Part shown: piece by piece, positions 1 to 64,000 of the stretch
How positions within the stretch are numbered: position 1 is the first letter of the stretch
How the letters are laid out: each line of letters starts with the position of its first letter
Origin: Ginsengibacter sp.
GTDB lineage: Bacteria; Bacteroidota; Bacteroidia; Chitinophagales; Chitinophagaceae
Direction of reading: 5' to 3'
NCBI GenBank assembly: GCA_040003385.1
Contig: JBDUCQ010000001.1
Span: 11,811 to 75,810, forward strand
Length of the DNA stretch: 64,000 nt
Program-made: the position numbers and the translations under genes
Notes under the pieces: generated by a model
What the model was told of the DNA's origin: nothing
The model's input: the letters and a program-made list of their open reading frames with translations, nothing else
Databases searched by the model: none

Positions 1-1050
1 GGCTTTGATAAAGAACAAATGCTGATCATAAATAATGCCGGACGAGGAATAAACAACAATGCTTTTAAAGAATCATTGTCAAGTATTCCGGGTGTGAAAA
101 AAGTTGCGGCGGCCGACGGAATGCTAAGCGGACAAAACTGGACTACCAGCCTTCGTAGGCGTGGCTCACAAGATGCACAACTGGTAAATTTCCTGGATGT
201 TGATTATGACTACCTGGACGTTATGGGTATACCGATAAAAGAAGGAAGGGGATTTTCACAACAATTCATGGGAGATACCCTCACAAAAGGAATACCGGGT
301 CCCACAGAACAGGTCGTTGGTAGTGTGATCCTTAATGAAACAGCAGTTAAAGTATTAGGGATACCCGCTCCCGCAATCGGGCAACAGCTTGTTTGGTCGC
401 GTGATGCGGATACCACTTACTATATCAATATCGTAGGGGTAACAAAAGATTTTCACTTTACTTCTCTTCGCGATGAGATCAAGCCATTTGCTTTCGTTGT
501 TAATCCAGCAAGAACAAGTCTCCTGGCCGTTAAGTTGTCAGGTAAAAATATTCGCAATACGTTAGCCCAGGTAGAATCCAAATGGCAAACGAGTTCCGCA
601 GGTAAGCCATTTGACTACTATTTTTTAGATGAAAGCATTGATAAGCTTTATAAATCAGAACAGAATTTTAAAAGCTTATTTTCTTATTTCACCGTCATCG
701 CATTAATCATTGCCTGTCTTGGATTATTTGGTCTTGCTGCTTTTACGGCAGAGCAGCGTACAAAAGAAATCGGTATTAGAAAAGTGCTGGGCGCTACCGT
801 TTCAAACATTGTTGCCATGCTATCGAAAGATTTTCTAAAACTGGTAGCAATTGCCGGATTAATCGCTTTCCCAATTGCCTGGTTCGTCATGAATAAATGG
901 TTACAGGACTTTTCATATAGAGTACATATCGATTTGTCTGTTTTTGCAATTGCCGGAATAGCAGCTTTAGTGATCGCATTATTTACCGTGAGCTTCCAGG
1001 CAATAAAGGCAGGAATTGCGAACCCGGTGAAGTCGTTGAGAACTGAATAA
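1..1050 (+). CDS. MacB/FtsX-family ABC transporter permease, array copy 1 (5'-truncated by the window edge)
   Basis: The frame is open from base 1 (GFDKEQMLII, the array's G(F/Y)xK motif), so the ORF-track start at 19 is internal. Has EQRTKEIGIRKVLGA and C-terminal ANPVKSLRTE. Confidence 0.93.
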   Translation, partial: GFDKEQMLIINNAGRGINNNAFKESLSSIPGVKKVAAADGMLSGQNWTTSLRRRGSQDAQLVNFLDVDYDYLDVMGIPIKEGRGFSQQFMGDTLTKGIPGPTEQVVGSVILNETAVKVLGIPAPAIGQQLVWSRDADTTYYINIVGVTKDFHFTSLRDEIKPFAFVVNPARTSLLAVKLSGKNIRNTLAQVESKWQTSSAGKPFDYYFLDESIDKLYKSEQNFKSLFSYFTVIALIIACLGLFGLAAFTAEQRTKEIGIRKVLGATVSNIVAMLSKDFLKLVAIAGLIAFPIAWFVMNKWLQDFSYRVHIDLSVFAIAGIAALVIALFTVSFQAIKAGIANPVKSLRTE

Positions 1051-1054
1051 ACCA

Positions 1055-1100
1055 ATTTGGAGATTTGGTGATTTGAAAATTTGAAAATGAGGTATCAGGC
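1055..1100. repeat. Spacer 1: four 8-nt tandem units (ATTTGGAG/ATTTGGTG/ATTTGAAA/ATTTGAAA) followed by GAGGTATCAGGC
   Basis: Read directly between the stop at 1050 and the ATG at 1101. Confidence 0.8.
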
Positions 1101-3545
1101 ATGCTAAAAAATTATTTCAATATTGCATTCAGAAATTTTTTACATAGAAAAGTTTTTTCATTCATCAATATTATTGGACTGGGAATAGGCATCAGCGCAT
1201 CACTCGTTATTTTCTTAATCGTTGATTATGACCTGACCTTCGATAAATTCCACAAGGATGGTGACCGGATTTTCCGGGTAGTATCTGATTTTAATTTTAG
1301 TGGAAATGATGTCCATAGCTCTGGCGTTTCTTCACCCATGGGGACAACTGTTTACAAAGAACTCGCCGGTATTGAATTCGCCGCAGCTTTTCGCACTGCG
1401 AATGAAACGAAAGTGTCGATCCCCGTTGAAAATAAAGACAGGCCTGTTGTGTTTAAAAAAGAGAAACACATTGTTTATGCAGATCAAAATTATTTCCGGC
1501 TCATCCAATATACCTGGATTACCGGCTCACCATCTACATCTTTGAAAGTTCCGTACCAGGTGGTACTCACTGCTTCAAAGGCAGCATTTTATTTTCCGGC
1601 TATCCCTGCTTTACAGGTTATAGGGAGGGAGATCATTTTTGATGATTCGGTAAGGGCCACTGTTTCAGGAATTGTTAAGGACATTGAACAAAATACTGAC
1701 TTTACTTTCACCACTTTTATTTCCAGGGCAACACTCGAAAGCACATCGTTAAAGCCGGATGACTGGGATCAATGGGACAACACGAACTCCGCGTCGCAAC
1801 TCATGATCAAATTATCAAAAGGCACCAGCCGGGCTCAGATCGTAAGCCGTGTGAACACAATCTATAAGAAATATAGAAAAGATGATCCTGAAGATCATTC
1901 TAAAACAGCGTATAGCCTTCAACCCTTAGCCACAATTCATTTCGATGAGCGGTATGATAATTTTGATCAGCGCCTTGCACATAAACCGACCATGTACGGA
2001 CTCCTTGCTGTGGCTGCATTTTTATTGATACTGGGGTGTATTAATTTTATTAACCTTACCACTGCTCAGGCATCCCAGCGCGCCAAAGAGATCGGCATCA
2101 GGAAAACGATGGGAAGCTCCAAAAGGCAGCTGGTATTCCAGTTCCTCGGTGAAACATTTTTCCTCACCCTTGTTTCTACCCTGTTGTCCCTTGCCTTAAC
2201 GCCATTGCTGCTTAAGGCATTTGCAGATTTCATTCCTGAAGGATTACATTTTCATCTGTCCCAACCTGGTCTACTTATTTTTCTTTCGGTTCTCACCATC
2301 ATTGTTACATTGCTGGCCGGTTTTTATCCAGCCCTTGTGCTTTCTTCTTATAAACCAGTTGCTGTATTGAAAAACCAGCTGGGAAAATCAACAAAAACCC
2401 GCAGTGCATGGTTCCGTAAATCGCTGACAGTTTCTCAATTTGTGATAGCACAGGTTTTTATTATTGCCACAATCCTGGTGAGTAAACAAATCCGCTTTTC
2501 TTTAAATATGGATTTAGGATTTAAAAAAGATGCGGTGGTTTATTTTTCAACCAATTATTATGATACTTCAAAAAACAGCAGGCTGGTATTACTTCAGAAA
2601 CTAAAAGCCATACCCGGGATACAAATGGTAAGCATGGCTTATAATCCTCCTTCATCAAATTCACAATGGACAAGTACCACAACATTCAATGATGGAAAAA
2701 AAGACATCGAGACCGATGTGCAGGTATTGTTGGCAGATACAAATTATGTAAAACTTTTCGGGTTGAAATTGCTTGCCGGTAATGATCTGCCATTCAGTGA
2801 TACCCCCAATAGCGTATTGATCAATGAAGCTTATGCCAATATACTTGGGTTTCATAACCCCCAGCACGCGATAGGAAAACAGCTCAGGTGGAATCAAAAG
2901 GAAATCCCGATCGTTGGAGTGCTCCGCAACTTTCACCAGAGATCTCTGCATGAAATGATAAAACCATTACTGATTGCTAATTCAGGAAATACTCTACGAA
3001 CATTCAACATGTTGCTACAGTCACAGGATCCGGCTGGAACAGTCTGGAAAGGGGCAATTGATAAAATCAATAATGCGTACAACGAAGTGTATCCTGAAGC
3101 AGATATAGAATTGAATTTCCTCGACAAGACGCTGGCTAAATATTATGAAGGAGAACAACACATTTCCGGACTCCTGCTTTGGGCAACTGTTCTGGCAATT
3201 TTTATCAGCTGCCTGGGTTTATTAGGATTAGTCATGTATATCACCAATCAAAAAACAAAAGAAATAGGGATACGGAAAGTTATTGGTGCCACCATTTCAC
3301 AGATCATCCTGCTGCTGTCAAAAGATTTTTTAAAACTAATATTTATCGCATTCCTTGTGGCCTTACCGGTTGCATGGTGGGGTGCCCATACCTGGCTTCA
3401 GAATTTCGCTTATAAAACTCCGATGAGCTGGTGGGTATACATCGCAGGCGGATTGGTAATGCTATTGATGGCTTTGATAATATTGATTGCCAGGACATTC
3501 AGGGCTGCGTCGGCAAACCCGGTTGAGTCGCTTAGAACGGAGTGA
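1101..3545 (+). CDS. MacB/FtsX-family ABC permease, copy 2 (814 aa)
   Basis: MLKNYFNIAFRN start, two periplasmic plus FtsX-like TM repeats, RAKEIGIRKTMG and KTKEIGIRKVIG motifs, ends ANPVESLRTE. Confidence 0.93.
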   Translation: MLKNYFNIAFRNFLHRKVFSFINIIGLGIGISASLVIFLIVDYDLTFDKFHKDGDRIFRVVSDFNFSGNDVHSSGVSSPMGTTVYKELAGIEFAAAFRTANETKVSIPVENKDRPVVFKKEKHIVYADQNYFRLIQYTWITGSPSTSLKVPYQVVLTASKAAFYFPAIPALQVIGREIIFDDSVRATVSGIVKDIEQNTDFTFTTFISRATLESTSLKPDDWDQWDNTNSASQLMIKLSKGTSRAQIVSRVNTIYKKYRKDDPEDHSKTAYSLQPLATIHFDERYDNFDQRLAHKPTMYGLLAVAAFLLILGCINFINLTTAQASQRAKEIGIRKTMGSSKRQLVFQFLGETFFLTLVSTLLSLALTPLLLKAFADFIPEGLHFHLSQPGLLIFLSVLTIIVTLLAGFYPALVLSSYKPVAVLKNQLGKSTKTRSAWFRKSLTVSQFVIAQVFIIATILVSKQIRFSLNMDLGFKKDAVVYFSTNYYDTSKNSRLVLLQKLKAIPGIQMVSMAYNPPSSNSQWTSTTTFNDGKKDIETDVQVLLADTNYVKLFGLKLLAGNDLPFSDTPNSVLINEAYANILGFHNPQHAIGKQLRWNQKEIPIVGVLRNFHQRSLHEMIKPLLIANSGNTLRTFNMLLQSQDPAGTVWKGAIDKINNAYNEVYPEADIELNFLDKTLAKYYEGEQHISGLLLWATVLAIFISCLGLLGLVMYITNQKTKEIGIRKVIGATISQIILLLSKDFLKLIFIAFLVALPVAWWGAHTWLQNFAYKTPMSWWVYIAGGLVMLLMALIILIARTFRAASANPVESLRTE

Positions 3546-3628
3546 TATGACTAGGTATATAGAGAATTCGAATATAAAAAGTACCCTGGGTAAGTAGAGT
3601 AACTAATGAATTAAATAAAATAATTGAC

Positions 3629-6028
3629 ATGATAAGGAACTTTTTCAAAACTGCGATCAGGAATTTATTGAGAAATAAAACATATACAACCATTAACATC
3701 CTGGGGCTCGCACTTGGATTATCTGTCTGCCTCATTATTTTCGCTATCATCAGCTTCGAAACCGGATTTGATAAATTTCACCATAAAAAAGACCGGATAT
3801 ACCGTGTGCTTACTGAGTTCCATGATGTTACCGGTGTAAATACAAGTGCGGGTGTTCCTTTCCCATTGCCACAAGCCATCAAAGCTGAATATCCGCAGCT
3901 TGAAAAAGTAACTTCTGTTTTTTCAAACGGGAATGACCAGATCATTATTTTGGATGATAAAGACAACCTTCAAAATAAATTTAAAGAAGAGACAGGCGTT
4001 TTTTTTACAGACCCATCGTTCTTCGAGATCTTCGACTTTCCATGGATAACCGGCACCCCATCATCACTCAATGAACCTAATAATGCCGCTCTGACAAAAT
4101 CGACTGCAATCAAATATTTCGGTGACTGGAAAAAGGCGATTGGAAAAACGATCCGGCGGAATAATAAACAGGACCTTAAAATTTCGGGTATCATCCAGGA
4201 CCCGCCTGCGAATACAGATTTCCAACTGAAGATTGTTGTCTCTTTCAAAACAATGAAAAATCCTACTGATGATTGGGGTTCCGTTTCCAGCTCCATGGGC
4301 TGTTATATTCTCCTTCCACCGGGCCTAACTGCTAAAAAATTCAATTCTCAGTTACCGGCATTTGTAAAAAAATATAAAAAGCCAGACCAGGTTAATGATG
4401 CGCAAGTGATAGGCCCGTTAAGTGAAGTGCACTTTAACAGTAAGGTGAGTAATTTCCTGGGCAGAACGATTAGTTGGGAACTTATCAGGACATTGATTTT
4501 TATTGCTTTTTTTATCCTTATTATCGCGTGTGTGAATTTTATCAACCTGTCTACAGCACAGGCAGTGAACCGGGCTAAAGAAGTCGGCATCAGGAAAGTT
4601 CTTGGAAGTAAAAAAGAGCAACTTCGCATTCAATTTCTTACCGAAACAACTCTGATCGTATTGGCTTCAGTAGCGATTGCTTTGGTCATCACAGTCGTAA
4701 CAATTCCGTACATTAAAAACCTGCTGAAACTACCGCTGTCAAATAATATATTTTCCAATCCTCTGATCGTTTTGTTTTTGATCATCATCATTCCCTTGGT
4801 GGTATTGTTGTCAGGCTTCTACCCTTCTGTTGTATTGTCCAGGTTCAATCCCGTGAATGCGCTAAAAAGTAAATCATTCGCCAACGCATCAAAAGGAATA
4901 ACGTTGAGAAAGGGACTTGTGGTGGTGCAGTTTGTAATCGCCCAGGCACTCATAATCGGCACCATAGTGATTGTTTTGCAAATGAATTATTTCAATTCAA
5001 AACCAATGGGCTTTGATAAAGAAGCCATCATCACCATTCCATTTCCAACGGACAGCGCCAGCCTTGCCAAACTTGATTTTTTAAAAAATAAATTAAGCGA
5101 ACAAAAGGGAATTGAAAAATTCAGCCTTGGTTTTGCCAGCCCGGCGCAAATCGGCAATTGGTATTCTAACTTCAAATTTGACCACGCAGCAAAGGAAACC
5201 GACTTCGGTGCCAACATGAAATGGGGGGATGAAAATTATCTCAGCACTTTCGGATTACAGCTGATAGCCGGGCATAATATCCCAAAAAGTGATACCACCA
5301 CCGGGTTTATCATCAATGAAACCCTGTTAAAAATGCTGGGGATGACTGATCCTGCCAGTGCGCTTAACAAAGAGATCAACATGTGGGATGGAAAAATCAT
5401 AGCCAACATCATTGGAGTGGTTAAAGATTTTCATTCTGCTTCCCTGCAACAACCTTTGCAACCCATTCTCATTGCAAGCAACAAAGAGGTGTATAATATT
5501 GCGGCAATCAAGCTCAGGCCACTGCAGGTCCGTGAACAGATCAAAATTCTCGAGCAGGTATGGACTTCCATTTACCCCGAATATGTTTTTGAATATGAGT
5601 TCATGGATAAAAAAATTGCATCATTCTATAATAATGAAAACAAATTATCCGGGCTGTACAAAATTTTTGCAGCGATCGCCATTTTCCTGAGCTGCCTCGG
5701 TTTGTATGGACTTGCCTCCTTCATGGCTGTACAACGCATCAAAGAAGTAGGGATCAGAAAGGTGTTGGGTGCATCGGTTAAAAGCGTCGTGTATTTATTT
5801 TCAAGGGAATTTATTACACTCATTTCAATCGCCTTCATTGTGGCGAGTGCAATAGCTTATTATTTTATGAAACAATGGCTGCAGGAATATACGTACCGGA
5901 TAGAAATTTCCTGGTGGATATTCTTATCAGCCGGACTTTTATCATTGTTCATCGCCATATTAACCGTTAGTTCGCAGGCCATCAAAGCGGCGGTAGCGAA
6001 CCCGGTAAAATCATTGAGGAGCGAGTGA
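3629..6028 (+). CDS. MacB/FtsX-family ABC permease, copy 3 (799 aa)
   Basis: Same architecture; INFINLSTAQ...RAKEVGIRKVLG equivalent; ends ANPVKSLRSE. Confidence 0.93.
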   Translation: MIRNFFKTAIRNLLRNKTYTTINILGLALGLSVCLIIFAIISFETGFDKFHHKKDRIYRVLTEFHDVTGVNTSAGVPFPLPQAIKAEYPQLEKVTSVFSNGNDQIIILDDKDNLQNKFKEETGVFFTDPSFFEIFDFPWITGTPSSLNEPNNAALTKSTAIKYFGDWKKAIGKTIRRNNKQDLKISGIIQDPPANTDFQLKIVVSFKTMKNPTDDWGSVSSSMGCYILLPPGLTAKKFNSQLPAFVKKYKKPDQVNDAQVIGPLSEVHFNSKVSNFLGRTISWELIRTLIFIAFFILIIACVNFINLSTAQAVNRAKEVGIRKVLGSKKEQLRIQFLTETTLIVLASVAIALVITVVTIPYIKNLLKLPLSNNIFSNPLIVLFLIIIIPLVVLLSGFYPSVVLSRFNPVNALKSKSFANASKGITLRKGLVVVQFVIAQALIIGTIVIVLQMNYFNSKPMGFDKEAIITIPFPTDSASLAKLDFLKNKLSEQKGIEKFSLGFASPAQIGNWYSNFKFDHAAKETDFGANMKWGDENYLSTFGLQLIAGHNIPKSDTTTGFIINETLLKMLGMTDPASALNKEINMWDGKIIANIIGVVKDFHSASLQQPLQPILIASNKEVYNIAAIKLRPLQVREQIKILEQVWTSIYPEYVFEYEFMDKKIASFYNNENKLSGLYKIFAAIAIFLSCLGLYGLASFMAVQRIKEVGIRKVLGASVKSVVYLFSREFITLISIAFIVASAIAYYFMKQWLQEYTYRIEISWWIFLSAGLLSLFIAILTVSSQAIKAAVANPVKSLRSE

Positions 6029-6180
6029 AGTATCAGGTATCAGGTATGAGGTGTTAGTCATTATGGATAGAGTTAGGCTAATAAAAAAGTTTGAGAAACG
6101 AATAATAAATAATAAATAAAGTATGACAAAAGATATCAACTTCTGCACCTGATACCTCATGCCTCATACCTGATACCTAA
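6029..6180. repeat. Spacer 3: inverted 7-nt-repeat arms around an AT-rich core
   Basis: 5' arm AGTATCAGGTATCAGGTATGAGGTG (6029-6053) is complementary to 3' arm CACCTGATACCTCATGCCTCATACCTGATACCT (6146-6178). Confidence 0.88.
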
Positions 6181-6190
6181 ATAATCTTAT

Positions 6191-8587
6191 ATGTTTCAAA
6201 ATTACTTCAGATCGGCCCTCCGCCATTTGCGTAAGAATAAACTGTACACTTTCATCAATATTTTTGGGTTGACAGTCGGGTTAAGCGCCTGCCTGCTGAT
6301 CGGAATTTATATCAGCCATGAATTGAGTTATGATCAATTTAATGCTAACAAAAACCGTATTGTAAGGGCTACCATGGAATATGGCAAGGCCGGCACTTTG
6401 AACACCACCGCTACAACAGGTACTAAAGTTGGTCCAGAGTTCAAACGTACATTTCCTTTGGTGGAGGATTTTGCAAGAACATTCATCAGCAGCAGCGTCG
6501 TAAAAAATGGCGACAAAATATTTGATGAATCCCATATTCTTTTTGCAGATCCCTCCTTTTTCAAAATATTTTCATTTCGCCTGCTCAAGGGCGATCCGGC
6601 CACTGTGCTCGATTCACGTGATAAGATTGTCATCACACAATCGATGGCCAAAAAATATTTTGGCAATGAAGACGCGATGAATAAAACATTAACCGCTACC
6701 GGTAAAGATTTTACCGTATCCGGTATTTGTGAAGACGTACCTCAGAATTCCCAGGTAAAATTCGATTTTGCGACCCAATTTCTAAACATGGGCAATGGTG
6801 TTAAAGATGAAACGTGGTGGACCGCCAACTGGATCACTTACTTTTTGCTTCGCGATTCGAAAAGCATTCCGCAACTGCAGGCCCAGGTCAATGCCTACAT
6901 GAAAACTCCCCACGTTAGAGCTGATGCTCGACTGGAGGGCAATGGATTCCTAAGTTACCACTTAGAACCCCTCACAAGGGTTCACTTGTATTCCCCTCTT
7001 GCAGGTTTCGAACCAAACGGGAGCATAGGGTATATCTACATGTTTGTGATCATCGCTTTGCTCATCCTGGTCATTGCTTGTGCCAATTATACCAATCTTG
7101 CTACAGCTTTGTCATCCGGACGGGGCGGAGAAATAGGAATGCGCAAAGTGATGGGTGCTTCAAAACGCCAGGTGTTCCTGCAGTTCATCGGCGAGTCTTC
7201 GATGATCACTTTTATCGCAGCAGCATTTGCTTTTGGACTGAGTGTTTTGCTGATACCTTATTTTAACAACATCACAGGAAAACAATTCACAACTGAGGTT
7301 TTATTACAACCCGTTGTCATCATCGGGCTGGTCATTTTTTCCTTGCTTGTAAGCTTTTTTGCAGGCTGTTACCCCGCTTTGATTTTATCAGGAAAACAAA
7401 TTATGGGCGTACTTAAAAAGGGTTTCACATTTACAGGCGGCAACAACCTCCTTCGAAAAAGCCTCATTGTTGCACAGTTTGGAATTTCAGTTTTCCTCAT
7501 CATTTATACGGTAGTCATCCTGCAGCAGATGCACTATATGCAAACCAAAAATCTTGGCTATGATAAAGACCACATAGTAGTATTACCCATCGGTGGCAAG
7601 ATGCTGCAGAATTTTCAGAATATTAAAGATGCCATTGAACAGGTTCCAGCAGTGCAGGGAGTTACTGCGTCCTATGAAACGCCCGAGTACGTAGAATGGA
7701 CTGATGGCCTCACTGCAACGGATGAAAAAGGCAGACACGAAATATCCCTGAATGCGATGCCTGTTGATCTGGATTTCATTAAAACAATGAACATGCAACT
7801 GGTTGCCGGGCGTGATTTTCAACCCTCTGATTTCCCGGACACTGACAGCACTAAAAATTCTAACTGGAAACAGCCATACCTGGTCAATGAGACCCTCGCA
7901 AAAAAAATAGGCTGGACACCGCAGCAAGCCATTGGCAGGAATATAGAAAACCGCTCATTAGGACCCATAGTGGGAGTTGTAAAAGATTTTAATTTCAGCA
8001 GTCTCCATGATCCCATCGGGCCATTGCTTATTTTTTTAGGGAGAAATTTTTCACGCACATTCATGGTAAGGATCAGTGGCAATAATATATCTGCCACCCT
8101 CGCCCAGATGGAAATGGTGTGGAAGCAGCGTGTTCCTGACAGACCCTTCAATTATCATTTTCTTAACGAGGACTACAATAAACTTTACCAGGCCGAAGAA
8201 CGCAGCTCTGCTCTTTTTTCTGTAGCTGCAGGACTGGCAATCGTGCTGGCGAGTCTCGGCTTATTCGGCCTTGCAGCTTTCACCACGGTACAACGCACCA
8301 AGGAGATCGGCATCAGGAGAGTGCTGGGTGCTAACATAAGCAGCATCACCCTGCTGATTGCAAAAAACTTTTTGAAGCTGGTAGGCATGGCAATTTTTAT
8401 CGCAGTCCCTTTAGCGTGGTGGGCAGGAAGTCACTGGTTACAGGATTTTGCTTTCAGGATTAAAATACGGTGGGAAATATTTATTACTGCAGCCATTGCT
8501 GCGATACTGATCGCCTTGGTAACCGTAAGCTTTCATGCAATCAGAGCTGCTGTTTCAAACCCGGTAAAATCGTTGAGAAGCGAATGA
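6191..8587 (+). CDS. MacB/FtsX-family ABC permease, copy 4 (798 aa)
   Basis: Same architecture; QRTKEIGIRRVLGA; ends SNPVKSLRSE. Confidence 0.93.
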   Translation: MFQNYFRSALRHLRKNKLYTFINIFGLTVGLSACLLIGIYISHELSYDQFNANKNRIVRATMEYGKAGTLNTTATTGTKVGPEFKRTFPLVEDFARTFISSSVVKNGDKIFDESHILFADPSFFKIFSFRLLKGDPATVLDSRDKIVITQSMAKKYFGNEDAMNKTLTATGKDFTVSGICEDVPQNSQVKFDFATQFLNMGNGVKDETWWTANWITYFLLRDSKSIPQLQAQVNAYMKTPHVRADARLEGNGFLSYHLEPLTRVHLYSPLAGFEPNGSIGYIYMFVIIALLILVIACANYTNLATALSSGRGGEIGMRKVMGASKRQVFLQFIGESSMITFIAAAFAFGLSVLLIPYFNNITGKQFTTEVLLQPVVIIGLVIFSLLVSFFAGCYPALILSGKQIMGVLKKGFTFTGGNNLLRKSLIVAQFGISVFLIIYTVVILQQMHYMQTKNLGYDKDHIVVLPIGGKMLQNFQNIKDAIEQVPAVQGVTASYETPEYVEWTDGLTATDEKGRHEISLNAMPVDLDFIKTMNMQLVAGRDFQPSDFPDTDSTKNSNWKQPYLVNETLAKKIGWTPQQAIGRNIENRSLGPIVGVVKDFNFSSLHDPIGPLLIFLGRNFSRTFMVRISGNNISATLAQMEMVWKQRVPDRPFNYHFLNEDYNKLYQAEERSSALFSVAAGLAIVLASLGLFGLAAFTTVQRTKEIGIRRVLGANISSITLLIAKNFLKLVGMAIFIAVPLAWWAGSHWLQDFAFRIKIRWEIFITAAIAAILIALVTVSFHAIRAAVSNPVKSLRSE

Positions 8588-8718
8588 GGTATGAGGTATG
8601 AGGTGTTAGGCATTAGGAGTTAGTCTAATAAAGTTCGAGAAAATGAATAATAGATAATAAATAAAGCATGATAAAAGATATGAACTTCTTCACCTCATAC
8701 CTGATACCTGATACCTAA
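8587..8718. repeat. Spacer 4: inverted 7-nt-repeat arms, homologous to spacer 3
   Basis: AGGTATGAGGTATGAGGTG (8587-8605) versus CACCTCATACCTGATACCTGATACCT (8691-8716); the core aligns with spacer 3 (…AATAAATAAAG(T/C)ATGA(C/T)AAAAGATAT(C/G)AACTTCT…). Confidence 0.88.
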
Positions 8719-8721
8719 GCT

Positions 8722-11193
8722 ATGTTCCATAATTATTTCAAAATCGGTTTGCGCAATATAGTCCGCAATAAAGTGAGTAGTATTATAAATATTGCAGGAC
8801 TTGCCATTGGAATCACCTGCGTGATGTTTATCCTCTTTTACGTGCAGGATGAATTGGGGTACGACAGGTTCATTAATAATTCCGACCTCATGTATGAAGT
8901 CAATATTGAAGGGAACTTGGGTGGGCAGGAATTTTTAAGCGGCACTACTCCGCCGCCTGCTGGAGCTGCATTGCTGAATTCATTTCCCGAGGTAGAAACC
9001 TACACAAGGATCTTCAATGCCACTGAGGAGGTGGTGCGATCAGAAGAAAACAACCAGGCAGTAAATTCTTTTACTGAAAGAAACGTGCACGGTGTTGATT
9101 CAAATTTTTTACAGTTATTCAACTTTAAATTACTACAGGGGAATGCTGCTACCTGTTTAATGCCACCAGATGCGGTTGTGATCACCAATCAGGTTGCCAA
9201 AAAATATTTTGGCAACGGGAACGCGATGGGCAAGATCCTGCTGTTTGATGATGAAAAAAAGCCATTCACCGTTACGGCGATACTGGAAAATTTACCTGCA
9301 CAATCCTCCCTGCAATTTGATATGCTACGCCCAATGTCATCTTATCCCATCGTAAAACGTTTCAGCTGGAGCTGGGTATGGACACAGGTAACCACATTTG
9401 TAAAATTAAAAGATCATCTCAATCGTAGTGCGTTACAAAAGCTGGAATCAAAATTTCCAATGATGCTGAAACAGCAGGCATCCAATGCATTCAGGCGCGT
9501 TGGCCAGCCATTGGATGAACTTGAAAAAAAAGGTGGCAAATACATTCTGCACCTTCAGCCTTTAACAGATGTGCACCTGCATTCAGCTGGAGTAAGTTCT
9601 GCCATCGCTACCCTGGGTGATATAAAATATGTTTACATCTTCTCCCTCATCGCCTGCTTTATTATCATCCTGGCTTGTGTAAACTTCATGAACCTGTCGA
9701 CAGCACAATCCGCAAAACGCGCAAAGGAAGTAGGCATACGAAAAGTGTTGGGATCAGCAAAGTCGCAATTGGTAATGCAGTTTTTTACGGAAGCATTTAT
9801 TTATACCATCATATCTACAGTCATCGCGATGATGCTCGTGCTGGTACTTATGAATTCTTTTAACCAGCTTTCCGGAAAGTCACTTTCGTTCACTTTGTTA
9901 TTTTCAAACCATAACATATTATACCTGTTAGCCGTCATCATAGTCACAGGTTTACTGGCGGGAAGCTATCCATCTTTTTACCTAACGTCTTTCGCGCCGG
10001 CTTCTGTGTTAAAGGGAAAGCTAATCAAAACAAGCATCGGCAATCTCTTTTTAAGAAATGGCCTGGTGATATTCCAGTTTACCATTTCAACAGCGCTTAT
10101 CATCTGTTCCATGGTCATGTTCCAACAACTCCAATTTACACGTAGTAAAAATATGGGGTTGAACAAAGACAATATCATGGTGATCGCTAACAGCAACCGG
10201 CTGGGGAGCGCTGAGAAAATATTCAGGGAGCAGGCTTCTGAAATGCCGGGGATAAAAAAAACAAGCATCACCACCAGCCTCCCTACTAAATATTTGTTTA
10301 CTGATGGATACGTTCCGGTTGCTGCCAGGGATGAAAGCATAGTAAAAGATATTTCACTGTCATCTTTTATCGTTGATGAAGATTTTGTTCCTGCCCTTCA
10401 GCTAAAAATCATAAAAGGCAGGAATTTTTCAACAGATTTTGCAGAAGCAGGTTCTGTAATCCTGAATGAAACAGCGGTCAGGCAAATCGGGTGGAAAGAA
10501 CCCATTGGCCAAATACTGAAATATCCAGGTAGCGGAGATGAAAACAGCCAGTTCAGGGTGGTTGGGGTGGTGAAAGATTTTAACTTCCAGTCATTGCACA
10601 CCCCGATCGCTCCATTTGCATTGTTCCATTCATCTTCAAAAACTTATGACCTCGGCATTTCTTATATCCTTGCAAGAGTCGATCCTTCCAAAACAAACAA
10701 TGTCATCAAACAATTGTCAGATAAATGGAAATCCCTCGCGCCTTCAACTCCTTTTGATTATAGCTTCCTGGATGAAGAGTTCATTGCACTTTATCAATCA
10801 GACAACCGTATGGGGAAAGTTTTTGGACTGTTTACCATTTTGTCAATTTTTGTTGCATGTCTCGGGCTATTCGGGCTAGCCACCTACACTGCAGAAAGGA
10901 GAACAAAAGAAATCGGGATCCGAAAAGTTTTGGGTGCTTCAGTGCAGGGAGTGGTGCGAATGCTTTCGAAAGAATTTTTAAAGTTGGTTCTTGTTGCAGC
11001 ACTTGTGGCTTTTCCTTTAGCATGGTGGGCAATGAACAAGTGGCTCGAAGATTTCGCTTACAGGATTAACATAAGCTGGCAGGTTTTTGTGTCAGCAGGT
11101 TGTGCTGTGTTGCTGATTACAATCGTTACTGTAAGCCTGAAAGCATTAAAGGCAGCAGTGGCAAACCCGGTAGAGAGTTTAAGAACAGAATGA
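8722..11193 (+). CDS. MacB/FtsX-family ABC permease, copy 5 (823 aa)
   Basis: Same architecture; NFMNLSTAQSAKRAKEVGIRKVLG; ends ANPVESLRTE. Confidence 0.93.
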   Translation: MFHNYFKIGLRNIVRNKVSSIINIAGLAIGITCVMFILFYVQDELGYDRFINNSDLMYEVNIEGNLGGQEFLSGTTPPPAGAALLNSFPEVETYTRIFNATEEVVRSEENNQAVNSFTERNVHGVDSNFLQLFNFKLLQGNAATCLMPPDAVVITNQVAKKYFGNGNAMGKILLFDDEKKPFTVTAILENLPAQSSLQFDMLRPMSSYPIVKRFSWSWVWTQVTTFVKLKDHLNRSALQKLESKFPMMLKQQASNAFRRVGQPLDELEKKGGKYILHLQPLTDVHLHSAGVSSAIATLGDIKYVYIFSLIACFIIILACVNFMNLSTAQSAKRAKEVGIRKVLGSAKSQLVMQFFTEAFIYTIISTVIAMMLVLVLMNSFNQLSGKSLSFTLLFSNHNILYLLAVIIVTGLLAGSYPSFYLTSFAPASVLKGKLIKTSIGNLFLRNGLVIFQFTISTALIICSMVMFQQLQFTRSKNMGLNKDNIMVIANSNRLGSAEKIFREQASEMPGIKKTSITTSLPTKYLFTDGYVPVAARDESIVKDISLSSFIVDEDFVPALQLKIIKGRNFSTDFAEAGSVILNETAVRQIGWKEPIGQILKYPGSGDENSQFRVVGVVKDFNFQSLHTPIAPFALFHSSSKTYDLGISYILARVDPSKTNNVIKQLSDKWKSLAPSTPFDYSFLDEEFIALYQSDNRMGKVFGLFTILSIFVACLGLFGLATYTAERRTKEIGIRKVLGASVQGVVRMLSKEFLKLVLVAALVAFPLAWWAMNKWLEDFAYRINISWQVFVSAGCAVLLITIVTVSLKALKAAVANPVESLRTE

Positions 11194-11335
11194 GGAGTTA
11201 GGAATTAGGAGTTAGGAATTAAGAGAAAAAGGCTCGAAAGATGTAACCAATAATGAAAAAATAATAAATAATCAACAGTATGATACAAGGCATGAAATTT
11301 TACACCTCATACCTAAAACCTAATAACTAATTCCA
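11192..11335. repeat. Spacer 5: heptad arms (AGGAGTT/AGGAATT)x4 and CACCTCATACCTAAAACCTAATAACTAATTCC
   Basis: Same G-arm / AT-rich core / C-arm layout as spacers 3 and 4, more degenerate. Confidence 0.8.
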
Positions 11336-11340
11336 ACATC

Positions 11341-13701
11341 ATGTTCAAGAATCATTTCAAGATCGCTTTTCGAAATCTCCTAAAGAACAAAGCGTTTTCT
11401 ATCATCAATATTTCGGGCCTTGCAATTGGAATGGCAAGTGCCGTACTTATTTTATTGTGGATACAAAATGAACTCGGTTTTGATAAATTTCATAAAAACC
11501 AGGACCGTTTGTACCAGGCCTGGAACCGCGGAAAATTTGATAACAAATTACAGTGCTGGAGTACAACACCGAAAATTCTCGGTCCCACCCTAAAGCAGGT
11601 TTACCCTGAAGTAGAAAAAGAAACAAGGGTTAACTGGAACCAAACTTTCCTCTTTTCTATCGGCGAAAAAAGATTAAATGTTTCGGGTACCATGGTGGAT
11701 CCCGATTTTCTTACCATGTTTAGTCTCCCTTTGGTAAAAGGGGATGTTAATAATGCGCTGGGAAATGTATACTCAATGGTGGTTACAGAAAAACTGGCTA
11801 AAAAATTATTTGGCAATGAAGATGCCATGGGCAAGACCATAAAGCTCGACAACAAAGACAATTTTACGATAACAGGCATCATGAAGGATCTGCCGACCAA
11901 TACCCGGTTTGATTTTGAATACTTGCTTCCATGGTCTTATATGCAGGTAATCAATCAGAATGACAGCGACTGGACTAATAATTCAACGCAAAATTATGTA
12001 CTGCTCAAACAAAACGCGTCTATTACAGCATTCAATTCCAAAATAAAAAATGTGATCATTGACCACTTAAATGGCAAAGAACAGATAGAAGTTTTTTTAT
12101 ACCCGTTGAGCAGGCTGCATCTCTATTCAAAATTTGAGAACGGCATTGTAGTGGGCGGGGAAATCGACATGGTTCGGTTGTTCGCAATCATCGCCGGGTT
12201 TATTTTGCTCATTGCATGCATCAATTTTATGAACCTGAGTACAGCACGAAGTGAAAAACGTGCACGTGAGGTTGGTATACGCAAAGTAGTGGGTGCGCAA
12301 AAGAGTATATTGGTTGCACAATTCCTGGGCGAGTCCATATTATTGTCATTCCTGGCGGGAATTTTTGCCATGCTCATTGTGGAGGTTTCACTGCCGGCAT
12401 TCAACACGCTTGTCAGCAAACATTTATCAGTTCATTTCAATGATATTTATTTCTGGCTTTCAGCAATCGCATTTATTTTATTTACCGGCATTTTAGCAGG
12501 AAGCTACCCGGCATTCTATCTTTCATCTTACAACCCTGTCACTGTATTAAAAGGTACTTTCAAATCGATGAATGCCCTGATCACACCGAGAAAAGTTTTG
12601 GTGGTGTTGCAATTCACATTTGCCATTTCACTGATCATTTGCACAATCATTGTTCAACGACAGATTAAATATGCGCAGCACAGGGAACTCGGCTATAATA
12701 AAAATAACCTGATCTATCATTTCCTGTCCGGCGAAATTGAGAAGAACTATCCTCTTATAAAAAATGAACTGATCGCATCCGGTGCAGCTACTTCGGTTTC
12801 AAAGAACAGCAACCCCATTACACAGGCATGGAGCGACACGTGGGATTATGTGTGGGAAGGAAAAGATCCCAATGACAAAACGGATTTCGACAGGTATTTT
12901 GCGGATGAAGATCTGGTTAAAACTGCCGGGTTTCAGATTTTACAAGGCAGAGATTTTGACCTTGAAAATTTCCCTACCGATTCCACTGCACTTATCCTCA
13001 ACGAATCTTCGGTGAAAGCAATGAATTTTAAAAACCCGATCGGGGAAATTATAAAAGACAACGGGAAAGACTGGCATGTAGTAGGTGTTATAAAAGATTT
13101 CATTCTCAGATCACCCTACGAACCAATGCGTCCTATGGTAATCGGGGGCAGCAAAGGATGGTTCAACGTCATGCACATTAAGCTAAACAGTAACAATTCT
13201 ACCGGTAAGAATTTGGCCATTGCTGAGAAAATATTTAAAAAATACAATCCACAGTATCCATTCGAATCCCACTTTGTTGATGAAGAATATGATAAAAAAT
13301 TCAACAATGAAAAACGGATCCAGGCTTTGTCAGGACTGTTTGCCGGGCTTACCATTTTTATTTCCTGCCTCGGTCTGTTTGGCCTCGCAACGTATATGGC
13401 GGAGAACCGGATAAAAGAAATCGGTGTACGCAAAGTGCTGGGAGCTTCCGTGATGAGCATTACCTCGTTGTTGTCAAAAGATTTTTTAAAGTTGGTGGCT
13501 ATTTCACTCGTCATTGCATCGCCTGTAGCGTGGTGGAGTATGCATTCATGGTTACAGGGTTATCCATACCATATCAATATCGAATGGTGGGTATTTACCA
13601 TGGCCGGATTGTTATCACTCATTGTTGCTTTGCTTACAGTAAGCTATCAAAGCATTAAAGCAGCAATAGCAAACCCGGTGAAGAGTTTGAGAACGGAATA
13701 G
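11341..13701 (+). CDS. MacB/FtsX-family ABC permease, copy 6 (786 aa)
   Basis: Same architecture; INFMNLSTARSEKRAREVGIRKVVG; ends ANPVKSLRTE. Confidence 0.93.
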   Translation: MFKNHFKIAFRNLLKNKAFSIINISGLAIGMASAVLILLWIQNELGFDKFHKNQDRLYQAWNRGKFDNKLQCWSTTPKILGPTLKQVYPEVEKETRVNWNQTFLFSIGEKRLNVSGTMVDPDFLTMFSLPLVKGDVNNALGNVYSMVVTEKLAKKLFGNEDAMGKTIKLDNKDNFTITGIMKDLPTNTRFDFEYLLPWSYMQVINQNDSDWTNNSTQNYVLLKQNASITAFNSKIKNVIIDHLNGKEQIEVFLYPLSRLHLYSKFENGIVVGGEIDMVRLFAIIAGFILLIACINFMNLSTARSEKRAREVGIRKVVGAQKSILVAQFLGESILLSFLAGIFAMLIVEVSLPAFNTLVSKHLSVHFNDIYFWLSAIAFILFTGILAGSYPAFYLSSYNPVTVLKGTFKSMNALITPRKVLVVLQFTFAISLIICTIIVQRQIKYAQHRELGYNKNNLIYHFLSGEIEKNYPLIKNELIASGAATSVSKNSNPITQAWSDTWDYVWEGKDPNDKTDFDRYFADEDLVKTAGFQILQGRDFDLENFPTDSTALILNESSVKAMNFKNPIGEIIKDNGKDWHVVGVIKDFILRSPYEPMRPMVIGGSKGWFNVMHIKLNSNNSTGKNLAIAEKIFKKYNPQYPFESHFVDEEYDKKFNNEKRIQALSGLFAGLTIFISCLGLFGLATYMAENRIKEIGVRKVLGASVMSITSLLSKDFLKLVAISLVIASPVAWWSMHSWLQGYPYHINIEWWVFTMAGLLSLIVALLTVSYQSIKAAIANPVKSLRTE

Positions 13702-13747
13702 CCCCCGCCTGAATGACATAGTCGGGCAGGCTTCGGCAAGTGCAGGA
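13702..13747. repeat. Composite REP: 27-bp hairpin CCCGCCTGAATGACATAGTCGGGCAGG (13704-13730) abutting CTTCGGCAAGTGCAGGA
   Basis: Near-identical copy at 26535-26580; the 27-mer has a 28-bp relative in opposite orientation at 38724-38751. Confidence 0.85.
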
Positions 13748-14040
13748 TCAAGTATGAGGTGTTAGGTATTAGTAGTTAGGCATTAGGAGTTAGCCTTTAA
13801 GGATTTTGAAATAGTGAAAATAATAATCATAAGAAATAATTAATAATAAGAATTATGCTAAATCTCATAAAAAAAATTACACTTCATACCAAATACATCG
13901 TATTTGTGTACCTGGTGGCCATGGTTAATTATTTTGAATATTAGACTTTAAAAAGAAAGATTTGAAAATCTTATTACATGAATGTTTTACAAGCCTGAGG
14001 TTTAAACCTTATGCCCTAATTCCTCATCCCTAATTACTTT
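13748..14040. repeat. Rest of spacer 6: heptad G-arm (GTATGAG GTGTTAG GTATTAG TAGTTAG GCATTAG GAGTTAG), AT-rich core, two degenerate C-arms
   Basis: Read directly; longest spacer in the array (343 bp in total). Confidence 0.75.
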
Positions 14041-14044
14041 TAGA

Positions 14045-16489
14045 ATGCTTACTAATTATTTCAAACTTGCACTCCGGAACCTGACAAAGAGAACAGGATA
14101 TTCGTTGTTGAATATTTGCGGATTGGCGATAGGAATAACCTGCTGCCTACTTATTTTCCAATATGTTGCTTTCGAAAGAAGTTACGACCAATTTGAAAAC
14201 AATTCAGACCAGATTGTTCGCCTGCGCCTTGACAGTTATCAGCAGGGAAAACTTTCGTGGAAGTCTGCAACTTCATACCCGGCTTTTGGTCCTACGATGA
14301 AACGGGATTTCCCGGAGGTTGAAAATTTCTGTCGTTTACATGATGCAGACCTGGTGTTGGCAAATGATGAACGAAATGTAAAATTCAAAGAAGAGAAGGG
14401 ATACTTTGCAGATCCTGCTTTCCTGCAAATGTTCAATGTGAGGTTATTGAGAGGCAACCCCATGGAAGCGCTGCAGGGGCCAGATAAAATTTTATTATCA
14501 GAAAAAACTGCACAGAAATATTTCGGCAACGAGGATGCCCTTGGAAAAAAACTTGTTTTACGGGATCCCAAGTATACAAGAACATTTGAAGTAACAGGTG
14601 TCTTCTATGAATTTCCGGAAAATTCTCACCTCATCATCAATCACCTTGCTTCTTATGCAACACTGGCCAGCATATTAATCCAGGATGGTGATACTTCGAA
14701 TGCAACTGAAACAAGCTTTGGATGGTATGATTTCTATACCTATTTACAACTGAGAAAGGGTACTGACCTCAAAAAATTCGAGTCAAAGATGCCTGCATAC
14801 TGCAACCGGTACATCAATAACCAGCAATGGGCAAAAACAAATAATGTAATGGCAGATATACACGTTATCCCACTCAGGGACGTTCATCTGTATTCGAATT
14901 ATAACCAGGAAGCTGAAGCAAACGGCAACGGCCAGTCTGTTGCATTTCTTTTCCTCATTGCATTTTTCATCATTGGCATCGCATGGATCAATTACATCAA
15001 CCTGGCAACAGCACGTTCCATGGAAAGAGCCAGGGAAGTTGGTGTGAGAAAAGTATTGGGAGCATTGCGTAGAAATCTGATCGGGCAATTCCTGGTAGAG
15101 AGCTTTTTATTGAACCTGGTTGCATTTATATTGGCAATAGTTATAGGTTGGATGCTCACTCCTTCTTTCAACAGCCTAACGGGTCGTGAAATAAACGCAG
15201 GCTTTCATTTACCTGCGAAATACTGGGCAGGATTTGGGGTCATGTTTTTGACCGGCAGTCTGCTGGCCGGCCTCTATCCCGCTTTTGTACTGTCAAACTT
15301 TAAACCCATATCTGTTCTTAAGGGTTTATTCAAAAGCAGCCAGGGTGGCATCGCTTTGCGTAAAGGGCTTATAGTTGGGCAGTTCGCCACATCAGTTGTA
15401 TTGATTGCCGGAACGATCATTGTTTTTCAGCAAATCAATTACATGAGTAAGCAAAAACTTGGAGCAGACATCAATCAAACCCTGGTAATGGATGGGGCCA
15501 GCTCGATCACGGATTCCCTTTATCAAAGTTCATTTCAGCCATTCAAAAATGACCTACTGAAAATTCCGGATGTAAAAAATGTCGCGGCTTCATCAAGTGT
15601 GATGGGAAAAGAAATTTACTGGACCAATGGATCCAGGAGGATGGGAGCTGAGAATAAAGGAGCTGTCACCTTGTACAATCTCGGGATCGATTATGATTTT
15701 ATTCCTTCTTTCGGATTACAACTTAAAGCCGGAAGAAATTTTTCAAAAGAATATAAAACGGATGAGAAAGGAATCTTACTGAATGAAAATGCCGCACGTC
15801 TTCTTGGATTTGAGGACATGAACAAAGCTGTGAATGAAAATATAGTTTCTTCAGGTGATACGGTAAAAATATTGGGGATCGTTGCTGATTATCATCACCA
15901 GGGGTTACAAAAAGCGATTGACCCAATGATATTCCGGCTGCGGCCAAACAACCGTGATGCCTATTCTGTAAAAATAGGAACGGGGAATATCAAATCTACA
16001 ATTGCCAGCATTGAACATGTTTGGATCAAACACTTTCCTGCCGATCCTTTCAATTATTATTTCCTCGATCAGCTATTTGATCAGCAGTATAAAGCGGACA
16101 GACAATTTGGAAAATTATTCGGCCTTTTCGCCTTCCTGGCAATCGTGATCGCTTGCTTTGGACTACTGGGGTTATCAGCTTTTAATGTTTTACAACGCAC
16201 CAAGGAGATCGGCATCAGGAAAGTATTGGGAGCATCTGTTCAACACTTATTGTATATCCTGTCAAAAGACTTTTTACAGCTTGTACTGATCGCATTCATA
16301 CTTGCCGTTCCTGTTACCTGGTGGGTCATGCACAACTGGCTTCAGGATTATGCTTACCGGATCAATATACAATGGTGGGTCTTTGCACTTGCTGGTTTCA
16401 TTGCATTGGCAATTGCATTGGCTACTGTTTGTTTACAGGCCATCAGGTCTACACTGGCAAACCCGGTGAAGAGCTTGAGAACTGAGTGA
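14045..16489 (+). CDS. MacB/FtsX-family ABC permease, copy 7 (814 aa)
   Basis: Same architecture; INYINLATARSMERAREVGVRKVLG; ends ANPVKSLRTE. Confidence 0.93.
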   Translation: MLTNYFKLALRNLTKRTGYSLLNICGLAIGITCCLLIFQYVAFERSYDQFENNSDQIVRLRLDSYQQGKLSWKSATSYPAFGPTMKRDFPEVENFCRLHDADLVLANDERNVKFKEEKGYFADPAFLQMFNVRLLRGNPMEALQGPDKILLSEKTAQKYFGNEDALGKKLVLRDPKYTRTFEVTGVFYEFPENSHLIINHLASYATLASILIQDGDTSNATETSFGWYDFYTYLQLRKGTDLKKFESKMPAYCNRYINNQQWAKTNNVMADIHVIPLRDVHLYSNYNQEAEANGNGQSVAFLFLIAFFIIGIAWINYINLATARSMERAREVGVRKVLGALRRNLIGQFLVESFLLNLVAFILAIVIGWMLTPSFNSLTGREINAGFHLPAKYWAGFGVMFLTGSLLAGLYPAFVLSNFKPISVLKGLFKSSQGGIALRKGLIVGQFATSVVLIAGTIIVFQQINYMSKQKLGADINQTLVMDGASSITDSLYQSSFQPFKNDLLKIPDVKNVAASSSVMGKEIYWTNGSRRMGAENKGAVTLYNLGIDYDFIPSFGLQLKAGRNFSKEYKTDEKGILLNENAARLLGFEDMNKAVNENIVSSGDTVKILGIVADYHHQGLQKAIDPMIFRLRPNNRDAYSVKIGTGNIKSTIASIEHVWIKHFPADPFNYYFLDQLFDQQYKADRQFGKLFGLFAFLAIVIACFGLLGLSAFNVLQRTKEIGIRKVLGASVQHLLYILSKDFLQLVLIAFILAVPVTWWVMHNWLQDYAYRINIQWWVFALAGFIALAIALATVCLQAIRSTLANPVKSLRTE

Positions 16490-16567
16490 GGTGTCAGGTG
16501 TGTGAGTTTTAAGGATTTAGAAACTAACGAAGAATAATAAATAATTAATAATTATTAGTAAACGCAA

Positions 16568-18934
16568 ATGTTTAAAAACTACATAAAAGTTGCTCTGCGT
16601 GATATGATGAGAAATAAAATTTTTTCATTAATCAACATCCTTGGATTGGCACTTGGTATTACGTGCAGCCTCCTCATTTATCTATGGGTCCAGGACGAAC
16701 GCAGTTATGATAATTTCCATGCCAACAGCAAAAATCTGTACCAGATAGTGGTAAGCACAAAAGATAAAACCGGGGCAATCAAAGGAAGTGATTATAGCAC
16801 CCCGGGATTAATGGCTGAAGCTTTAAAAAAAGAAATTCCTGAAATTACCGATGCAGCTATGCTAATATGGCCAGGTGATTTTTTATTTACAGTGGCTCAA
16901 AAGATCGGCAAAGAAAAAGGGCAATACGTGGGCAATGATTTTTTCAATTTATTCAGCTTCCCGCTTCTACAGGGAAATCCAAAAACAGCTCTTGCTTCGC
17001 CTGACAATATTGTGATCTCTCAAAAACTAGCACAGAATTATTTTGGAAAGCAGAACCCAATAGGTAAAATAATAAGGATTGGCGATAAAAGAGATTTCGT
17101 AGTAACCGGGGTGCTGGCTCAATTGCCTGAAAATTCGTCAATAAAGTTCGATTTCCTGATGCCTATACAACACGGCTTTGAAGATAATCATTGGATGATT
17201 GACGGATGGAACCATTTTGGCGCACCCACCTATGTCCTACTCCGCAAAGATGCTGACGTTGCTGCTGTAAATTTAAAGCTCAAAAAATTTTTAGTCCAAC
17301 AGGATAAGGTACTGGATGATAAAATGGTTTCACTGCAGTTGTTCAAGGAAACTTATCTCTATTCCAGTTTTACAAATGGAATTCCCAGTGGAGGCCGGAT
17401 CGAATATGTTCGCCTGTTTTCAATTATTGCCATTTTTATTTTATTAATTGCCTGCATCAATTTTATGAATCTCGCCACAGCGCGTTCGGTAAAAAGGGCC
17501 AGGGAAGTCGGGGTAAGAAAAGTGCTGGGAGCGTTGAACGGATTATTGTTCCGGCAGTTTTTATTGGAAGCCATCCTCACAACATTTCTTTCCGTATTCA
17601 TTTCAGTGATTTTGCTGATGTTGTTTTTACCATCATTCAATCACCTGACGGGGAAAAAATTATCCATGGATCCCGGTGATCCATCGTTATTGATCATGCT
17701 GTTCATGCTTACGTTAACAACCGGGTTCATTTCGGGAAGTTACCCGGCATTATTCCTTTCGTCGTTAAAGCCAATCAAGGTTTTAAAAGGCACCTTAAAG
17801 TTTAAAAGCAGCGATGCTATTTTTCGGAAAGGCCTGGTTGTTTTTCAATTTACATTGTCTATTGCATTGATCATTTGTACCGTTATGGTGTACAAACAGG
17901 TACATTATATTCAATCAAAAAACCTGGGGCTGGATCATTCTAACCTGATCTATATTAAGGTACAGGGCGACCTGGTTAAAAGCTATGAAAATTTCAAAAA
18001 TGATGGATTGTCTTCCGGGAATGTAGAAAGCATTTCCTTTTGCGGTACTGAACCCACAAACGTAGGCTGGTATTCTCCCGGCATGCAATGGGAAGGTAAA
18101 GATCCGAATGATAAAACGCTTTTTGCGCAGGTTGAAGTAGGTTATGACTTTATAAAAACGATGAAGATCGATTTGATTGAGGGACGGGATTTTTCACCAT
18201 CTCTTCCAACAGATTCCACCAATTTTATTATTAATGAAGCAGCTGCTAAATACATGCAATTGAAAAATCCAGTGGGCGCTTCTTTTTCGCATGGAGATAT
18301 GAAAGGCAAAATTATAGGCTTGGTAAAAGATTACAACTTTCATTCCTTACATGCCCCTATTGCGCCTGCATTTATCAATCTTGAGCCTGCCCCTGAAGAA
18401 GGTGCAGCAATCATAAGAACCTTCCCGGGCAAAACCAAACAAGCGCTTGCCACCCTCCAAAATATTTGCAAAAAATACAATCCAAAATATCCTTTTGACT
18501 TCATGTTTGTTGACGATGCACTGAACAAACAATATCATAGTGAAATAATTGTAGGTCAATTATTTTATTCATTTGCTTTCATTGCAATTTTTATTTCATG
18601 TATGGGATTATTTGGTCTTTCTATGTTTATGGCCGGGCAGCGTACCAGGGAGATTGGTATACGTAAAGTAGTAGGCGCCTCTACTACCCGTATTGTTGCT
18701 TTACTTTCAAAGGATTTTTTACAGCTTGTTCTGATTGCTTTCTTCATAGCCTCCCCCATTGCATGGTGGGCTGTGAATAAATGGCTGCAAGATTTTGCTT
18801 ATAAAACAGATATCAGCTGGATGGTATTTGTATTCGCAGGCCTGGCCGCCCTAACGATTGCATTCATTACAATTAGTTTCCAGGCTATAAGATCTGCTTT
18901 AGCCAACCCGGTTAAAAGTTTAAGAACGGAATAA
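16568..18934 (+). CDS. MacB/FtsX-family ABC permease, copy 8 (788 aa)
   Basis: Same architecture; INFMNLATARSVKRAREVGVRKVLG; ends ANPVKSLRTE. Confidence 0.93.
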   Translation: MFKNYIKVALRDMMRNKIFSLINILGLALGITCSLLIYLWVQDERSYDNFHANSKNLYQIVVSTKDKTGAIKGSDYSTPGLMAEALKKEIPEITDAAMLIWPGDFLFTVAQKIGKEKGQYVGNDFFNLFSFPLLQGNPKTALASPDNIVISQKLAQNYFGKQNPIGKIIRIGDKRDFVVTGVLAQLPENSSIKFDFLMPIQHGFEDNHWMIDGWNHFGAPTYVLLRKDADVAAVNLKLKKFLVQQDKVLDDKMVSLQLFKETYLYSSFTNGIPSGGRIEYVRLFSIIAIFILLIACINFMNLATARSVKRAREVGVRKVLGALNGLLFRQFLLEAILTTFLSVFISVILLMLFLPSFNHLTGKKLSMDPGDPSLLIMLFMLTLTTGFISGSYPALFLSSLKPIKVLKGTLKFKSSDAIFRKGLVVFQFTLSIALIICTVMVYKQVHYIQSKNLGLDHSNLIYIKVQGDLVKSYENFKNDGLSSGNVESISFCGTEPTNVGWYSPGMQWEGKDPNDKTLFAQVEVGYDFIKTMKIDLIEGRDFSPSLPTDSTNFIINEAAAKYMQLKNPVGASFSHGDMKGKIIGLVKDYNFHSLHAPIAPAFINLEPAPEEGAAIIRTFPGKTKQALATLQNICKKYNPKYPFDFMFVDDALNKQYHSEIIVGQLFYSFAFIAIFISCMGLFGLSMFMAGQRTREIGIRKVVGASTTRIVALLSKDFLQLVLIAFFIASPIAWWAVNKWLQDFAYKTDISWMVFVFAGLAALTIAFITISFQAIRSALANPVKSLRTE

Positions 18935-18959
18935 TTAAAAATGATAGGTAAAGAAAAAC

Positions 18960-19036
18960 AAATCATAAAATAATCAATAATTAATAATCAATAATAGGCT
19001 ATCAACTAAGACCTGATACCTGATACCTCATACTTA
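18960..19036. repeat. Spacer 8: (TAATCAA/TAATTAA) heptads plus C-arm ACCTGATACCTGATACCTCATACT just before the ATG
   Basis: Read directly; no G-arm present. Confidence 0.8.
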
Positions 19037-19040
19037 ATAT

Positions 19041-21449
19041 ATGCTCAAAAATTATTTCATAGTAGCCTGGCGCAACATCTGCAAACGTCCTTTGTATTCA
19101 GTGCTCAATATCATTGGCCTGTCTTCAGGAGTACTATTTACATTGCTCATCGGGGCATATGTGTGGAATGAATTGGAAATAAATAAGAAGTTGCTCAATT
19201 CTAAAAACCAATATTTTCTTACAAGCCAATGGAAAGATCCCAATATGGGTGCTGATATCACGACGTTGGGACCTTTGTCCAAAAGATTGAAAGAAGAATA
19301 CCCAAATCTTGTAAGAAATTATTACAGGTGGGATGGCATTACTTCTGTTGTTTCAAAAGGAGACAAACACTTTCGTGAGAACATACAACTCGGTGACAGT
19401 ACAATTCTTTCGATGTATGGATTTGGCCTGTTAACCGGGAATGCGCGAGCGGCTTTAACCGATCCTTACTCAGTCGTCATTACGCGGGATGCCGCAATCA
19501 AATATTTTGGCAAAACAAATGTTGTGGGTGAACTGATTTCAATACAAAGTTTTTCGGGAACCCAACATGATTTTACGGTTACAGGTGTGTTGCAGGAAAT
19601 TCCTGAAAATTCTGTCACTTCCCTCAATGACGCAAATCATAATACTTTTTTTATTCCAACAAATACATTCGCTTACTTCGGAAGAAATGATTTTGAGGCA
19701 TGGACAAATATTATTATCCCTTCTTATATTGAATTGAAGGAAGGAGTTAAACTTTCCAGCCTGCAGCAGGCCATTGAACAGGTACTACAAAACAATGCTC
19801 CCGCAGGGATCAAAGAAAATTTGCTGGTTCGCCCAGTTGCTCTTACCAATTATTATTTACAAAAAAATAACGGACTGGCAAAGAGAATGCTTTATGCTTT
19901 ATCCTTCGTCGGCTTATTTATTTTGCTGATGGCGATTGTTAATTTCATCAATATTTCTATCACCGGATCGTCTTCAAGGATCAAAGAAATCGGTATCCGA
20001 AAAGTACTGGGGGGCCTGAGAAAACAAATCATCATCCAGTTCTTAACTGAATCTGTTATTCTTGTTTTCCTGTCCACAGCTCTGGCCATCATTGCGTTTC
20101 CCTATAGTCGGCCATTCTTTGGAGAATTAGTAGGGAAACAAATTCCAGGACTTTCATCGTTTCCATTGAATTTTATTTTTATCCCTGCAACACTTGTTTT
20201 ACTTGTAGGCATATTAGCAGGCTTATATCCTGCAGTGTTGCTTTCATCTCTCAAATCCTCAGATTCAATAAAAGGCAAATTAAAAACAATAAAAGAAAAT
20301 GTATGGCTCCGAAAGTCTTTGACCTCATTTCAATTCTGCATCGCCTGTGTGGTAATTATTGCCGCATTGATCGTTGCCCGGCAAGTCAATTATTTCTTTA
20401 GCCAGCAACTGGGTTATAATAAAGAATACATTGTTTCATCGCAGCTTCCCAGGGACTGGTCACCACAGGGTGTGAGGAAAATGGAAACGATCAGGAATGA
20501 ATTTGCAGCTATGCCGGAAATCAGTGAAGCCACATTATCATACGAAATACCAAATGGAATGAATGGAAGCCAGCCGCCGGTATACAAAGCAGATGACGAC
20601 TCCATACACGCGATACCCATGCAGGCCCTGGTTACAGACGAACATTATCTTGAGACTTACCAAATACCTTTGCAAGCGGGTTTATTTTTCAACAATAATG
20701 GTGGTTTTGATTCATCAAAAATTGTACTGAATGAAAAAGCAAGCGCGGATCTTGGTTGGAAAAATGCAAATGAGGCAATTGGTAAGCAGGTCAGGATCCC
20801 GGGAACCAGCACCGTATTTACCGTTCAGGGGATTGCAGGTGATTTTCATTTTAATTCCATGCAACAGAAAATTCAGCCCATCATTTTCTTTCATATACGG
20901 CTTGCTAACACTTACAGGTACATCTCACTTAAAATAAAACCGGGCAACATAGGAAAAACAATAGCTGATCTCGAAAAGAAATGGGCTGCATTATTACCAG
21001 GCAGTTCTTTTGAATACAGTTTCATGGATGACACACTAAAAAAATTATATAAAACTGAAATTCAGCTCCGGAAAGCGGCTTACACTGCTACGCTATTATC
21101 ACTCATCATTGTGCTGCTGGGGGTGATTGCCCACGTTTCTTTAAATATTCAAAAGCGTACAAAAGAAATCGGGATCCGAAAAGTATTGGGGGCTTCTGTC
21201 ACGAACATCATCATTCTTTTTATGAAAGAGACTTTAATGGTAATGACGATTGGCGGTTTGATTGCTTGTCCTATAGCGTGGTTCATCATGAAGGGATGGC
21301 TGAACGATTATGCCTACAGGATCACACCCGGAATACAACCCTTCATCATTTCCATTGCAGGGCTTGCATTGGTAACATCAATTTTAATCGTACTTCAGAC
21401 AATCAGAGCGGGGATGGCCAACCCGGTGAAGAGTTTGAGAACGGAGTGA
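19041..21449 (+). CDS. MacB/FtsX-family ABC permease, copy 9 (802 aa)
   Basis: Same architecture; RIKEIGIRKVLG and KRTKEIGIRKVLGA; ends ANPVKSLRTE. Confidence 0.93.
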   Translation: MLKNYFIVAWRNICKRPLYSVLNIIGLSSGVLFTLLIGAYVWNELEINKKLLNSKNQYFLTSQWKDPNMGADITTLGPLSKRLKEEYPNLVRNYYRWDGITSVVSKGDKHFRENIQLGDSTILSMYGFGLLTGNARAALTDPYSVVITRDAAIKYFGKTNVVGELISIQSFSGTQHDFTVTGVLQEIPENSVTSLNDANHNTFFIPTNTFAYFGRNDFEAWTNIIIPSYIELKEGVKLSSLQQAIEQVLQNNAPAGIKENLLVRPVALTNYYLQKNNGLAKRMLYALSFVGLFILLMAIVNFINISITGSSSRIKEIGIRKVLGGLRKQIIIQFLTESVILVFLSTALAIIAFPYSRPFFGELVGKQIPGLSSFPLNFIFIPATLVLLVGILAGLYPAVLLSSLKSSDSIKGKLKTIKENVWLRKSLTSFQFCIACVVIIAALIVARQVNYFFSQQLGYNKEYIVSSQLPRDWSPQGVRKMETIRNEFAAMPEISEATLSYEIPNGMNGSQPPVYKADDDSIHAIPMQALVTDEHYLETYQIPLQAGLFFNNNGGFDSSKIVLNEKASADLGWKNANEAIGKQVRIPGTSTVFTVQGIAGDFHFNSMQQKIQPIIFFHIRLANTYRYISLKIKPGNIGKTIADLEKKWAALLPGSSFEYSFMDDTLKKLYKTEIQLRKAAYTATLLSLIIVLLGVIAHVSLNIQKRTKEIGIRKVLGASVTNIIILFMKETLMVMTIGGLIACPIAWFIMKGWLNDYAYRITPGIQPFIISIAGLALVTSILIVLQTIRAGMANPVKSLRTE

Positions 21450-21555
21450 GAGGAGGTGTCAGGTATGAGGTAATAGGTATAAGGTATAAGGTGTTAGTGC
21501 GGGAGGAGAAAAGTACAAGGAGAATAAATAATCAATAATTAATAATTAATAATCA
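21450..21555. repeat. Spacer 9: G-arm heptads (AGGTGTC AGGTATG AGGTAAT AGGTATA AGGTATA AGGTGTT) plus TAAT-rich heptads
   Basis: Read directly; no C-arm present. Confidence 0.8.
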
Positions 21556-21564
21556 CAAAAACCA

Positions 21565-23976
21565 GTGCTAAAAAACTATATCACCATCGCCTTAAGAAAT
21601 CTTAAGAAAAATAAGGGCTTCTCTTTTATTAATATTTTCGGATTGGCGATTGGCTTAACCTGTTTCATGCTGATCGCAGTATTTGTTTATGATGAGTTGA
21701 GTTATGACCAATATCCTGCAGAGGCAAAAAACATTTACAGGGTAAGTTTAGCTGTAACCGGAAATGGGAATGTGGCTGAATATCCCAACGTAGACGCCGC
21801 AGTAGGTGAAGGTATTAAAAATGCATTTCCTGAAGTGAGGGATGTGGCAAGACTTTCTCCTGCAATTGATTTTATAAAATATGGTGACAAGCAATTCAAG
21901 GAAGAGCATCTTGCTTTTGCCGATTCAAATTTTCTGCAACTATTTACAATCCCCCTGGTAGAAGGAAATGCAGCCAGTGCGCTTATCCAACCCAACAGCA
22001 TAGTGGTCTCAAAAGCGATGGCTAAAAAATATTTCGGAAATGAGGAACCCTTAGGCAAATCTTTGGCTATAGGTATCCGCAAAGTTCCTTACAAAGTAAC
22101 CGGGGTCATAGAAAAAGTCCATGGCAATTCACATTTTCATTTTGATGCGTTTTTAAGTTTGTCAACATTCCATATTACCAATGCCACCTGGAGTAACCTG
22201 GGATATTTTACATACCTGCTTCTCAATAATCATTCTGATCCTAAAAAATTAGAAACTGCACTTCCAGCCCTGGTTGCGAAATACGTAGTTCCTGAAGTTC
22301 AGCATGACATGGGCGTAAGCCTTGCAGAAGCACAGAAATCAGTAAATACTTTCAGGTTTTTTTTACAGCCATTGACCAGTATCCATTTATACTCGGATAC
22401 CAAATTCGAGCTGGAACCAAATGGTGACATACAATATGTGTATATTTTTTCCGCACTGGCTGTTTTTATTCTATTGCTCGCATGTGTAAACTTTACCAAC
22501 CTTTCTTCTGCGCGTGCCGTAAAACGTTCAAAGGAAGTAGGTATCAGGAAAGTAATGGGTTCTGTAAAAAAGCAACTGGTGTTCCAGTTTCTTACCGAAT
22601 CAGTTTTGATCACAGGCTTTGCTATGCTGTCTGCATATATTTTGATATTCCTTTTGTTGCCATATTTCAACAACCTTTCAAATAAAAACATTGCTTTCAC
22701 ATTTTTTCTCAGTTACCGAAGTATCCTGGTGATGATAACTTTAAGTTTATTTGTGGGATTACTGGCTGGTACTTATCCGGCCTTCTTCTTATCATCATTC
22801 AATACCATAAAAGTTTTGAAGGGTACCTCCACAGCGCTGGGGTCACAGAAAAAAACGTTGCGCAGCGGGCTGATCATATTCCAGTTCCTGGTTTCCACGG
22901 CATTGATCATTGCAACAATTGTTGTTTACCAGCAACTGCATTTCATGCAAAATAAAAAATTGGGATATGATACGGAGCAGGTCTTGTTTCTTCCGGATGC
23001 AAGATTACTCGGGAAAAACCAGGTGGCTTTTGAACAGCAGTTATTACAGGACAACCGGGTAGTTTCTGCCAGCATCTCACGGTCTATTCCGGGAAGCATT
23101 TTTATGGATGGTACGGAAATCTATCCCAAAAATGAGAATTCCAACGGAACAGAAATTCATTCAAATATTTACCATGTAGATTATGATTATATCCGCACAT
23201 TAAACATTCGGGTGATCCAGGGAAGAAATTTTTCAAAAGATTTTTCCACAGATTCTGCAGGGGTGATCATCAATGAAGCAGCAGTGCGTGAATTGGGTTG
23301 GAGCCAAACAAATCCCATTGGCAGGTCAATCATACGTTCAGGGCAGCACGAGTTTAAAGTGATTGGCGTAGTTGCTGATTTCAATTACGCATCTGTAAAA
23401 CAAAAAGTGGCGCCAATGATGCTTTTACTTGGAAATAATTTTGGAGGCTTGATCGTCAAAATGAAAACTGCAGATGTAAACGGTTTCCTTACCAATCTTA
23501 AAAAACAATGGGACAGCTTTCAGCCTGGTGGCCCCCTGGAATACAATTTTATTGACGAAAGTTTTGCCGCCTTGTACAAGAGCGAACAACGTACCCAACA
23601 GATATTCACATGTTTTGCTGCGATCGCCATCATCATCGCCAGCCTTGGACTTTTCGGCCTTTCTGCATTTGTGATAGAACAACGCACAAAGGAAATAGGC
23701 ATACGGAAAGTATTGGGTGCCACTGTTAACCAGGTATTGTTATTGGTTTCCAGGGAATTTTTAACCCTTGTATGTATTGCATTTGTGATTTCTATTCCCC
23801 TTACATGGTGGGCAATGAACGCATGGCTGCAGGATTTTGCTTACAGGATAAATATGAGTGTATGGATGTTTGCAGTGGCAGGTATAACAGCAATTTTGAT
23901 TGCCTTGTTCACCATCAGCTTCCAGGCAATCAAGGCCGCAGTTGCGAACCCGGTGAAGTCGTTGAGAAGCGAGTAA
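21565..23976 (+). CDS. MacB/FtsX-family ABC permease, copy 10 (803 aa, GTG start)
   Basis: GTG CTA AAA AAC TAT gives the family's MLKNY start; ends ANPVKSLRSE. Confidence 0.92.
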   Translation: MLKNYITIALRNLKKNKGFSFINIFGLAIGLTCFMLIAVFVYDELSYDQYPAEAKNIYRVSLAVTGNGNVAEYPNVDAAVGEGIKNAFPEVRDVARLSPAIDFIKYGDKQFKEEHLAFADSNFLQLFTIPLVEGNAASALIQPNSIVVSKAMAKKYFGNEEPLGKSLAIGIRKVPYKVTGVIEKVHGNSHFHFDAFLSLSTFHITNATWSNLGYFTYLLLNNHSDPKKLETALPALVAKYVVPEVQHDMGVSLAEAQKSVNTFRFFLQPLTSIHLYSDTKFELEPNGDIQYVYIFSALAVFILLLACVNFTNLSSARAVKRSKEVGIRKVMGSVKKQLVFQFLTESVLITGFAMLSAYILIFLLLPYFNNLSNKNIAFTFFLSYRSILVMITLSLFVGLLAGTYPAFFLSSFNTIKVLKGTSTALGSQKKTLRSGLIIFQFLVSTALIIATIVVYQQLHFMQNKKLGYDTEQVLFLPDARLLGKNQVAFEQQLLQDNRVVSASISRSIPGSIFMDGTEIYPKNENSNGTEIHSNIYHVDYDYIRTLNIRVIQGRNFSKDFSTDSAGVIINEAAVRELGWSQTNPIGRSIIRSGQHEFKVIGVVADFNYASVKQKVAPMMLLLGNNFGGLIVKMKTADVNGFLTNLKKQWDSFQPGGPLEYNFIDESFAALYKSEQRTQQIFTCFAAIAIIIASLGLFGLSAFVIEQRTKEIGIRKVLGATVNQVLLLVSREFLTLVCIAFVISIPLTWWAMNAWLQDFAYRINMSVWMFAVAGITAILIALFTISFQAIKAAVANPVKSLRSE

Positions 23977-24050
23977 GGTAGGTATCAGGTATCAGGCATC
24001 AGGTATCAGGTATGAGGAATAATTAAAAATTAATAATTAATAATTGATAC
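23977..24050. repeat. Spacer 10: AGGTATC AGGTATC AGGCATC AGGTATC AGGTATG AGG plus TAATTAA heptads
   Basis: Read directly. Confidence 0.85.
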
Positions 24051-24056
24051 AGAAAA

Positions 24057-26534
24057 ATGTTTAAAAATTATTTAAAAATCGCATTCCGGAATATCAAATC
24101 CAAAAGAGGATATACGCTGATGAATATACTTGGGCTTGCTATGGGAATTACTTGCTGCCTGCTGATATTTCAATACGTGGCGTATGAAAAAAGCTATGAC
24201 AATTTTCATGCAAAGGCCAGCCAGGTTGTGAGGCTGAGACTGGACTTTCATGATCAGGGTAAGCTTACCATGCAATCTGCTGCCGTTTACCCGGGAATCG
24301 CACCCATGATGAAAAAAGAATTCCCTGAGGTTGAAAATTATTGCAGGCTCATTGATACAAGAATATCCTGGCTAAAAAATGAGATGGTGCAAAATAATAT
24401 CATCCTTGCAAATGATGACCGTCACATACAGGCTATTGAGAATAGTGGTTATTACGCTGATCAGTCTTTTTTAGCAATCTTCAATGTTCCTTTTGTAAAA
24501 GGCAATCCATCCACTTCTTTGGACGGACCAAACAAAATCATTTTATCAGAACGGACAGCTGAAAAATATTTTGGGAACACCGATCCTCTTGAACAAAAAA
24601 TAACAGTAAGAGAAGGCGGCAATACATTTCAATATGTGGTAACAGGTGTTTTTAAAAACTATCCAGCCAATTCACACCTTGCTTTCGATTATATCATTTC
24701 TTACCGGACATTCGATAACCTGGTGACCGGATTAGGTGCGCCTGCCTGGGCCAATCCGGAAACGAGCCTGAGCTGGTACGATTACTATGCCTATTTATTA
24801 TTGAAGCCGGGAACCGATCCCGCGAAATTTGAAACAAAGGTTCATTCTTTTGCCAACCGGTATCTTAATAAGAACTATAGCCAGGCACACAATAACAAAC
24901 AGGACCTCTTCACCATCGGGCTCAAGGATATACATCTTCAATCTCATTATAATGAAGAAGCAGGAGTAAATGGCGATAACAAAACTGTTTCATTCCTTTT
25001 CCTGATCTCATTTGTTATCATCATAATTGCCTGGGTCAATTACACCAACCTGGCTACTGCCCGGTCACTTGAAAGAGCTAAGGAAGTAGGTGTGCGAAAA
25101 GTGTTGGGTGCCTTGCGCATGAATTTAGTCGGGCAATTTTTAGCAGAAAGCCTTCTGTTGAATTTAATATCACTCCTTGTTGCACTGATACTGGCATTTG
25201 CTCTTACACCTTCTTTCAACCAGTTAATGGGGAGAGAAAAAACAGTTCTAGCATTACCATTGTCTTACTGGCTTGGCTTTATCTCTTTGTTTTTCGGAGG
25301 TGCCCTGATTTCAGGATTTTATCCTGCGTTAATACTTTCAGGATATCAACCCATGTCTGTATTAAAAGGATTGTTTAAAAATTCAATTGGCGGCATGCTG
25401 ATTAGGAAAAGCCTGGTGGTCGTCCAATTTACCATCTCGATCATTTTGATTGCCGGAACTATCATCGTCTACCGGCAGGTGGGATTTATGAGAAACCAGG
25501 ACCTTGGAGCAAATATCAACCAGACTCTTGTGTTGAATGGTTCAAGCGGTAACCAGGATTCATCGTATGGGTCTTCTTTTCTGCCATTCAAAAATGACAT
25601 TCTTCAGGTGAACGGGGTCAAAAACATTACCTCTTCGTCGAGTGTGATGGGGCGGGAAATATATCTCACAAGCACTGCGTACCTGGTGGGTGCAAAAGAA
25701 AAAAATACCCTCACGTTCTATTTTATGTACGTAGATGAAGATTTTCTTTCTGCCTATGGAATGAATTTTAAAGCCGGCCGCAATTTCTCTAAGGAAAATA
25801 ATGCTGATAAAAAATCAGTGGTATTGAATGAAGAAGCGGTCAAATTATTTGGCATTGACAAGCCTGAAAAATCTTTGGATAAATTGATCTACAACTTTCA
25901 CGATTCACTCAGGATCATAGGGGTGGTTACAAATTACCACCAATTGGGGCTAAACAAAGCCTTATTGCCCATTATATTTATTCCGAAACCAACTGTCAAT
26001 AATTTTTATTCGGTTAAATTCCAAACCCCGGTTACTCCGAAAATGATATCGGAAATAGAGAAGACCTGGAACCGTTATTTTCCCTCCAACCCTTTTAATT
26101 ATTTTTTTCTCGATGATGCTTTCAATGCCCAGTATAAAAGCGATGTGCAATTCGGGAAAGTTTTTGGCCTGTTTTCTTTGCTTGCCATCATCATCGCATG
26201 CTTTGGCCTGCTTGGTTTGTCTGCCTACAACGTATTGCAAAGAACGAGGGAAATTGGTATACGCAAAACTTTAGGTGCTTCTGTCAATCACCTGATGTTC
26301 ATTCTATCCAAAGATTTTCTGGCATTGGTGGTTACAGGATTTATTGTGGCCATACCTGTAACATGGCTGGTAATGAACCGTTGGCTGAATGCATTTGCTT
26401 ATCGCATCAACATAAGCTGGTGGATTTTTGCCATTGCAGGAATACTGGCATTTGTAATTGCAATGTTGACTGTAGGATACCAGGCCCTCAAGGCTGCATT
26501 GGCAAACCCGGTAAAAAGTTTGAGAGCAGAATAG
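24057..26534 (+). CDS. MacB/FtsX-family ABC permease, copy 11 (825 aa)
   Basis: Same architecture; most similar to copy 7; ends ANPVKSLRAE. Confidence 0.93.
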   Translation: MFKNYLKIAFRNIKSKRGYTLMNILGLAMGITCCLLIFQYVAYEKSYDNFHAKASQVVRLRLDFHDQGKLTMQSAAVYPGIAPMMKKEFPEVENYCRLIDTRISWLKNEMVQNNIILANDDRHIQAIENSGYYADQSFLAIFNVPFVKGNPSTSLDGPNKIILSERTAEKYFGNTDPLEQKITVREGGNTFQYVVTGVFKNYPANSHLAFDYIISYRTFDNLVTGLGAPAWANPETSLSWYDYYAYLLLKPGTDPAKFETKVHSFANRYLNKNYSQAHNNKQDLFTIGLKDIHLQSHYNEEAGVNGDNKTVSFLFLISFVIIIIAWVNYTNLATARSLERAKEVGVRKVLGALRMNLVGQFLAESLLLNLISLLVALILAFALTPSFNQLMGREKTVLALPLSYWLGFISLFFGGALISGFYPALILSGYQPMSVLKGLFKNSIGGMLIRKSLVVVQFTISIILIAGTIIVYRQVGFMRNQDLGANINQTLVLNGSSGNQDSSYGSSFLPFKNDILQVNGVKNITSSSSVMGREIYLTSTAYLVGAKEKNTLTFYFMYVDEDFLSAYGMNFKAGRNFSKENNADKKSVVLNEEAVKLFGIDKPEKSLDKLIYNFHDSLRIIGVVTNYHQLGLNKALLPIIFIPKPTVNNFYSVKFQTPVTPKMISEIEKTWNRYFPSNPFNYFFLDDAFNAQYKSDVQFGKVFGLFSLLAIIIACFGLLGLSAYNVLQRTREIGIRKTLGASVNHLMFILSKDFLALVVTGFIVAIPVTWLVMNRWLNAFAYRINISWWIFAIAGILAFVIAMLTVGYQALKAALANPVKSLRAE

Positions 26535-26610
26535 CCCCCGCCTGGATGACATAGTCGGGCAGGCTTCGGCAAGTTCAGGATGGAGGTGTTAGGCGTTAGG
26601 AAATTAGAAA
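26535..26610. repeat. Spacer 11: composite REP (27-bp hairpin 26537-26563 plus CTTCGGCAAGTTCAGGA) followed by heptad G-arm
   Basis: Two mismatches over 53 nt against 13696-13748. Confidence 0.85.
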
Positions 26611-26665
26611 CTAAAATGTTCAATTACTTGAATTATAAATAATCAATATTTAATAATTATTTATC

Positions 26666-29092
26666 ATGTTAAAAAATTATTTTAAAGTCGCATTGCGCAA
26701 TCTTTGGAAGAACAAAGGATTCTCTGCCCTCAACATTGTGGGCTTGTCCATAGGCATCGCTACATGCCTGCTGATCACCTTATATGTTACTGACGAACTC
26801 AGTTATGATAAGTTCAATAATAAGGCGGACCGGATCTACCGGGTAAATGTTGACCTAAAGTTTGGCGGTGCCGAACAAAAATTTGCTGTGGCTTCTGCCC
26901 CCCTCGCCTTTACCCTTGTAAAGGATTTTCCACAGGTTGAAAATGCAGTACGTTTTCGGGGTTATGGCAGCTCAGTTGTAAAAAAAGGGGAACAAAACAT
27001 AAGAGAGACGCGTATTATTTTTGCCGACTCCACCTTGTTTTCGGTATTCACGATCCCCATGGTTGCAGGCGATCCTAAAACCGCCCTTACCGAACCCAAT
27101 TCAGTAGTGATCAATCAATCAACTGCGAAAAAATATTTTGGTAGCTCCAATGCGGTCGGCCAGGTGCTCCGGTTTGATAACCGAACAGATTATAAAGTAA
27201 CCGGGGTGATACAAGACCTGCCCGGGAATTCGCATTTTAATTTTGACTTTTTTATTTCAATGTCGGGTGCCGATGAAAGCCGCAATGGTGTGTGGGCAAG
27301 TTTTAATTTCAATACATACCTCCTTTTACGCAAAGGCACAGATCCAAAAGGGGTCATTTCAAAAATGGAGGAAACGAATAATAAATATCTCTGGCCACAG
27401 GTACAGCAAATGATGAAGGTTGACCCTGCAGAATTTAAAAAGGCCGGTAATTACATGAACCTGTCTTTGATCCCACTCACAGATATTCATTTGCATTCCG
27501 ACCGGGTAGCTGAGTTGGCCCCAAACAATGACATACAGGTAGTGTATATCTTTTCGCTCATTGCCATATTTATCCTTGTCATTGCCTGTATCAATTTTAT
27601 GAACCTTTCTACCGCACGTTCTTCTAACAGGGCTAAAGAGGTAGGCATCCGCAAGGTTTTAGGTACACGCCGGTCAAACCTGGTTGGCCAGTTCTTAACT
27701 GAATCTGTATTAATGAGCTTACTTTCATTCTTGATGGCTGTGATCATAGCGGTCTTATTAATTCCCTTCTTCAACCAGCTTGCATCAAAAAAGCTCACCT
27801 TGTCTCCTTTTGATCACCCGGTTTTAGTGCCGGTGTTACTGGTCTTCGCTGTGTTGGTTGGCCTGCTTGCCGGATGTTATCCTGCTTTTTATTTATCAGC
27901 ATTTCAACCGATCCTGGTATTGAAAGGGAAACTTGCCAGTGGATTCAGGCATAGCTATTTCCGAAGCACACTTGTCGTTTTCCAGTTCGCGATTTCGATC
28001 GCATTGATCATTGGAACGGTAGTGATTTACAACCAGCTTACCTATATTCAAAATAAGAAATTAGGATTTAATAAGGACCAGGTACTTATTGTTCAGAATG
28101 CCTATGTTTTAGATAAGAAGGCAGAAACTTTTAAAAATGAGGCGCTAAAATTTAATGACATACGGTCTGCCTCTGTTTCCGGTTACCTGCCCGTTCCATC
28201 AAGCCGCAGCGACCAGCCTTTTTTTCCTGAGGGAGTCATTGACCAAAAGAAGGCAGTGGCCATGCAGCAATGGACTGTTGATGTGGATTATATTAAAACG
28301 ATGGGAATGGAAATGAAAGAGGGAAGGAATTTCTCAAAGGACCTTCTTACTGACAGCAGCTCCATTATCATCAATGAAACTGCGGCAAAGCTTTTTGGTT
28401 TTACAGATCCTCTTAATAAAAAGATTACATCCTTCACAGATATCAACAATGGAGGGAACAAGCTCAATTACCAGATCATTGGCGTCGTTAAAAATTTTCA
28501 CTATGCATCACTCAGGGAAAACATCGGGGCATTGTGTATGTTCCTCGGGAAATCGACGGATGCCATCAGTTTCAGGATTAACGCAGGCAATGCCTCAGCG
28601 ACAGTAAAAAATATTGAGTCACTCTGGAAAAAAATGGTACCCTCCGAGCCATTCACCTATTCATTCATGAATGAAGATTTTAACAGGATGTATGAAGCCG
28701 AACAAAGGGTGGGGAAAATATTTATTTCTTTTGCAATTCTTGCAATCCTGATTGCCTGCCTCGGCCTGTTTGGGTTGGCCACCTATGCTGCAGAACAACG
28801 CACCAAAGAGATTGGGATCAGGAAGGTTCTTGGAGCAACTGTTTCGAATATTGTTCAAATGCTGTCAAAAGATTTTTTGAAACTGGTGGTGATTGCTGCC
28901 CTGATTGCATTCCCGGTTTCCTGGTGGGCCATGAACAAATGGCTGCAGGACTTTGCTTACAGGATCACGATCAGCTGGTGGATATTTGTTGGAGCAGCCT
29001 TCATTGCAGTGCTAATCGCATTATTTACAATAAGCTTTAAAGCCATACGTGCGGCGATATCCAACCCGGTGAAGTCGCTGAGAGCGGAATGA
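26666..29092 (+). CDS. MacB/FtsX-family ABC permease, copy 12 (808 aa)
   Basis: Same architecture; INFMNLSTARSSNRAKEVGIRKVLG; ends SNPVKSLRAE. Confidence 0.93.
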   Translation: MLKNYFKVALRNLWKNKGFSALNIVGLSIGIATCLLITLYVTDELSYDKFNNKADRIYRVNVDLKFGGAEQKFAVASAPLAFTLVKDFPQVENAVRFRGYGSSVVKKGEQNIRETRIIFADSTLFSVFTIPMVAGDPKTALTEPNSVVINQSTAKKYFGSSNAVGQVLRFDNRTDYKVTGVIQDLPGNSHFNFDFFISMSGADESRNGVWASFNFNTYLLLRKGTDPKGVISKMEETNNKYLWPQVQQMMKVDPAEFKKAGNYMNLSLIPLTDIHLHSDRVAELAPNNDIQVVYIFSLIAIFILVIACINFMNLSTARSSNRAKEVGIRKVLGTRRSNLVGQFLTESVLMSLLSFLMAVIIAVLLIPFFNQLASKKLTLSPFDHPVLVPVLLVFAVLVGLLAGCYPAFYLSAFQPILVLKGKLASGFRHSYFRSTLVVFQFAISIALIIGTVVIYNQLTYIQNKKLGFNKDQVLIVQNAYVLDKKAETFKNEALKFNDIRSASVSGYLPVPSSRSDQPFFPEGVIDQKKAVAMQQWTVDVDYIKTMGMEMKEGRNFSKDLLTDSSSIIINETAAKLFGFTDPLNKKITSFTDINNGGNKLNYQIIGVVKNFHYASLRENIGALCMFLGKSTDAISFRINAGNASATVKNIESLWKKMVPSEPFTYSFMNEDFNRMYEAEQRVGKIFISFAILAILIACLGLFGLATYAAEQRTKEIGIRKVLGATVSNIVQMLSKDFLKLVVIAALIAFPVSWWAMNKWLQDFAYRITISWWIFVGAAFIAVLIALFTISFKAIRAAISNPVKSLRAE

Positions 29093-29172
29093 AGGTGTGA
29101 GGATTTAGGGGTTTGTAGTTAGGAGTTAACATTTTAAGACAACCAACGAGTCACCATATACGAAAAGTATCG

Positions 29173-29208
29173 TCAAAAACGAACATAAGGTGTATCAAAA
29201 GCGAACAT
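29173..29208 (+). promoter_or_regulatory. Candidate transcription-factor site: direct repeat TCAAAA(A/G)CGAACAT x2 at 22-bp spacing
   Basis: 29173-29186 and 29195-29208 match at 13/14 positions, two helical turns apart, upstream of the DUF4097-ATPase-TolC genes. Confidence 0.45.
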
Positions 29209-29320
29209 TATTAATTCTGAGACTTATCTAAGCCATTGTGTTTACATTAGTTATATAAATGGTACATCTTTGATAATTAAAGCAACAATTCACTTTAACT
29301 GATAAATAAAACAGACGATT

Positions 29321-30361
29321 ATGAAGAAATTTCTTTTTTTGCTGATGTTAACCGGTTCTGGTTTCGCAGGCAATGCACAATATAATTCCGAGCGAGATCC
29401 TTATATGACCAAATCATTGTCAAATGATGCAATCAGCCGTGTAAAAATTGAAACAACTGGAGGCAATATTACAGTGGAAGCGGCAGGAACGTCTGAGGCC
29501 CGTCTTGAAGTATTTGTACAGTCGAATAATAGCAGGAATTCACTCTCTAAAGATGAGATCAAAAAGATGCTGGAAGAACAATATGATCTAAGCACAACAG
29601 TCCATGATCACACGCTGACTGCCATTGCAGAACCCAGGCATAAAAATATGGATTGGAAGAAAGGGCTGAGTATTTCTTTCAAGGCTTTTGTTCCATCTAA
29701 TGTTTCCACAGACCTGAACACAAGTGGTGGAAATATTAATCTGAAAGGGATTTCAGGGAGTCAAAATTTTACTACCAGTGGTGGCAATCTTAATTTAGAT
29801 GACCTGTCCGGTAAAATAAAAGGCAGAACTTCCGGGGGCAATCTCAATTTGCACAACCTGAAGGATGACATCGACCTGTCAACAAGCGGCGGAAATATAG
29901 AAGCCGAAAATAGCAATGGCAATATCAGTCTCACCACCTCCGGCGGATCACTGCACCTGGATGGCCTGGGTGGAAACATCAAAGCAACTACAAGTGGCGG
30001 CAACGTTCATGGCAATGACATCTCCGGTGAGTTGTATGCAAATACATCAGGGGGCAGTATTGTATTGAAAGGATTGTCCTGCAGCCTGGAAACTTCTACG
30101 AGCGGCGGTAATATAGAAGTCTCTATCAAACAATTGGGCCAGTATGTAAGAATCAGCAATTCCGGTGGAAATATTGACCTTGTAATGCCAAAAAACCAGG
30201 GAGCAGATCTTAAATTAAGCGCAGAAAAAGTTAAGACCTCCGGTCTTGAGAATTTCAACGGCAGTAAAGAAGATGACAGTGTAAAGGGTAAATTGAATGG
30301 CGGAGGTATTCCTGTTACAGCATCCTCCAGCAGTGGTAATATCAACTTTTCCCTGAAGTAG
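29321..30361 (+). CDS. Secreted DUF4097-like beta-strand repeat protein
   Basis: Signal peptide MKKFLFLLMLTGSGFAGNA; about 10 repeats of (S/T)SGG(N/S)(I/L/V) with a period near 19-20 aa. Confidence 0.8.
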   Translation: MKKFLFLLMLTGSGFAGNAQYNSERDPYMTKSLSNDAISRVKIETTGGNITVEAAGTSEARLEVFVQSNNSRNSLSKDEIKKMLEEQYDLSTTVHDHTLTAIAEPRHKNMDWKKGLSISFKAFVPSNVSTDLNTSGGNINLKGISGSQNFTTSGGNLNLDDLSGKIKGRTSGGNLNLHNLKDDIDLSTSGGNIEAENSNGNISLTTSGGSLHLDGLGGNIKATTSGGNVHGNDISGELYANTSGGSIVLKGLSCSLETSTSGGNIEVSIKQLGQYVRISNSGGNIDLVMPKNQGADLKLSAEKVKTSGLENFNGSKEDDSVKGKLNGGGIPVTASSSSGNINFSLK

Positions 30362-30442
30362 TTGATGTGATGTGCGATGACATTTTTAGTAAATAAGATT
30401 TCCTATAACGATGGAACGCCGGGATCAAAAAATGAATAAGTA

Positions 30443-31105
30443 ATGATAGAGCTACAGCATATTTCCAAATGGATCAACCAGGGTGGAAGAAGAATGTTTA
30501 TACTCAAGGACATTTCCATTTCAGTGGGGGAAGGGGAATTTATTTCAATTATGGGTCCGTCGGGCTCAGGCAAATCAACCCTGCTGAATGTGATTGGCAT
30601 GCTGGATGAGCCGAACGAGGGTGAATATGATTTTATGGGGATGAAAGTATTTTCCTTCAGGGAAAAGCAGCGTTCTGAAATTTATAAAAGCCACATTGGA
30701 TTTGTTTTCCAGGCATATCACCTCATCGATGAACTCACCGTGTATGAGAATATTGAGACACCCTTGCTTTACCAGAATATCAAGACTGCTGAAAGAAAAG
30801 CCATGGTGGCAGATATGCTCGATCGGTTCCAGATCGTTGGAAAAAAAGACCTGTTTCCTGCTCAATTGTCCGGCGGCCAGCAGCAGCTGGTTGGCATAGC
30901 ACGGGCCTTGATCGTAAAACCAAAGTTATTGCTGGCAGATGAACCGACGGGTAACCTCAACTCACGGCAGGGTGAAGAAATCATGGAACTTTTTAAACAA
31001 CTCAACAAGGAGGGAGTTACGGTGATACAGGTAACACATTCAGAAAAAAATGCTTCTTACGGATCCAGGATCATTAACCTCCTGGATGGAAGGGTCGTAA
31101 TGTAA
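30443..31105 (+). CDS. ABC transporter ATP-binding protein (MacB/LolD-type)
   Basis: Walker A GPSGSGKS, signature LSGGQQQ, Walker B LLLADEP, H-loop VTH. Confidence 0.95.
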   Translation: MIELQHISKWINQGGRRMFILKDISISVGEGEFISIMGPSGSGKSTLLNVIGMLDEPNEGEYDFMGMKVFSFREKQRSEIYKSHIGFVFQAYHLIDELTVYENIETPLLYQNIKTAERKAMVADMLDRFQIVGKKDLFPAQLSGGQQQLVGIARALIVKPKLLLADEPTGNLNSRQGEEIMELFKQLNKEGVTVIQVTHSEKNASYGSRIINLLDGRVVM

Positions 31106-31117
31106 AAAGTTAATAAA

Positions 31118-32554
31118 ATGATCAGGAATAAAATGAAATATTGCATAATTTTTTTCATGGCACTTGCTAACTGTAAGGCATATACGCAAACAGCGGATAC
31201 TGTATTGTCACTGAGACAAAGTGTGGACATTGCCATCAAAAACAACCTCCAGGTAAAACAAAGTGACCTCCAGGCACAATCAGATTATATTTCTCTAAAA
31301 CAATCAAAGGCCAATAAATTACCAGACGCCAATGCATTTGTCTCACACGGCCTCAACCAGGGACGCAGCATTGACCCATTCAGCAACAGTTACATCAATC
31401 AAAATGTAACTTTTGCAAATTATGCATTGAGCAGCTCGGTGATCATTTCCAATGGCGGGCAGTTGAGAAACCTCGTGAAACAAAATGAATTTGGAGTAGC
31501 GGCTTCAAGGATGGACGTACAACTTGCAAAAGAAAACCTCACACTTGACATAATCCTCGCATATTTGCAGGTGCTGAACAATGAAGACCTGGCTGAACAA
31601 TCAAAGAACCAGATGGCACTCACAAACAAGCAGGTAGAGAGACTTGAAATTCTCAACAAGGAAGGCGCGATCATACCTGCGCAATTGTTCGAATTGAGAG
31701 GGCAAATGGCGAACGACCAACTGGCTTTTATCAACAATCAAAATGCAGCAGAATTATCAAAACTCACGTTGAGCCAGTTGATGAACGTCCCGTATAGTAA
31801 AAATTTGCAATTGGAAAGGTTCACCGCCGATCAGTATGTGGTGGCACCTGAGGCAAATCCGGAAATGATCTATTCGACCGCCGAAAAAATTTATCCCCGG
31901 TTAAAAGCTGCAGAATTCAGGAAACAAAGTGCTACTGCAGGAATCAGAGCAGCGAAAGGACAATTCTATCCGCAAATAAGCCTGAATGGAAATATAAATT
32001 CCAACTTTTCAAATGCAGCCAGGAAAGATATTTTATTGAATCAATCACAGGTACCATCCGGAGATTTTATAACCATCAACGGCGACAATATCCCTGTGAT
32101 CACCACCAAATCAAATTTTAATTCACAAAAGATCAATTATACAGATCAGGTAAGGAATAATTATGGTACCTCATTGAGCCTGGATATACGCATACCCATT
32201 CTTAATGCAAACATGGCAAAAAACAGGGTTGCCCAGGCAAAGATTGCATTACAGAATAGTATGTATGTTGAAGAAACAGCTAAGATCCAGTTGAGGCAGT
32301 CTATCGAGCAGGCATATTTTAACATGAACGCTGCCAATGAAAAATATAAAACATTACAGCAACAGGTAGCAGATTTTGAAGGAGCATTTAAAATCGCTGA
32401 AGTTCGTTTTAATGAAGGGGTATCGAACCAGGTAGAATACCTGATAGCAAAAAATAACTATGACCGGTCAAGGATAAATCTAATCAGTGCATTGTATGAT
32501 TACATATTCCGTATTAAAATTCTTGACTATTACCAGGGAAAGCTTGTGCTATAA
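31118..32554 (+). CDS. TolC-family outer membrane efflux protein
   Basis: Signal peptide, AIKNNLQVKQ and YPQISL motifs, two-repeat helical pattern, C-terminal ILDYYQG. The start may be 31133 (MKYC). Confidence 0.9.
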   Translation: MIRNKMKYCIIFFMALANCKAYTQTADTVLSLRQSVDIAIKNNLQVKQSDLQAQSDYISLKQSKANKLPDANAFVSHGLNQGRSIDPFSNSYINQNVTFANYALSSSVIISNGGQLRNLVKQNEFGVAASRMDVQLAKENLTLDIILAYLQVLNNEDLAEQSKNQMALTNKQVERLEILNKEGAIIPAQLFELRGQMANDQLAFINNQNAAELSKLTLSQLMNVPYSKNLQLERFTADQYVVAPEANPEMIYSTAEKIYPRLKAAEFRKQSATAGIRAAKGQFYPQISLNGNINSNFSNAARKDILLNQSQVPSGDFITINGDNIPVITTKSNFNSQKINYTDQVRNNYGTSLSLDIRIPILNANMAKNRVAQAKIALQNSMYVEETAKIQLRQSIEQAYFNMNAANEKYKTLQQQVADFEGAFKIAEVRFNEGVSNQVEYLIAKNNYDRSRINLISALYDYIFRIKILDYYQGKLVL

Positions 32555-32571
32555 GGGCAACCCAACCGTAT

Positions 32572-33342
32572 TTACGGTGAGGTTTTGAAAATTCTTTCCG
32601 CATTGGCTGTTGTGATCAAGGCTACTTCTTCTTCTGAAATATTTTTTAGTGATGCAAGTTTTTGCACGATCAAAGGAAGATAACTGCTTTCATTTCTTTT
32701 GCCCCGGAATGGAACCGGGGTAAGATAAGGCGCATCAGTTTCCAGTACGATGTATTGCATATCTATTTCTTTGATCACCTCTGCAAGCCCTGCATTTTTA
32801 TAAGTAACCACTCCACCGATTCCCAATAAAAACCCTGCGTCAATTATTTCTTTCGCTTCAGCAAGTGAGCCACTGAAACAATGGAATATACCCTGCAGTC
32901 CCCGGTACGTATATTTTTTCACCACATCAATGGTCTCACGCATGGCATTCCGCGTATGCAAAACAACCGGAAGATGATATTCGAGCGCCCATTCTAAGTG
33001 AGTATTGAAACATTCATATTGTGCCTCTTTAAAAGTCTGGTCCCAGTAAAAATCAAGGCCTGTTTCTCCTATTGCAACAAACTTACGTTTACCTAACCAG
33101 CTTTGCACAATGGAAAGCTCTTCCTTATAATTCGCTTTGACAGAACAAGGATGCAACGCCATCATTGAAAAACATTCCGGGTATTTTCGTTCCAGCTCCA
33201 GCATATTATTCATTTCGGTACTGTCGATCGAAGGCAGGTAAAATTTCTTTACTCCGGCGCTCAGGGCTTTATCGATAACGGTTTGAATGTCGCCGGCAAA
33301 ATCATTCAGGTACAGGTGAGTATGGGTATCAATCAGAGTCAT
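32572..33342 (-). CDS. tatD: TatD-family hydrolase/DNase
   Basis: LIDTHTH, AIGETGLDFYW, VVLHTR, GIFHCFSG, LETDAPYL motifs; start set at MTLID. Confidence 0.93.
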   Translation of the reverse strand: MTLIDTHTHLYLNDFAGDIQTVIDKALSAGVKKFYLPSIDSTEMNNMLELERKYPECFSMMALHPCSVKANYKEELSIVQSWLGKRKFVAIGETGLDFYWDQTFKEAQYECFNTHLEWALEYHLPVVLHTRNAMRETIDVVKKYTYRGLQGIFHCFSGSLAEAKEIIDAGFLLGIGGVVTYKNAGLAEVIKEIDMQYIVLETDAPYLTPVPFRGKRNESSYLPLIVQKLASLKNISEEEVALITTANAERIFKTSP

Positions 33343-33691
33343 GATCACAAAGGAAATTGAAATTTTACAATATTATGAATAACAATTAAATGACATATCA
33401 TATAAAAAGTTCGATGTTTTTGTATGGCTGGTGAAAAAAATGGCATAAATAAATTCTTAATAAAAACGTGTCCAAAATAAGAATTATGTTAGATAGTCGC
33501 GGCTGGCCTGGTTGTTAGCTCGTTCATTTTCAAAATTGCCAACCTGAAATCACCACAGGCTGGATGTAAAGATTGAAATTGCGGGCGATGTGCTCTGCTG
33601 GCCACAATTTCAAAATACACTTCCAAAGAATGTTGTTGCATCTTTTTAAAAACAATTGTAACTTCGGGCCAGTTTTCATAGGGTACGGATT

Positions 33692-33730
33692 AAAAACGGG
33701 CCAGGGTGTCTACCCCGGCCCATTTTATTT
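33692..33730. terminator. Bidirectional intrinsic terminator-like hairpin
   Basis: AAAAAC-GGGCCAGGGT-GTCT-ACCCCGGCCC-ATTTTATTT, just past the stop of the - strand deacetylase gene. Confidence 0.7.
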
Positions 33731-33752
33731 TAGTGATACTCTCCCGGTATTT

Positions 33753-34376
33753 TTACCCGATTATTTTAAACTGGTATCCTTTCCTGGCAAAGTGATCCAA
33801 AACCCCGGGTAATACAGTACGTAATTTTTGAATTGAATTTTCGCTATCATGAAAAACAACAATTGAGCCCTGTTTTGCATTTCTTGTAACATTTAAAAAA
33901 CAGTGCTCTTCACTCAATTGCGGATCAAAATCCCCGCTCAGCACATCCCACATAATTGTTCTCATTGCATATTTTTTTGCTTTCAGTTGTGAGAGTTGAA
34001 ATTTTGTGATACGCCCATAGGGTGGCCGGAACAAATTGCTGTCAATCACCTGTTTTGCCTTGAAAATATTTTCGAGATAAACAGCGTCTTTCGTTTTCCA
34101 TCCATTCAAATGATCAAATGTATGATTGCCGACTGCGTGCCCTGCGGTAATCACATTCTCATAAATATCAAAATGCTTTTCAACATTTTTACCAATACAA
34201 AAAAATGTAGCCAAAGCATTGTACTTATTCAGCTGCTCCAATATAAATGTAGTTGCCAGCGGATTTGGACCGTCATCAAAAGTGAGGTAAAGGACTTTTT
34301 CAGCGGTTTTAACATGCCAGGTACATTCCGGATATAATAATCTTAATAAGGCCGGCGTTTTGATAAAATAGAACAT
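33753..34376 (-). CDS. Polysaccharide deacetylase (CE4/NodB-like)
   Basis: LTFDDGP, NHTFDHLNG, FRPPYG, WDVLSGDF, VVFHD motifs; probable start MFYFIKTP. Confidence 0.92.
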   Translation of the reverse strand: MFYFIKTPALLRLLYPECTWHVKTAEKVLYLTFDDGPNPLATTFILEQLNKYNALATFFCIGKNVEKHFDIYENVITAGHAVGNHTFDHLNGWKTKDAVYLENIFKAKQVIDSNLFRPPYGRITKFQLSQLKAKKYAMRTIMWDVLSGDFDPQLSEEHCFLNVTRNAKQGSIVVFHDSENSIQKLRTVLPGVLDHFARKGYQFKIIG

Positions 34377-34451
34377 TGCTGGAATTATAATTTTTTTCAA
34401 TTAAACCTTTTGACCGACAGGAGGTCTTACCTCAAAATAAAATAAATAAAT

Positions 34452-35309
34452 ATGAAACTAACTAATCTCATACTGGGATTTGCACTTACCTCTTTAACAA
34501 TTGGAATGCAAGCTTGTAAAAAGACCACAGCATCCACCACAACTGATGAGTTTGAAACCACCTTTGAATTAAGTGGCGACCAGGCCGTTACCGATTATGT
34601 CATTGAAGATGCAAATGATATTTTGAATGAAGCCGCCATAGAAAATAATTTTTCAGGCAACAGGCTATCTGACCAGTCATCCGCAACTCAGACAATGAAT
34701 TTACTCAGTTGTGCTTCTGTGACTGTCACACCCCTCCAGGGTTTTCCTAAAAATATTGTCCTGGACTTCGGTACCGGCTGTACTTCTGGAAATGGGGTAA
34801 CCAGGAAAGGAAAGATCCTGATTGCCATTTCAGATTCCTTAAGGAAATCAGGAAGTGTTGCGGTGATGACATTTGATGGGTTTTATGTAAATAATTTTAA
34901 AAAAGAAGGAACCATCACCTGGACGAATACAAGTTCTGCAGGTACCAAAAGCTGGCAGCGCAAAGCTGAAAATGGGAAGATCACCGCACCCGATGGAAAA
35001 TACTGGCTTCACAGCGGTACCAAAAATATAGTGCAGGTTGCAGGGGTAACAACGCCCCATAATCTATTGGATGATGTGTATTCGATCACCGGTGACCATA
35101 CCGTAACGAACGCCGCTGGTAAAACGAGAACCTCCACTATCATTGAAGCTCTTGAAAAGAAAGTGATCTGCGAAAACATTGATAAGGGGAAGGTAAAAAT
35201 TCAGGGGCCTAACCACTTTGCTGTATTGGATTATGGGGATGGCACCTGCGACAGGGTAGCTACCATTTCAATTGATGGCAGGGATCCAAGGACTATCCTA
35301 TTACGATAA
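34452..35309 (+). CDS. Hypothetical lipoprotein
   Basis: Lipobox-like MQAC-KK; Thr/Gly-rich beta-type body (LDFGTGCT, LDYGDGTCD). Confidence 0.75.
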   Translation: MKLTNLILGFALTSLTIGMQACKKTTASTTTDEFETTFELSGDQAVTDYVIEDANDILNEAAIENNFSGNRLSDQSSATQTMNLLSCASVTVTPLQGFPKNIVLDFGTGCTSGNGVTRKGKILIAISDSLRKSGSVAVMTFDGFYVNNFKKEGTITWTNTSSAGTKSWQRKAENGKITAPDGKYWLHSGTKNIVQVAGVTTPHNLLDDVYSITGDHTVTNAAGKTRTSTIIEALEKKVICENIDKGKVKIQGPNHFAVLDYGDGTCDRVATISIDGRDPRTILLR

Positions 35310-35331
35310 TTTTTCCAGGAACATAATGCCC

Positions 35332-35361
35332 GCCTGTCCATTCAAACGGACAGGCTTTTTT
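35332..35361 (+). terminator. Intrinsic terminator
   Basis: GCCTGTCC-ATTCAAAC-GGACAGGC-TTTTTT. Confidence 0.75.
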
Positions 35362-35407
35362 ATTAGAGTCACTTAACATTGTTACCGCCTGTATATATCT
35401 TTGCAGG

Positions 35408-36931
35408 ATGCCGAAAGTAAGAGTTCGTTTTGCCCCAAGCCCCACGGGAGGTTTGCATTTAGGTGGTGTGCGTACAGTGCTGTACAATTATCTTTTTGCC
35501 AAACAACACGGTGGGGATTTCGTGCTGAGGATTGAAGATACCGACCAGAACAGGTATGTGGAAGGGGCTGAAAAATACATCATGGATTGTCTCAACTGGT
35601 GTGGCTTATTGCCTGGCGAAGGTCCTCACACAAATGGACCTTATGCACCATACCGGCAAAGTGAAAGGAAGGAATTGTATAAAAAATATGCAGAACAATT
35701 GGTGAAAAGCGGCCACGCTTATTATGCCTTCGATACGCCTGGAGAAATTGAAGCAATGCGCGAAAGTTTGAAATCACAGGAAAAATTCAGTGCGAATTAT
35801 GACCACCATGTTCGTCAGAACATGCGTAACTCACTCAACCTAGCTCCTCACGAAACCCTCGAATTGCTTGCAGCAAACACCCCATATGTGATCAGGATCA
35901 AAATTAACCCGGGTGAGCAGGTTACATTTGAAGACATGATTCGTGGCACTGTGCATTTTGATACCACGAATGTTGACGACAAAGTGCTTCTGAAAGCGGA
36001 TGGAATGCCAACTTATCATTTAGCGGTAGTAGTTGATGATTACCTCATGAAGATCACCCATGCATTCAGGGGCGAAGAATGGCTCACCAGTGCACCTGTA
36101 CATATTTTGTTATGGAAGTACCTTGGCTGGGAATCCTCGATGCCAGAATGGGCACACCTTCCACTGATCCTGAAACCCGATGGTAATGGCAAGCTCAGTA
36201 AAAGAGATGGCGACCGGCTTGGTTTTCCGGTATTCGCGATGAATTGGGAAGACCCGCTGACAGGTGAGGTGGTAAAAGGTTTCAAAGAGCTCGGCTTTTT
36301 ACCGCAGGCCTTTATAAACCTTCTGGCATTGCTGGGATGGAATGACGGCTCAGAACAGGAATTATTTTCACTGGATGAACTGGTACAGAAATTTTCTATC
36401 AAACGCGTACACCATGCAGGCGCAAAATTCGATTTCGAAAAAGCGAAGTGGTTCAACCATGAATGGATAAAAAAATTACCGGCCAATGAATTAAAGCAAG
36501 ACGTACTAAAAATATTCAGGGACCACGGGATTGAACCTGCTGATAATAGTAAACTGGAAAAAGTAATTACACTGATCAGGGACCGCTGCACATTGCTGAC
36601 GGATTTTTGGGAACAAGGCTCATTTCTCTATAAGTCACCAGAAAATTATGACATGTCAGCAATTCGGCCGGGATGGAATGAAAAAAAGCAACTTTTTTTT
36701 GCTGAATTGATAAGGGCTATTGAGCTAAGCACAGATTGGGAAAGTCATTCGCTTGAAAAGGAATTCAAAGAGATGGCAGCTGCGAACCAGTTAAAGCCCG
36801 GAGAGCTTATGGCACCATTTCGAATTATGCTCGTGGGCGGTAAGTTTGGGCCCGGTGTCTTTGAGATTGCCTCAATAATTGGTAAAGAAGAAACCATCAA
36901 TCGCATCCGGCATACGATGTCATTGTTGTAA
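35408..36931 (+). CDS. gltX: Glutamate--tRNA ligase
   Basis: RVRFAPSPTG, HLGG (HIGH), LRIEDTD, RGEEW, KLSKR (KMSKS) motifs. Confidence 0.96.
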   Translation: MPKVRVRFAPSPTGGLHLGGVRTVLYNYLFAKQHGGDFVLRIEDTDQNRYVEGAEKYIMDCLNWCGLLPGEGPHTNGPYAPYRQSERKELYKKYAEQLVKSGHAYYAFDTPGEIEAMRESLKSQEKFSANYDHHVRQNMRNSLNLAPHETLELLAANTPYVIRIKINPGEQVTFEDMIRGTVHFDTTNVDDKVLLKADGMPTYHLAVVVDDYLMKITHAFRGEEWLTSAPVHILLWKYLGWESSMPEWAHLPLILKPDGNGKLSKRDGDRLGFPVFAMNWEDPLTGEVVKGFKELGFLPQAFINLLALLGWNDGSEQELFSLDELVQKFSIKRVHHAGAKFDFEKAKWFNHEWIKKLPANELKQDVLKIFRDHGIEPADNSKLEKVITLIRDRCTLLTDFWEQGSFLYKSPENYDMSAIRPGWNEKKQLFFAELIRAIELSTDWESHSLEKEFKEMAAANQLKPGELMAPFRIMLVGGKFGPGVFEIASIIGKEETINRIRHTMSLL

Positions 36932-37112
36932 AATGTTTTATTTGCGCTGTTAGACCAATCCATTATCAATGCAATTTGGCGATAAGATCTTTCTCTTTCA
37001 GCATGCTGATTCAACTGCGGTCAGGATTGTGATTACAGGGTTGAAACAAATGAAATCTGAATATTCATGCCACCATTGAAACAGAAATGTAATTTTGAAT
37101 AAATTTTCAGAC

Positions 37113-37553
37113 ATGGACGAGAAGGATGCGAAAGGACAAATTAAAAAGCCACGGCCTATACGTGTTCTGGTAGCAAAAGTGGGGCTGGATGGACATGACC
37201 GTGGAGCAAAGGTGATTGCCACAGCGCTTCGTGATGCGGGGATGGAAGTGATCTATACCGGCTTGCGGCAAACTGCTGAAATGGTGGTGAATGCCGCTCT
37301 GCAGGAAGATGTTGATGCAATTGGTGTCAGCATTTTAAGTGGTGCGCACAATACCGTATTCCCTAAAATATTAAAGTTGCTGAAAGAAAAAAAGATGGAT
37401 GATGTGTTATTGACCGGAGGGGGTATCATTCCACAGGAAGATATGACAGCATTGAATGAAATGGGCGTGGGAAAATTGTTTCCACCCGAAACATCAACTC
37501 AGGAGATAGCGAAATATATCCGGGAATGGGTACAGGAAAACAGGAGCTTTTAA
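37113..37553 (+). CDS. Stand-alone cobalamin-binding subunit of a methylmalonyl-CoA-mutase-family enzyme
   Basis: [18 protein letters not shown] (DxHxxG), [21 protein letters not shown]; start set at ATG 37113. Confidence 0.9.
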
Positions 37554-37613
37554 CGCAAAAATTTTCAATGGTTTTGAGCCTATTTTTGTAGTAAATATTA
37601 TAAAGCAATAAAC

Positions 37614-38387
37614 ATGTATTCAACACTTCTTACCCAGCTGGAAAGCAACGTGTTCACCATCACAATCAACAGGCCAGATAAGTTGAATGCATTGAATCAG
37701 CAAGTGATGAAAGAGCTGGAACTGGCAATGGATGAAGTTAAAAATAATGCTGATATTAAAGCGGTGATCATTACAGGGTCGGGAAATAAAGCTTTCGTTG
37801 CGGGGGCCGACATATCCGAGTTTACAGGAATCACTCAGCAGGAAGCGATGGGATTTGCCAAATCAGGACAGGATATTTTTTTTAAGATTGAAAACAGCAC
37901 AAAGCCTGTTATAGGTGCAGTGAATGGTTTTGCATTGGGTGGAGGCTGTGAACTTGCAATGGCTTGTCATTTCAGGATCGCGTCAGAAAATGCAAAATTC
38001 GGGCAACCGGAAGTGAACCTCGGGCTCATTCCCGGATATGGAGGCACACAGCGTATGCCGATGCTGATCGGAAAAGGAAGGGCAATGGAATTACTCTTGA
38101 CAGGCAATATGATCGATGCAAATACCGCATTGCAATTCGGGCTTGTCAATTATGTAGTGCCTGGTGATCAATTGCTGGACAAGGCTAAATCCGTTCTCGC
38201 AATCATCAATTCAAAAGCGCCTGTTGCCATTTCAAAATGTATTAATTCTGTCAACCATTCCAATACTGGCATGAAAGGTTATGAACACGAGATCTTCGGG
38301 TTCAGTGAATGCTTTGCTACCAGTGATGTGAAAGAAGGTACTTCTGCATTCCTTGAAAAGCGTAAACCTAATTTTATCGGGAAATAG
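37614..38387 (+). CDS. Enoyl-CoA hydratase/crotonase-family protein
   Basis: INRPDKLNAL, AFVAGADI, ALGGGCELAMAC, FGQPEVNLG, GGTQR motifs. Confidence 0.93.
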   Translation: MYSTLLTQLESNVFTITINRPDKLNALNQQVMKELELAMDEVKNNADIKAVIITGSGNKAFVAGADISEFTGITQQEAMGFAKSGQDIFFKIENSTKPVIGAVNGFALGGGCELAMACHFRIASENAKFGQPEVNLGLIPGYGGTQRMPMLIGKGRAMELLLTGNMIDANTALQFGLVNYVVPGDQLLDKAKSVLAIINSKAPVAISKCINSVNHSNTGMKGYEHEIFGFSECFATSDVKEGTSAFLEKRKPNFIGK

Positions 38388-38533
38388 ATTAATTATTGAT
38401 TACTAATATTATGATTATTTTTTATTTGTTACAATACCCGGTGTGAGACTCATGATAGCGTATTTATTCGATTTAAAAGTATGTTTGAAACGGCCTCATA
38501 AAAAAGACGTGAAGAAAATTTGTTTGGTTGTCG

Positions 38534-38751
38534 CCTGCCTGCCGGTAGGCAGGTAAAGAAATGAAATTGATGTTACAAAAGTTGGGTATATTTTCTATGC
38601 TGGCAAGTCGCACAAAAGCTTGGATATATTCAACTGCTTGAGCTAATTTCATTTTAGACAAACTATTAAATTTTTAGTCTTTTTTTGAAGCCCTGCCTAC
38701 CGGCAGGCAGGCTTGATTTTTTACCTGCCCGAGTGATGTCAGTCAGGCGGG
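38534..38751. repeat. Cluster of CCTGCC-ended palindromes: 38534-38553, 38692-38711 and a 28-bp hairpin at 38724-38751
   Basis: CCTGCCTGCCGGTAGGCAGG and CCTGCCTACCGGCAGGCAGG are exact reverse complements; CCTGCCCGAGTGATGTCAGTCAGGCGGG is related to 13704 and 26537. Confidence 0.85.
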
Positions 38752-38788
38752 TTACTTTTTTTATCAAGAAAAAAAGTAAGAACAAAAA

Positions 38789-40117
38789 TCATTTTTCTAT
38801 AAGTTTCTCATCAACATTATAAGCAGCCAGCTGGCTTAAAACCGTATTTCCAACCTGTTCAACAACCTTCAGCCGAATTGTCTTTAAAGCCACCGGCAAA
38901 AAAGTAATTATTCGTTTGTGCCCGATCGTTGTACCGTCGATCTTTTTTATTGGCCGATGATGATCATCAAATAAAAAAAGAGTAAATTTTTTACAATGCT
39001 GCCCGGCACGCAAATTTTCCTTCAAAACAATACAATCAACAGGTGTGGATTTATTAAATTCTATCTCTAAGGTCTTTAAATGGAAACCTTTACTTAAGTC
39101 TTTACCAAAACTTTGCGTCCTCAGGTTTTTAAAACCAACAAGTGATGCAGAATCGTAGCGGCTTATCAATCCTTTCCTGTCTGGAGGCACATTCAGCAAA
39201 AGGTTAGCACCACGCCCCACTGATTTCAAATACAATTGAAATAATTCTCCGGGCGATTTCACCCTATCATTTTCTTCCGGGTGGTAAAACCAACCCGGCC
39301 GTATACTCACATCACACTCAGCGGGGATCCAGCTGTTGCCATTCACATTTCCCAGGCTCAATGAATCTGTTGGTGGCGCTCCTTCTCCTCTTTTAAAACC
39401 CGCCGTGTCCAGTGTATTCCAGTTGGTAGTGGCGGCAATTCCATTTTCATTTCCCACCCACCGTATGTGTGGACCAATATCACTGAACACTAAAGTATTC
39501 GGCGACAAATGTTCAACTGTCTTCTCAAAACGTTGCCAGTCGTATTCCTGCTTTTTACCATTTGGGCCTTCACCATTCGCCCCATCCCACCACAGTTCCC
39601 AAACCGGCCCGTAATTAGAAAATATTTCTTTAAGCATATTCACAAACACATCATTGTATTCCGCCGTTCCATATTTTGGATGGTTACGGTCCCACGGTGA
39701 AAGGTAAACGCCGAATTTCAGCCCATAAGCTGCGCACGCTGCAGACAATTCTTTCAACACATCACCCCTTCCATTTTTCCATGCACTTTCTCTTACGGTA
39801 TGAGTTGAATATTTACTTGGCCAAAGGCAAAACCCATCATGATGCTTTGCTGTAATGATAATTCCTTTAGCACCTGCAGCTTTTGCAATCCTGCACCATT
39901 GCTTGCAATCAAGTTGTTCGGGATTGAAAACATTTTCCGGCTCATCTCCCAAACCCCATTCTTTGTCTGTAAAAGTATTAGGGCCGAAATGCATAAACAG
40001 GTAAAACTCCATTTCATGCCATTCCACTTGTTGCGGTGTAGGTATGGGGAGGTGCTGTGCATCTAAGATTGAAACAAAAAAAATCAAAATAAAAAACAGG
40101 ATGCCTTTAATTTTCAT
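38789..40117 (-). CDS. Alpha-L-fucosidase (GH29)
   Basis: FMHFGPNTF, ITAKHHDGFCLWPS, YLSPWD, WWDGANGEG, IRPGWFYH, SVGRGANLLLNVPP motifs. Confidence 0.92.
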   Translation of the reverse strand: MKIKGILFFILIFFVSILDAQHLPIPTPQQVEWHEMEFYLFMHFGPNTFTDKEWGLGDEPENVFNPEQLDCKQWCRIAKAAGAKGIIITAKHHDGFCLWPSKYSTHTVRESAWKNGRGDVLKELSAACAAYGLKFGVYLSPWDRNHPKYGTAEYNDVFVNMLKEIFSNYGPVWELWWDGANGEGPNGKKQEYDWQRFEKTVEHLSPNTLVFSDIGPHIRWVGNENGIAATTNWNTLDTAGFKRGEGAPPTDSLSLGNVNGNSWIPAECDVSIRPGWFYHPEENDRVKSPGELFQLYLKSVGRGANLLLNVPPDRKGLISRYDSASLVGFKNLRTQSFGKDLSKGFHLKTLEIEFNKSTPVDCIVLKENLRAGQHCKKFTLFLFDDHHRPIKKIDGTTIGHKRIITFLPVALKTIRLKVVEQVGNTVLSQLAAYNVDEKLIEK

Positions 40118-42241
40118 TTAGTGAAATAAAATGTTTGAAGAAATTTCCTGTTTGCGGCCACCTTCCTGTTGTATAAAAACTTTCAGCCCATTATCACCGC
40201 CGCTGTCGTAATACAATACCTTTAAACGGTGTAATCCCTTCTTCAAAGCGGCACGCTTACTTTTTTCAACCATCCCATGATCACCATCATTGTTTACAAT
40301 TTCAATGTCATCAATAAATAATTTACTGCCATCGTCCGATTGAATAAAAAATGAATGAAAACCTGGCTGCTGAATATTAATATACCCCGTGAATTCAAAA
40401 GCAAATTTGTCCTTCCGTTTCTTTTGATCCGGAGAGATGGAACTGGCAACTCCCGAGCTTATGATTTTAGCCTTATCTATAGATGCCATGGTAATATCTC
40501 CCACGGGCTCAAAATATTTGTAAGCAATGCCGGGGCTAACACTTCCAACTTTAACCGCATCCATCCATTTATAAACAATCGCAGAGTCTGAAGCGGTGCT
40601 GCTCTGTAATTTACCGGGCTCAAAAGCTTTTGCTTTAATCATTTCCGAACCCTTTACATTCAACGGCCTGGTATAAATCAAAGAGCTTTCACCGGGGTCG
40701 GTATGATTGGTAGTATATCTTATTGTTCCATGTCCGGTAATGGTAACGACCGGGAGCATAGATCCTTTTTTGTACTCCATTTGTATTACCGGTTGTGTTG
40801 AGTATGCGCCATAATTATGGATACTCACAGCAAATGCATAAGGCGACCTGAAATTATTCGGGTCATATTCCGGAAGACTGATCGCAAGGTTCACGCCTTC
40901 CTGTTTCCATGAAAGTTCTTTCCCTGTTGATAGAAATGTAATTTTTGTGTCCAATGGCAGAATGGTGTTTTTCAATAACAATAGTTTGTCTTGCGGATAT
41001 TTTGGAAAAATTGCATAAAGGATATTTTTATTTGCATTGTAGGTATAGAAAATATTTTTTACGGCATAACCGCTGTCAGGGTTTACGGTCAGCTTCAACA
41101 TCGGGTCTTCATCCTTTTTCAACAGGTAACCCAATCTTCCTTCGCTCAGCTGGTAGGGGTTTTTCCAACGGCTGGAACCATAGATTGATTCTCCGTTCAC
41201 GGACAACCATTCACCCATTTGTAACAACCTTTCCTGCATGATGGGAGGGATCTTCCCATGTTCATCAGGTCCGATATCCAGTAAAAAATTTCCGCCGCGA
41301 CTTACCTTATCAATCAGTGCAATTATAAGCGATTGCGCAGAATTATAATCCCATGCATCTTCTTCACGGTTGTATCCGTACGAGCGTCCCATACCCCGGC
41401 TCTCTTCCCAATAATGGTTGTCGAAATCAACGTCTGGCTGGTATTCCGGTGTGAACACCAGCCCATGATGAAACCTGATGTTAGATCCCCACCGGTCGTA
41501 TGTTACCACACGATCTTTCACAGGACTTTCATTGTACATCCATTGTAAAAATTCTTTTGCCTTCCACACATCATCGCTCACTTCCCAATCACCGTCAGTC
41601 CAGAATACATCTGGACGGTAGTTATTGATCAGCTCTTTCATTTGCGGCCAAACATGCTGGCTCACATATTTGTTTTTGTCAGATTTCCATAGTGGGTTGA
41701 ACCATTCATACAGAGAATAATACATGCCCGGGTGTACCGATGTTTTTCTTACCGCATTAAAAAGATCCCCCAACAGATCGCGGTGAGGGCCAGCGTCTGC
41801 TGCGTTCCAGTTAAAACCCCAGTCACGGTTTGCCTCCTTATTTGGCCACAGGCAAAATCCATCGTGGTGTTTTGAGGTGAGTACAATATATTTTGCACCT
41901 GAAAGTTCAAAAAGCTTTGCCCATTCATCGGGGTTAAATAATTCTGCTTTAAATTGATCGGCGAGCTGGTAATAAGTGAGGTCGCCGAATTTTTTTTGGT
42001 GAAAGCTTTGCCTGGCGGTGTCTGTTGTTTGCAGGCCGTACTGGTACCACTCTGCATAATTTCCCTTGGTACTCCATCCCGGTACTGAATAAACACCCCA
42101 GTGAATAAAGATCCCAAACTTAGCATCTGTGTACCATTGAGGAACTGGGCGTGCATCAAGGCTTTGCCATGTAGGCTCATAATGTTGTGCAAAAGAAATG
42201 CTGCAGATAAAAAAGCTTAAACATGCGGCTGTTTTTTTCAT
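40118..42241 (-). CDS. Alpha-L-fucosidase (GH29) with C-terminal Fn3-like and PA14 domains
   Basis: WYTDAKFGIFIHWGVYSVP, TSKHHDGF, FWTDGDW, WEESRGMG, GGNFLLDIGP; C-terminal IRYTT and SDDGSKLFID...NDGDHG (PA14-like). Confidence 0.92.
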   Translation of the reverse strand: MKKTAACLSFFICSISFAQHYEPTWQSLDARPVPQWYTDAKFGIFIHWGVYSVPGWSTKGNYAEWYQYGLQTTDTARQSFHQKKFGDLTYYQLADQFKAELFNPDEWAKLFELSGAKYIVLTSKHHDGFCLWPNKEANRDWGFNWNAADAGPHRDLLGDLFNAVRKTSVHPGMYYSLYEWFNPLWKSDKNKYVSQHVWPQMKELINNYRPDVFWTDGDWEVSDDVWKAKEFLQWMYNESPVKDRVVTYDRWGSNIRFHHGLVFTPEYQPDVDFDNHYWEESRGMGRSYGYNREEDAWDYNSAQSLIIALIDKVSRGGNFLLDIGPDEHGKIPPIMQERLLQMGEWLSVNGESIYGSSRWKNPYQLSEGRLGYLLKKDEDPMLKLTVNPDSGYAVKNIFYTYNANKNILYAIFPKYPQDKLLLLKNTILPLDTKITFLSTGKELSWKQEGVNLAISLPEYDPNNFRSPYAFAVSIHNYGAYSTQPVIQMEYKKGSMLPVVTITGHGTIRYTTNHTDPGESSLIYTRPLNVKGSEMIKAKAFEPGKLQSSTASDSAIVYKWMDAVKVGSVSPGIAYKYFEPVGDITMASIDKAKIISSGVASSISPDQKKRKDKFAFEFTGYINIQQPGFHSFFIQSDDGSKLFIDDIEIVNNDGDHGMVEKSKRAALKKGLHRLKVLYYDSGGDNGLKVFIQQEGGRKQEISSNILFH

Positions 42242-42278
42242 AGAACAATATAAAAATATATTTATTCTTTATCGCCGT

Positions 42279-42887
42279 TTATGAGGGAGTGCCGGTAAAA
42301 ATACGTATCACTTTTACAAACCTGCCTTTATAATATTGATTCAATGGTGTAACGGTCACCCCATGTGCTTTGCCGGATGAAGAATGAATGAATTCAATCT
42401 GGCCATCCGCATTGGATACAATGATCCCCATATGGCCCACGAATCTTTCTGTACTGTCGGTGCCGGTAAATAAAATGATGTCGCCGTTTTTTGAATCCTG
42501 CACGGGGATTTCCTTACCTACGTGAGTGAAATCGATGGAAGACCGTGGCACCTTAATATTAAAATGGTTGAATACATAAGTAATGAACCCTGAGCAATCA
42601 AAACCTTTGGTGGGGTCGGTAGATGCATACAGGTAGGGAGTGCCGATGAGAGTTTTGGCAAAGCTTACAATATTGTCTGGCAAAACTCCTGATGTTTTTA
42701 CTTCAATAGATGGAAGGGTGTCGTGTACGATGATGGCATCGGCTGAAGTTTTTGCGGGTGGCGTGTCCCCGGATTTTATAGAATCTTTTTCAATAGCCAG
42801 GAGGGCGGGATCTTCTTTGCTGTGTTTTTCGAAACACCCTGCAAACGAATACAGCACGGCCATAATTAGAAAAAATTTTGCTGCCAT
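42279..42887 (-). CDS. NlpC/P60 (C40) peptidase, probable lipoprotein
   Basis: FAGC lipobox; GTPY, GFDCSG and GHMGI catalytic motifs. Confidence 0.9.
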   Translation of the reverse strand: MAAKFFLIMAVLYSFAGCFEKHSKEDPALLAIEKDSIKSGDTPPAKTSADAIIVHDTLPSIEVKTSGVLPDNIVSFAKTLIGTPYLYASTDPTKGFDCSGFITYVFNHFNIKVPRSSIDFTHVGKEIPVQDSKNGDIILFTGTDSTERFVGHMGIIVSNADGQIEFIHSSSGKAHGVTVTPLNQYYKGRFVKVIRIFTGTPS

Positions 42888-42973
42888 AGTTATTGAATTT
42901 GTATTTAAAATTAATCAAATTGCCTGTAGCATTTGCAGTAAATTTGCAGATAATCAGTAATCATACCAGTTTT

Positions 42974-44377
42974 ATGGAATACCGTATTGAGAAAGATACC
43001 ATGGGTGAGGTTAAAGTGCCTGCTGATGCATATTACGGAGCACAAACACAAAGGAGCATCGACAATTTCCAGATCGCGCAGGATATCAACCGGATGCCCA
43101 AAGAGATCATCAAAGCATTTGCCTACCTGAAAAAAGCAGCAGCTCTTACCAATGTAGATGCAGGAGTGTTGCCAAAAGAAAAAGCAGACCTGGTCGTAAA
43201 AGTTTGTGATGAGATTTTAGCAGGTAAGCTTGATGATTATTTCCCACTGGTAGTATGGCAAACCGGCAGCGGTACCCAAAGTAATATGAATGTGAACGAA
43301 GTGATCGCTTACCGCGCTCATGTACTCAATGGCGGCAAGCTTTCTGATAAAGAAAAGTTTCTGCATCCCAATGATGACGTCAACAAATCACAATCCAGCA
43401 ATGATACATTTCCCACGGCCATGCACATTGCTGCCTACAAAATATTGGCGGAGCTTACGATTCCGGGTATCGAAAAATTAAAGAATACACTTTCAGAAAA
43501 GTCTAAGGAATTCATGCACGTGGTGAAGATCGGGCGTACCCATTGTATGGATGCAACTCCATTGACTGTAGGTCAGGAATTCAGCGGCTATGTATCACAG
43601 TTAGATCACGGGTTGAGGTCAATAAAAAACTCGTTGCCGCATTTAAGCGAACTGGCATTGGGAGGAACTGCTGTGGGTACCGGCATCAATACACCACCCG
43701 GATATTCAGAAAATGTAGCGAAGACTATTGCTGAGCTCACGGGCCTTCCTTTCATCACAGCCGAAAATAAATTTGAAGCGCTCGCCGCTCATGATGCGAT
43801 CGTGGAAGCACATGGGGCACTAAAGACCGTAGCGGTGAGCCTGATGAAAATTGCCAACGACATCCGGTTGCTTTCTTCCGGTCCGCGAAGCGGCATCGGT
43901 GAAATATTTATTCCTGATAATGAACCCGGTTCTTCCATCATGCCTGGTAAAGTAAACCCTACACAATGTGAAGCATTGACGATGATCGTTGCCCAGGTGA
44001 TGGGAAATGATGTGGCCATAAGTATTGGGGGAGCTTCCGGTCATTTCGAGCTGAATGTTTTTAAGCCCGTGATGATCTATAATTTTCTTCACAGCGCAAG
44101 GTTGCTCGGTGATGGCTGCGTGAGCTTTAATGATAAGTGTGCGGTGGGCATAGAACCGATCACCAGCAATATTAAAAAAAACCTGGACAATTCATTGATG
44201 CTTGTAACCGCTCTCAATACAAAAATCGGTTATTACAAAGCCGCGGAGATAGCCCAGAAGGCTCATAAAGAAGGAAGCACCTTAAAAGAGATGGCCGTAA
44301 AATTGGGTTATGTAACTCCTGAACAATTTGATGAATGGGTAAAGCCGGAAGAGATGGTGGGTAAGTTATCATCCTGA
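42974..44377 (+). CDS. fumC: Class II fumarate hydratase
   Basis: [40 protein letters not shown]; start set at MEYRIEKD. Confidence 0.96.
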
Positions 44378-44456
44378 GCCTGCCTGCCGGCAGGCAGGCT
44401 TGTCGAAGGAGTTTGTCGAAGGATGAGCTTGTCGAAGGATGAGCTTGACGAAGGGC
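44372..44456. repeat. REP family TCCTGAGCTTGTCGAAGGA: one copy interrupted by a perfect 20-bp palindrome plus three tandem partial copies
   Basis: TCCTGAG[CCTGCCTGCCGGCAGGCAGG]CTTGTCGAAGGA, then GTTTGTCGAAGGA, TGAGCTTGTCGAAGGA, TGAGCTTGACGAAGGG; uninterrupted copy at 45435-45453. Confidence 0.88.
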
Positions 44457-44480
44457 TTTTCCGGCAGTTGTTTTTCATAG

Positions 44481-44662
44481 CTCCCTCTTGGCGCAAGCGT
44501 CCGCTTGTGCCCGCATTGGCGGATACTCTCTCCCTCTTGGCGCAAGCGTCCGCTTGTGCCCGCATTGGCGGATACATCAGATAAAATTTCTTACTCGGAT
44601 TGATTTATCTTATTGAAGTTGGTAGATCTCAAGCTTCAGGCACAAGCGGCCGCTTTCGCCAA
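44481..44662. repeat. RAYT-flanking REPs (left side)
   Basis: A 46-bp unit containing GGCGCAAGCGTCCGCTTGTGCC occurs twice identically (44481-44526, 44530-44575); an inverted degenerate copy GCACAAGCGGCCGCTTTCGCCA lies at about 44640-44661. Confidence 0.88.
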
Positions 44663-44690
44663 GACTAAGCCAGACCTCATAAGATTGGTA

Positions 44691-45239
44691 TTAAATAATA
44701 AATGATAAATCTATTAATCCCTTTTTACCATAGAAATCTCCAGCACTGCTGTATAACCAATCTTCGGCTTTCTGGACAAATCCGGCCTCAACAGGATTAT
44801 CATGAATGTAGTTAAGAGTTTTATGAAACATCTCACTATTTAATATTTGAATTGGCTTATTGTGCTGTTGCCAAAATTGCCAGTCATTATTATTACTATT
44901 TTTAATTCCTGCTCGTTTCATCATCCAAACCATCCACTCTTTACGGCTTTCTCCAACATAATTTACTATTTGCTTTCGCATAGAGGTTGAAGTATGGCTT
45001 TTCATATCCCGTACAATAGTCTCTAATTTATTTTTATTACTACAAATTATCATATGCACATGGCTAGGCATAATTATCCACCCATAAATCTCAAGACCTT
45101 TATATGCCCGGCAATATTTCCAGCTTTCAATTAAAACATCTTTATATTCTCTCCGAATAAAAACATCAATCCAGTATACTACTGCATAACTAATAAAATA
45201 TAATTGATCACTTTCACCAAATTTATATTTTCGGCTCAC
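44691..45239 (-). mobile_element. REP-associated tyrosine transposase (RAYT/TnpA-REP, HUH Y1 family)
   Basis: GTG start giving MSRKYKF; HUH motif MPSHVHMI; FWQ and catalytic YIHDNPVEAG, WLYSSA; flanked on both sides by REP hairpins. Confidence 0.9.
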
Positions 45240-45327
45240 AACACAAAATAAAAAGTGTTTAAATCTTACACATGCAGTTCTCCTCCTTGGCAATAGTTTT
45301 AATATCTTCTTTTATTTTTAAAACCTC

Positions 45328-45605
45328 AGGCTTCAAGCACAAGCGGACGCTTGCGCCATGGTGGTGCCATGGTGGTGTAAAGCCGGAGGCTTCAAGCACA
45401 AGCGGACGCTTGCGCCATGGTGGGGAAGTTGGCATCCTGAGCTTGTCGAAGGATGTTTTTCCAACATTTGTTTTACATAGCATCTTCGTTGTGTCACTCA
45501 CTTGTACAACATACCTTTATTCGGCATTCTTACCTTGAGTGATTTATATCTTATTGAATTTGATAAATTTAAAGCTTCAGGCACAAGCGGAGGCTTGCGC
45601 TATGG
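45328..45605. repeat. RAYT-flanking REPs (right side)
   Basis: AGGCTTCAAGCACAAGCGGACGCTTGCGCCATGGTGG twice (45328-45364, 45387-45423), TCCTGAGCTTGTCGAAGGA (45435-45453), degenerate GGCACAAGCGGAGGCTTGCGC at about 45580-45600. Confidence 0.88.
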
Positions 45606-45725
45606 CTGGCCCGCTTGCGTCGAGGCTTGTGTTGAATGTTAAATATTTTCTTGAATATTCGTTGTAAATCACTTCAATTGTACGAAAAGAGGCACGACTT
45701 TGGCTATTCAACAATAAAACATTTT

Positions 45726-46121
45726 ATGTCTCAAAAAAACAAAAAACAATTTGGTGTATGGATGGATTCTCACCATGCAACAGTAGTAGGCAAGCTGGAT
45801 GCGGAAGCAAAGAATTTCAGCGTACTCGGACATTCTGAAAATGCCGGCGCTGATTTCAATACCAGTGAAAAAAATGCTCACAATGATGAAAAAACCTTGC
45901 AACACAAGTTTTTCAAGGAAATACTTCACTTTATGCAAAATGCTGAAGAAGTTCATTTAACAGGAACAGGCACCAGCCAGGAACAATTCATGCATTATAT
46001 GGCAGAAACTCCCCAGTTTAAAAATACCGTCACTGCTGAGAGCACTTCCAATAAAATGAGCGATGAGAACCTCGTTAAATATATCACTTCAAAGTTTGAG
46101 GAAGTGCCCGTGAATCATTAA
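45726..46121 (+). CDS. Hypothetical protein, possibly eRF1/host-attachment-like fold
   Basis: Start set at MSQKNKK; the GVWMD...FFKEI...EEVHLTGTG pattern resembles small bacterial eRF1-domain proteins (recalled similarity, not searched). Confidence 0.55.
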   Translation: MSQKNKKQFGVWMDSHHATVVGKLDAEAKNFSVLGHSENAGADFNTSEKNAHNDEKTLQHKFFKEILHFMQNAEEVHLTGTGTSQEQFMHYMAETPQFKNTVTAESTSNKMSDENLVKYITSKFEEVPVNH

Positions 46122-46169
46122 TATTTGAAAAGCAGGTATTGTTTTTGTTAGTCAGAAAAATAAAAACCA

Positions 46170-46706
46170 ATGGATAGCATCAACAAACAACAAAAGGAAA
46201 ATAATTTTCAAAACCTCGATGGAAGCGAAGGTGTAAAAAAGATCAGGGAACTGGTGGACAAATCTTCCACTTGCTTTTTTTGTACGGACATCGAAACCGG
46301 CAAGCCTTTTATTACACGCCCTATGGCTGTGCAAAAAGTTGACGATGATGGTGTGCTCTGGTTTTTGAGCGCCAATGATTCCCATAAAAATTATGAGATC
46401 AAATCTGATGACAAAGTTCAGTTACTGTTCCAGGGGTCAAGCTATTCAGATTTTCTCAATCTGTATGGCACTGCTACCGTAAATGAGGACAAGTCAAAAA
46501 TAAAGGAGCTATGGAAGCCAATCTTGAAAACGTGGTTTACCGGAGGAGTGGATGACCCGCGCATTTCAGTGATCAGGGTAGAGCCCACTGAAGGATATTA
46601 CTGGGATACCAAGCACAACATGGCAATAGGTATTGTAAAAAGACTGACAGGTGCTCTGATTGGCCAGACCATGGATGATTCTATTGAGGGTAATATTTCA
46701 ATGTAA
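46170..46706 (+). CDS. Pyridoxamine 5'-phosphate oxidase-like / general stress protein
   Basis: TRPMAVQ, LWFLS, LYGTA, WFTGGVDDPRI, YYWD motifs. Confidence 0.85.
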   Translation: MDSINKQQKENNFQNLDGSEGVKKIRELVDKSSTCFFCTDIETGKPFITRPMAVQKVDDDGVLWFLSANDSHKNYEIKSDDKVQLLFQGSSYSDFLNLYGTATVNEDKSKIKELWKPILKTWFTGGVDDPRISVIRVEPTEGYYWDTKHNMAIGIVKRLTGALIGQTMDDSIEGNISM

Positions 46707-46746
46707 ACCACCACTTTTTTCATACTAATTCCATTATAATTTCAAG

Positions 46747-46781
46747 CCAGGTCCCCGCTCAAAAACGGGGACTTGGTTTTT
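46747..46781 (+). terminator. Intrinsic terminator
   Basis: CCAGGTCCCCG-CTCAAAAA-CGGGGACTTGG-TTTTT. Confidence 0.8.
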
Positions 46782-46795
46782 ATGATCGTGATGGT

Positions 46796-46970
46796 TTCGA
46801 GGTCCTCGTTACAAACGAGGACCAGTAGTAGCCAGTAGTAGTTTTCACCCAATATCATTTATGTTCCGGTTAGTGAGCCGCGGGCACCCTGACTTCGAGG
46901 TCCTCGTTACAAATGAGGACCAGTTGGATACCAGTCGGGTGAGAGTTGCGGTTCGTGAGTCACGAACCGG
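46796..46970. repeat. Further REP-like hairpins: GGTCCTCGTTACAAA(C/T)GAGGACC x2 and CGGTTCGTGAGTCACGAACCG
   Basis: 46801-46823 and 46899-46921 (each preceded by TTCGA and followed by AG); palindrome at 46949-46969. Confidence 0.85.
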
Positions 46971-47002
46971 GGAACTGAGAATCAGTTAAGAGGAAAAAAA
47001 TA

Positions 47003-47653
47003 TCAATCTTCTATCTCATCCAAAACAGGTATTTCTTTCATAGCCTCAAGACGGATGATAAGAGCTGCCTTCGCTTTCTGCAATTCTTTTTCAGCATGGA
47101 TGATTTTATCCTTCAGCTTTCCCTTACCAAAAATTTTTGTATCATCAAGCTTCCGGTTCAATTCGTAGATCTCTGCTTCTGTTTCCATGATTTTTAACCG
47201 GCTGTAATAAGTAATGCTTTCACTCATATGTGCCAGTACAATCATAGCGGTTAAAAATGGATGGTTGCTTGTAACATTGGCATCTTTTATTCTTCCATGT
47301 TCCAGCTCAACCTTCAGGGCATAAGCGAATTCTTCCATATTCAGCTTTTCATAATTACTTTCAGGATCCATAAAAGCAGCAATTGAATCAACATTGGTTA
47401 ACCCGGTAAGGTCTACTTCGGAAGATTCATCTTTTTTCAGGTCTTTATAAACAAGATTACGAACAGCCCGCGCTTCTTCAATGTCAGGATCATTTTCAGG
47501 CTTTGTAAAATCCCTTTTGGTCCAGTCCCATTTATCCTGGTGAACGGGTTTGATCCACTTTTCACAAAAAGTCACTGCATCGCTGCCCAATGAAATAAAT
47601 TCGCCATCTTTTTTAATATACACACTATGATAAGTGCCTGGTTTGTCGCTCAT
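47003..47653 (-). CDS. Hypothetical protein with a DUF5661-like motif
   Basis: VELEHG...NVT...TAMIVLAHMSE...YYSRL..ME.E pattern; coiled-coil C-terminus. Confidence 0.6.
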   Translation of the reverse strand: MSDKPGTYHSVYIKKDGEFISLGSDAVTFCEKWIKPVHQDKWDWTKRDFTKPENDPDIEEARAVRNLVYKDLKKDESSEVDLTGLTNVDSIAAFMDPESNYEKLNMEEFAYALKVELEHGRIKDANVTSNHPFLTAMIVLAHMSESITYYSRLKIMETEAEIYELNRKLDDTKIFGKGKLKDKIIHAEKELQKAKAALIIRLEAMKEIPVLDEIED

Positions 47654-47718
47654 AAGAATGTTTTAAAATGAATAATTCAGAAAATAATATTTTCCCTTGC
47701 AGGAAAAAACCAACAACA

Positions 47719-49617
47719 TCACATTTCACCAAAGTTTTTAAGCCATTCCTTTGCATTTTCGGCCTCCGTAAAAAATTGGGTGGTGATCTGCCCCACCATA
47801 ATATCCAGGCTTTTGTGGGCGGCGAGCTTACTGAAAGTGCTGGGAGAATATATCCATGCAAAGAATTGCAATCCGGCTTTCTGCATCGCCGGGAACCACA
47901 CCGTTCCTCCCCAGTCTGCCGCCTCAGACCAATTTCCAAGAACATGGGTATTGTCGTTCAGCACTTTTGAACATTTATTTTTCTTCAGCAGGTCAAGCAT
48001 CACGAGGCATCCTTTTTTAACTGAATCGTAATTTTGAAATCCTATCCAATCTACTTCAAGCCATTTCTCCCTGCTGTTGTAATCTATAGTGATCTGCGAA
48101 TTATGATAAAAAGTTTCGCCGTCAGTTGAAACATTTCCCTCATTTTCTTGGTTTGCCAGTGGCAGCAAAAAATAAAATGTTGATCCTTTTCCAAATTCGC
48201 TTTCTATCCAGAAGCTCCCATTATGTGCTTTGATGATCTCAGATGAAATGTACAATCCCAATCCCAATCCCTGGAACTTCATAGACTTGTTATCAACACG
48301 GTAAAAACGATCGAAGATCTTACTGAGATTTTCCTTTTCTATCCCAATCCCAAAATCCTGAACAGAAACTACAAGGTTATTGAATTGTTGGGATGAACGT
48401 ACAATGATGGAGGTAGCATCGGGAGAATATTTTATGGCATTGTTTAGAAAGTTGCTGAAAACCTGTTCAAGGCGCAACCTGTCGCCATGATAAACCACAT
48501 CATCATTTGTATCAATGATTACCTGGTGCGCGGCTGCAGTAAGTTGTGCTCCTGATACACATTCTTCTACCAGCTCCTTAAAATTAAAATCAGTCTTGTC
48601 AAGCTGGAACTGCTGTTCTTCTATTTTCGAAACATTTAAAAAATCGCCAATCAGCTTTGTTAGCTTATTGATCTGTATATCCATTCGCTTCACGAGATCT
48701 GCATCTTCCCTATTTCCTTCCTGCTCGAACTTGAATTGAAGCAATTGCGCATACCCTTTTATGCTGGTTAAAGGTGTTTTCAATTCATGGGAAGCCATGC
48801 TGATGAACATATCCTTTCTTTCTTCATTCGCTTTGTGTACTTCGATATCTGTATTAGTGCCAAACCACTTTACCTGGTTGTTGTTCACAAAACTTGTGGC
48901 CCTGCCCAGGTGCCACCTGTATGATCCATCTTTCCCCCGCAGCCTGAATTCAACCTGGTAAGGTGTGAGGTCCTCCAAACTTTTTATCCACGTTTTTAAT
49001 ACAGATTCCAGGTCTCCAGGATGGATTACGTTTTGCCATCCTGCTCCTACAATTTCTTCTTCACTCTTGCCAAAATAATTTTTGGTAACCAGGTTCACAT
49101 AATCCAGCTCACCCTTTTGGTTCGCAGTCCATACCTGTTGTGGCATTACATCTGCAAGCTGCCTGAATTGTGTTTCACTTTCTTTCAGCGCTTCTTCTAT
49201 TTTTTTCTGACGATCTATGTTGGTAGAGGTTCCAACCCATTTTACGACTTCTCCCTTCTTGTTTTTTACAGGTACTGTCTTTCCCAGGAACCAGAAATAT
49301 TTTCCATCTGCATTTTTCATCCGGTATTCACCACTGAATTCTGTCTTACTCTCAAATGCCTTCTCCCATGTGCCTACAACATTTTGCCGATCATCGGAAT
49401 GGAATATTTTTGCCCACCCTCCTTCATTAACTGCTTCAATGCTTAGTCCTGTCCAGTCTAACCATTGTTTGTTAAGATATGCGAAAGTTCCATCAGGATT
49501 TATTTCCCAAACAATGTGGGGTATTGTATCAGTAATGAGCCTGAATCTTTGCTCACTTGTGCTGATTTCATCCAGGGAATTTTCTATATTGGTGACTTCC
49601 ATTTCTTGTCTGAGCAC
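47719..49617 (-). CDS. Cytoplasmic PAS-PAS sensor histidine kinase with a C-terminal STAS/SpoIIAA-like domain
   Basis: Two PAS/PAC repeats (SEQRFRLITDTIP, SETQFRQLADVMP); H-box ASHELKTPLT; NAIKYS, DFGIGI, GLGLGL, GKGSTF; extra about 130 aa (LEVDWIG...VLND...WFP...FAWI...AKEWL). Confidence 0.88.
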   Translation of the reverse strand: MLRQEMEVTNIENSLDEISTSEQRFRLITDTIPHIVWEINPDGTFAYLNKQWLDWTGLSIEAVNEGGWAKIFHSDDRQNVVGTWEKAFESKTEFSGEYRMKNADGKYFWFLGKTVPVKNKKGEVVKWVGTSTNIDRQKKIEEALKESETQFRQLADVMPQQVWTANQKGELDYVNLVTKNYFGKSEEEIVGAGWQNVIHPGDLESVLKTWIKSLEDLTPYQVEFRLRGKDGSYRWHLGRATSFVNNNQVKWFGTNTDIEVHKANEERKDMFISMASHELKTPLTSIKGYAQLLQFKFEQEGNREDADLVKRMDIQINKLTKLIGDFLNVSKIEEQQFQLDKTDFNFKELVEECVSGAQLTAAAHQVIIDTNDDVVYHGDRLRLEQVFSNFLNNAIKYSPDATSIIVRSSQQFNNLVVSVQDFGIGIEKENLSKIFDRFYRVDNKSMKFQGLGLGLYISSEIIKAHNGSFWIESEFGKGSTFYFLLPLANQENEGNVSTDGETFYHNSQITIDYNSREKWLEVDWIGFQNYDSVKKGCLVMLDLLKKNKCSKVLNDNTHVLGNWSEAADWGGTVWFPAMQKAGLQFFAWIYSPSTFSKLAAHKSLDIMVGQITTQFFTEAENAKEWLKNFGEM

Positions 49618-49659
49618 ATTTAATCATGCACGTGTCAACCGAAACAATTAAACCGTTGG

Positions 49660-50262
49660 CTACTTTATGAATCCTTTAATGAGATCCATCAATCCGCCAC
49701 CACCATTTTGTTGTTGTTGTTGCATTGCACCACCGGCCAGGCTTTTTACAAGATCCATCAACCCTCCCCCGCTACTTCCATTGCCTCCTGAGGTTACTTG
49801 TTTTAAAAGATCGCCCAATCCTCCGCCCTGTGACTGTTGTCCAACTTCATCGCTCTTGCCGCCCGTGATCGACCTCAATAAATTCTCCAGTGAAAAACCT
49901 GTATTACCCGGATCATTAACTTTATTCACGAGGCTTCCAAGAACATCTGGTATCAGGTTACCAGCAACATTGCTTGCCTGGCTGTTTCCCATTTTGAAAT
50001 TATTCATCAGCTTTGATGCAAAATGGCCGATCATCATTGATACAATGGGATTGCTGAGCAAGCTGCTCTTATTATTTCCCCCACCAAATAATGACAGCAG
50101 GCTTTGCAATCCGCCACCTGCAACAACATTTCTTAATCCTGATGCAACAGTATTGGTAGCTTCTGCCACCACCGCATCATTGTGTTCATTGGGCACATCA
50201 GGGTTGTTGATCACAGAATCGTTAGCGTTGGATTTTACAAGATCGAATAATTCTTTAAGCAT
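49660..50262 (-). CDS. Conserved Gly-rich hypothetical protein (DUF937-like)
   Basis: Repeated GG(G)L(M/G)DL(L/V/I)K motifs, amphipathic helices. Confidence 0.6.
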   Translation of the reverse strand: MLKELFDLVKSNANDSVINNPDVPNEHNDAVVAEATNTVASGLRNVVAGGGLQSLLSLFGGGNNKSSLLSNPIVSMMIGHFASKLMNNFKMGNSQASNVAGNLIPDVLGSLVNKVNDPGNTGFSLENLLRSITGGKSDEVGQQSQGGGLGDLLKQVTSGGNGSSGGGLMDLVKSLAGGAMQQQQQNGGGGLMDLIKGFIK

Positions 50263-50439
50263 AAGATGTTTTTAAGGAGGTTAAAAATTATGAATGACTG
50301 CTTTGTACCTACGGCGTCTTGATTATACAAATTTTTATCTGTTAATTATATAAACCGGGTGATAAAGATACAATAGCTAGGTATCATAAGTGGCATCATA
50401 TTCTGTTGGAAGTTCAATAACTTTGGAAAGATTAAATAT

Positions 50440-50898
50440 GTGACCATGACTTCCATTGCTGAAGCGCTCGTTAGTCTTATTGAGGAATACATGCCACAAC
50501 TGGATAAAATTGCCGGGGACGAATTTTCAAAAAAAACTGCACCGGGGAAATGGAGCAAAAAAGAGATGATAGGCCACCTGGCAGATTCAGCTCAGAATAA
50601 TATCCGGCGTTTCATTGTTGCTCAATATGAAGATACCCCTACAATCGTGTACAACCAGGATGAATGGGTAACATTGAATAATTACCAGCAACAACCTCCC
50701 CAGCATGTTGTTCAACTTTGGTATGTGCTCAATAAACAGGTTGCCGCCATTTTTAAAAAAATATCACCTGGAGCTGCCCTGCGCCAAAGTCAAAGCCAGG
50801 AGTTGCATACTATTGAATGGCTCGGCCAGGATTACCTAAAGCACCTGAAGCATCATATGCATGTGGTGCTCGATTTGGAACCGGTGGCCTACCCGTAG
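50440..50898 (+). CDS. DinB-family protein
   Basis: PGKWSKKEMIGHLADS, YNQDEWV, DYLKHLKHH motifs. Confidence 0.88.
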   Translation: MTMTSIAEALVSLIEEYMPQLDKIAGDEFSKKTAPGKWSKKEMIGHLADSAQNNIRRFIVAQYEDTPTIVYNQDEWVTLNNYQQQPPQHVVQLWYVLNKQVAAIFKKISPGAALRQSQSQELHTIEWLGQDYLKHLKHHMHVVLDLEPVAYP

Positions 50899-50959
50899 AT
50901 TTATTTTTGATTGTTGAAATAAGCTTACTTGTCAGCTTGGTAAATGCAGGCATGTTCAA

Positions 50960-51123
50960 ACACTCAACACTCAATGCTCAATGTTCAAGTATTAAAGCAT
51001 AGTATAACTTGATCGAAGAAATTTCAACACCGAAAGGTTGTCTTTAATTTCCTTCATAACGGATGTGCAAATTAGAAATGCTTTCACCTTGAACATTGAA
51101 AATTGAGTGTTGAGTGTTGAGTG
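50960..51123. repeat. Inverted heptad-repeat element between convergent genes
   Basis: CACTCAACACTCAATGCTCAATGTTCAAG near 50961-50989 is complementary to CTTGAACATTGAAAATTGAGTGTTGAGTGTTGAGTG near 51089-51123. Confidence 0.82.
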
Positions 51124-51168
51124 TTTTTTTTATTATATAAAGCTTCGTCAAGATGTAATAATCCTTAT

Positions 51169-53370
51169 TTAAGACTTCACCTTTATCCTTATTCTTTGCC
51201 TGATATCTGAAGACGAGCTTCCCACCTGTAGTTCATAGTGCCCGGAAGCGATTTTATAATCGTTTGCAGCTTCATCAAAATATCGAAGCTGTTCCGGCAA
51301 AATCATAAACGATACCATTCGACCTGTTCTTTTTGGAATAGTTACACGGGTAAATCCCTGCAAGGATTTTACAGGATAATTATGTGCCCGATCATTGATC
51401 TTTTTGAGATATAGCTGCACAACTTCACTACCATCATACACGCCTGCATTTTTAATTTGCACTGTCAAACGTATGGTATCAGTGGCATGAATTATTTTAT
51501 TACCGGTTCTAATACCTTCATAAGAGAACCTGCTGAAACCTAGTCCATAACCAAAAGGAAACAGCGGTTTCTTTTTAAAATATCTATATGTTCTTCCTTT
51601 CATATTATAATCCTGAAATGCCGGAAGATCTTTCGTTGATTTGTAAAAGGTCACGGGCAATCTCCCCGACGGATTATAATCACCAAAGATGATATCTGCC
51701 GCGGCATTACCGGCTTCTTCGCCCGGGTACCATGCCTGGATGATTGCGGGTATGTGCCTCTTTTCCCAATTGACCGACAATACACTCCCGCTTGTGAGCA
51801 ACAGGATTATTTTCTTATGGGTTGCCGCTAATTTTTTAAGCAGGGCTTCCTGTTCTATTGGCATTTCAAGGCTTGTCCTGTCACCCTTATAAAATCCATT
51901 AAGTGTGACATTTGCATCACCTTCTTCACCTTCCAGCCTTGAAGAAATGCCTGCCACCATGATGATCAGGTCTGCTGATTTTGCGATCTTCAAGGCTCTA
52001 TTGATGCTATCTCCCTTCTGAACTGCATGTGCGTAATTGGAGCCAGGAACAGGTACTCCCTCTGCATATAAGGCTTTTACCAATGGGCCAACTTTTGCAT
52101 GAATACCCTGCAAAAAAGTAACCGCTGATGAAGGAGTTCCGTTGTAATTACCCAACAATACATCAGCATTGTTTGCATAGGGACCAATGACTGCGATGGT
52201 ATGGACGCTTTTGTCCAGTGGCAAAAGATTGTGTTTATTCTTCAGCAAAACCATGCTTTCGATAGCTACCCTTTTGGCCATTTCCCTGCTTGCCCTTGTA
52301 TCAACGTCTTCGATACCAAGAAAAGAAAAAGGAACTTCATTGGGGTTCTCAAACATTCCCAATTTAAATCTTGTTAAAAGCAAGTGGTACAAAGCGCTGT
52401 CTATATTTGTAAGAAGCGCAGGATTTTTTTGCAAAGCAATTTTCAGTGCTCCCATTTCAGGCCCGCATGAGAGGTCACTCCCGGCAATCAGGGATGCTGC
52501 TGCAGCTTCAGCAGTTGATGAATATGTTTTGTGCGAATTGACCATATCCGAAATTGCCCAGCAATCAGTAACGATGTGACCAGAAAAATGCCATTTATCC
52601 TTTAATATTTTTTGCAGTAATTCCGCATTTGCACAACATGGTGCGCCATCAAACCGGTTGTACGCACACATCACGCCTTCCACTTTTGCCTTTGTAACCA
52701 ACGCCTCAAAAGCAGGCAAATAAGTTTCATAAAGGTCTTTCCTGGATACGCGGGCATCGAATGAATGTCTTTCGGATTCAGGTCCGCTGTGAACAGCGAA
52801 ATGTTTGGCTGTGGCGGCTACCTTCAGATATTTTGGATCATTGCCTTGCAAACCTTTTACATATGCTGTTCCAATTTGTGCAGTTAAAAATGGATCCTCA
52901 CCATAAGTTTCCTGCCCGCGTCCCCACCTGGGATCACGAAAAATATTAATGTTGGGCGACCAGAAAGTCAGGCCCTGGTAAATACCATTCGAATCATTCT
53001 TTTGTAATGCATCATTGTACTTTGCCCTGGCTTCCGTTGATACAACATCTCCCATTTGATTGATCAATGCAGTATCCCAGGTAGCAGCCATCGCAATCGC
53101 CTGGGGAAATACTGTTGCCACACCATTTCTTGCCACACCATGCAACGCTTCATTCCACCAATTGTAGGCCGGTATGTGTAAACGCTTTATCGATGGTTGG
53201 GTATACTGCAAAAAAGCAATTTTTTCTTCAGTGGTAAATTGCTTTAATAATTCAGCAGCGCGTTGTTGAAATAGCCTGCTGCCATGAACTGTATCCCTTT
53301 GAGCAGAGGTTTGATTCCAAATAAAAATAAGTGGCAGCAAAAATACCCGTCTTGAAATCCTTGTTTTCAT
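51169..53370 (-). CDS. GH3 beta-glucosidase/beta-xylosidase with Fn3-like C-terminus
   Basis: WWNEALHGVA, WSPNINIFRDPRWGRGQETYGEDP, KHFAVHSGPE, VTDCWA (nucleophile), AWYPGE, FPFGYGL; probable start MKTRISRR. Confidence 0.93.
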   Translation of the reverse strand: MKTRISRRVFLLPLIFIWNQTSAQRDTVHGSRLFQQRAAELLKQFTTEEKIAFLQYTQPSIKRLHIPAYNWWNEALHGVARNGVATVFPQAIAMAATWDTALINQMGDVVSTEARAKYNDALQKNDSNGIYQGLTFWSPNINIFRDPRWGRGQETYGEDPFLTAQIGTAYVKGLQGNDPKYLKVAATAKHFAVHSGPESERHSFDARVSRKDLYETYLPAFEALVTKAKVEGVMCAYNRFDGAPCCANAELLQKILKDKWHFSGHIVTDCWAISDMVNSHKTYSSTAEAAAASLIAGSDLSCGPEMGALKIALQKNPALLTNIDSALYHLLLTRFKLGMFENPNEVPFSFLGIEDVDTRASREMAKRVAIESMVLLKNKHNLLPLDKSVHTIAVIGPYANNADVLLGNYNGTPSSAVTFLQGIHAKVGPLVKALYAEGVPVPGSNYAHAVQKGDSINRALKIAKSADLIIMVAGISSRLEGEEGDANVTLNGFYKGDRTSLEMPIEQEALLKKLAATHKKIILLLTSGSVLSVNWEKRHIPAIIQAWYPGEEAGNAAADIIFGDYNPSGRLPVTFYKSTKDLPAFQDYNMKGRTYRYFKKKPLFPFGYGLGFSRFSYEGIRTGNKIIHATDTIRLTVQIKNAGVYDGSEVVQLYLKKINDRAHNYPVKSLQGFTRVTIPKRTGRMVSFMILPEQLRYFDEAANDYKIASGHYELQVGSSSSDIRQRIRIKVKS

Positions 53371-53479
53371 CACGATAAAAATACGTGAATTAAATACTGA
53401 TCCATCGCATGTAAACATGATTCTACTACATCATCAAACTAAAAAAATGAATACTGATTAGGCGGGATTACTTTTAGGA

Positions 53480-54889
53480 CTAGAATACATTGAATCCTGC
53501 AATGTCGTAAGCCGCAGAAGCAAACAGGTCGTCATGTATCAGTCCAACACCCCTGGCAAACCATCGTTCCTCTGTACCTACTGGCGTTGTTGGATCTAAA
53601 GACACGAAATATTCATACTTTACCTTGATAACATCCGCGAAATTTTTTGAACCGATGGTTACAGGAACGCTTTTTTCAAGGATCGTCATTTTTATATTGA
53701 GGGTAACGGGGACCGTAGAAACGAATCCTGAAAAATCGGAGGATTGCCAGGTAGTACCCATGGGCACATCATCTTTTAAAAAAATATATTCACCCAAAAC
53801 AGGGCCATCAAACGGAAGCACTGTTGAAAAATCTATGTATTGAAAATAATCCGCACCCGCTTTCCTGTAATATTGAGTGTCTGAAACAGCATTCGGGGGA
53901 ATGGAATTTGCATTCAGGCTTTTGTAATCATTACCAGCAATGGTTGGCGAATAGGTCATCACTTTGATGAACAGCGAATCTGCGGTACCTCCTCCTATTA
54001 AAGAATATTTCCAGTTTGAGTTGGCAGTAGTAGGAAAATAATCAAGTGAAGCAGAATTGGTGGCAAAATTTAATGAAAAATTGCAGCCACCTGCGCCATA
54101 CGATACAGTAAATACCTGGTTTCCGGCATTGGCAGGAATACCGACTGCCTGCAATAATACATTCTGCATTCCTGTAATCGCAAAAGAGCCGCTTGAAGAA
54201 AATTTTACACCATTCACAAGATTTGTTGAGATGTTATAATTCCCTGCCTTTGTAACATTTACCTGTACCAGGATATTGTTGGAACTGTCCATTGCAATTC
54301 CCTTCGTATAGCTTCCGGATATCACCACCGGGGTACAACTTCCCGCAGCCGAACCCAAATTTCCGGTGGAAGCGGTGCCACCGATTCCTGTATTATTAGC
54401 AAGATTGATGTTTGCAGAAAACTTTCCTTCCGTTATTGTTGTAATGCCGCTAAGAGAATCCAGGGCATCTCCCGAAAAAGTCCCGGTTATATGATTGTCC
54501 GATAGGTTTATGATATTGATCACAAACTCACCCACAAGCTGGTCTGCCTGGTAAATGGTTTTTGCGGGCGATTTATACAGAAGGTCAGCCTGCATAAGGG
54601 AAGCCTTAAAAGTACCGTTCGTTAAGCTGTCATCTTCCAGGACATGGAGATAAAATCTTTGCTGTCCATTTAAAGAAGTACCCTCAATATTCAGGCTCTT
54701 TTTATTGCCCGCCAGTTTTAAGATGTAAGCTGTATCAACAGGCCCGACGAATTGAACCCCTCCTTCTTTGAATTCCCAATCACCGGCTCCGAATTTTTTA
54801 ATTCCTTCTTCAAGGCTGAACTCTTTTTTACAAAATGGAAAAAGTAAGCTGGTGAGAATAACAAAAAGACAGATTTTCAAAGTCCGCAT
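53480..54889 (-). CDS. Hypothetical secreted/lipoprotein, multi-domain beta-rich
   Basis: Start set at MRTLKIC...FCKKE; beta-rich domains; C-terminal WFARGVGLI-type motif. Confidence 0.65.
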   Translation of the reverse strand: MRTLKICLFVILTSLLFPFCKKEFSLEEGIKKFGAGDWEFKEGGVQFVGPVDTAYILKLAGNKKSLNIEGTSLNGQQRFYLHVLEDDSLTNGTFKASLMQADLLYKSPAKTIYQADQLVGEFVINIINLSDNHITGTFSGDALDSLSGITTITEGKFSANINLANNTGIGGTASTGNLGSAAGSCTPVVISGSYTKGIAMDSSNNILVQVNVTKAGNYNISTNLVNGVKFSSSGSFAITGMQNVLLQAVGIPANAGNQVFTVSYGAGGCNFSLNFATNSASLDYFPTTANSNWKYSLIGGGTADSLFIKVMTYSPTIAGNDYKSLNANSIPPNAVSDTQYYRKAGADYFQYIDFSTVLPFDGPVLGEYIFLKDDVPMGTTWQSSDFSGFVSTVPVTLNIKMTILEKSVPVTIGSKNFADVIKVKYEYFVSLDPTTPVGTEERWFARGVGLIHDDLFASAAYDIAGFNVF

Positions 54890-54923
54890 TGATCGTAGTT
54901 TAGCATTCAGAAAGTTAAAAAAA

Positions 54924-55601
54924 TCAGGATACCCGGATCTCATCATTAACAATCGCCCCGGTTTCAACGGTATGATGGCCCACATCCCTCTTTTGCTGAT
55001 TAAAGAAACGTTTTTGAAACAATAAAATTGTAATCACACCAATTGAAATTGACGCATCAGCAAGATTGAAAATTGGCCTGAAAAATTCGAATTCCTCGCC
55101 TCCCCATACCGGGATCCAGGCCGGAAAATGCGCATCCCTGATCACAGGGAAATAAAGCATGTCTACCACTTTGCCATGGAAAAAACCTGCATATCCGTGG
55201 GCTGGAAAAATTTTTGCAACATTCAGAAGGGTAGTGCTGCTTTCTTCGAATATTAATCCATAAAACATACTGTCTATCAGGTTACCCAATGCACCTGCAA
55301 ATATCAATGAAGCGCAGATCACAAAACCAGGGTGATATTTCTTTTTAACAATAACAGAGAGATAATACACTCCAAATGTAACGGCGGCAAGCCTGAACAA
55401 CGTCAGCAGCATCTTTCCCCATTCACCACCGAATTTCCATCCATATGCCATTCCTTCGTTCTCAATAAAATATAAACGGAACCAATTCCCTGCCATAGGG
55501 TGCCATTCGCCAGCATGGTAATGCGTTTTGATGAAGATCTTCAGCGCCTGGTCTGCAAGCACCAAAATAAAAATTATCAAAAAAACATTTCTTCCTTTCA
55601 C
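54924..55601 (-). CDS. lspA: Lipoprotein signal peptidase (signal peptidase II)
   Basis: DQALK, ENEGMAYG, GALGNLIDS, GKVVDM, IFNLADASI; GTG start at 55601. Confidence 0.93.
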   Translation of the reverse strand: MKGRNVFLIIFILVLADQALKIFIKTHYHAGEWHPMAGNWFRLYFIENEGMAYGWKFGGEWGKMLLTLFRLAAVTFGVYYLSVIVKKKYHPGFVICASLIFAGALGNLIDSMFYGLIFEESSTTLLNVAKIFPAHGYAGFFHGKVVDMLYFPVIRDAHFPAWIPVWGGEEFEFFRPIFNLADASISIGVITILLFQKRFFNQQKRDVGHHTVETGAIVNDEIRVS

Positions 55602-55748
55602 TATAAAATAATTTGAGGCGCAAAGATAATGAAAACGCATACAGCATATGTAAACACAGAACCGCTAAGGTGCCTCAATCTGTGCGGGATATCATTCTAT
55701 GAACTTCATGGTGCATTGTTTTAACTTGGTTTTAAGAATGACCTCATT

Positions 55749-58247
55749 TCACTCTTCAAAATAAACCCGTTTCACTCTTTGTGATATGCCAGTCATGATC
55801 TCATATGAAATTGTATTGGCCCATTTAGCAATTTTTTGAATGGGAAGCTGGTCCCCGAACACAACGACCTCGTCGCCTTCATGCACTTGTTCAATGCCAG
55901 TCACATCAATCATTGTCATATCCATACAAACATTTCCAACTACTGGTGCAAGCTGATCATGAACCAACATTTTACCGACGCCGTTGCTTAAGCGTCTTGG
56001 GTATCCATCTGCATAGCCGATCCGCACGGTCGCAATTGTCACATCTTTTTCCAGAACATGCCCTCTTCCATAACCTACGCTCTCACCGGCCTTCACCAGT
56101 TTTACCTGGGCTATGTTGGTTGTAAGGGTGGAAACGGTTTTTAACTTTAACTGCATTGCATTGTGGGAATCAATGCCATATAATCCAATTCCAAGTCTTA
56201 CCATGTCGAGCTGCAAATCCGGGTGCCGGTTGATGGCTGCAGTATTGGCAATATGCCTGATGAAATCATATTTCAGTGCACCTGTTAACTGTTCACAACA
56301 CTTTACAAATATATTTGCCTGTTGCCTGGTAAAATCATCCTGGCTTTCCTGCTCGCTGGCAACAAGGTGAGAAAATACTGACTGAACCTTTATCAATTCG
56401 TTCCCATTCAGATGCAATGCCAATTCGCTCATATCCTGCTGTTCAAAACCGAGACGGTGCATACCTGAATCAAGCTTTATGTGAACAGGAAAGAATTTAA
56501 TAGAAGATGATTGTAAATACTTTTCCAGTTCGAATAAAATTGAAAATGAAAATATTTCAGGCTCAAGGTTGTAGGTTACCAATGTATTGAAAGTATTTTC
56601 CTGGGGATTCATCACCATCACCGGCAACGTGATCCCTGCCTTTCTCAGCTGAACCCCTTCATCAGCGTATGCTACTGCGAGGTAATCAACTTTATTGAAT
56701 TGGAGAAGGCTGGCAATTTCAAAGCTGCCACTTCCATAGCTGAAAGCTTTCACCATGGCCATTGTTTTTGTACCTGGCTTCAATACCTGCCGGTACTGTC
56801 TTAAATTATGAGCAATCGCTGAAAGATCGATTGATAAAATGGTTTGATGTATTTTTTGCTCCAGCATCAGGTCAATTTGTTCAAACTCAAAAGACCTGGC
56901 ACCTTTTATAAGAATCGTTTCATTTGAAAAGTGAAGGGAATAAAAATCTTTTTTGAATTGAGCCATGGAATCAAAAAAATAATGCTCCTTTATAAACGAA
57001 AACTGTTGTTGCTGTGATACCAGCTGCGGTCCGATGGCAATCAGCCTGTCCACTTTTTTTTGCAGGAGCAATGTGGCCACTTCCTCGTAGAGTTGGTATT
57101 CATTCTTACCACTTTGCAGTATGTCGGACAATACAAGGGTACGCCTGGGATGTTGGTGCTGTTGTGATAAAAAATCCAATGCAATGGAAAGTGAATTCAG
57201 ATCATTGCTGTAACTGTCATTGATGATCGAACAATTATTGAACCCATGCTTGAGCTGCAACCTCATTTCAACCGGGCTTAGCAGCAACATGCGTGTTTCA
57301 ATTATTTCAGGAGCAATACCCAGGTGTAACAATACACACCAGCAGGCGATGGCATTTTCGATGGATGCATCATCAGCAAAAGGAATGGTCACTTTCATGT
57401 TCACCCCATGAAATATGGCAGAAATCAATGAATTGTTTCCTTTTTTTACTGTAGAAATTACTTGGAGTGTAGCGGCTTTTTTATTACCCCAGGTAAATAA
57501 TTCCATTGAATGTACTTCCCTTTTATCATTTGCAAAACCCAAAACCGCTTCTGAAAGATCCGGGTTATCTGTTTGAGTAACCAGGTAGGAAGCGTTTGTA
57601 AATAATTTTAATTTTTCCTTTATTTTTTGGCGTGTATCAGTAAATCCTTCATTGTGTGCTTCACCAATATTATTGAATACACCGATTGTTGGAAGAATCA
57701 TCCTTTGCAGCCTTTCCATTTCTCCCGGTTCCGAAATCCCTGCTTCAAATATGCCAAGGGTATGTGATGCATTCAGTTGCAGCACGCTCAAAGGCACCCC
57801 AATTTGTGAGTTGTAACTTTTAGGACTTCGTGCAATGTTAAAATCTGTTGCCAGTAATTGGTTCAGCCATTCTTTTATGACGGTTTTACCATTGCTGCCG
57901 GTTATGCCAATCACCGGCAGGTTAAATTTTTTCCTGTGATGTGCTGCCAGGAGATGCAAAGCTTCAAGCGAATTATTTACGAGGATGAAATTACAATGCT
58001 GGTAAGCGGTATGGTCGAAGGCTTCCTCGACAACGAAATTCCTGACTCCTTTATTAAAAAGATCGCTGATGAATCTTGCACCTTTCCCATGCCTGGTATT
58101 CAATGCAAAGAAAATTGTTTCACCGGGAAAAATAAGTTTCCTGCTGTCCAGCAATAGGTGTGTTGTGGGGAAAGTAGAACCCTGCGTCAATTTACCACCT
58201 GTAATTGATGCTATTTCACCAACCATATAATTGATGTTTACATTCAC
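55749..58247 (-). CDS. alr: Bifunctional MurF (UDP-MurNAc-tripeptide:D-Ala-D-Ala ligase) / alanine racemase
   Basis: MurF half: ITGSNGKT, SYNSQIG, INDSY. Alr half: AMVKAFSYGSG, HIKLDSGMHRLG, IGYADG, CMDM, YEIMT. Confidence 0.95.
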   Translation of the reverse strand: MNVNINYMVGEIASITGGKLTQGSTFPTTHLLLDSRKLIFPGETIFFALNTRHGKGARFISDLFNKGVRNFVVEEAFDHTAYQHCNFILVNNSLEALHLLAAHHRKKFNLPVIGITGSNGKTVIKEWLNQLLATDFNIARSPKSYNSQIGVPLSVLQLNASHTLGIFEAGISEPGEMERLQRMILPTIGVFNNIGEAHNEGFTDTRQKIKEKLKLFTNASYLVTQTDNPDLSEAVLGFANDKREVHSMELFTWGNKKAATLQVISTVKKGNNSLISAIFHGVNMKVTIPFADDASIENAIACWCVLLHLGIAPEIIETRMLLLSPVEMRLQLKHGFNNCSIINDSYSNDLNSLSIALDFLSQQHQHPRRTLVLSDILQSGKNEYQLYEEVATLLLQKKVDRLIAIGPQLVSQQQQFSFIKEHYFFDSMAQFKKDFYSLHFSNETILIKGARSFEFEQIDLMLEQKIHQTILSIDLSAIAHNLRQYRQVLKPGTKTMAMVKAFSYGSGSFEIASLLQFNKVDYLAVAYADEGVQLRKAGITLPVMVMNPQENTFNTLVTYNLEPEIFSFSILFELEKYLQSSSIKFFPVHIKLDSGMHRLGFEQQDMSELALHLNGNELIKVQSVFSHLVASEQESQDDFTRQQANIFVKCCEQLTGALKYDFIRHIANTAAINRHPDLQLDMVRLGIGLYGIDSHNAMQLKLKTVSTLTTNIAQVKLVKAGESVGYGRGHVLEKDVTIATVRIGYADGYPRRLSNGVGKMLVHDQLAPVVGNVCMDMTMIDVTGIEQVHEGDEVVVFGDQLPIQKIAKWANTISYEIMTGISQRVKRVYFEE

Positions 58248-58257
58248 AGATCAATAT

Positions 58258-59202
58258 TTAAATATCCCTTTCATCCGCAGGTATTTTTATTTTTTTATGG
58301 TAGAGGGAAAAAATGATTGATCCAACAAGGCATACTAAGATCACAGCCAGTGAAATATAGATGGGCAAATGAATATTAAAATATTCTATGAGCATTTTTA
58401 CGCCGATGAACACCAGCACAATGGCAATCCCCTGTTGCAGGTAGTCAAACTTACTCACAGCACCTCGCAATAAAAAGAATAAGGAACGCAGCCCGAGTAC
58501 AGCAAAAATATTAGAAGTATAGATCACCATCTTGTTTGTACTGATGGCAAATACCGCAGGAATTGAATCCAATGCAAAGACAATATCGGTCGTGGCCAGC
58601 AGGACCACCACCACAAATAACATGGTGAAATGTTTTTTACCACCGATCCGCTTTGTAAAATTCGGGCCTGCTTCTTCGTGAGTGATCGGCAATATTTTTT
58701 GCAAAAAAACATATACTTTGTTTTTGGCGGGATCAAATTCTGCATGCTGCTCAATAAAAAACATTTTGATTCCTGTGTAGACCAGGAAACCCCCAAATAT
58801 GTACAGGATCCATGAAAAGCTGGTAACCAAAGCAATTCCTATGGTAATAAAAATCACCCTGAAAAATATCGCCCCCAGGATCCCGAGCAACAATACCCTT
58901 CCATAATATTCTTTATGGATGTTGAAAAAACTAAAAATGAGGATGAACACAAAAATATTGTCAATGCTGAGGCTCCACTCCATCAGGTATGCGCTGATGT
59001 ATTCTATTGCAACTTTTTGCGAATCTTCGTACAACAGGAAAACAAAAAAAGCCATCGCAAGTCCTATCCAGAAAGAAGTTTGGTACAAGGCTTTCTTCAT
59101 TGTCATCTTTCGTGAACTCTTACTGAGAAGTCCCAGGTCGAATATGACCGCGACAAGCAATACAATTCCAAAAACCACGTAAGCCAATTGAGTAGCATTC
59201 AT
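58258..59202 (-). CDS. TerC/Alx-family membrane protein
   Basis: EWSLSIDNIFVF, DIVFALDSIPA, SNIFAVLGLRSL motifs. Confidence 0.92.
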   Translation of the reverse strand: MNATQLAYVVFGIVLLVAVIFDLGLLSKSSRKMTMKKALYQTSFWIGLAMAFFVFLLYEDSQKVAIEYISAYLMEWSLSIDNIFVFILIFSFFNIHKEYYGRVLLLGILGAIFFRVIFITIGIALVTSFSWILYIFGGFLVYTGIKMFFIEQHAEFDPAKNKVYVFLQKILPITHEEAGPNFTKRIGGKKHFTMLFVVVVLLATTDIVFALDSIPAVFAISTNKMVIYTSNIFAVLGLRSLFFLLRGAVSKFDYLQQGIAIVLVFIGVKMLIEYFNIHLPIYISLAVILVCLVGSIIFSLYHKKIKIPADERDI

Positions 59203-59221
59203 TCAGTGGGTATAAAAAAAA

Positions 59222-60979
59222 TTATGCTTCAATATCGTTCACCTGGTGACGTACATATTTTGACTTCCGCCACCACTGGTAAATAACTGCAAAGATAAAA
59301 ACAAGAAATACAGGCATCGCAATATCAAACAGCAGCCAGTAAGTTTTTTGCTCATTTACTTTTTTACCATCCAGCAAACGCAATACATAATCTTTGTTCT
59401 TAGCTTCCGACAACCCTGAATTATTCAACAGGTATTCCAGGGAATTTTCAACAAATTCCTTGTTTGAAAATTGGTATTGGTATTGAGTGCCTATTGTAAA
59501 CTGGTTTACACCCATGGGCAAAGGCTGTCCCTGTGATACACCATTCAAGACCAAGTCACCATCAGAAATCACGATCATTTTGTTGTCAGCGATGGATGAC
59601 GTTTGAAATGTTTCTCCATACCTGGCCATGCTGTCAATTACCGAGGCTGGTATCCTGTTTGCATACAGTGAAGTAAATTTTCCCTCCAGTAAAACAGCGG
59701 CCGGGATATTTTTCATTTTAAATGCGGCATCTTCCGGCGCATTACGGTTTTCCTCCCCACTGATCAAAGCAGGAGCGGTAATTGCCCGGCTGTTTGAAGA
59801 TGAGCTGAGCAATATGGTTTTTGTGAGATTCGGTGATTGAACGGTGTCTATGGAATTTACGAACCTTCCGGCTACAAGCCCAATGTTTTTGTTGATTGGA
59901 TGGTTTGACTTTGATTCAAATAAGGGAAAATAGTTCCAGTGTAAGAATTCGAACTGCGCCTGTGCTGAAGCACCTCCATCTCCTGTTTGCCCATTCACTG
60001 CAAAAGGCAGAAAATCGCACTGCAGGTCCATGATAAGATCGGGATTGATGCGCACCCCATATTTAAACAAAAGGTCCTCGAGGTTGAGGTTTCGGTCGTA
60101 GGCAATTACCTGGTTTTTTAGCCTCAGACTGTCTGCCTCTGCATTTAACCTGTCGATACACCAGATGATCTTTCCTCCCCGCATAACGTACTGGTCTATT
60201 TTAAGCTTTTCATCTTCTGTGAATGAGATTGATGGTTTTACGATCACCAGTAATTTGAATGTATCAGGAATGAACGGATGCTTATTAATGTCAAGGCTGA
60301 AAAGCGAATACTCTTTTTTCAGAACATTTTCTACAAGGTCAAATGTGTTTAAGGCACCCGGAATGGGTTCCCCATTTCCGATCGCGTAACCAACCATCGC
60401 TTTATTGGTCTGTGTAATTTTTTCAATTGCATTTGCAAATTTATATTCCAACAGGGCTTCTGCACTGTTCAGTTCCGGTGGTGTAATAAGGATACGTGTT
60501 CCGGGGTACAGACTTACTGCTTCTGTACGGCCCTTGTACTTGACCAATGCTGCCGGGTATACATATTGAGACTGCTCGCCGGATTTCAATTGAACTTTAA
60601 GATTAATCGGGTCTATCCCCAGCGACGCCAGAGTATCAGCATATGTGCGGCTGGTGCCTTCCATTTGTTCATCGGGGCCAATAAAATGATATTGAATTTT
60701 TTCACCTGCTGTTTCTTTAAATTCATACAACAACTCCTCTGTTGAAGATGCAAGTCTTTTGAATCCTGATGGATACTCTCCTTTCAAAAAAACATCGATG
60801 GAAATAACATCATTTATCATTGCCAGCATTCTTTTTACGGGACGGGAAACAGTGAATCTTTTTTCCTTTGTCAGGTCAAAACGAGTATGGATCCTGGCAG
60901 CTGTGAAATTTATGAGCAGCAGGATCAACAATACGGGAAGCCACCACATTTTACCAGCTCTTTTAAATATTGGTGTCAT
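59222..60979 (-). CDS. gldG: Gliding-motility ABC transporter substrate-binding/auxiliary protein GldG
   Basis: RFDLTKEKRFT, LLEYKFANAI, YVMRGGK, ISDGDL, NKEFVEN, R-LD..KV; adjacent to gldF. Confidence 0.9.
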   Translation of the reverse strand: MTPIFKRAGKMWWLPVLLILLLINFTAARIHTRFDLTKEKRFTVSRPVKRMLAMINDVISIDVFLKGEYPSGFKRLASSTEELLYEFKETAGEKIQYHFIGPDEQMEGTSRTYADTLASLGIDPINLKVQLKSGEQSQYVYPAALVKYKGRTEAVSLYPGTRILITPPELNSAEALLEYKFANAIEKITQTNKAMVGYAIGNGEPIPGALNTFDLVENVLKKEYSLFSLDINKHPFIPDTFKLLVIVKPSISFTEDEKLKIDQYVMRGGKIIWCIDRLNAEADSLRLKNQVIAYDRNLNLEDLLFKYGVRINPDLIMDLQCDFLPFAVNGQTGDGGASAQAQFEFLHWNYFPLFESKSNHPINKNIGLVAGRFVNSIDTVQSPNLTKTILLSSSSNSRAITAPALISGEENRNAPEDAAFKMKNIPAAVLLEGKFTSLYANRIPASVIDSMARYGETFQTSSIADNKMIVISDGDLVLNGVSQGQPLPMGVNQFTIGTQYQYQFSNKEFVENSLEYLLNNSGLSEAKNKDYVLRLLDGKKVNEQKTYWLLFDIAMPVFLVFIFAVIYQWWRKSKYVRHQVNDIEA

Positions 60980-60991
60980 TGATTCGTAGGC

Positions 60992-61714
60992 TTATCTTTT
61001 ATTAAGATTTTTTACAGTGGCCAGGAGAAAAAAATAGATGATGCTTAAAAAATAAATTACATCCCTTGTATCCACGACCCCTTTGCTGATGCTACGGTAG
61101 TGAAAATCTATTCCGATCATCTCAATGTAATAATCTGCCCTTCCTTCAAAAACAGGGAGTTTACTGAATGCATTAAATCCGAAATATAAAATGAGACAGG
61201 AAAATGAGCCTGCTAAAAAACCAACCACTGCATTGCTTGTCAATCCAGAAAAACAAATGCTGATTGCAGCGAAAACAGCGGCAAGGAAAACCAGGCCCAT
61301 ATATGAACCTGCAATGCTGCCAGAATCTATTCCGCCGTTGGCAGACAAAGCACTGATGGTAATGATGTAAAGAACAGTCGGCAATAAAGAAAATAATACA
61401 ATGAGCAAAATCGCAATGTATTTACCGAGCACGATCTGCCATTGTGTGAGGGGGCGGGTTTGAAGCAGTTCAAAGGTTCCTGATTTATATTCTTCAGAAA
61501 GTGTTCGCATTGAAATGGCGGGGATCAGAAATAAAAATATCCATGGCGCCAGTTCAAAAAACTTATCAAGAGTTGCATAGCCGAAATCAAAAATATTACT
61601 GTCTTTGAGAATGAATAAAAACAAACCGTTGATCAGCAAAAATAAAATGATGGTGATGTAACCCGTTAGGCTGCTAAAAAACTGGTGAAGCTCTTTTTGA
61701 GTGATTGCAAACAT
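60992..61714 (-). CDS. gldF: Gliding-motility ABC transporter permease GldF
   Basis: KELHQFFSS, FFELAPWIFLFLIPAISMR, EEYKSGTFELL, HYRSISKGVVDTRD. Confidence 0.93.
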   Translation of the reverse strand: MFAITQKELHQFFSSLTGYITIILFLLINGLFLFILKDSNIFDFGYATLDKFFELAPWIFLFLIPAISMRTLSEEYKSGTFELLQTRPLTQWQIVLGKYIAILLIVLFSLLPTVLYIITISALSANGGIDSGSIAGSYMGLVFLAAVFAAISICFSGLTSNAVVGFLAGSFSCLILYFGFNAFSKLPVFEGRADYYIEMIGIDFHYRSISKGVVDTRDVIYFLSIIYFFLLATVKNLNKR

Positions 61715-61828
61715 GATACTTAAATAAGTTGCAATTTAAGTTTAATGTGAAAGATTAATTTTATTAAATAAAATAATGTTTCTTTACACATTGATTTAAA
61801 TACTTACTAACCCTAACTTTATTTTCCA

Positions 61829-62869
61829 ATGACTAAATCTTCACTATTGTGCGGGCTTGCCGTACTGCTAACCTTTCAATCTTTTTCCACTGCAAATTTC
61901 ATTTATCATGAACATACAATGAATACAGTAGGCGGTTCTTGCGGTGTTTTCGTAAGTAACCTCAGTCCAACTTCAGCCGATGCTGTTGTGATACAATTCG
62001 CCATCGACTACCAGGGATTTACAAACCGTGCACGAATTTATTATACAACAGACGGCACCATTCCAACAGGAGACCACGGTACAGGTTTCGGCACAACCCA
62101 GGTGCTAACTGCTGCCTACGTATGTACTTATACAGATGGTTTTGGAGATGTGGTAGACGTAGTTCAGGCCACCATTCCTCCTCAACCTGTAGGTACAACG
62201 GTAAACTACATTGTAAGTGCATGGCACACAGGAGGCGGTCCCAGCGGTCAGCTTGAAATTTTTGGCAACAGCGGAAATGTTTCTGCGTCTACAGGTGCAA
62301 CCGATTTCAGTTTTTCTTTTTCAGCTGCACTTCCATTACAGCTCATTGATTTTGCAGGAAAAAAAATAAATGACAACGTTCAACTCTTATGGACAACCCA
62401 GCAGGAATTGAACCTGGATCATTATGAAATTTACCGCTCCTCCAATGGGGTACAATTTCAAAGCATAGGAACTAAAAAAGCAGTGGGCATTACAACGCTT
62501 ACCAACAGTTATTACTTTACTGATGCAAATACATACAGGGGGAATAATTTTTATAAAATAAAATCAGTAGACAAGGATGGCCACTTTTCTTTTACACACG
62601 TTGTAAAACTTTCATTTGATAACCGTTCGTTTGTTACGATCCATGTTTTTGGAAATATTTTACACATTACCCTGTCATCAACACTAAAAGATAAATATTC
62701 CATTAGATTGGTCAATAACCTGGGTCAGGTTATCCGCTCTTATTCAATTTTACACGATGGGATAAATACGTCGCACGATTTGAATTTACCGACAGGCCTT
62801 TCCAGGAATATATACCATATCATTGTGGATGCAACCGGAATGAAATACAGTCAGTCGATCCTTAATTAA
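61829..62869 (+). CDS. Secreted protein with an LPxxL Ig-like domain and a probable T9SS type-A C-terminal sorting domain
   Basis: Signal peptide; ALPLQLIDF...LLWTT..E...Y.IYRS.NG..F; YYKIK.VD.DG.FS; C-terminal NNLGQ...G...Y.I. Confidence 0.75.
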   Translation: MTKSSLLCGLAVLLTFQSFSTANFIYHEHTMNTVGGSCGVFVSNLSPTSADAVVIQFAIDYQGFTNRARIYYTTDGTIPTGDHGTGFGTTQVLTAAYVCTYTDGFGDVVDVVQATIPPQPVGTTVNYIVSAWHTGGGPSGQLEIFGNSGNVSASTGATDFSFSFSAALPLQLIDFAGKKINDNVQLLWTTQQELNLDHYEIYRSSNGVQFQSIGTKKAVGITTLTNSYYFTDANTYRGNNFYKIKSVDKDGHFSFTHVVKLSFDNRSFVTIHVFGNILHITLSSTLKDKYSIRLVNNLGQVIRSYSILHDGINTSHDLNLPTGLSRNIYHIIVDATGMKYSQSILN

Positions 62870-63036
62870 AACCCGGGTAAAGCAGCGATTTTTCAATGTT
62901 GTTTGTCTTAAGAAAGGCAACACAGTATTAAAATACATATATCATTCAACTTATTTTTAAAAGGTAAACATGGTCACCTGAAGTACCAAAAGCAATCTTC
63001 GAAATTCATAGAAGTACGTTTACCTAAACCGACCGC

Positions 63037-63065
63037 AAAAAAACCCCGCTGAAACGGGGTTTTTT
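63037..63065. terminator. Bidirectional intrinsic terminator
   Basis: AAAAAAACCCCG-CTGAAA-CGGGGTTTTTT. Confidence 0.8.
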
Positions 63066-63155
63066 ATTGAAGTCTTTGTCTGATCCTGTTATTTATTGAA
63101 GAAATTATGCAATTCAGCAATTATTGAGTCTTCTCAGTAATTAAATATTTTTAAC

Positions 63156-63440
63156 ATGAACCAATTAAGGATTTACGTTACCGGCAGTTTGCTGTTTTTT
63201 GCGATGCAGGGTTTTTCTCAATCCGGGAAAATTCCACTGCCGCCCATGCCGCCGCCGCCACAAGCGGCCCCAGCATTGCCACCACTACCTGATGTTCCAC
63301 CGCAAATGCCAACAAGAAAACTGAAGCAGGTATATGCATTCCATAATACCATCCCTTCTGAACCGGCGATGCCCGTTCTGCCACCGCCACCGCCACCTCC
63401 TCCACCACCTCCCCCACCTCCGCTTCCAGAAATAGAATGA
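63156..63440 (+). CDS. Small secreted proline-rich protein
   Basis: Signal-peptide-like N-terminus (…FAMQGFSQ), 13-Pro run encoded by mixed CCN codons, terminator directly downstream. Confidence 0.6.
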   Translation: MNQLRIYVTGSLLFFAMQGFSQSGKIPLPPMPPPPQAAPALPPLPDVPPQMPTRKLKQVYAFHNTIPSEPAMPVLPPPPPPPPPPPPPPLPEIE

Positions 63441-63450
63441 GCATATAAAT

Positions 63451-63481
63451 AAAAAAACCCTGTGTTACTTCACAGGGTTTT
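63451..63481. terminator. Bidirectional terminator between convergent genes
   Basis: AAAAAAACCCTGTG-TTACTT-CACAGGGTTTT. Confidence 0.8.
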
Positions 63482-63498
63482 GAATTCGTTTTTAAAAT

Positions 63499-63828
63499 TT
63501 ATACTGCGAAACTTTCGCCGCACCCACAACTCCGGCTAGCATTCGGGTTACTGAAATAAAAGCCCTTCCCATTCAATCCATCACTAAAATCAAGAGTGGT
63601 ATTTACCAGGTATAAAAAGCTTTTTAAATCTGTCACCACTTTAACACCATTGTCGTCAAATTCCTGGTCCATTGGCTTTTTTTCGTTGTCAAAATCCATT
63701 TTATAGCTTAGCCCAGAGCAACCCCCTCCTACCACACTCACCCTGAGGAAATAATCCTGGTCAGGAAGCTTTGCTTCTTCCATGAGTTTTGAAACCTTCA
63801 CTTTTGCTTTATCGCTTACGTATATCAT
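63499..63828 (-). CDS. iscA: HesB/IscA-family Fe-S cluster assembly protein
   Basis: GGGCSGLSY, GTTLDF-like TTLDF, NPNASRSCGCGESF. Confidence 0.92.
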   Translation of the reverse strand: MIYVSDKAKVKVSKLMEEAKLPDQDYFLRVSVVGGGCSGLSYKMDFDNEKKPMDQEFDDNGVKVVTDLKSFLYLVNTTLDFSDGLNGKGFYFSNPNASRSCGCGESFAV

Positions 63829-63879
63829 ATAACATCACACTTCATCAAATGAAGCATTTTTGTGCTTGTAAAATCTCTA

Positions 63880-64000
63880 TTAATGAACTACGCTTTCCAG
63901 GAATTTTATCTGCTCAAGTCCATTTTTTATACGGTAATCGTTGATAGCCGATTTGATGGCATCTTCTGCGAGAACAGAGCAATGTATCTTAACAGGGGGC
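63880..64000 (-). CDS. iscU: Fe-S scaffold IscU, 3' part (runs off the window)
   Basis: The reverse strand reads PPVKIHCSVLAEDAIKSAINDY...VVH*, the IscU signature. Confidence 0.9.
   Translation of the reverse strand, partial: PPVKIHCSVLAEDAIKSAINDYRIKNGLEQIKFLESVVH

What the first reader, a model, noticed from the sequence alone, without database searches (positions are those of the whole stretch)
1..29130. Cassette-like array of at least 12 diverged MacB-type permeases with conserved DNA junctions
Seen: 12 head-to-tail ~2.4-kb permease genes. Their periplasmic domains look strongly diverged by eye, yet the DNA at the junctions is shared: an invariant octamer near every 3' end, near-identical 3' tips in non-adjacent copies, and spacers built from one heptad family. 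Established: tandem MacB/FtsX paralogues occur in Bacteroidota. Inference: the array behaves like a cassette library (gene plus structured junction) that is expanded, shuffled or homogenised by recombination at the junctions, giving many substrate-recognition modules for one pump. This is the best candidate for an undescribed system here. No recombinase gene is visible in the window.
Basis: partly seen in the sequence, partly recalled or inferred. Interest (0 to 1): 0.85.

Follow-up and report, generated by a model that had tools for sequence, protein, structure and literature searches.

The report
Old permease gene array, repeat-filled spacers
This is a long tandem array of anciently diverged ADOP-like (duplicated MacB/FtsX-type) ABC permease genes of a kind already known in Bacteroidota; its shared junction DNA comes from slippage-prone 7-base repeats, small dispersed hairpins and short-range homogenisation of the gene tips, not from a new cassette-shuffling system.

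Summary
Window 1-29092 holds 11 complete permease genes and one left-truncated one. They are head-to-tail, ~800 aa each (MacB_PCD-FtsX-MacB_PCD-FtsX) and only 27-55% identical. AACCCGGT lies near every 3' end. Nine of 11 spacers carry GGTATGA-type heptads, and four fold into long hairpins.

- Most paralogues have orthologues at 50-84% identity in other Chitinophagaceae genera, so they are old, stable lineages.
- No integrase and no attC-like sites were found.
- Junction sequences do not travel with their genes.
- One relative packs the same kind of array with 9-21-nt spacers.

The octamer encodes Asn-Pro-Val of the family-wide tail ANPVKSLRTE. Its codon invariance, with AGA for Arg, exceeds amino-acid and codon-bias expectation.

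Other genomes fix different synonymous codons at these positions (CGA, AGG, CGG). In 42 arrays, within-genome synonymous identity is raised mainly at the gene ends. This points to short-tract homogenisation at junctions.

Heptad repeats are about 7-fold enriched per kb at junctions of this family across Bacteroidota. Each genome has its own repeat families. In one near-identical strain pair, the only indel in 6.6 kb lies in a junction repeat.

Verdict: a known kind of array with undescribed junction dynamics. Interest is moderate to low.

The parts
1..1050 (+). G1: C-terminal 349 aa of a permease gene that runs off the left edge
   Evidence: FtsX and a sub-threshold MacB_PCD match (25.4 bits, cutoff 27). 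Tail ANPVKSLRTE with AAC CCG ... AGA.
1101..29092 (+). G2-G12: eleven complete ~2.4-kb duplicated MacB_PCD-FtsX permease genes (1101-3545, 3629-6028, 6191-8587, 8722-11193, 11341-13701, 14045-16489, 16568-18934, 19041-21449, 21565-23976, 24057-26534, 26666-29092)
   Evidence: ADOP (TIGR03434) is the best NCBIfam hit for G2-G11 at 237-322 bits, below the cutoff of 622; G12 was scanned with Pfam only.
1021..1028 (+). First of 12 copies of AACCCGGT (others at 3516, 5999, 8558, 11164, 13672, 16460, 18905, 21420, 23947, 26505, 29063). These are codons Asn-Pro-Va(l) of the C-terminal motif.
6029..6190 (+). Spacer IG3-4: left heptad arm (GTATCAG/GTATGAG) directly after the stop, AT-rich AATAAT heptads in the centre, complementary arm ending 14 nt before the ATG
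   Evidence: MFE -47.1 kcal/mol, z -6.7. Inverted repeat I4/I15. 83% identical to IG4-5.
8588..8721 (+). Spacer IG4-5: heptad-armed hairpin whose first heptad overlaps the stop codon; the stem ends 5 nt before the ATG
   Evidence: MFE -39.7, z -5.8.
11194..11340 (+). Spacer IG5-6: hairpin with GGAGTTA/GGAATTA arms and matching TAATTCC/TAAAACC arms
   Evidence: z -3.5.
13702..14044 (+). Spacer IG6-7: 47-nt REP-like hairpin element (13702-13748), then heptads, a long AT-rich centre and complementary heptads
26535..26581 (+). Second copy (45/47 identical) of the REP-like element CCCCCGCCTGRATGACATAGTCGGGCAGGCTTCGGCAAGT, directly after the TAG stop of G11
   Evidence: A related copy of the hairpin core lies at 38724-38751 on the minus strand, outside the array: 15/16 identity over its first 16 nt plus the shared CGCCTG...CAGG stem motif.
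16490..16567 (+). Spacer IG7-8: left-arm heptads only (GGTGTCA...) plus AATAAT heptads. IG9-10 (21450-21564), IG10-11 (23977-24056), IG11-12 (26582-26665) and the start of 29093-29320 have the same layout. IG8-9 (18935-19040) has only the right arm.
1051..1100 (+). Spacer IG1-2: period-8 (A/G)ATTTG(A/G)A repeats, a family also found after permease stops in relatives L001, L003 and L205
29321..30361 (+). DUF4097 / LiaG-like 'toastrack' protein, a recurrent companion of such arrays
   Evidence: Homologues in 9 relatives' loci, 8 of them with arrays.
30443..31105 (+). Stand-alone ABC ATPase (220 aa), the only one next to the array
   Evidence: Homologues up to 82% identical in 29 of 90 relatives' loci. 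It lies adjacent to the arrays in L001, L003, L207 and L209.
31118..32554 (+). Outer-membrane efflux protein (TolC-like OEP)
44691..45293 (-). REP-associated tyrosine transposase (RAYT), 15.6 kb from the array. It is not shown to act on the array.
   Evidence: NF047646, 94 bits (cutoff 80). GC-rich repeats lie at 44376-44670.

Best explanation
The region is a tandem array of anciently duplicated ADOP-like permease genes. Each protein is a single-chain pseudo-dimer of the MacB/FtsX type VII ABC fold, with two periplasmic domains and eight TM helices. The organism is a Chitinophagaceae bacterium.

Shown: each paralogue is an old lineage with its own orthologues in other genera. Divergence is concentrated in the periplasmic domains. 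The array sits next to one stand-alone ABC ATPase, a TolC-like outer-membrane factor and a toastrack protein. Inferred: the many permeases share that one ATPase.

The shared junction DNA has three ordinary sources.

1. The octamer is the coding sequence of the conserved cytoplasmic tail A-N-P-V-K-S-L-R-T-E. Its synonymous sites are kept uniform within a genome. The most likely cause is short-tract ectopic gene conversion or unequal exchange seeded by the only long near-identical stretch the paralogues share. Selection on particular bases is possible as well.

2. The spacers are built from hypermutable hepta- and octanucleotide simple-sequence repeats that grow and shrink by replication slippage. 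These repeats are genome-specific in sequence. They are often laid out as a left arm starting at the stop codon and a complementary right arm ending a few bases before the next start.

3. Small REP-like hairpins have been dropped into two spacers.

Inferred function of the hairpin spacers: RNA-level punctuation of a polycistronic transcript. Folding brings the stop and the next start together, or creates a processing or stabilising stem, so a 115-160-nt spacer behaves like the 9-21-nt spacers of relatives. Repeat slippage then modulates expression of individual permeases. Whole-gene gain, loss and reordering over long times occur by homologous exchange at the conserved gene tips, not by a dedicated recombinase.
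For: Family and architecture.

Ancient paralogy: paralogues are 27-55% identical, while orthologues of G2, G3, G4, G5, G6, G7, G10 and G12 reach 50-84% in Ferruginibacter, Segetibacter, Ginsengibacter and even Mucilaginibacter. The closest pair, G7/G11, shows no mosaic pattern.

Tip homogenisation.
- In the window, invariant codons occur only at tail positions N, P and R among 92 conserved columns.
- Other genomes fix other codons for the tail Arg: CGA 7/9 in L209 (background 0.09), AGG 4/6 in L084 (background 0.04), CGG 4/6 in L071, AGA 8/8 in L210. Val is GTA 9/9 in L209 and GTG 6/6 in L079.
- In 42 loci, excess within-genome synonymous identity is +0.14 to +0.16 at the 3' end and +0.12 at the 5' end, against +0.01 to +0.05 in the body, with non-overlapping bootstrap intervals.
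- G12 orthologues switch between TCG, AGT and AAT at the tail Ser/Asn position.
- In the window, tail identity correlates with downstream-spacer similarity.

Simple-sequence repeats.
- Period 7 is the commonest tandem-repeat period in 84 related loci.
- 26% of permease-permease spacers carry heptad repeats (1.71 per kb), against 5% of other spacers (0.25 per kb).
- Repeat families are genome-specific.
- L205 and L206, from two samples, differ over 6.6 kb by 2 substitutions and a single 8-nt indel, which lies inside a junction repeat. L002 and L208 (~93% identical) differ about two-fold in heptad number in a junction spacer.

Hairpins. Window spacers reach z -6.7. The same design with other heptads occurs in L210: four spacers 70-79% alike, three with z between -4.1 and -5.3 and one with z -1.7. 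In three of the four (a, c, d) the stem begins 0-8 nt after the stop and ends 3-17 nt before the ATG; the outer stem of spacer b (z -1.7) begins at the stop and ends 14 nt before the ATG.

REP-like element.

Literature. ADOP clusters of ten paralogues in a Bacteroidota genome and 28-33 copies per Dyadobacter genome are published (PMC3914696, PMC11573002). Heptanucleotides are the commonest long simple-sequence repeats in bacteria, and intergenic heptamer repeats are described in PMC4679880.
Against: In this window the invariant bases are not one contiguous tract. AACCCGGT and AGA are separated by variable Val, Lys, Ser and Leu codons, and the Ser codon class (TCN or AGY) roughly follows the gene phylogeny. 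That pattern looks more like selection on particular nucleotides than recent conversion.

Family-wide there is also a between-genome preference for CCG (61% against 31-41% expected) and AGA (42% against 19%) at these positions. The cause of that preference is unknown.

Codon bias at the 5' end could reflect selection for weak mRNA structure rather than recombination.

Only 4-5 of the 12 spacers have both arms. Strong folding is not much commoner at permease junctions (27%) than at other same-strand spacers (20%).

No expression data, no close (over 90% identical) relative of this array and no read data were available. The RNA-level role and the slippage-driven expression change are therefore inferences.

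Gene calling for the control spacers was crude (longest ORFs).
Confidence: 0.68

Rival explanations
1. Cassette system. Gene-plus-junction units are mobilised, shuffled or amplified by site-specific recombination at a conserved core (AACCCGGT and/or the hairpin spacer), analogous to integron cassettes with attC sites.
For: A conserved short core lies near every 3' end, beyond codon expectation. Structured spacers follow some genes. Order is not collinear among relatives. GTTAGGC-like heptads occur in the spacers. The left flank of the array is outside the window, so an upstream recombinase cannot be excluded.
Against: No integrase, invertase or serine recombinase was found among window ORFs of 150 aa or more, and none is annotated in the flanks of relatives' arrays. 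Those start or end with ATPase, MFP, sigma54-type regulator or His-kinase genes. No attC-like inverse-core/core pair occurs in any spacer. The core is not conserved between genomes: AATCCT, AACCCT and AACCCC variants occur, and only 35% of 217 genes carry AAC CCG. Spacers do not accompany orthologues. Arrays with 9-21-nt spacers exist. The genes are 2.4 kb and belong to old orthologous lineages.
Confidence: 0.06
2. Mobile hairpin elements. The heptad-armed spacers are MITE- or REP-like selfish elements that spread between junctions, possibly through the RAYT at 44.7 kb. They are tolerated because they fold out of the way and have no role for the array.
For: Spacers within an array are much more alike than the genes (83% here, 70-79% in L210), yet unrelated between genomes. 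This is the usual pattern for REP or MITE families. A true REP-like hairpin sits in two junctions, with a related copy outside the array. A RAYT is present. A heptad-armed hairpin also occurs between two unrelated convergent genes at 50959-51126. GGTATSA tandems, often as inverted pairs, occur in many unrelated contigs.
Against: No target-site duplications or defined termini are evident; the arms are variable-number tandem repeats. In this window the GGTATGA family is confined to the array. Heptad repeats are about 7-fold enriched per kb at junctions of this gene family compared with other spacers in the same loci, which a generic mobile element would not show. The RAYT's own flanking repeats differ in sequence from the heptad arms.
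Confidence: 0.14
3. Nucleotide-level functional signal. AACCCGG...AGA at the 3' end, and the G-rich heptads that follow, are a recognition signal in the RNA or DNA (for a nuclease, an RNA-binding regulator or a termination or pausing context). Selection, not recombination, maintains it.
For: The invariant positions are non-contiguous and flanked by freely varying synonymous sites. CCG and AGA are preferred at these positions across 217 genes from many genera, even after allowing for codon context.
Against: Other genomes fix different codons at the same positions (CGA, AGG, CGG for Arg; CCC or CCT for Pro), which a conserved signal would not allow. No Rfam family matches. No consistent pairing partner was found by eye.
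Confidence: 0.12

Closest known systems
ADOP (acidobacterial duplicated orphan permease, TIGR03434) gene clusters, for example the 42-kb cluster of ten paralogues in Psychroflexus torquis (PMC3914696) and 28-33 copies per Dyadobacter genome (PMC11573002)
   Same: Same duplicated MacB_PCD-FtsX-MacB_PCD-FtsX architecture of ~800 aa. ADOP is the best NCBIfam hit for the 10 genes scanned. Many paralogues are clustered head to tail in a Bacteroidota genome, and the substrate is unknown.
   Different: Scores of 237-322 bits are far below the family cutoff of 622. The genes are not 'orphan': an ABC ATPase and an outer-membrane factor lie directly downstream. The papers read here mention neither the junction repeats nor the homogenised tips.
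MacAB-TolC tripartite efflux pump (MacB, type VII ABC transporter)
   Same: FtsX-type TM domain with a large periplasmic MacB core domain. The conserved C-terminal ...P-V-x-x-L-R-x-E tail is present. A TolC-like gene is adjacent. The tail's role as a coupling helix in MacB is from my own knowledge and was not tested.
   Different: No fused nucleotide-binding domain. The permease is internally duplicated (one chain in place of a homodimer). No membrane-fusion protein gene is in the window. There are twelve alternative permeases rather than one.
Integron gene-cassette arrays (intI, attI, attC)
   Same: Same-orientation genes, each followed by an imperfect palindrome whose structure is more conserved than its sequence.
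   Different: No integrase. No RYYYAAC/GTTRRRY core pair. The genes are 2.4 kb members of one old family. The hairpins are absent from many junctions and from whole arrays in relatives.
Intergenic heptanucleotide simple-sequence repeats (cyanobacterial STRR, TAACTGA repeats of Beggiatoaceae/Cyanobacteria/Bacteroidetes; PMC4679880, citing Mrazek 2007)
   Same: Tandem 7-nt units in intergenic DNA next to start or stop codons. The units carry stop codons in all three frames and the families are genome-specific. The suggested role is post-transcriptional.
   Different: The unit sequences differ. Here the repeats are paired with complementary arms that bracket the spacer, and they are concentrated at the junctions of one gene family.
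REP elements and REP-associated tyrosine transposases (RAYT)
   Same: A RAYT passes its NCBIfam cutoff and is flanked by GC-rich inverted repeats. A small GC-rich hairpin is present in three places, two of them array junctions.
   Different: The heptad-armed spacers are much longer, AT-rich and built of tandem units. No link between the RAYT and the array was shown.
Concerted evolution by gene conversion in tandem paralogue families; contingency loci with 7-bp repeats such as the Haemophilus hmw promoters (own knowledge)
   Same: Within-genome homogeneity with between-genome difference at synonymous sites. Repeat copy number varies between strains.
   Different: Homogenisation is limited to about 30-60 nt at the gene ends, while the gene bodies stay 27-55% identical. 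Phase variation is not shown.

Membership tests
ADOP family duplicated permease (TIGR03434) | Architecture of two MacB_PCD and two FtsX domains in one chain of ~800 aa | tested here: met
   Pfam hits with two stretches each. End-to-end alignment to the ADOP profile for most genes.
ADOP family duplicated permease (TIGR03434) | Score at or above the curated cutoff (622.3 bits) | tested here: not met
   237-322 bits for the ten genes scanned.
ADOP family duplicated permease (TIGR03434) | 'Orphan': no adjacent ABC ATPase gene | tested here: not met
   ABC_tran protein at 30443-31105, 1.35 kb after the last permease. The same pairing occurs in relatives.
MacB (macrolide ABC transporter ATP-binding protein/permease) | N-terminal nucleotide-binding domain fused to a 4-TM FtsX permease | tested here: not met
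   No ABC_tran domain in any permease. PRK10535 hits cover only profile positions ~324-648, at 19-58 bits against a cutoff of 966.
MacB (macrolide ABC transporter ATP-binding protein/permease) | Partner membrane-fusion protein and TolC-like outer-membrane factor | tested here: inconclusive
   An OEP gene lies at 31118-32554. No HlyD/MFP gene was found in the window. Relatives have one upstream of the array, and the window's upstream flank is missing.
Integron cassette array | Tyrosine integrase (intI) next to the array | tested here: not met
   None among the window ORFs of 150 aa or more scanned with Pfam or NCBIfam. None in the precomputed Pfam annotation of relatives' flanks. The left flank of the window array was not seen.
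Integron cassette array | attC after each cassette: RYYYAAC ... GTTRRRY inverse-core/core pair 40-130 nt apart | tested here: not met
   No such pair in any spacer on either strand. The spacers contain no RYYYAAC at all. An attC covariance model was not available.
REP/RAYT system | RAYT gene passing its curated model | tested here: met
   NF047646, 94 bits against a cutoff of 80, at 44691-45293 on the minus strand.
REP/RAYT system | The junction elements are REPs of that RAYT (same sequence family as its flanking repeats, dispersed genome-wide) | tested here: inconclusive
   The 47-nt hairpin element is at two junctions, and a related copy of its hairpin core is at 38724-38751, outside the array. 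It shares only GGCAGGCTT with the repeats beside the RAYT. The rest of the genome is not available.
Long simple-sequence repeats (heptanucleotide) | Three or more tandem copies of a 7-nt unit | tested here: met
   TRF period-7 arrays in 9 of 11 spacers.
Long simple-sequence repeats (heptanucleotide) | Copy-number polymorphism between closely related strains | tested here: met
   Met in relatives. The only indel between L205 and L206 lies in a junction repeat, and L002 and L208 differ about two-fold in heptad number. It could not be tested for the window's own organism because no close relative was found.
Shufflon / invertible-segment systems | Inverted recombination sites flanking segments, plus a site-specific recombinase | tested here: not met
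   All 12 genes and all 12 octamers at the gene ends are in the same orientation. No recombinase is adjacent.

The most novel reading that the evidence does not exclude
The hypermutable hepta- and octanucleotide repeats, enriched at the junctions of ADOP-like permease arrays across Bacteroidota, might form a contingency layer. Slippage would change hairpin strength or stop-to-start geometry, and so vary stochastically which of the many alternative permeases is made for a single shared ATPase. Exchange at the homogenised 3' tips would let whole permease genes be gained, lost and reordered without damage. On this reading the array is a cassette-like repertoire run by general recombination and slippage, not by a dedicated recombinase.
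Probability: 0.15. Interest if true: 0.65.

Novelty: new member of a known kind. Interest (0 to 1): 0.35.

Why it matters
Bacteroidota and Acidobacteriota genomes carry dozens of these duplicated permeases, and their substrates and regulation are unknown. This analysis removes the idea of a new recombination machine here. It leaves three concrete, testable properties of the family:

- One ATPase gene beside many old, periplasmically diversified permeases.
- A roughly 7-fold concentration per kb of slippage-prone heptad repeats, often forming stop-to-start hairpins, at their junctions.
- Concerted evolution restricted to the last and first few dozen bases of otherwise deeply diverged paralogues.

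If the repeats tune expression, they would be a way to study how soil Bacteroidota choose among alternative transport modules. If not, the case is a clean example of how conserved gene tips and simple-sequence repeats can mimic 'cassette junctions'.

Tried and rejected
- Exact-protein look-up of G12 found no contig on record. A genome-collection scan with the DUF4097 protein found nothing. No relative closer than 84% (G12) or 76% (G5) exists in the protein collection. Recent rearrangements and repeat polymorphism in this organism therefore could not be examined.
- Rfam at gathering thresholds and tRNA search gave no hits in the window.
- The sigma-70 promoter and intrinsic-terminator scan was uninformative. 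Counts were 1.7-2.2 SD above shuffled sequence (promoter-like 70 vs 51.9 ± 8.3; terminator-like 25 vs 18.3 ± 4.0), no listed site pointed to a junction signal, and Bacteroidota promoters are not covered.
- A 3'-end gene-conversion tract visible as raised overall nucleotide identity was rejected. The tip (0.66) is barely above other TM blocks, and the longest exact run is internal.
- Mosaic or domain-swapped paralogues were rejected. G7/G11 identity is raised uniformly along the gene.
- Integron attC was rejected by pattern search.
- Hairpin formation as a special property of permease junctions was rejected. The fraction with z below -3 is 27% against 20% for other same-strand spacers.
- The heptad family as array-specific was rejected. 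118 of 120 metagenome contigs with GGTATSAGGTATSAGG have no permease nearby.
- L003 against L004 for repeat polymorphism was uninformative because the sequences are identical.
- A conserved 20-mer upstream of permease genes in L001 and L003 (GTTGCGTCGCACTCTTGTAC) is absent from the window.
- By eye I looked for Bacteroidota -33/-7 promoter boxes, sigma54 boxes and a local stem involving AACCCGG. Nothing was consistent.

Full report
WHAT IS THERE

Window 1-29092 contains twelve same-strand ORFs of about 2.4 kb. The first (1-1050) is the C-terminal 349 residues of a gene that runs off the left edge. The five proteins tested with Pfam, including the left fragment, match MacB_PCD and FtsX, and in the full-length proteins each domain occurs twice. 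For the ten genes scanned, the best NCBIfam model is the ADOP family duplicated permease, TIGR03434. Scores are 237-322 bits, far below the 622-bit cutoff. These are ADOP-like members of the MacB/FtsX superfamily, not certified ADOP members.

Directly downstream lie a DUF4097/LiaG-like 'toastrack' protein (29321-30361), a stand-alone ABC ATPase (30443-31105) and a TolC-like outer-membrane factor (31118-32554). The rest of the window is ordinary Bacteroidota housekeeping and glycoside-hydrolase genes, including gldF/gldG. Best protein matches name Ferruginibacter, Segetibacter, Flavisolibacter and Ginsengibacter, so the organism is a member of the Chitinophagaceae.

CHECKING THE OBSERVATION

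The paralogues are only 27-55% identical as proteins. Periplasmic blocks have column identity 0.14-0.34 and TM blocks 0.46-0.58.

AACCCGGT lies 23-30 nt before every one of the 12 stop codons. The window holds 16 copies against 0.94 expected. It encodes Asn-Pro-Va(l) in the invariant tail A/S-N-P-V-K/E-S-L-R-T/S/A-E.

The invariance goes beyond amino-acid constraint.
- Among 92 near-invariant amino-acid columns, only three have invariant or near-invariant codons, and all three are in the tail: Asn AAC 12/12 (background 0.36), Pro CCG 12/12 (0.24) and Arg AGA 11/12 (0.22).
- Other conserved Asn, Pro and Arg columns use mixed codons, and the neighbouring Val, Lys, Ser and Leu codons of the tail vary.
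- Codon-context bias explains part of this but not all. Asn before C is AAC 61% of the time, and Pro before GT is CCG 35% of the time.

The 'near-identical 3' tips' are real. G1/G10 are 88% identical over 60 nt with a 27-nt exact run. They are not exceptional, because internal TM blocks reach 80% identity and a 30-nt exact run.

Nine of 11 permease-permease spacers carry period-7 tandem repeats, against 1 of 18 other intergenic regions of the window. The common layout has four parts:
- the stop codon;
- three to six G-rich heptads (GGTATGA, GGTATCA, GGTGTTA, GGAGTTA);
- AT-rich AATAATN heptads;
- in five spacers, complementary heptads (TCATACC, TGATACC) that end 5-15 nt before the next ATG.

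Four spacers fold much better than shuffled sequence (z -6.7, -5.8, -3.5, -2.1). The others do not. IG3-4 and IG4-5 are 83% identical over 137 nt although the genes around them are 33-36% identical.

A REP-associated tyrosine transposase, which is an HUH enzyme, is encoded at 44691-45293 on the minus strand. It passes its NCBIfam cutoff and is flanked by GC-rich repeats.

IS IT A CASSETTE SYSTEM?

Several tests say no.

1. The paralogues are old, stable lineages. G12 has orthologues at 60-84% identity and G5 at up to 76%. G2, G3, G4, G6, G7 and G10 have orthologues at 50-75% in other genera and even in Mucilaginibacter. All of these values are well above the identity between paralogues. The closest pair, G7/G11 at 55%, is uniformly similar along its length and not mosaic.

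2. No integrase, invertase or serine recombinase was found among the window ORFs tested. The annotated flanks of relatives' arrays carry an ATPase, a membrane-fusion protein, a sigma54-type response regulator, kinases or unrelated genes.

3. No spacer contains an attC-like RYYYAAC...GTTRRRY pair.

4. Junctions do not travel with genes. The spacers after orthologues of G12, G6 and G5 in other genomes are unrelated to those in the window.

5. Structured junctions are dispensable. L209 carries the 76% orthologue of G5. It has at least nine permease genes, and eight of its nine spacers are only 9-21 nt; the array ends at an ATPase gene.

6. The junction sequences are not array-specific. GGTATSAGGTATSAGG occurs in more than 120 metagenome contigs with GC content from 32% to 73%. 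In 118 of 120 there is no permease gene nearby, and the repeats often form inverted pairs. The 47-nt piece shared by the G6 and G11 junctions is a small GC-rich hairpin, with a related copy of its core at 38724-38751 outside the array.

Gene order among relatives is only partly collinear. G10..G12 recurs in L028, L041 and L067. L001 has G12-G6-G3, L010 has G12..G3-G2 and L209 has G4-G12-G5. These comparisons span genera, where such reshuffling is unremarkable.

WHAT THE JUNCTIONS ARE

Three findings emerged.

(a) The 3' tips, and less clearly the 5' starts, evolve in concert within a genome.

In 217 family members from 84 loci, AAC-CCG is the commonest form of the motif but reaches only 35%. 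Individual genomes fix different synonymous codons in otherwise deeply diverged paralogues:
- Tail Arg is AGA in the window (11/12) and in L210 (8/8).
- Tail Arg is CGA in L209 (7/9, background 0.09), AGG in L084 (4/6, background 0.04) and CGG in L071 (4/6).
- Val is GTA 9/9 in L209 and GTG 6/6 in L079.

Over 42 loci, I compared within-genome paralogue pairs below 60% protein identity. Excess synonymous identity over each genome's own codon usage was as follows, with separated bootstrap intervals:
- +0.01 to +0.05 along the gene body;
- +0.12 in the first 12 conserved columns;
- +0.14 to +0.16 in the last 20 conserved columns.

A within-genome against between-genome comparison gives the same ranking. 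In the window, 3'-tip identity correlates with similarity of the downstream spacers after controlling for protein identity (r 0.55, p 2e-4). The 5' starts show no correlation with the upstream spacers.

The simplest reading is short-tract ectopic conversion, or unequal exchange, seeded by the longest near-identical stretch these paralogues share.

There are caveats. In this window the fixed bases are non-contiguous. CCG and AGA are also somewhat preferred between genomes (61% and 42%, against 31-41% and 19% expected). Selection on particular nucleotides is therefore not excluded.

(b) Heptad repeats are a family-wide junction feature, not a peculiarity of this window.

Period 7 is the commonest tandem-repeat period in the 84 related loci. 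Heptad repeats occur in 26% of permease-permease spacers (1.71 per kb) and 18% of permease-other spacers. They occur in only 5% of other spacers (0.25 per kb).

Each genome has its own unit families, shared among its junctions:
- AAAGTAA in L071;
- AATGAC-type in L047;
- AGCTCA-type in L028;
- TGAACAA-type in L002;
- AGCTATT-type in L210.

The repeats are unstable in nature. L205 and L206 come from two samples and differ over 6.6 kb by two substitutions and one 8-nt indel, which lies inside a junction repeat. L002 and L208 are about 93% identical yet differ roughly two-fold in heptad number in a junction spacer.

Heptanucleotides are reported to be the commonest long simple-sequence repeats in bacteria. 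Intergenic heptamer repeats with stop codons in all frames are described in Beggiatoaceae, Cyanobacteria and a few Bacteroidetes (PMC4679880).

(c) The stop-to-start hairpin is a recurrent design.

L210 has four consecutive spacers that are 70-79% alike, built from different heptads. Three of them fold with z between -4.1 and -5.3, and the fourth only weakly (z -1.7). In three of the four (a, c, d) the stem begins 0-8 nt after the stop and ends 3-17 nt before the ATG. Other junctions of the same array are 9-11 nt long.

Strong folding as such is only slightly commoner at permease junctions (27%) than at other same-strand spacers (20%). A heptad-armed hairpin also sits between two unrelated convergent genes at 50959-51126.

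MOST LIKELY MECHANISM

Shown:
- an ancient array of periplasmically diversified permeases sits beside one ATPase gene;
- the spacer repeats are slippage-prone;
- synonymous sites at the gene tips are homogenised within genomes.

Inferred:
- the permeases share the single ATPase, whose homologues lie beside such arrays in 29 of 90 loci;
- the hairpin spacers act at the RNA level, either by bringing stop and next start together or by forming a processing or stabilising stem, so that long spacers behave like the tight spacers of relatives;
- repeat slippage may tune expression of individual permeases;
- whole-gene gain, loss and reordering proceed by general recombination at the conserved tips.

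None of this needs a dedicated recombinase.

COMPARISON WITH WHAT IS KNOWN

Clusters of about ten ADOP paralogues in a Bacteroidota genome, and tens of copies per genome, are published (PMC3914696, PMC11573002). The array itself is therefore a new member of a known kind. The papers I could read did not mention the junction-level properties, namely heptad enrichment and tip-restricted concerted evolution. They are made of known processes: simple-sequence-repeat slippage, gene conversion and REP insertion. Membership tests for integron, shufflon, MacB proper and TIGR03434 proper each fail on at least one defining feature.

VERDICT

The 'undescribed cassette system' is not supported, while homogenisation at the junctions is. 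Interest is moderate to low (0.35).

The most novel reading still open is a contingency-type, slippage-tuned repertoire of permeases for one ATPase. I give it about 15% probability.

Noticed in passing
window 44376-45293: A REP-associated tyrosine transposase gene (44691-45293, minus strand; NF047646, 94 bits, cutoff 80) lies next to GC-rich repeats. These are a 16-nt unit x3.8 at 44398-44454, a perfect 49-nt direct repeat at 44481-44575, and an inverted partner at 44639-44664.
   Followed up: partly
window 50959-51126: A heptad-armed hairpin lies outside the array. Its arms are AACACTC/CTCAATG and TTGAGTG repeats (31 nt, 94% complementary, 98 nt apart), followed by a T-run. It sits between the convergent DinB_2 (50440-50898) and GH3 (51169-53418) genes and looks like a bidirectional terminator built from heptads.
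   Followed up: partly
window 38533-38553, 38692-38751, 44379-44398: GC-rich palindromes (GCCTGCCTGCCGGYAGGCAGGC) are dispersed in AT-rich intergenic DNA. The hairpin at 38724-38751 resembles the core of the element found after G6 and G11.
   Followed up: partly
window 46801-46921: Two copies of the palindrome GGTCCTCGTTACAAAYGAGGACC lie 75 nt apart in an intergenic region.
   Followed up: no
L001 17478, 20103; L003 7080, 15250, 18059, 21285; L061 2464; L065 17897: A conserved ~20-mer, GTTGCGTCGCACTCTTGTAC, lies upstream of many permease genes in some relatives. In L001 and L003 the arrays sit beside a sigma54-type response regulator, a histidine kinase and a membrane-fusion protein. It may be a shared operator or promoter. 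It is absent from the window.
   Followed up: partly
window 1055-1088; L001 12425-12517; L003 9540-9580, 15146-15180; L205 2532-2565, 5070-5103, 7510-7545: Period-8 (A/G)ATTTG(A/G)A repeats lie directly after permease stop codons. Unlike the genome-specific heptads, this family is shared by several Chitinophagaceae genomes.
   Followed up: partly
L085-L204 (metagenome contigs): GGTATCA/GGTATGA heptad tandems occur in contigs with GC content from 32% to 73%. They often form inverted pairs separated by a short loop and are unrelated to permease genes. This may be a widespread repeat type worth its own survey.
   Followed up: partly
window 29321-30361 and 9 relatives' loci: A DUF4097/LiaG-like toastrack protein recurs beside these permease arrays (46-58% identity; 8 of the 9 hit loci hold four or more permeases). 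This hints at a link to envelope-stress sensing.
   Followed up: partly
window 55749-58247; 59222-61714; 63380-63421: A fused Mur-ligase/alanine-racemase ORF (832 aa), gldG-like and gldF genes, and a short GCCACC/CCACCTCCA repeat inside small overlapping ORFs.
   Followed up: no
window 8722-8772: The public gene call for G5 is 806 aa, that is, a start 17 codons downstream. Orthologues support the 823-aa form, so the IG4-5 spacer is taken as 134 nt.
   Followed up: partly

Follow-up and report, generated by a model that had tools for sequence, protein, structure and literature searches.

Invariant octamer at the ends of twelve tandem permease genes as a probable footprint of genome-wide CCNGG bias

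The tails of 12 tandem permease genes in a 64,000-nucleotide stretch of DNA from a Chitinophagaceae-like Bacteroidota (hereafter the window) all carried the octamer AACCCGGT. We suggest that this octamer is probably a compositional footprint of a genome-wide bias towards the word CCNGG, involving very-short-patch (VSP) type repair and context effects, and not a permease-specific signal. The octamer was confirmed on the forward strand at each of the 12 positions given in the initial annotation of this DNA, once per gene tail and 30 nt from the ORF end with the stop codon included (Table 1). It was always in frame as AAC-CCG-GTN, encoding Asn-Pro-Val. The whole window held 16 matches, compared with 0.94 expected from shuffles.

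Table 1. Octamer copies, permease genes and other features located in the window.
Feature	Position	Strand	Remarks
AACCCGGT, permease 1 tail	1021..1028	+	gene 19-1050, partial at window edge; holds CCNGG site CCCGG
AACCCGGT, permease 2 tail	3516..3523	+	gene 1101-3545
AACCCGGT, permease 3 tail	5999..6006	+	gene 3629-6028
AACCCGGT, permease 4 tail	8558..8565	+	gene 6191-8587
AACCCGGT, permease 5 tail	11164..11171	+	gene 8722-11193
AACCCGGT, permease 6 tail	13672..13679	+	gene 11341-13701
AACCCGGT, permease 7 tail	16460..16467	+	gene 14045-16489
AACCCGGT, permease 8 tail	18905..18912	+	gene 16568-18934
AACCCGGT, permease 9 tail	21420..21427	+	gene 19041-21449
AACCCGGT, permease 10 tail	23947..23954	+	gene 21565-23976
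AACCCGGT, permease 11 tail	26505..26512	+	gene 24057-26534
AACCCGGT, permease 12 tail	29063..29070	+	gene 26666-29092
12 tandem ADOP-like duplicated FtsX/MacB_PCD permease genes	19..29092	+	
DUF4097 gene	29321-30361		after permease array
Single ABC ATPase gene	30443-31105		downstream of array
TolC-like OEP gene	31118-32554		downstream of array
IS200-like Y1 gene	44691-45293		only transposase-like gene in window

Each permease possessed two FtsX and two MacB_PCD Pfam domains. As in the ADOP family (TIGR03434) and MacB/FtsX-type ABC permeases, a protein of about 800 aa contained the MacB_PCD plus FtsX module twice and had a conserved xPVxxLRxE tail at its C-terminus, and the genes were organised as a large paralogous array with a single ATPase. 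The TIGR03434 profile scores (311.9 and 337.8 bits) were below the NCBIfam cut-off of 622.3, and the array is a Bacteroidota branch rather than the acidobacterial family proper. The best relatives were 56-73% identical. Within the array the paralogs were only 28-34% identical to the first paralog over their full length, and their synonymous sites are therefore saturated. We found no literature on the codon usage of such permease arrays.

With background usage at 0.30-0.36 for AAC and 0.24-0.25 for CCG, the invariance of the tails is far beyond chance under a naive codon-usage null. The remaining tail codons were as initially described, with Ser switching between TCN and AGY (TCG in five genes, TCA in one, AGT in five and AGC in one) and Arg encoded by AGA in 11 of the 12. 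The internal NPV motifs used other codons, AAT-CCC-GTG at 4847 and AAC-CCT-GTC at 12532. Eleven other Asn or Pro columns in the same proteins, conserved to at least 90%, had mixed or simply majority codons, and so did all six Arg columns outside the tail conserved to the same degree. In the gene alignment, synonymous constraint peaked at the last 8 codons (236 same-codon pairs versus 119 expected). The initial view that the force acts on nucleotides rather than on protein was right. Among the 12 window tails, the wobble position of the Val codon, 3 nt away from that of Pro, followed background frequencies (G in six, A in four, T in two), and the codon just before Asn (GCN or TCN) showed no bias.

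All 256 words of the form XXNYY were scored against synonymous-codon shuffles which held each protein and the codon usage fixed. CCNGG was the most over-represented of them (309 instances versus 165.1 expected, z = 15.8). Across the window (positions 1 to 64,000) the excess was about 1.9-fold in permease genes (153 versus 77.9 expected) and unrelated genes (156 versus 87.5 expected) alike, and the force can no longer be considered particular to the permease tails. The longer word ACCNGGT had 50 sites in the window, 38 of them outside the tails, versus 8.45 expected. The suggestion that a methylation-type palindrome is involved was sound, but the relevant word is CCNGG, which runs as C-CCG-G from the last base of the Asn codon to the first of the Val codon, and not CCGG as first proposed. 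A CCGG methylation site was rejected, because this word is so common, at 280 occurrences window-wide and slightly more than expected, that its presence in a tail is not specific.

Of the single-transition neighbours of CCNGG, those changed at an inner position were depleted (CTNGG 0.67, z = -5.6; CCNAG 0.49, z = -6.1), while the outer ones stayed near 1 (TCNGG 1.00, CCNGA 1.09). The third base of NCx codons standing before NGG codons (frame c) was C in 49%, T in 0% (0/160), A in 38% and G in 13%, against 24%, 26%, 36% and 15% before other codons. Thus, only T changes to C, and A and G are unaffected. In frame b, C-CCA-G was found in 4 of 516 cases and C-CAA-G in 4 of 222, and NAC-CAG-G reached 83%; [NDHY]-Q-V sites in the window were encoded as NAC-CAG-GTN in 12 of 14 instances. 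Outside long ORFs, the 27 related Bacteroidota loci that ranked top by CCNGG index (high-index loci) contained 344 CCNGG, 102 CTNGG and 65 CCNAG. Since the bias is present in frames b and c and outside long ORFs, the effect acts at the DNA level.

This frame-independent, non-coding and next-base-dependent pattern, with its restriction to T-to-C changes, largely refutes translational selection, by which AAC and CCG would make decoding of a critical, near-C-terminal Asn-Pro more accurate or faster, and we assign that explanation very little probability. Tail codons across the family do tend to be G-ending, and a codon shift in the last 8 or so codons was observed in non-permease genes too. However, these proteins showed no such bias at their other invariant Asn and Pro columns, and the AAC-CCG preference disappeared where the next codon did not begin with G.

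The CCNGG pattern matches the footprint of Dcm/Vsr-type VSP repair on four sequence criteria. In E. coli, CCWGG is over-represented and CTWGG and CCWAG are depleted (Bhagwat and McClelland 1992, as cited in bioRxiv 10.1101/070839; PMC2715241), and VSP repair has been linked to the upkeep and over-representation of Dcm sites (PMC2715241; bioRxiv 10.1101/070839). Common to E. coli and the window are an enriched palindrome of five bases whose inner C can be methylated, depleted inner-transition neighbours, and a T-to-C restriction that holds in all frames and outside long ORFs and varies between genomes. Unlike the E. coli word, the one favoured here accepts any middle base, as both C-CCA-G and C-CAA-G were removed. 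The effect is also far stronger, at about 1.9-fold over synonymous shuffles and with NCT-NGG absent, compared with an excess of about 26% in E. coli. Dcm/Vsr is an Escherichia coli system, whereas the host here is a Chitinophagaceae-like member of the Bacteroidota, and no annotated protein in the window matched a DNA methylase or Vsr family. The recognition sequence of SsoII- and ScrFI-type CCNGG m5C systems, which have Vsr-like partners, is the same word, although the window differs from such systems in having no methyltransferase, restriction or vsr gene.

From these word statistics we infer that CCNGG is methylated in this genome by an m5C methyltransferase of that specificity, paired with a Vsr-type repair nuclease. 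The nuclease would restore C:G from T:G mismatches at the inner C, and the repair would thus erase CTNGG and CCNAG (here AAC-CCA-G) while CCNGG builds up. Such a genome would make and retain CCNGG wherever coding permits. At the permease tails the protein sequence leaves two positions of the octamer free (AAY CCN GT) and fixes the other six, and the free third bases of Asn and Pro would settle on C and G, completing C-CCG-G (ACCCGGT with its flanks). A second genome-wide context effect, a preference for C-ending codons before any CNG codon, would make the Asn codon AAC; for Asn ahead of CCG-G, the expected share of AAC in the window is about 86%.

Across 70 related Bacteroidota loci, a CCNGG index computed without the tails was correlated with the fraction of tails possessing CCCGG (Spearman 0.59, p = 7e-8). 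The window had an index of 3.96, with CCCGG in 12 of 12 tails, and loci with an index below 1 had it in 1 of 44. A conserved internal Y-P-[A/G/V/D/E] site tracked the same index gradient (27%, 13% and 4%). AAC and CCG were coupled within loci only if Val came next (odds ratio 2.65, p = 2e-6), and tails with Ile or Ala at that position showed no enrichment. The codons varied among orthologous and related arrays: AAC-CCG was found in 36% of 271 tails, and in 24% of 206 tails in a set collected without the tail as a search pattern. The nearest orthologs of permease gene 6 had AAT-CCT and similar codons, and had not retained the octamer. Varied synonymous usage in related arrays, which the initial annotation had named as a finding that would refute its own inference, is therefore largely what was observed. 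In the low-index relatives (Runella, Formosa and other Flavobacteriaceae loci) CCNGG was depleted, NCT-NGG was enriched and the tails avoided CCG-G. These relatives resemble genomes without Vsr, which under-represent methyltransferase motifs (bioRxiv 10.1101/070839), and are the opposite of this window.

The genome-wide CCNGG effect does not by itself predict 12 of 12. In the window, only 13 of 59 generic [NDHY]-P-[V/A/D/E/G] sites formed CCNGG, and a conserved internal Tyr-Pro-Ala site did so in 2 of 9 paralogs. In high-index genomes, 58% of the tails had CCCGG compared with 27% of the internal Y-P control (odds ratio 3.9, p = 2.5e-7). Classical VSP repair does not drive transversions such as the change from CCT or CCC to CCG. 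The outer-position C preference is likewise not part of classical Vsr action, and in the window it appears as a separate codon-context effect. AGA in 11 of 12 tails, TTG in 8 of 12 and TCG or AGT for Ser in 10 of 12 are not accounted for by CCNGG either. Codon bias near the stop codon and gene conversion of 3′ ends probably contribute to the tail excess. The last 8 or so codons of these Bacteroidota genes favour G-ending and avoid C-ending codons, and the 3′ ends of paralogs are sometimes homogenised. Comparable sites have CCCGG at about 25%, and together these factors probably raise it to 58% in the tails of similar genomes and to 12 of 12 here. Given the residual excess, some local, tail-specific contribution is to be allowed for.

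An array-specific site at the end of each cistron, with the octamer or the palindrome ACCCGGT serving in regulator or roadblock binding, as a methylation switch, as an sRNA seed or as an RNase site, was judged quite unlikely. It would agree with the invariance here and with the 4/4 or 5/5 tails of some related arrays, as well as with tail CCCGG being about twice as frequent as in the conserved internal control. Codon bias across the family was also stronger in the last 8 codons than in a control motif, and the AGA codon lacks another explanation. However, a family-specific function would forbid the near loss of the tail word from low-index genomes, and it sits poorly with the divergent codons of the nearest orthologs and the enrichment of the same word throughout unrelated genes. 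The octamer was not coupled to any other tail codon. Regarding spacer length or a downstream paralog, AACCCG showed no significant difference, and CCG was only modestly more frequent with long spacers.

More specific roles for the octamer fared no better. An RNA processing or pairing element, as first suggested, found no support: RNAalifold returned 0 consensus pairs at the tails, no recurrent complement RYYGGGTT occurred in the array, and covariation at the tails reached at most 0.06 bits of mutual information. The single Rfam hit (E = 0.71) was on the opposite strand, far below the gathering score, and not meaningful. The notion of a recombination core was not upheld, as the flanks were not inverted repeats, arm repeats were lacking and the window contained no recombinase, whether integrase or invertase. 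A -1 frameshift at A_AAC_CCG was rejected since A precedes the site in only 6 of 12 tails, the -1 products were not conserved and downstream hairpins were too distant. A promoter within the tail was discarded as well; a sigma-70 type scan detected no recurrent site at the tails, and no Bacteroidetes -33/-7 motif was found there by eye. AAC-CCG was no commoner with short spacers, which excluded the tail as a translation-initiation region of the next paralog. A bipartite motif with AGA or TTG was dismissed because AACCCG was not coupled to other tail codons within loci.

Concerted evolution was also considered, in which short gene conversions between the 3′ ends of tandem paralogs homogenise the tails, perhaps with heteroduplex T:G mismatches resolved in a VSP-biased way, and AAC-CCG and AGA are the variants that became fixed here. 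In one related locus (L111), six paralogs of 37% identity had a common, near-identical 3′ end of about 63 nt with a sharp upstream boundary. Over the final 20 codons, within-locus sharing of the same codon was raised, with z values mostly of about 2 to 12 (compared with about 0 to 4 in the control motif), except in two Ala columns and the Asn column. Paralogs inside one genome agreed where orthologs across genomes differed, tail similarity departed from the gene phylogeny, and relic second tails were present downstream of some genes. In the window, the spacers after genes 3 and 4 were much more alike than the genes themselves. Nevertheless, we consider it unlikely that conversion is the main cause of the octamer. 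Variable tail sites in the window lacked haplotype structure (p = 0.66), and the Val third base and the upstream GCN/TCN codon had not been homogenised from their background usage. The conserved N-terminal head showed no homogenisation, and neutral conversion would neither pick one variant across many genera nor track the CCNGG index. GC-biased gene conversion was rejected, since AGT exceeded AGC, AGA exceeded AGG and C-ending codons were depleted. Two further schemes seem improbable to us: tails acting as sites of repeated short-segment exchange between paralogs, with VSP repair of the heteroduplexes as a biased gene-conversion drive that fixes AAC-CCG-G array-wide, or a methylated ACCCGGT at the end of every gene, co-opted for epigenetic or roadblock control of read-through into the following paralog.

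Synonymous invariance among old paralogs resembles a strong sign of a hidden functional element. If the octamer is a footprint of CCNGG bias, as we favour, it illustrates how a short-DNA-word bias across a genome can mislead tests of synonymous invariance. Codon-usage nulls are insufficient for such tests, and nulls need to include sequence context and the particular genome. Little is learned from the octamer about the function of the permease array. The CCNGG footprint is unusually strong in some soil Bacteroidota, with a mirror image in their relatives, and it predicts which lineages would combine a CCNGG methyltransferase with Vsr-type repair and which would have the methyltransferase alone.

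The window carried 16 matches to the octamer AACCCGGT, compared with 0.94 expected from shuffles, and 12 of these were the tail sites of the tandem permease genes. The initial annotation had described the terminal Asn-Pro-Val as AAC-CCG-GTN in all 12 copies, and each site was indeed found in frame, within the peptide ANPVKSLRTE and 30 nt from the end of the ORF, stop codon counted (12/12). The array genes encode proteins of ~800 aa with two MacB_PCD and two FtsX domains apiece, which relate to the ADOP family with scores under that family's cut-off. Since the paralogs are 28-34% identical to the first one, synonymous sites are saturated, as had been stated. Background codon usage was 0.30-0.36 for AAC and 0.24-0.25 for CCG, and the other Asn, Pro and Arg columns with at least 90% conservation in the same alignment had mixed or merely majority codons. 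The last eight codons formed the strongest synonymous-constraint peak of the permease gene (236 same-codon pairs vs. 119 expected). Given the mixed codons elsewhere and this peak, the invariance of the octamer is genuine and goes beyond plain codon usage.

A recombination core had been proposed, but no recombinase gene was found in the window and no arm repeats flank the octamer. The proposed RNA processing or pairing element fared no better, as we found no consensus structure among the twelve tails, no recurrent complement of the octamer within the array and, across 281 tails of the family, no covariation; Rfam gave no meaningful match. Neither AGA nor TTG nor any of the other tail codons was coupled to the octamer within loci. 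AAC-CCG was not commoner with short spacers, nor with a downstream paralog, and CCG alone was modestly commoner where spacers were long. Maintenance across orthologous arrays was not borne out either. Among the 160 related loci collected, AAC-CCG made up 36% of 271 tails, which is enriched but far from invariant, and 24% of 206 tails in a set retrieved with N-terminal and internal peptides, hence without selection by the tail itself. The orthologs closest to gene 6 (73% and 68% identity) had AAT-CCT and similar codons. Tail codons were more uniform within the array of one genome than between genomes. Some related arrays were entirely AAC-CCG, a Runella array was entirely AAT-CCT (or GAT-CCT) and others were mostly CCA, with paralogs only ~37% identical in each of these codon-uniform arrays.

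AAC and CCG co-occurred within loci above expectation, and only when Val (GTN) followed (odds ratio 2.65, p = 2e-6); tails with Ile or Ala in place of Val showed no AAC-CCG enrichment. The unit is therefore the nucleotide word C-CCG-G, which starts at codon position 3 of Asn and ends at position 1 of Val. When synonymous codons were shuffled within each gene, tails excluded, CCNGG ranked first for over-representation among the 256 XXNYY words (309 vs. 165 expected, z = 15.8). The neighbours that differ from it by an inner transition were depleted (CTNGG 0.67, CCNAG 0.49) and the outer neighbours TCNGG and CCNGA were at ~1.0. The excess was present separately in permease and unrelated genes, and the asymmetry with the inner neighbours also appeared outside long ORFs. 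The palindrome ACCNGGT had 50 sites in the window, 38 of them outside tails, vs. 8.45 expected. In a reading frame other than that of the tail, NCx before NGG codons ended in C in 49%, T in 0% (0/160), A in 38% and G in 13% of cases, compared with 24%, 26%, 36% and 15% before other codons; at these sites T is converted to C without other change. In the tail's own frame, C-CCA-G (4/516) and C-CAA-G (4/222) were nearly absent and NAC-CAG-G was as high as 83%; for [NDHY]-Q-V sites in the window the figure was 12/14. In a second genome-wide context effect, two-fold Y-ending codons were C-ending in 69-75% of cases before any CNG codon and in 80-86% when G followed, so that AAC in 12/12 tails is unsurprising given CCG-G (~0.86^12 = 0.16).

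The same relationship held across genomes. For 70 loci with at least three Val tails, an index of CCNGG count relative to CTNGG and CCNAG, tails excluded, correlated with the fraction of CCCGG tails (Spearman 0.59, p = 7e-8). The window had an index of 3.96, among the highest, and 12/12 CCCGG tails. Loci with an index <1, including Runella, Formosa and other Flavobacteriaceae, showed the mirror image, with CCNGG depleted, NCT-NGG enriched and CCCGG in 1/44 tails. At a conserved internal Tyr-Pro-[Ala and similar] site of the same proteins the word fell from 27% to 13% and 4% along the index gradient. The word is thus lost where the genome disfavours CCNGG, and a family-specific function would not vanish from every such genome. 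In seven loci (L030 from Runella, L011, L014, L071, L076, L153 and L058) CCNGG was strongly under-represented (index 0.2-0.8), NCT-NGG was enriched and tails were AAT-CCT or CCA. This inverse footprint is as expected from methylation without very-short-patch (VSP) repair, or from restriction-site avoidance.

In E. coli, CCWGG carries a known VSP-repair footprint coupled to a cytosine methyltransferase (PMC2715241; bioRxiv 10.1101/070839, which cites Bhagwat and McClelland 1992). The window resembles it in the excess of the target with depleted inner-transition neighbours, but differs in its specificity for CCNGG rather than CCWGG and in a much larger effect. We infer that methyltransferase and VSP enzymes and CCNGG methylation lie behind the footprint. 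The suggestion of a methylation-type site therefore stands in part: the footprint resembles methyltransferase-coupled repair, but CCGG itself, with 280 sites across the window, cannot specifically mark the tails and was rejected as such a mark.

The genome-wide effect accounts for the direction of the tail pattern but not its completeness. In the window, CCNGG occupied 13/59 generic [NDHY]-Pro-[G-starting codon] sites and 2/9 paralogs at a conserved Tyr-Pro-Ala site. In high-index genomes CCCGG was found in 58% of tails vs. 27% at the Tyr-Pro-[Ala and similar] control (p = 2.5e-7). If each tail carries the word with a probability of ~0.6-0.75, a score of 12/12 lies in the upper tail (about 0.002 to 0.03). 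Changes from CCT or CCC to CCG are also not driven by classical VSP repair. Over their last ~8 codons, genes of the permease family favoured G-ending codons (CCG, GTG, AAG, TTG, ACG) about two-fold. A weaker shift was seen in the last ~8 codons of 368 unrelated ORFs from L001-L080 and the window, where C-ending codons were depleted (e.g. 47 vs. 76 at codon -2) and G-ending codons mildly enriched; this 3'-end bias is general in these Bacteroidota. The window tails also had Arg AGA in 11/12, Leu TTG in 8/12 and Ser TCG or AGT, the two rarest Ser codons, in 10/12, and GTG always occurred with AAG (6/6) in the last 10 codons. None of these preferences is explained by the CCNGG effect.

The 3' ends of some paralogs have been homogenised. 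In the related locus L111, six permeases that are 32-42% identical (about 37%) were almost identical over their last ~63 nt (ACC ATCAGTTTTCAGGCGGTAAAAGCAGCATTGGCCAATCCGGTGAAGAGTTTRAGGAGTGARTRA) and diverged abruptly upstream of this stretch, a clear case of concerted evolution of the tail. Tail similarity was independent of gene phylogeny. Variable tail sites in the window showed no haplotype structure, so any conversion there was not recent. Relic second tails (e.g. AAAAGTTTGAGAAACGAATAA) downstream of intact permease genes, found in 7 of 278 related tails and never in shuffles, suggest that 3' ends were duplicated or replaced in the past.

The array spacers consist of 7-nt tandem repeats. 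(AGGTATN)n opens at the stop codon or includes it as its first bases, the reverse complement (NATACCT)n stops 5-25 nt short of the next ATG and AT-rich (AATAATN)n heptads lie between these arms; within the window these 7-nt repeats were confined to array spacers (29 matches vs. 0.08 expected). Where both arms are present a long hairpin can form, placing the stop of one gene beside the next start, and could serve translational coupling or attenuation. A short spacer ORF, with longer versions MIKDMNFFTSYLIPDT and MIQGMKFYTSYLKPNN (each ending in a stop), extends into the right arm and could encode a leader peptide. Genes 6 and 11 alone end in TAG, and each is followed immediately by a copy of a 40-nt repeat that resembles a small REP-like insertion and has a GCCTG/CAGGC stem. 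The spacer downstream of gene 3 was much closer to that downstream of gene 4 than the two genes are to each other. In coding regions of the window GANTC (0.61) and TCNGA (0.59) were depleted relative to synonymous shuffles and CTAG was rare (10 vs. 40 expected), which looks like restriction-site avoidance.

Locations of features in the window and in related permease loci
Feature	Locus	Coordinates	Strand
DUF4097 gene, single ABC ATPase, TolC-like gene	window, downstream of permease array		
Permease 3' ends	L111	2037, 4671, 7252, 9812, 12364, 15622	
Relic second tail	window	6085-6105; weaker copy 8632-8650	
Relic second tails	L080, L067, L078, L077, L070		
Spacer heptads, paired	window	6030-6058/6147-6178, 8584-8617/8692-8716, 11188-11225/11304-11331	
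Spacer heptads, further	window	13750-13793, 19005-19035, 21454-21498, 23980-24017, 26584-26600, 29093-29109	
40-nt repeat CCCCCGCCTGRATGACATAGTCGGGCAGGCTTCGGCAAGT	window	13702-13741, 26535-26574	
Short conserved ORF ATGACAAAAGATATCAACTTCTGCACCTGA (MTKDINFCT-stop)	window	6123-6152; homologous places in spacers after genes 4 and 5	
IS200-like Y1 transposase (RAYT-like) gene	window	44691-45293	-
Tandem repeats adjoining Y1 transposase gene (16-mer x3.8, 49-mer x1.9)	window	44398-44575	

The octamer as a hidden signal of the permease array is thus mostly explained away by genome-wide bias. The best explanation of its synonymous bases is a genome-wide preference for CCNGG that acts on the DNA and resembles a VSP-repair footprint, joined by the context effect of C before CNG and by a codon bias that is general close to stop codons. 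A modest tail-specific contribution may come on top of these effects. The footprint is of moderate interest in itself for its strength, its CCNGG specificity and the inverted form that it takes in related genomes.

Follow-up and report, generated by a model that had tools for sequence, protein, structure and literature searches.

A tandem array of permease paralogs

The window, a stretch of 64,000 nucleotides of Ginsengibacter sp. DNA, contains a tandem array of MacB_PCD+FtsX permease paralogs, in which a truncated gene (g1) is followed by eleven complete ones (g2-g12; Table 1). Domains were assigned by Pfam for g1-g6; g7-g12 were placed by alignment and by 27-55% amino acid identity to the other paralogs. 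The array has twelve spacers (sp1-sp12). Paralog pairs share 28-45% amino acid identity in pairwise alignments, with one pair at 55%. The genes flanking the hairpin spacers described below are 33-37% identical in amino acids and 45-48% in DNA, and third codon positions are about 32% identical; the paralogs are ancient, with third codon positions at saturation. Their termini are conserved within the array (...NPVKSLR[TS]E-stop and MFKNYFK...). A look-up of the exact g4 protein gave no record, and in a protein search the nearest relative is 79% identical. At this distance, fine-scale comparison of the hairpins among orthologs is impossible.

Table 1. Coordinates of the permease genes, heptad arrays and gene-end relic in the window
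Feature	Coordinates	Strand	Position or basis
g1, truncated paralog	19-1050	+	ORFs
Tandem array of 11 complete MacB_PCD+FtsX permease paralogs (g2-g12)	1101..29092	+	ORFs
Spacer 3, 5' G-rich heptad arm (GTATCAG)n	6030..6057	+	2 nt past g3 stop (6026-6028)
Spacer 3 loop, relic of permease gene 3' end, AAAAGTTTGAGAAACGAATAA = KSLRNE-stop	6085..6105	+
Spacer 3 loop, AATAATA heptads	6101..6119	+
Spacer 3, 3' C-rich heptad arm (ACCTSAT)n	6147..6178	+	12 nt before g4 ATG (6191)
Spacer 4, 5' G-rich arm, (ATGAGGT)3 then GTTAGG-type units	8584..8626	+
Spacer 4, 3' C-rich arm (ACCTGAT)n	8691..8716	+	5 nt before g5 ATG (8722)
Spacer 5, 5' arm (AGGAGTT/AGGAATT)n	11188..11225	+	overlaps g5 stop (11191-11193)
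Spacer 5, 3' arm (ACCTAAW/AACTAAT)n	11304..11334	+	7 nt before g6 ATG (11341)
Spacer 6, G-rich heptads	13749..13793	+	weak pairing with CCTAAT-type units at ~14000-14030
Spacer 7, G-rich heptads from stop	16487..16506	+	no partner arm
Spacer 8, lone C-rich arm (ACCTGAT)n before g9 start	19011..19033	+	no G-arm
Spacer 9, post-stop G-rich heptads	21450..21497	+	no partner arm
Spacer 10, (AGGTATC)n, 5.4 copies, directly after stop	23977..24017	+	no partner arm
Spacer 11, G-rich heptads after 47-nt GC-rich insert	26582..26607	+	no partner arm
Spacer 12, G-rich heptads after g12 stop	29093..29130	+	no partner arm
AATAATA-equivalent arrays	8642-8664, 16533-16554, 18969-18995, 21523-21555, 24018-24049, 26638-26659

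Hairpins in spacers 3, 4 and 5

Spacers 3, 4 and 5 are predicted to fold into hairpins with stems of 19-27 bp, the arms of which are made of 7-nt tandem repeats. The architecture given in the preliminary description was upheld for all three. By direct reading and repeat finding, a G-rich (AGGTATS/AGGAKTT)n arm begins at or over the stop codon; the complementary C-rich arm stops 5-12 nt short of the next ATG, and the loop measures 85-92 nt. In spacer 4, (ATGAGGT)3 takes in the g4 stop codon, TGA at 8585-8587, within its first copy. The complementary arms are 28 nt long, 86% complementary and 91 nt apart in spacer 3 (6030-6057/6149-6176), 22 nt long, 91% complementary and 85 nt apart in spacer 4 (8584-8605/8691-8712), and 21 nt long, 76% complementary and 92 nt apart in spacer 5 (11201-11221/11314-11334). 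Arms also match between spacers: 8691-8714 in spacer 4 is a perfect 24-nt complement of 6030-6053 in spacer 3.

Spacers were folded with ViennaRNA and compared with 200 dinucleotide shuffles. The hairpins of spacers 3, 4 and 5 proved stable in silico, with minimum free energies of -47.1, -42.0 and -30.6 kcal/mol and z scores of -4.8, -4.9 and -3.9; overall, predicted stem energies span -27 to -47 kcal/mol, at z scores of about -4 to -5. The other spacers have z scores between -1.95 and +1.75. The folds of spacers 3-5 thus exceed chance expectation, and that of spacer 6 does so only in part.

TRF detects a period-7 array in every arm, with 3.0-5.4 copies per arm. Sixteen period-7 arrays are present in the 64 kb, and period 7 predominates. 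A separate heptad inverted repeat, followed by T8, is located at 50959-51126.

Rfam gives no match at gathering thresholds over the window; in positions 1-30000, the sole match with E < 1 is a chance hit to Clostridiales-3 inside a gene. A scan of positions 1-20000 gave no terminator-like site in spacers 1-8, and no T-run follows the arms of spacers 3-5; the hairpins do not look like intrinsic terminators, which have a GC-rich stem with a short loop and a U-tract behind it. The Bacteroidetes promoter consensus TTTG-N17-23-TAnnTTTG is absent from every spacer on both strands, and a sigma-70 scan, like the terminator scan, was uninformative. A small loop ORF (ATGAYAMAAG...) was also rejected, as the differences between spacers 3 and 4 are all non-synonymous and the ORF lengths are unequal.

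Heptad arrays in the other spacers

Heptads are more widespread in the array than the hairpins. G-rich heptads follow the stop codon in nine of the twelve spacers, and both arms are present in only three to four. In spacers 3, 4, 5, 7, 9, 10 and 12 the G-rich heptads contain the stop or begin 0-2 nt from it; those of spacers 6 and 11 come after a 47-nt insert. Ahead of most starts there are AATAATN heptads with no accompanying hairpin. Relative to the genes, the units have a fixed polarity: G-rich units (AGGTATS, AGGNGTT) are found at or over the stop, while AATAATN and G-depleted C-rich units (SATACCT, CCTAAT) are found ahead of the start. A spacer folds into a long imperfect hairpin where the post-stop unit is the reverse complement of the pre-start unit; this is the case in spacers 3-5 and, weakly, in spacer 6, where the stem has a loop of about 200 nt and a z score of -1.95. 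Spacers 5 and 6 have a matched TTAGG/CCTAA flavour, which could reflect maintained pairing. The G-rich units carry GG only, with no G3-4 tracts; a three-tetrad G-quadruplex is therefore not possible, and at best a weak two-tetrad structure could form.

Origin of the spacer cassette

Spacers 3 and 4 are homologous, as had been claimed, with 81% identity over 134 aligned columns; spacers 4 and 5 are 75% identical and spacers 3 and 5 are 62% identical. The flanking genes had been called non-homologous; all of them are MacB_PCD+FtsX paralogs, although the spacers are indeed far more alike than the genes. The shared unit is a cassette of about 140 nt comprising the G-arm, a relic gene end, AAT heptads and the C-arm, and it is 62-81% identical between consecutive junctions. 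Since the genes are saturated and yet spacers 3 and 4 are 81% identical, the cassette appears to have been copied recently.

The loop of spacer 3 contains a relic of a permease gene 3' end. It differs in frame from g3, its first codon lying 59 nt past the first base of the g3 stop. The relic is identical at 21 of 21 positions to a real gene end in locus L048 and matches the family consensus at 19 of 20, where the best of 2000 shuffles matched at 17; its nhmmer E value is 0.07. Relic gene ends are significant in spacer 3 only, and nhmmer found no relic gene starts in the loops. A gene-end relic inside a repeated cassette points to recombination of junction DNA and not to a transposon.

Recent copying between adjacent junctions would most likely have gone by way of gene conversion, with the conserved gene termini as anchors. 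At 90%, identity between g3 and g4 over their last 30 nt falls inside the range of all paralog pairs (mean 77%, maximum 93%); consequently, no conversion tract into the genes is visible. The G-arms would most likely have arisen from C-arms by inverted duplication or template switching.

Relatives and conservation

Orthologous arrays are present in more than 80 Chitinophagaceae loci, and these lack the hairpins. Their spacers are non-homologous to those described here, and some are just 8-11 nt long. Stems bridging stop to start occur in 31% of 94 relatives' spacers, compared with 33% in shuffles, so there is no enrichment. The nearest relatives (78-79% amino acid identity) have no G-arm. The nearest relative, a syntenic locus (L204; g2-g3-g4-g6-like, 75-80% amino acid identity), carries ACCTGAT-type heptads before g4 and CCTAAT-type heptads before the g6-like gene; there (GATTTGAT)n follows the stops and no hairpin fold is formed. 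The C-rich arrays before g4 and g6 are thus the older element, and the complementary G-rich arrays are exclusive to this lineage. Ahead of starts, G is depleted in 90 relatives' spacers (p = 9e-8).

The compensatory changes expected of a conserved stem were not found: the orthologous arrays lack the hairpins, and the paralogous spacers 3-5 have only one compensatory pair, with an RNAalifold covariation term of +3.2. RNAduplex shows no partner specificity between arms. Sense-over-antisense stability, a G·U test for a stem acting at the RNA level, favours the sense strand in spacers 3 and 4 and the antisense strand in spacers 5 and 6, so there is no consistent bias; relatives' spacers divide 55 to 39 between sense and antisense, which is not significant. 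Judged by these comparisons, the hairpins do not appear to be a conserved part of permease-array expression.

Heptad arrays beyond the window

The same heptad arrays occur across many phyla, and AGGTATS arrays are found in contigs of 35-73% GC. Of 127 arrays in metagenome loci, 24 are paired with an inverted partner, every time with the G-arm first (binomial p = 1e-7). Lone arrays follow the same rule, with G-sense arrays near stops and C-sense arrays near starts (Fisher p = 0.0017). Copy number changes in nature: loci L185 and L193, from two samples, have four and eight copies of such a unit between identical flanks, a difference of exactly four heptads. A full-text literature search did not find the heptad sequences, and no account explaining the 24:0 polarity was found in the published literature.

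Explanations for the hairpins

On balance, it is somewhat probable that the hairpins are recent, lineage-specific heptanucleotide SSR palindromes, possibly acting as a mutable rheostat, and not a conserved coupling device. The spacers are built from slippage-prone 7-nt tandem repeats. Once transcribed, the modelled stem would be a 19-27-bp imperfect double-stranded RNA; with the following cistron's G-poor leader locked up in it, translation of g4-g6 would be lowered or insulated. The stem could plausibly also be cut by RNase III, an alternative raised in the preliminary description for which the H. influenzae hmw hairpin is a close experimental precedent. As heptads are gained or lost, stem length would change, so each junction could be a mutable rheostat if the analogy with the hmw heptamer hairpin holds. 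The persistence of C-rich arrays at orthologous sites and the strict cross-phylum G-first polarity hint at selection beyond a purely mutational account. Should the stems be active at the RNA level, every junction in the 12-paralog efflux-permease array would have its own mutable expression dial, providing a cheap means of diversifying which permeases a cell makes. There is also a lesson for annotation: a long spacer hairpin that looks 'conserved' may be a recent SSR palindrome and not a structured RNA.

Alternatively, though rather less plausibly, the hairpins could be a neutral by-product of slippage and quasi-palindrome template switching, tolerated only in the harmless orientation; ribosome traffic and helicases would hold the stems open, so that expression is unaffected. 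In many bacteria the most frequent long SSRs are heptads (PMC4679880, PMC4692102), which is in keeping with this, as are the patchy and recent distribution, the lack of covariation and strand bias, the interchangeable arms and the natural drift in copy number. However, initiation is unlikely to be unaffected by stems of -27 to -47 kcal/mol that lie directly beside a start codon. C-rich arrays are kept at orthologous sites in relatives of 75-80% amino acid identity, and the 24:0 polarity and the association with stops and starts imply at least filtering by selection.

The preliminary description had suggested long-range translational coupling, in which the stem hides an SD-less start until a terminating ribosome melts the 5' arm. 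The stem would also bring stop and start next to each other, and the ribosome might instead pass over its base; either way, initiation on the next permease gene would become possible. Geometry agrees with this: at its 5' base the stem comes within 0-2 nt of the stop, and between its 3' base and the start there are 5-12 nt. The regions ahead of the g4-g7 starts are also predicted to be less accessible, with a probability of being unpaired over -25..-1 of 0.24-0.44 compared with 0.45-0.65 elsewhere. G-depleted leaders suit SD-independent initiation, and the 8-11-nt spacers of relatives suggest that the array is normally tightly coupled. Predictions for arm opening are mixed. When the stop and the following 12 nt are forced to be single-stranded, the start region opens in spacer 3 (from 0.44 to 0.65) and spacer 5 (from 0.29 to 0.49), as coupling would have it; spacer 4 stays closed (0.24 to 0.22) because its heptads re-pair in a shifted register. 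Conservation, covariation and partner specificity all speak against coupling: the hairpin is present at only three to four of twelve junctions, it is missing from orthologous arrays and from the nearest relatives, and its arms show neither covariation nor a preferred partner. Such hairpins elsewhere also lie between convergent and divergent genes. While the geometry and the lowered accessibility stand, coupling itself is improbable.

Quite improbable, too, is a heptad 'zipper' selected in SD-less Bacteroidota as a device that sets the stop and the next start on the two sides of one stem base, so that a terminating ribosome can re-initiate across a 130-160-nt spacer (a prokaryotic shunt), with slippage tuning the output of each paralog separately. 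If this were true, the cross-phylum rule of G-rich after the stop and C-rich before the start, without exception, would be a general, undescribed layer of intercistronic control.

An origin as a mobile element, either an attC-like integron site or a MITE with the heptad arms as its terminal inverted repeats, is very improbable. The hairpins do resemble such elements in having terminal inverted repeats around an AT-rich interior, near-identical copies at several junctions, and the outside-in arm polarity that transposase-recognised ends would show. In contrast, no integrase or transposase is found beside the array among the ORFs of at least 200 aa that were searched. The stem ends lack an RYYYAAC/GTTRRRY core pair, target-site duplications are not seen on either side, and the 3' terminus of a host gene survives as a relic in the loop. 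Copies within the window occur only at consecutive junctions of one array; the 'cassettes' are ancient paralogs, and orthologous arrays lack the sites. The attC-like hairpin raised in the preliminary description was rejected: the ORFs searched include no integrase, R''/R' cores are missing, a single paralog family is involved and orthologous arrays are hairpin-free.

An inverton, in which the arms are the inverted repeats of a site-specific or homologous inversion that flips the ~90-nt loop or the whole of gene 4 (6030-6053 to 8691-8714) and so phase-varies individual paralogs, is hardly credible: invertons are common in Bacteroidota, 21-28-nt inverted repeats surround an AT-rich segment and a perfect 24-nt inverted repeat lies on both sides of gene 4, but no spacer has the TTTG-N17-23-TAnnTTTG promoter on either strand, the searched ORFs of at least 200 aa include no recombinase, and the three loops, relic included, are all in gene-sense orientation.

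Comparison with known systems

In the MS2 coat-replicase system, a long-distance RNA stem hides the downstream start, and upstream translation can open the stem; the 5' half of that stem is part of the upstream coding region, and its conservation is accompanied by covariation. The hairpins described here share a predicted stem over the downstream start. Their 5' arm, unlike that of MS2, comes after the stop, and neither conservation nor covariation is seen in it.

REP/BIME elements and operons with selective RNA processing and stabilisation contain intercistronic stem-loops (PMC4423207, PMC8219983). They are likewise repeated palindromes between co-transcribed genes, and can determine how stable, or how strongly expressed, adjacent cistrons are relative to each other. 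REPs are 20-40 nt long and GC-rich with short loops, and are spread by RAYT transposases, whereas the stems found here are SSR-armed, span about 140 nt, and have an AT-rich loop and no GTAG head.

TAACTGA heptamer direct repeats are known from Beggiatoaceae, Cyanobacteria and a few Bacteroidetes (MacGregor 2015, PMC4679880), and a post-transcriptional role has been proposed for them (PMC4679880). These, too, are lineage-specific intergenic heptamer arrays with a fixed orientation to the neighbouring gene, often a few nucleotides from the start. They are nearly always direct (1/170 inverted) and upstream of starts, in contrast to the inverted pairs and stop-proximal arrays seen here.

RNase III cleaves the (ATCTTTC)n hairpin in the hmw1A 5'-UTR of H. 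influenzae, and both expression and SSR change require this hairpin (Rapun-Araiz et al. 2025, PMC12721329). Stem integrity governs downstream expression, SSR number varies and phase variation has been demonstrated (PMC12721329). This heptamer hairpin is the best mechanistic precedent: there, as is predicted here, a long imperfect RNA hairpin upstream of a start has one arm made of a transcribed heptamer SSR and a G-rich arm opposite. The differences are that the hmw SSR arm is the 5' pyrimidine-rich one and its G-rich arm is not an SSR, and that the hmw loop is short and the element is located in a 5'-UTR at -175 to -54, while the present hairpins are intercistronic and touch the stop.

The SSR palindromes of spacers 3-5 belong to a kind of repeat palindrome that is known from other bacteria. 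Xanthomonas (GGGAATC) and Nostoc (GGGGAYT) have G-rich intergenic SSRs with heptameric units, which stand alone or in inverted pairs of convergent orientation (Rehm et al. 2015, PMC4692102). In Xanthomonas, the arrays adjoin or overlap stops, each genome has 70-75 convergent pairs, and array length varies between species (PMC4692102). The present arrays differ in that their units carry only GG, which excludes the three-tetrad G-quadruplex; they lie inside one paralog array of an SD-less Bacteroidota host, bridge stop to start with an 85-92-nt loop, and are accompanied by AATAATN and lone C-rich arrays. Shared features are intergenic 7-nt tandem units strongly biased to the upstream stop, which they adjoin or overlap, frequent convergent (G-arm first) pairs able to form stem-loops, and a position that is kept while close species differ in array length and sequence. 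The known range of such repeats, which in Xanthomonas hug stops and pair convergently, is thereby extended, for the unit AGGTATS to contigs of 35-73% GC and as a type to Bacteroidota.

Heptad repeats in the permease array

Window positions 1-29092 hold a one-direction array of one truncated and 11 complete MacB_PCD+FtsX permease paralogs of ~800 aa (g1-g12 in window order). Genes for a DUF4097 protein, a single ABC ATPase and a TolC-like OEP lie to its 3' side. The paralogs are 28-45% identical to one another at the amino acid level; their third codon positions are ~32% identical, which indicates saturation and hence ancient paralogs. A comparable array is present in other genera, where g4 orthologs are 59-79% identical. 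The region 1-32554 has at least 12 permease paralogs, yet only one ABC ATPase gene (30443-31105), and no membrane-fusion protein gene was seen among its genes. Array length and paralog order differ among relatives; one of them, L204, apparently has no g5 ortholog between g4 and g6.

The stop-to-start heptad hairpins of the preliminary description are located at the g3/g4, g4/g5 and g5/g6 junctions (spacers 3, 4 and 5). They are real and clearly non-random; direct reading, a repeat finder, TRF and folding agree. A G-rich period-7 array (G-arm) begins 0-2 nt past each stop codon; in spacer 4 the TGA stop (8585-8587) lies inside the first copy of (ATGAGGT)3. The complementary C-rich period-7 arrays (C-arms) end 12, 5 and 7 nt short of the next ATG in spacers 3, 4 and 5, respectively, and an A/T-rich gap of 85-92 nt separates the arms. 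Minimum free energies are -47.1, -42.0 and -30.6 kcal/mol in the same order, and the stems are stronger than in 200 dinucleotide shuffles (z = -4.8, -4.9 and -3.9).

Heptads are the rule in the array spacers and the hairpin is the exception. AGGNNNN G-rich heptads directly follow the stop in nine of 12 spacers (after a 47-nt insert in spacers 6 and 11) and AATAATN heptads precede the start in most; both arms are present only in spacers 3-5 and weakly in spacer 6, while spacer 8 has the C-rich arm alone. The window contains 16 period-7 arrays in 64 kb, ~5 times the density of related Chitinophagaceae loci (1.29 Mb), in which period 7 is also the commonest period. Most heptad units include a stop triplet (TGA in ATGAGGT and CCTGATA, TAG in GTTAGGN, TAA in AATAATN; e.g. 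8584-8604, 11188-11225, 24018-24049). A 7-nt unit shifts the reading frame with every copy, so three copies give stops in all three frames right after each gene.

Probable copying of the spacer cassette

An SSR palindrome cassette, specific to this lineage and copied from one array junction to its neighbours, is the description that best fits the feature. Identity is 81% between spacers 3 and 4, 75% between 4 and 5, and 62% between 3 and 5; as the paralogs themselves are saturated, the cassette spread long after gene duplication. The permease gene-end relic in the spacer 3 loop matches a real gene end in comparison locus L048 (21/21 positions) and has a score of 19/20 against the family consensus (best of 2000 shuffles: 17). 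Displaced gene-end relics also follow inserted palindromes in spacers of relatives (L012, L017, L025, L043, L036, L002). That the repeated unit carries a relic of a host gene end favours copying of junction DNA over a transposon.

A perfect 24-nt inverted repeat (6030-6053/8691-8714) encloses the whole of g4 and could support gene inversion or long-range RNA pairing. Neither an invertible switch nor a mobile element is likely to explain the cassette. The heptad arms are interchangeable: the G-arm of spacer 3 complements the C-arm of spacer 4 more closely than its own partner (-47.7 vs -44.4 kcal/mol), and the partnerless G-rich arm of spacer 10 forms the strongest pairing with the spacer 3 C-arm (-56.2 kcal/mol).

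Possible effects on expression

Predicted accessibility of start regions is lower for g4-g7 than for the remaining genes. The stem had been proposed to couple translation over a long range, with a terminating ribosome melting the 5' arm. This is geometrically possible. To mimic a ribosome at the stop, folds were computed with the stop and a further 12 nt kept unpaired. The unpaired probability of the start region (-25 to -1) then rose from 0.44 to 0.65 in spacer 3 and from 0.29 to 0.49 in spacer 5. In spacer 4 the repeats slide by one register and pair again, so the start region stays closed (0.24 before, 0.22 after). Comparative support is absent: compensatory changes, a suggested check, amounted to one pair across paralogous spacers 3-5 in RNAalifold, with a positive (penalising) covariation term. 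A dedicated coupling device is improbable. The alternative of an attC-like single-stranded DNA hairpin was rejected; among the ORFs of at least 200 aa that were searched, none has an integrase domain.

Sense and antisense folds showed no consistent difference, and the hairpins have no match in Rfam. No Bacteroidetes-type promoters were found in the array spacers. A hairpin-plus-T-run scan of 1-20000 (spacers 1-8) gave no terminator-like site in any spacer, and there is no T-run 3' of the arms in spacers 3-5.

The most likely effect of the cassette would be leader sequestration with possible RNase III processing and a slippage dial. In the predicted folds, the G-poor leader of g4-g6 would be taken up in a long, imperfect dsRNA; by analogy this dsRNA could also be an RNase III substrate, and heptad slippage would act as the dial.

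Orthologous arrays in relatives

The spacers between permease genes in 80 orthologous loci (154 in all) have no homology to the window spacers; some are as short as 8-11 nt, and others contain GC-rich palindromes or unlike units of period 7 or 8. A stem of 8 bp or more that bridges stop and start is no more frequent in them than in shuffles (31% vs 33%). Alternating (CTCTGTGC)n/(CACAGAGA)n period-8 arrays occur in a Terrimonas MAG (L058, 19538-20135 and 2015-2115), clustered as several consecutive palindromes.

The two nearest relatives found are L204 and L206. L204 keeps a g2-g3-g4-g6-like gene order at 75-80% amino acid identity and has (GATTTGAT)n 3' of its stops. Both L204 and the window have ACCTGAT-type heptads ahead of the g4 start, and the g6-like start of L204 is preceded by the CCTAAT type, as in window spacer 5. 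The G-arm and hairpin are absent from the L204 junctions examined, where fold energies are only -15 and -6 kcal/mol. Because L204 has C-rich heptads without a G-arm, the C-rich arrays are older, and the complementary G-rich arrays, hence the hairpins, are particular to the window lineage. The spacers of L206 have entirely different repeat units. Comparison of the period-8 units past stops suggests that octads are ancestral and that AGGTATC/AGGTATG heptads took their place in the window lineage. A purely mutational account does not explain why lone C-rich arrays persist at orthologous starts, a point worth following.

Occurrence of the heptads elsewhere

In a metagenome scan for AGGTATSAGGTATSAGG, contigs among the matches listed span 35-73% GC, so the arrays come from many phyla; the intergenic regions that contain them lie between co-directional, convergent or divergent genes. 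An inverted partner lies within 400 nt in 24 of the 127 arrays listed, and the G-rich arm precedes the C-rich arm in every one of the 24 (p = 1e-7). Palindromes of other repeat units have a similar G-first tendency (17 vs 4). Among the lone arrays listed, sense-strand G-rich arrays predominate beside stops (27 vs 11) and sense-strand C-rich arrays beside starts (17 vs 7; Fisher p = 0.0017 with crude ORF calls). Permease-array spacers of relatives have G>C in the first 35 nt and are G-depleted in the last 35 nt (p = 9e-8). A purely mutational account does not explain the strict G-first polarity across phyla among the matches listed either, and this too is worth following.

There is direct evidence that the AGGTATC unit slips in nature: one locus in two metagenome samples has four copies (L185, 3359-3389) and eight copies (L193, 932-990) between flanks that are 100% identical.

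Other repeats

The heptad-armed repeat at 50959-51133 is C-first, opposite in polarity to the spacer hairpins, and ends in T8. It resembles a terminator; a convergent DinB-like ORF (50440-50898, +) lies on one side and a GH3 gene (51169-53418, -) on the other. The CCCCCGCCTGRATGACATAGTCGGGCAGGCTTCGGCAAGTKCAGGAT element is REP-like; g6 and g11 both end in TAG, and the element comes directly after that stop, 5' of G-rich heptads. The repeats adjoining the Y1-like ORF comprise 16-nt and 49-nt tandem repeats and 26-nt GC-rich inverted repeats (TCTTGGCGCAAGCGTCCGCTTGTGCC); 44398-45293 is a possible REP/RAYT system with no sequence relationship to the heptads. Palindromes of the CTGCCGGCAGG type, akin to the paired intergenic ones of the window, occur in spacers of L007, L015 and L018.

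Repeat features and gene-end relics in the window and in its two nearest relatives
Feature	Position	Location and remarks
Permease 3'-end relic, KSLRNE-stop (last six codons plus stop), intact 21 nt	6085-6105	Spacer 3 loop; frame differs from g3
Degenerate gene-end copies	~8629-8650, 11228-11248	Spacers 4 and 5; aligned to the spacer 3 relic
Period-8 G/T-rich units GATTTGAT, ATTTGGAA	L204 3516-3621, 6020-6082; L206 1582-1700, 4096-4208	Past stops; resemble window spacer 1 (1055-1088)
47-nt GC-rich hairpin-forming element CCCCCGCCTGRATGACATAGTCGGGCAGGCTTCGGCAAGTKCAGGAT	13702-13748, 26535-26581	Spacers 6 and 11; two copies ~92% identical
Paired palindrome GCCTGCCTGCCGGTAGGCAGG	38533-38712	Intergenic; 21 nt, 100% complementary, 138 nt apart
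200-aa ORF, weak IS200-like Y1 transposase match, possibly RAYT	44691-45293 (-)	Adjoins repeats at 44398-44664
Paired palindrome GGTCCTCGTTACAAACGAGGACC	46801-46921	Intergenic
Heptad-armed inverted repeat (AACACTC)n/(GAGTGTT)n	50959-51126 (region to 51133)	31-nt arms, 94% complementary; followed by T8

Comparison with known heptamer systems

The commonest long SSRs in many bacteria are heptamers (Mrazek 2007, summarised in PMC4679880 and PMC4692102). The AGGTATC and AGGTATG repeat strings occur in none of the papers covered by a full-text search. The window hairpins are the same kind of feature as the GGGAATC arrays of Xanthomonas, which are intergenic and tend strongly to abut or overlap the stop codon (Rehm et al. 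2015, PMC4692102). Each genome has 70-75 convergent inverted pairs of them; the arrays differ in length between species and have no known function (PMC4692102). In H. influenzae, the hmw (ATCTTTC)n SSR pairs with a G-rich arm to form a long hairpin in the 5'-UTR (Rapun-Araiz et al. 2025, PMC12721329); this hairpin is cut by RNase III and is needed for expression and SSR change (PMC12721329). The hmw heptamer hairpin is the best mechanistic precedent for the window stems.
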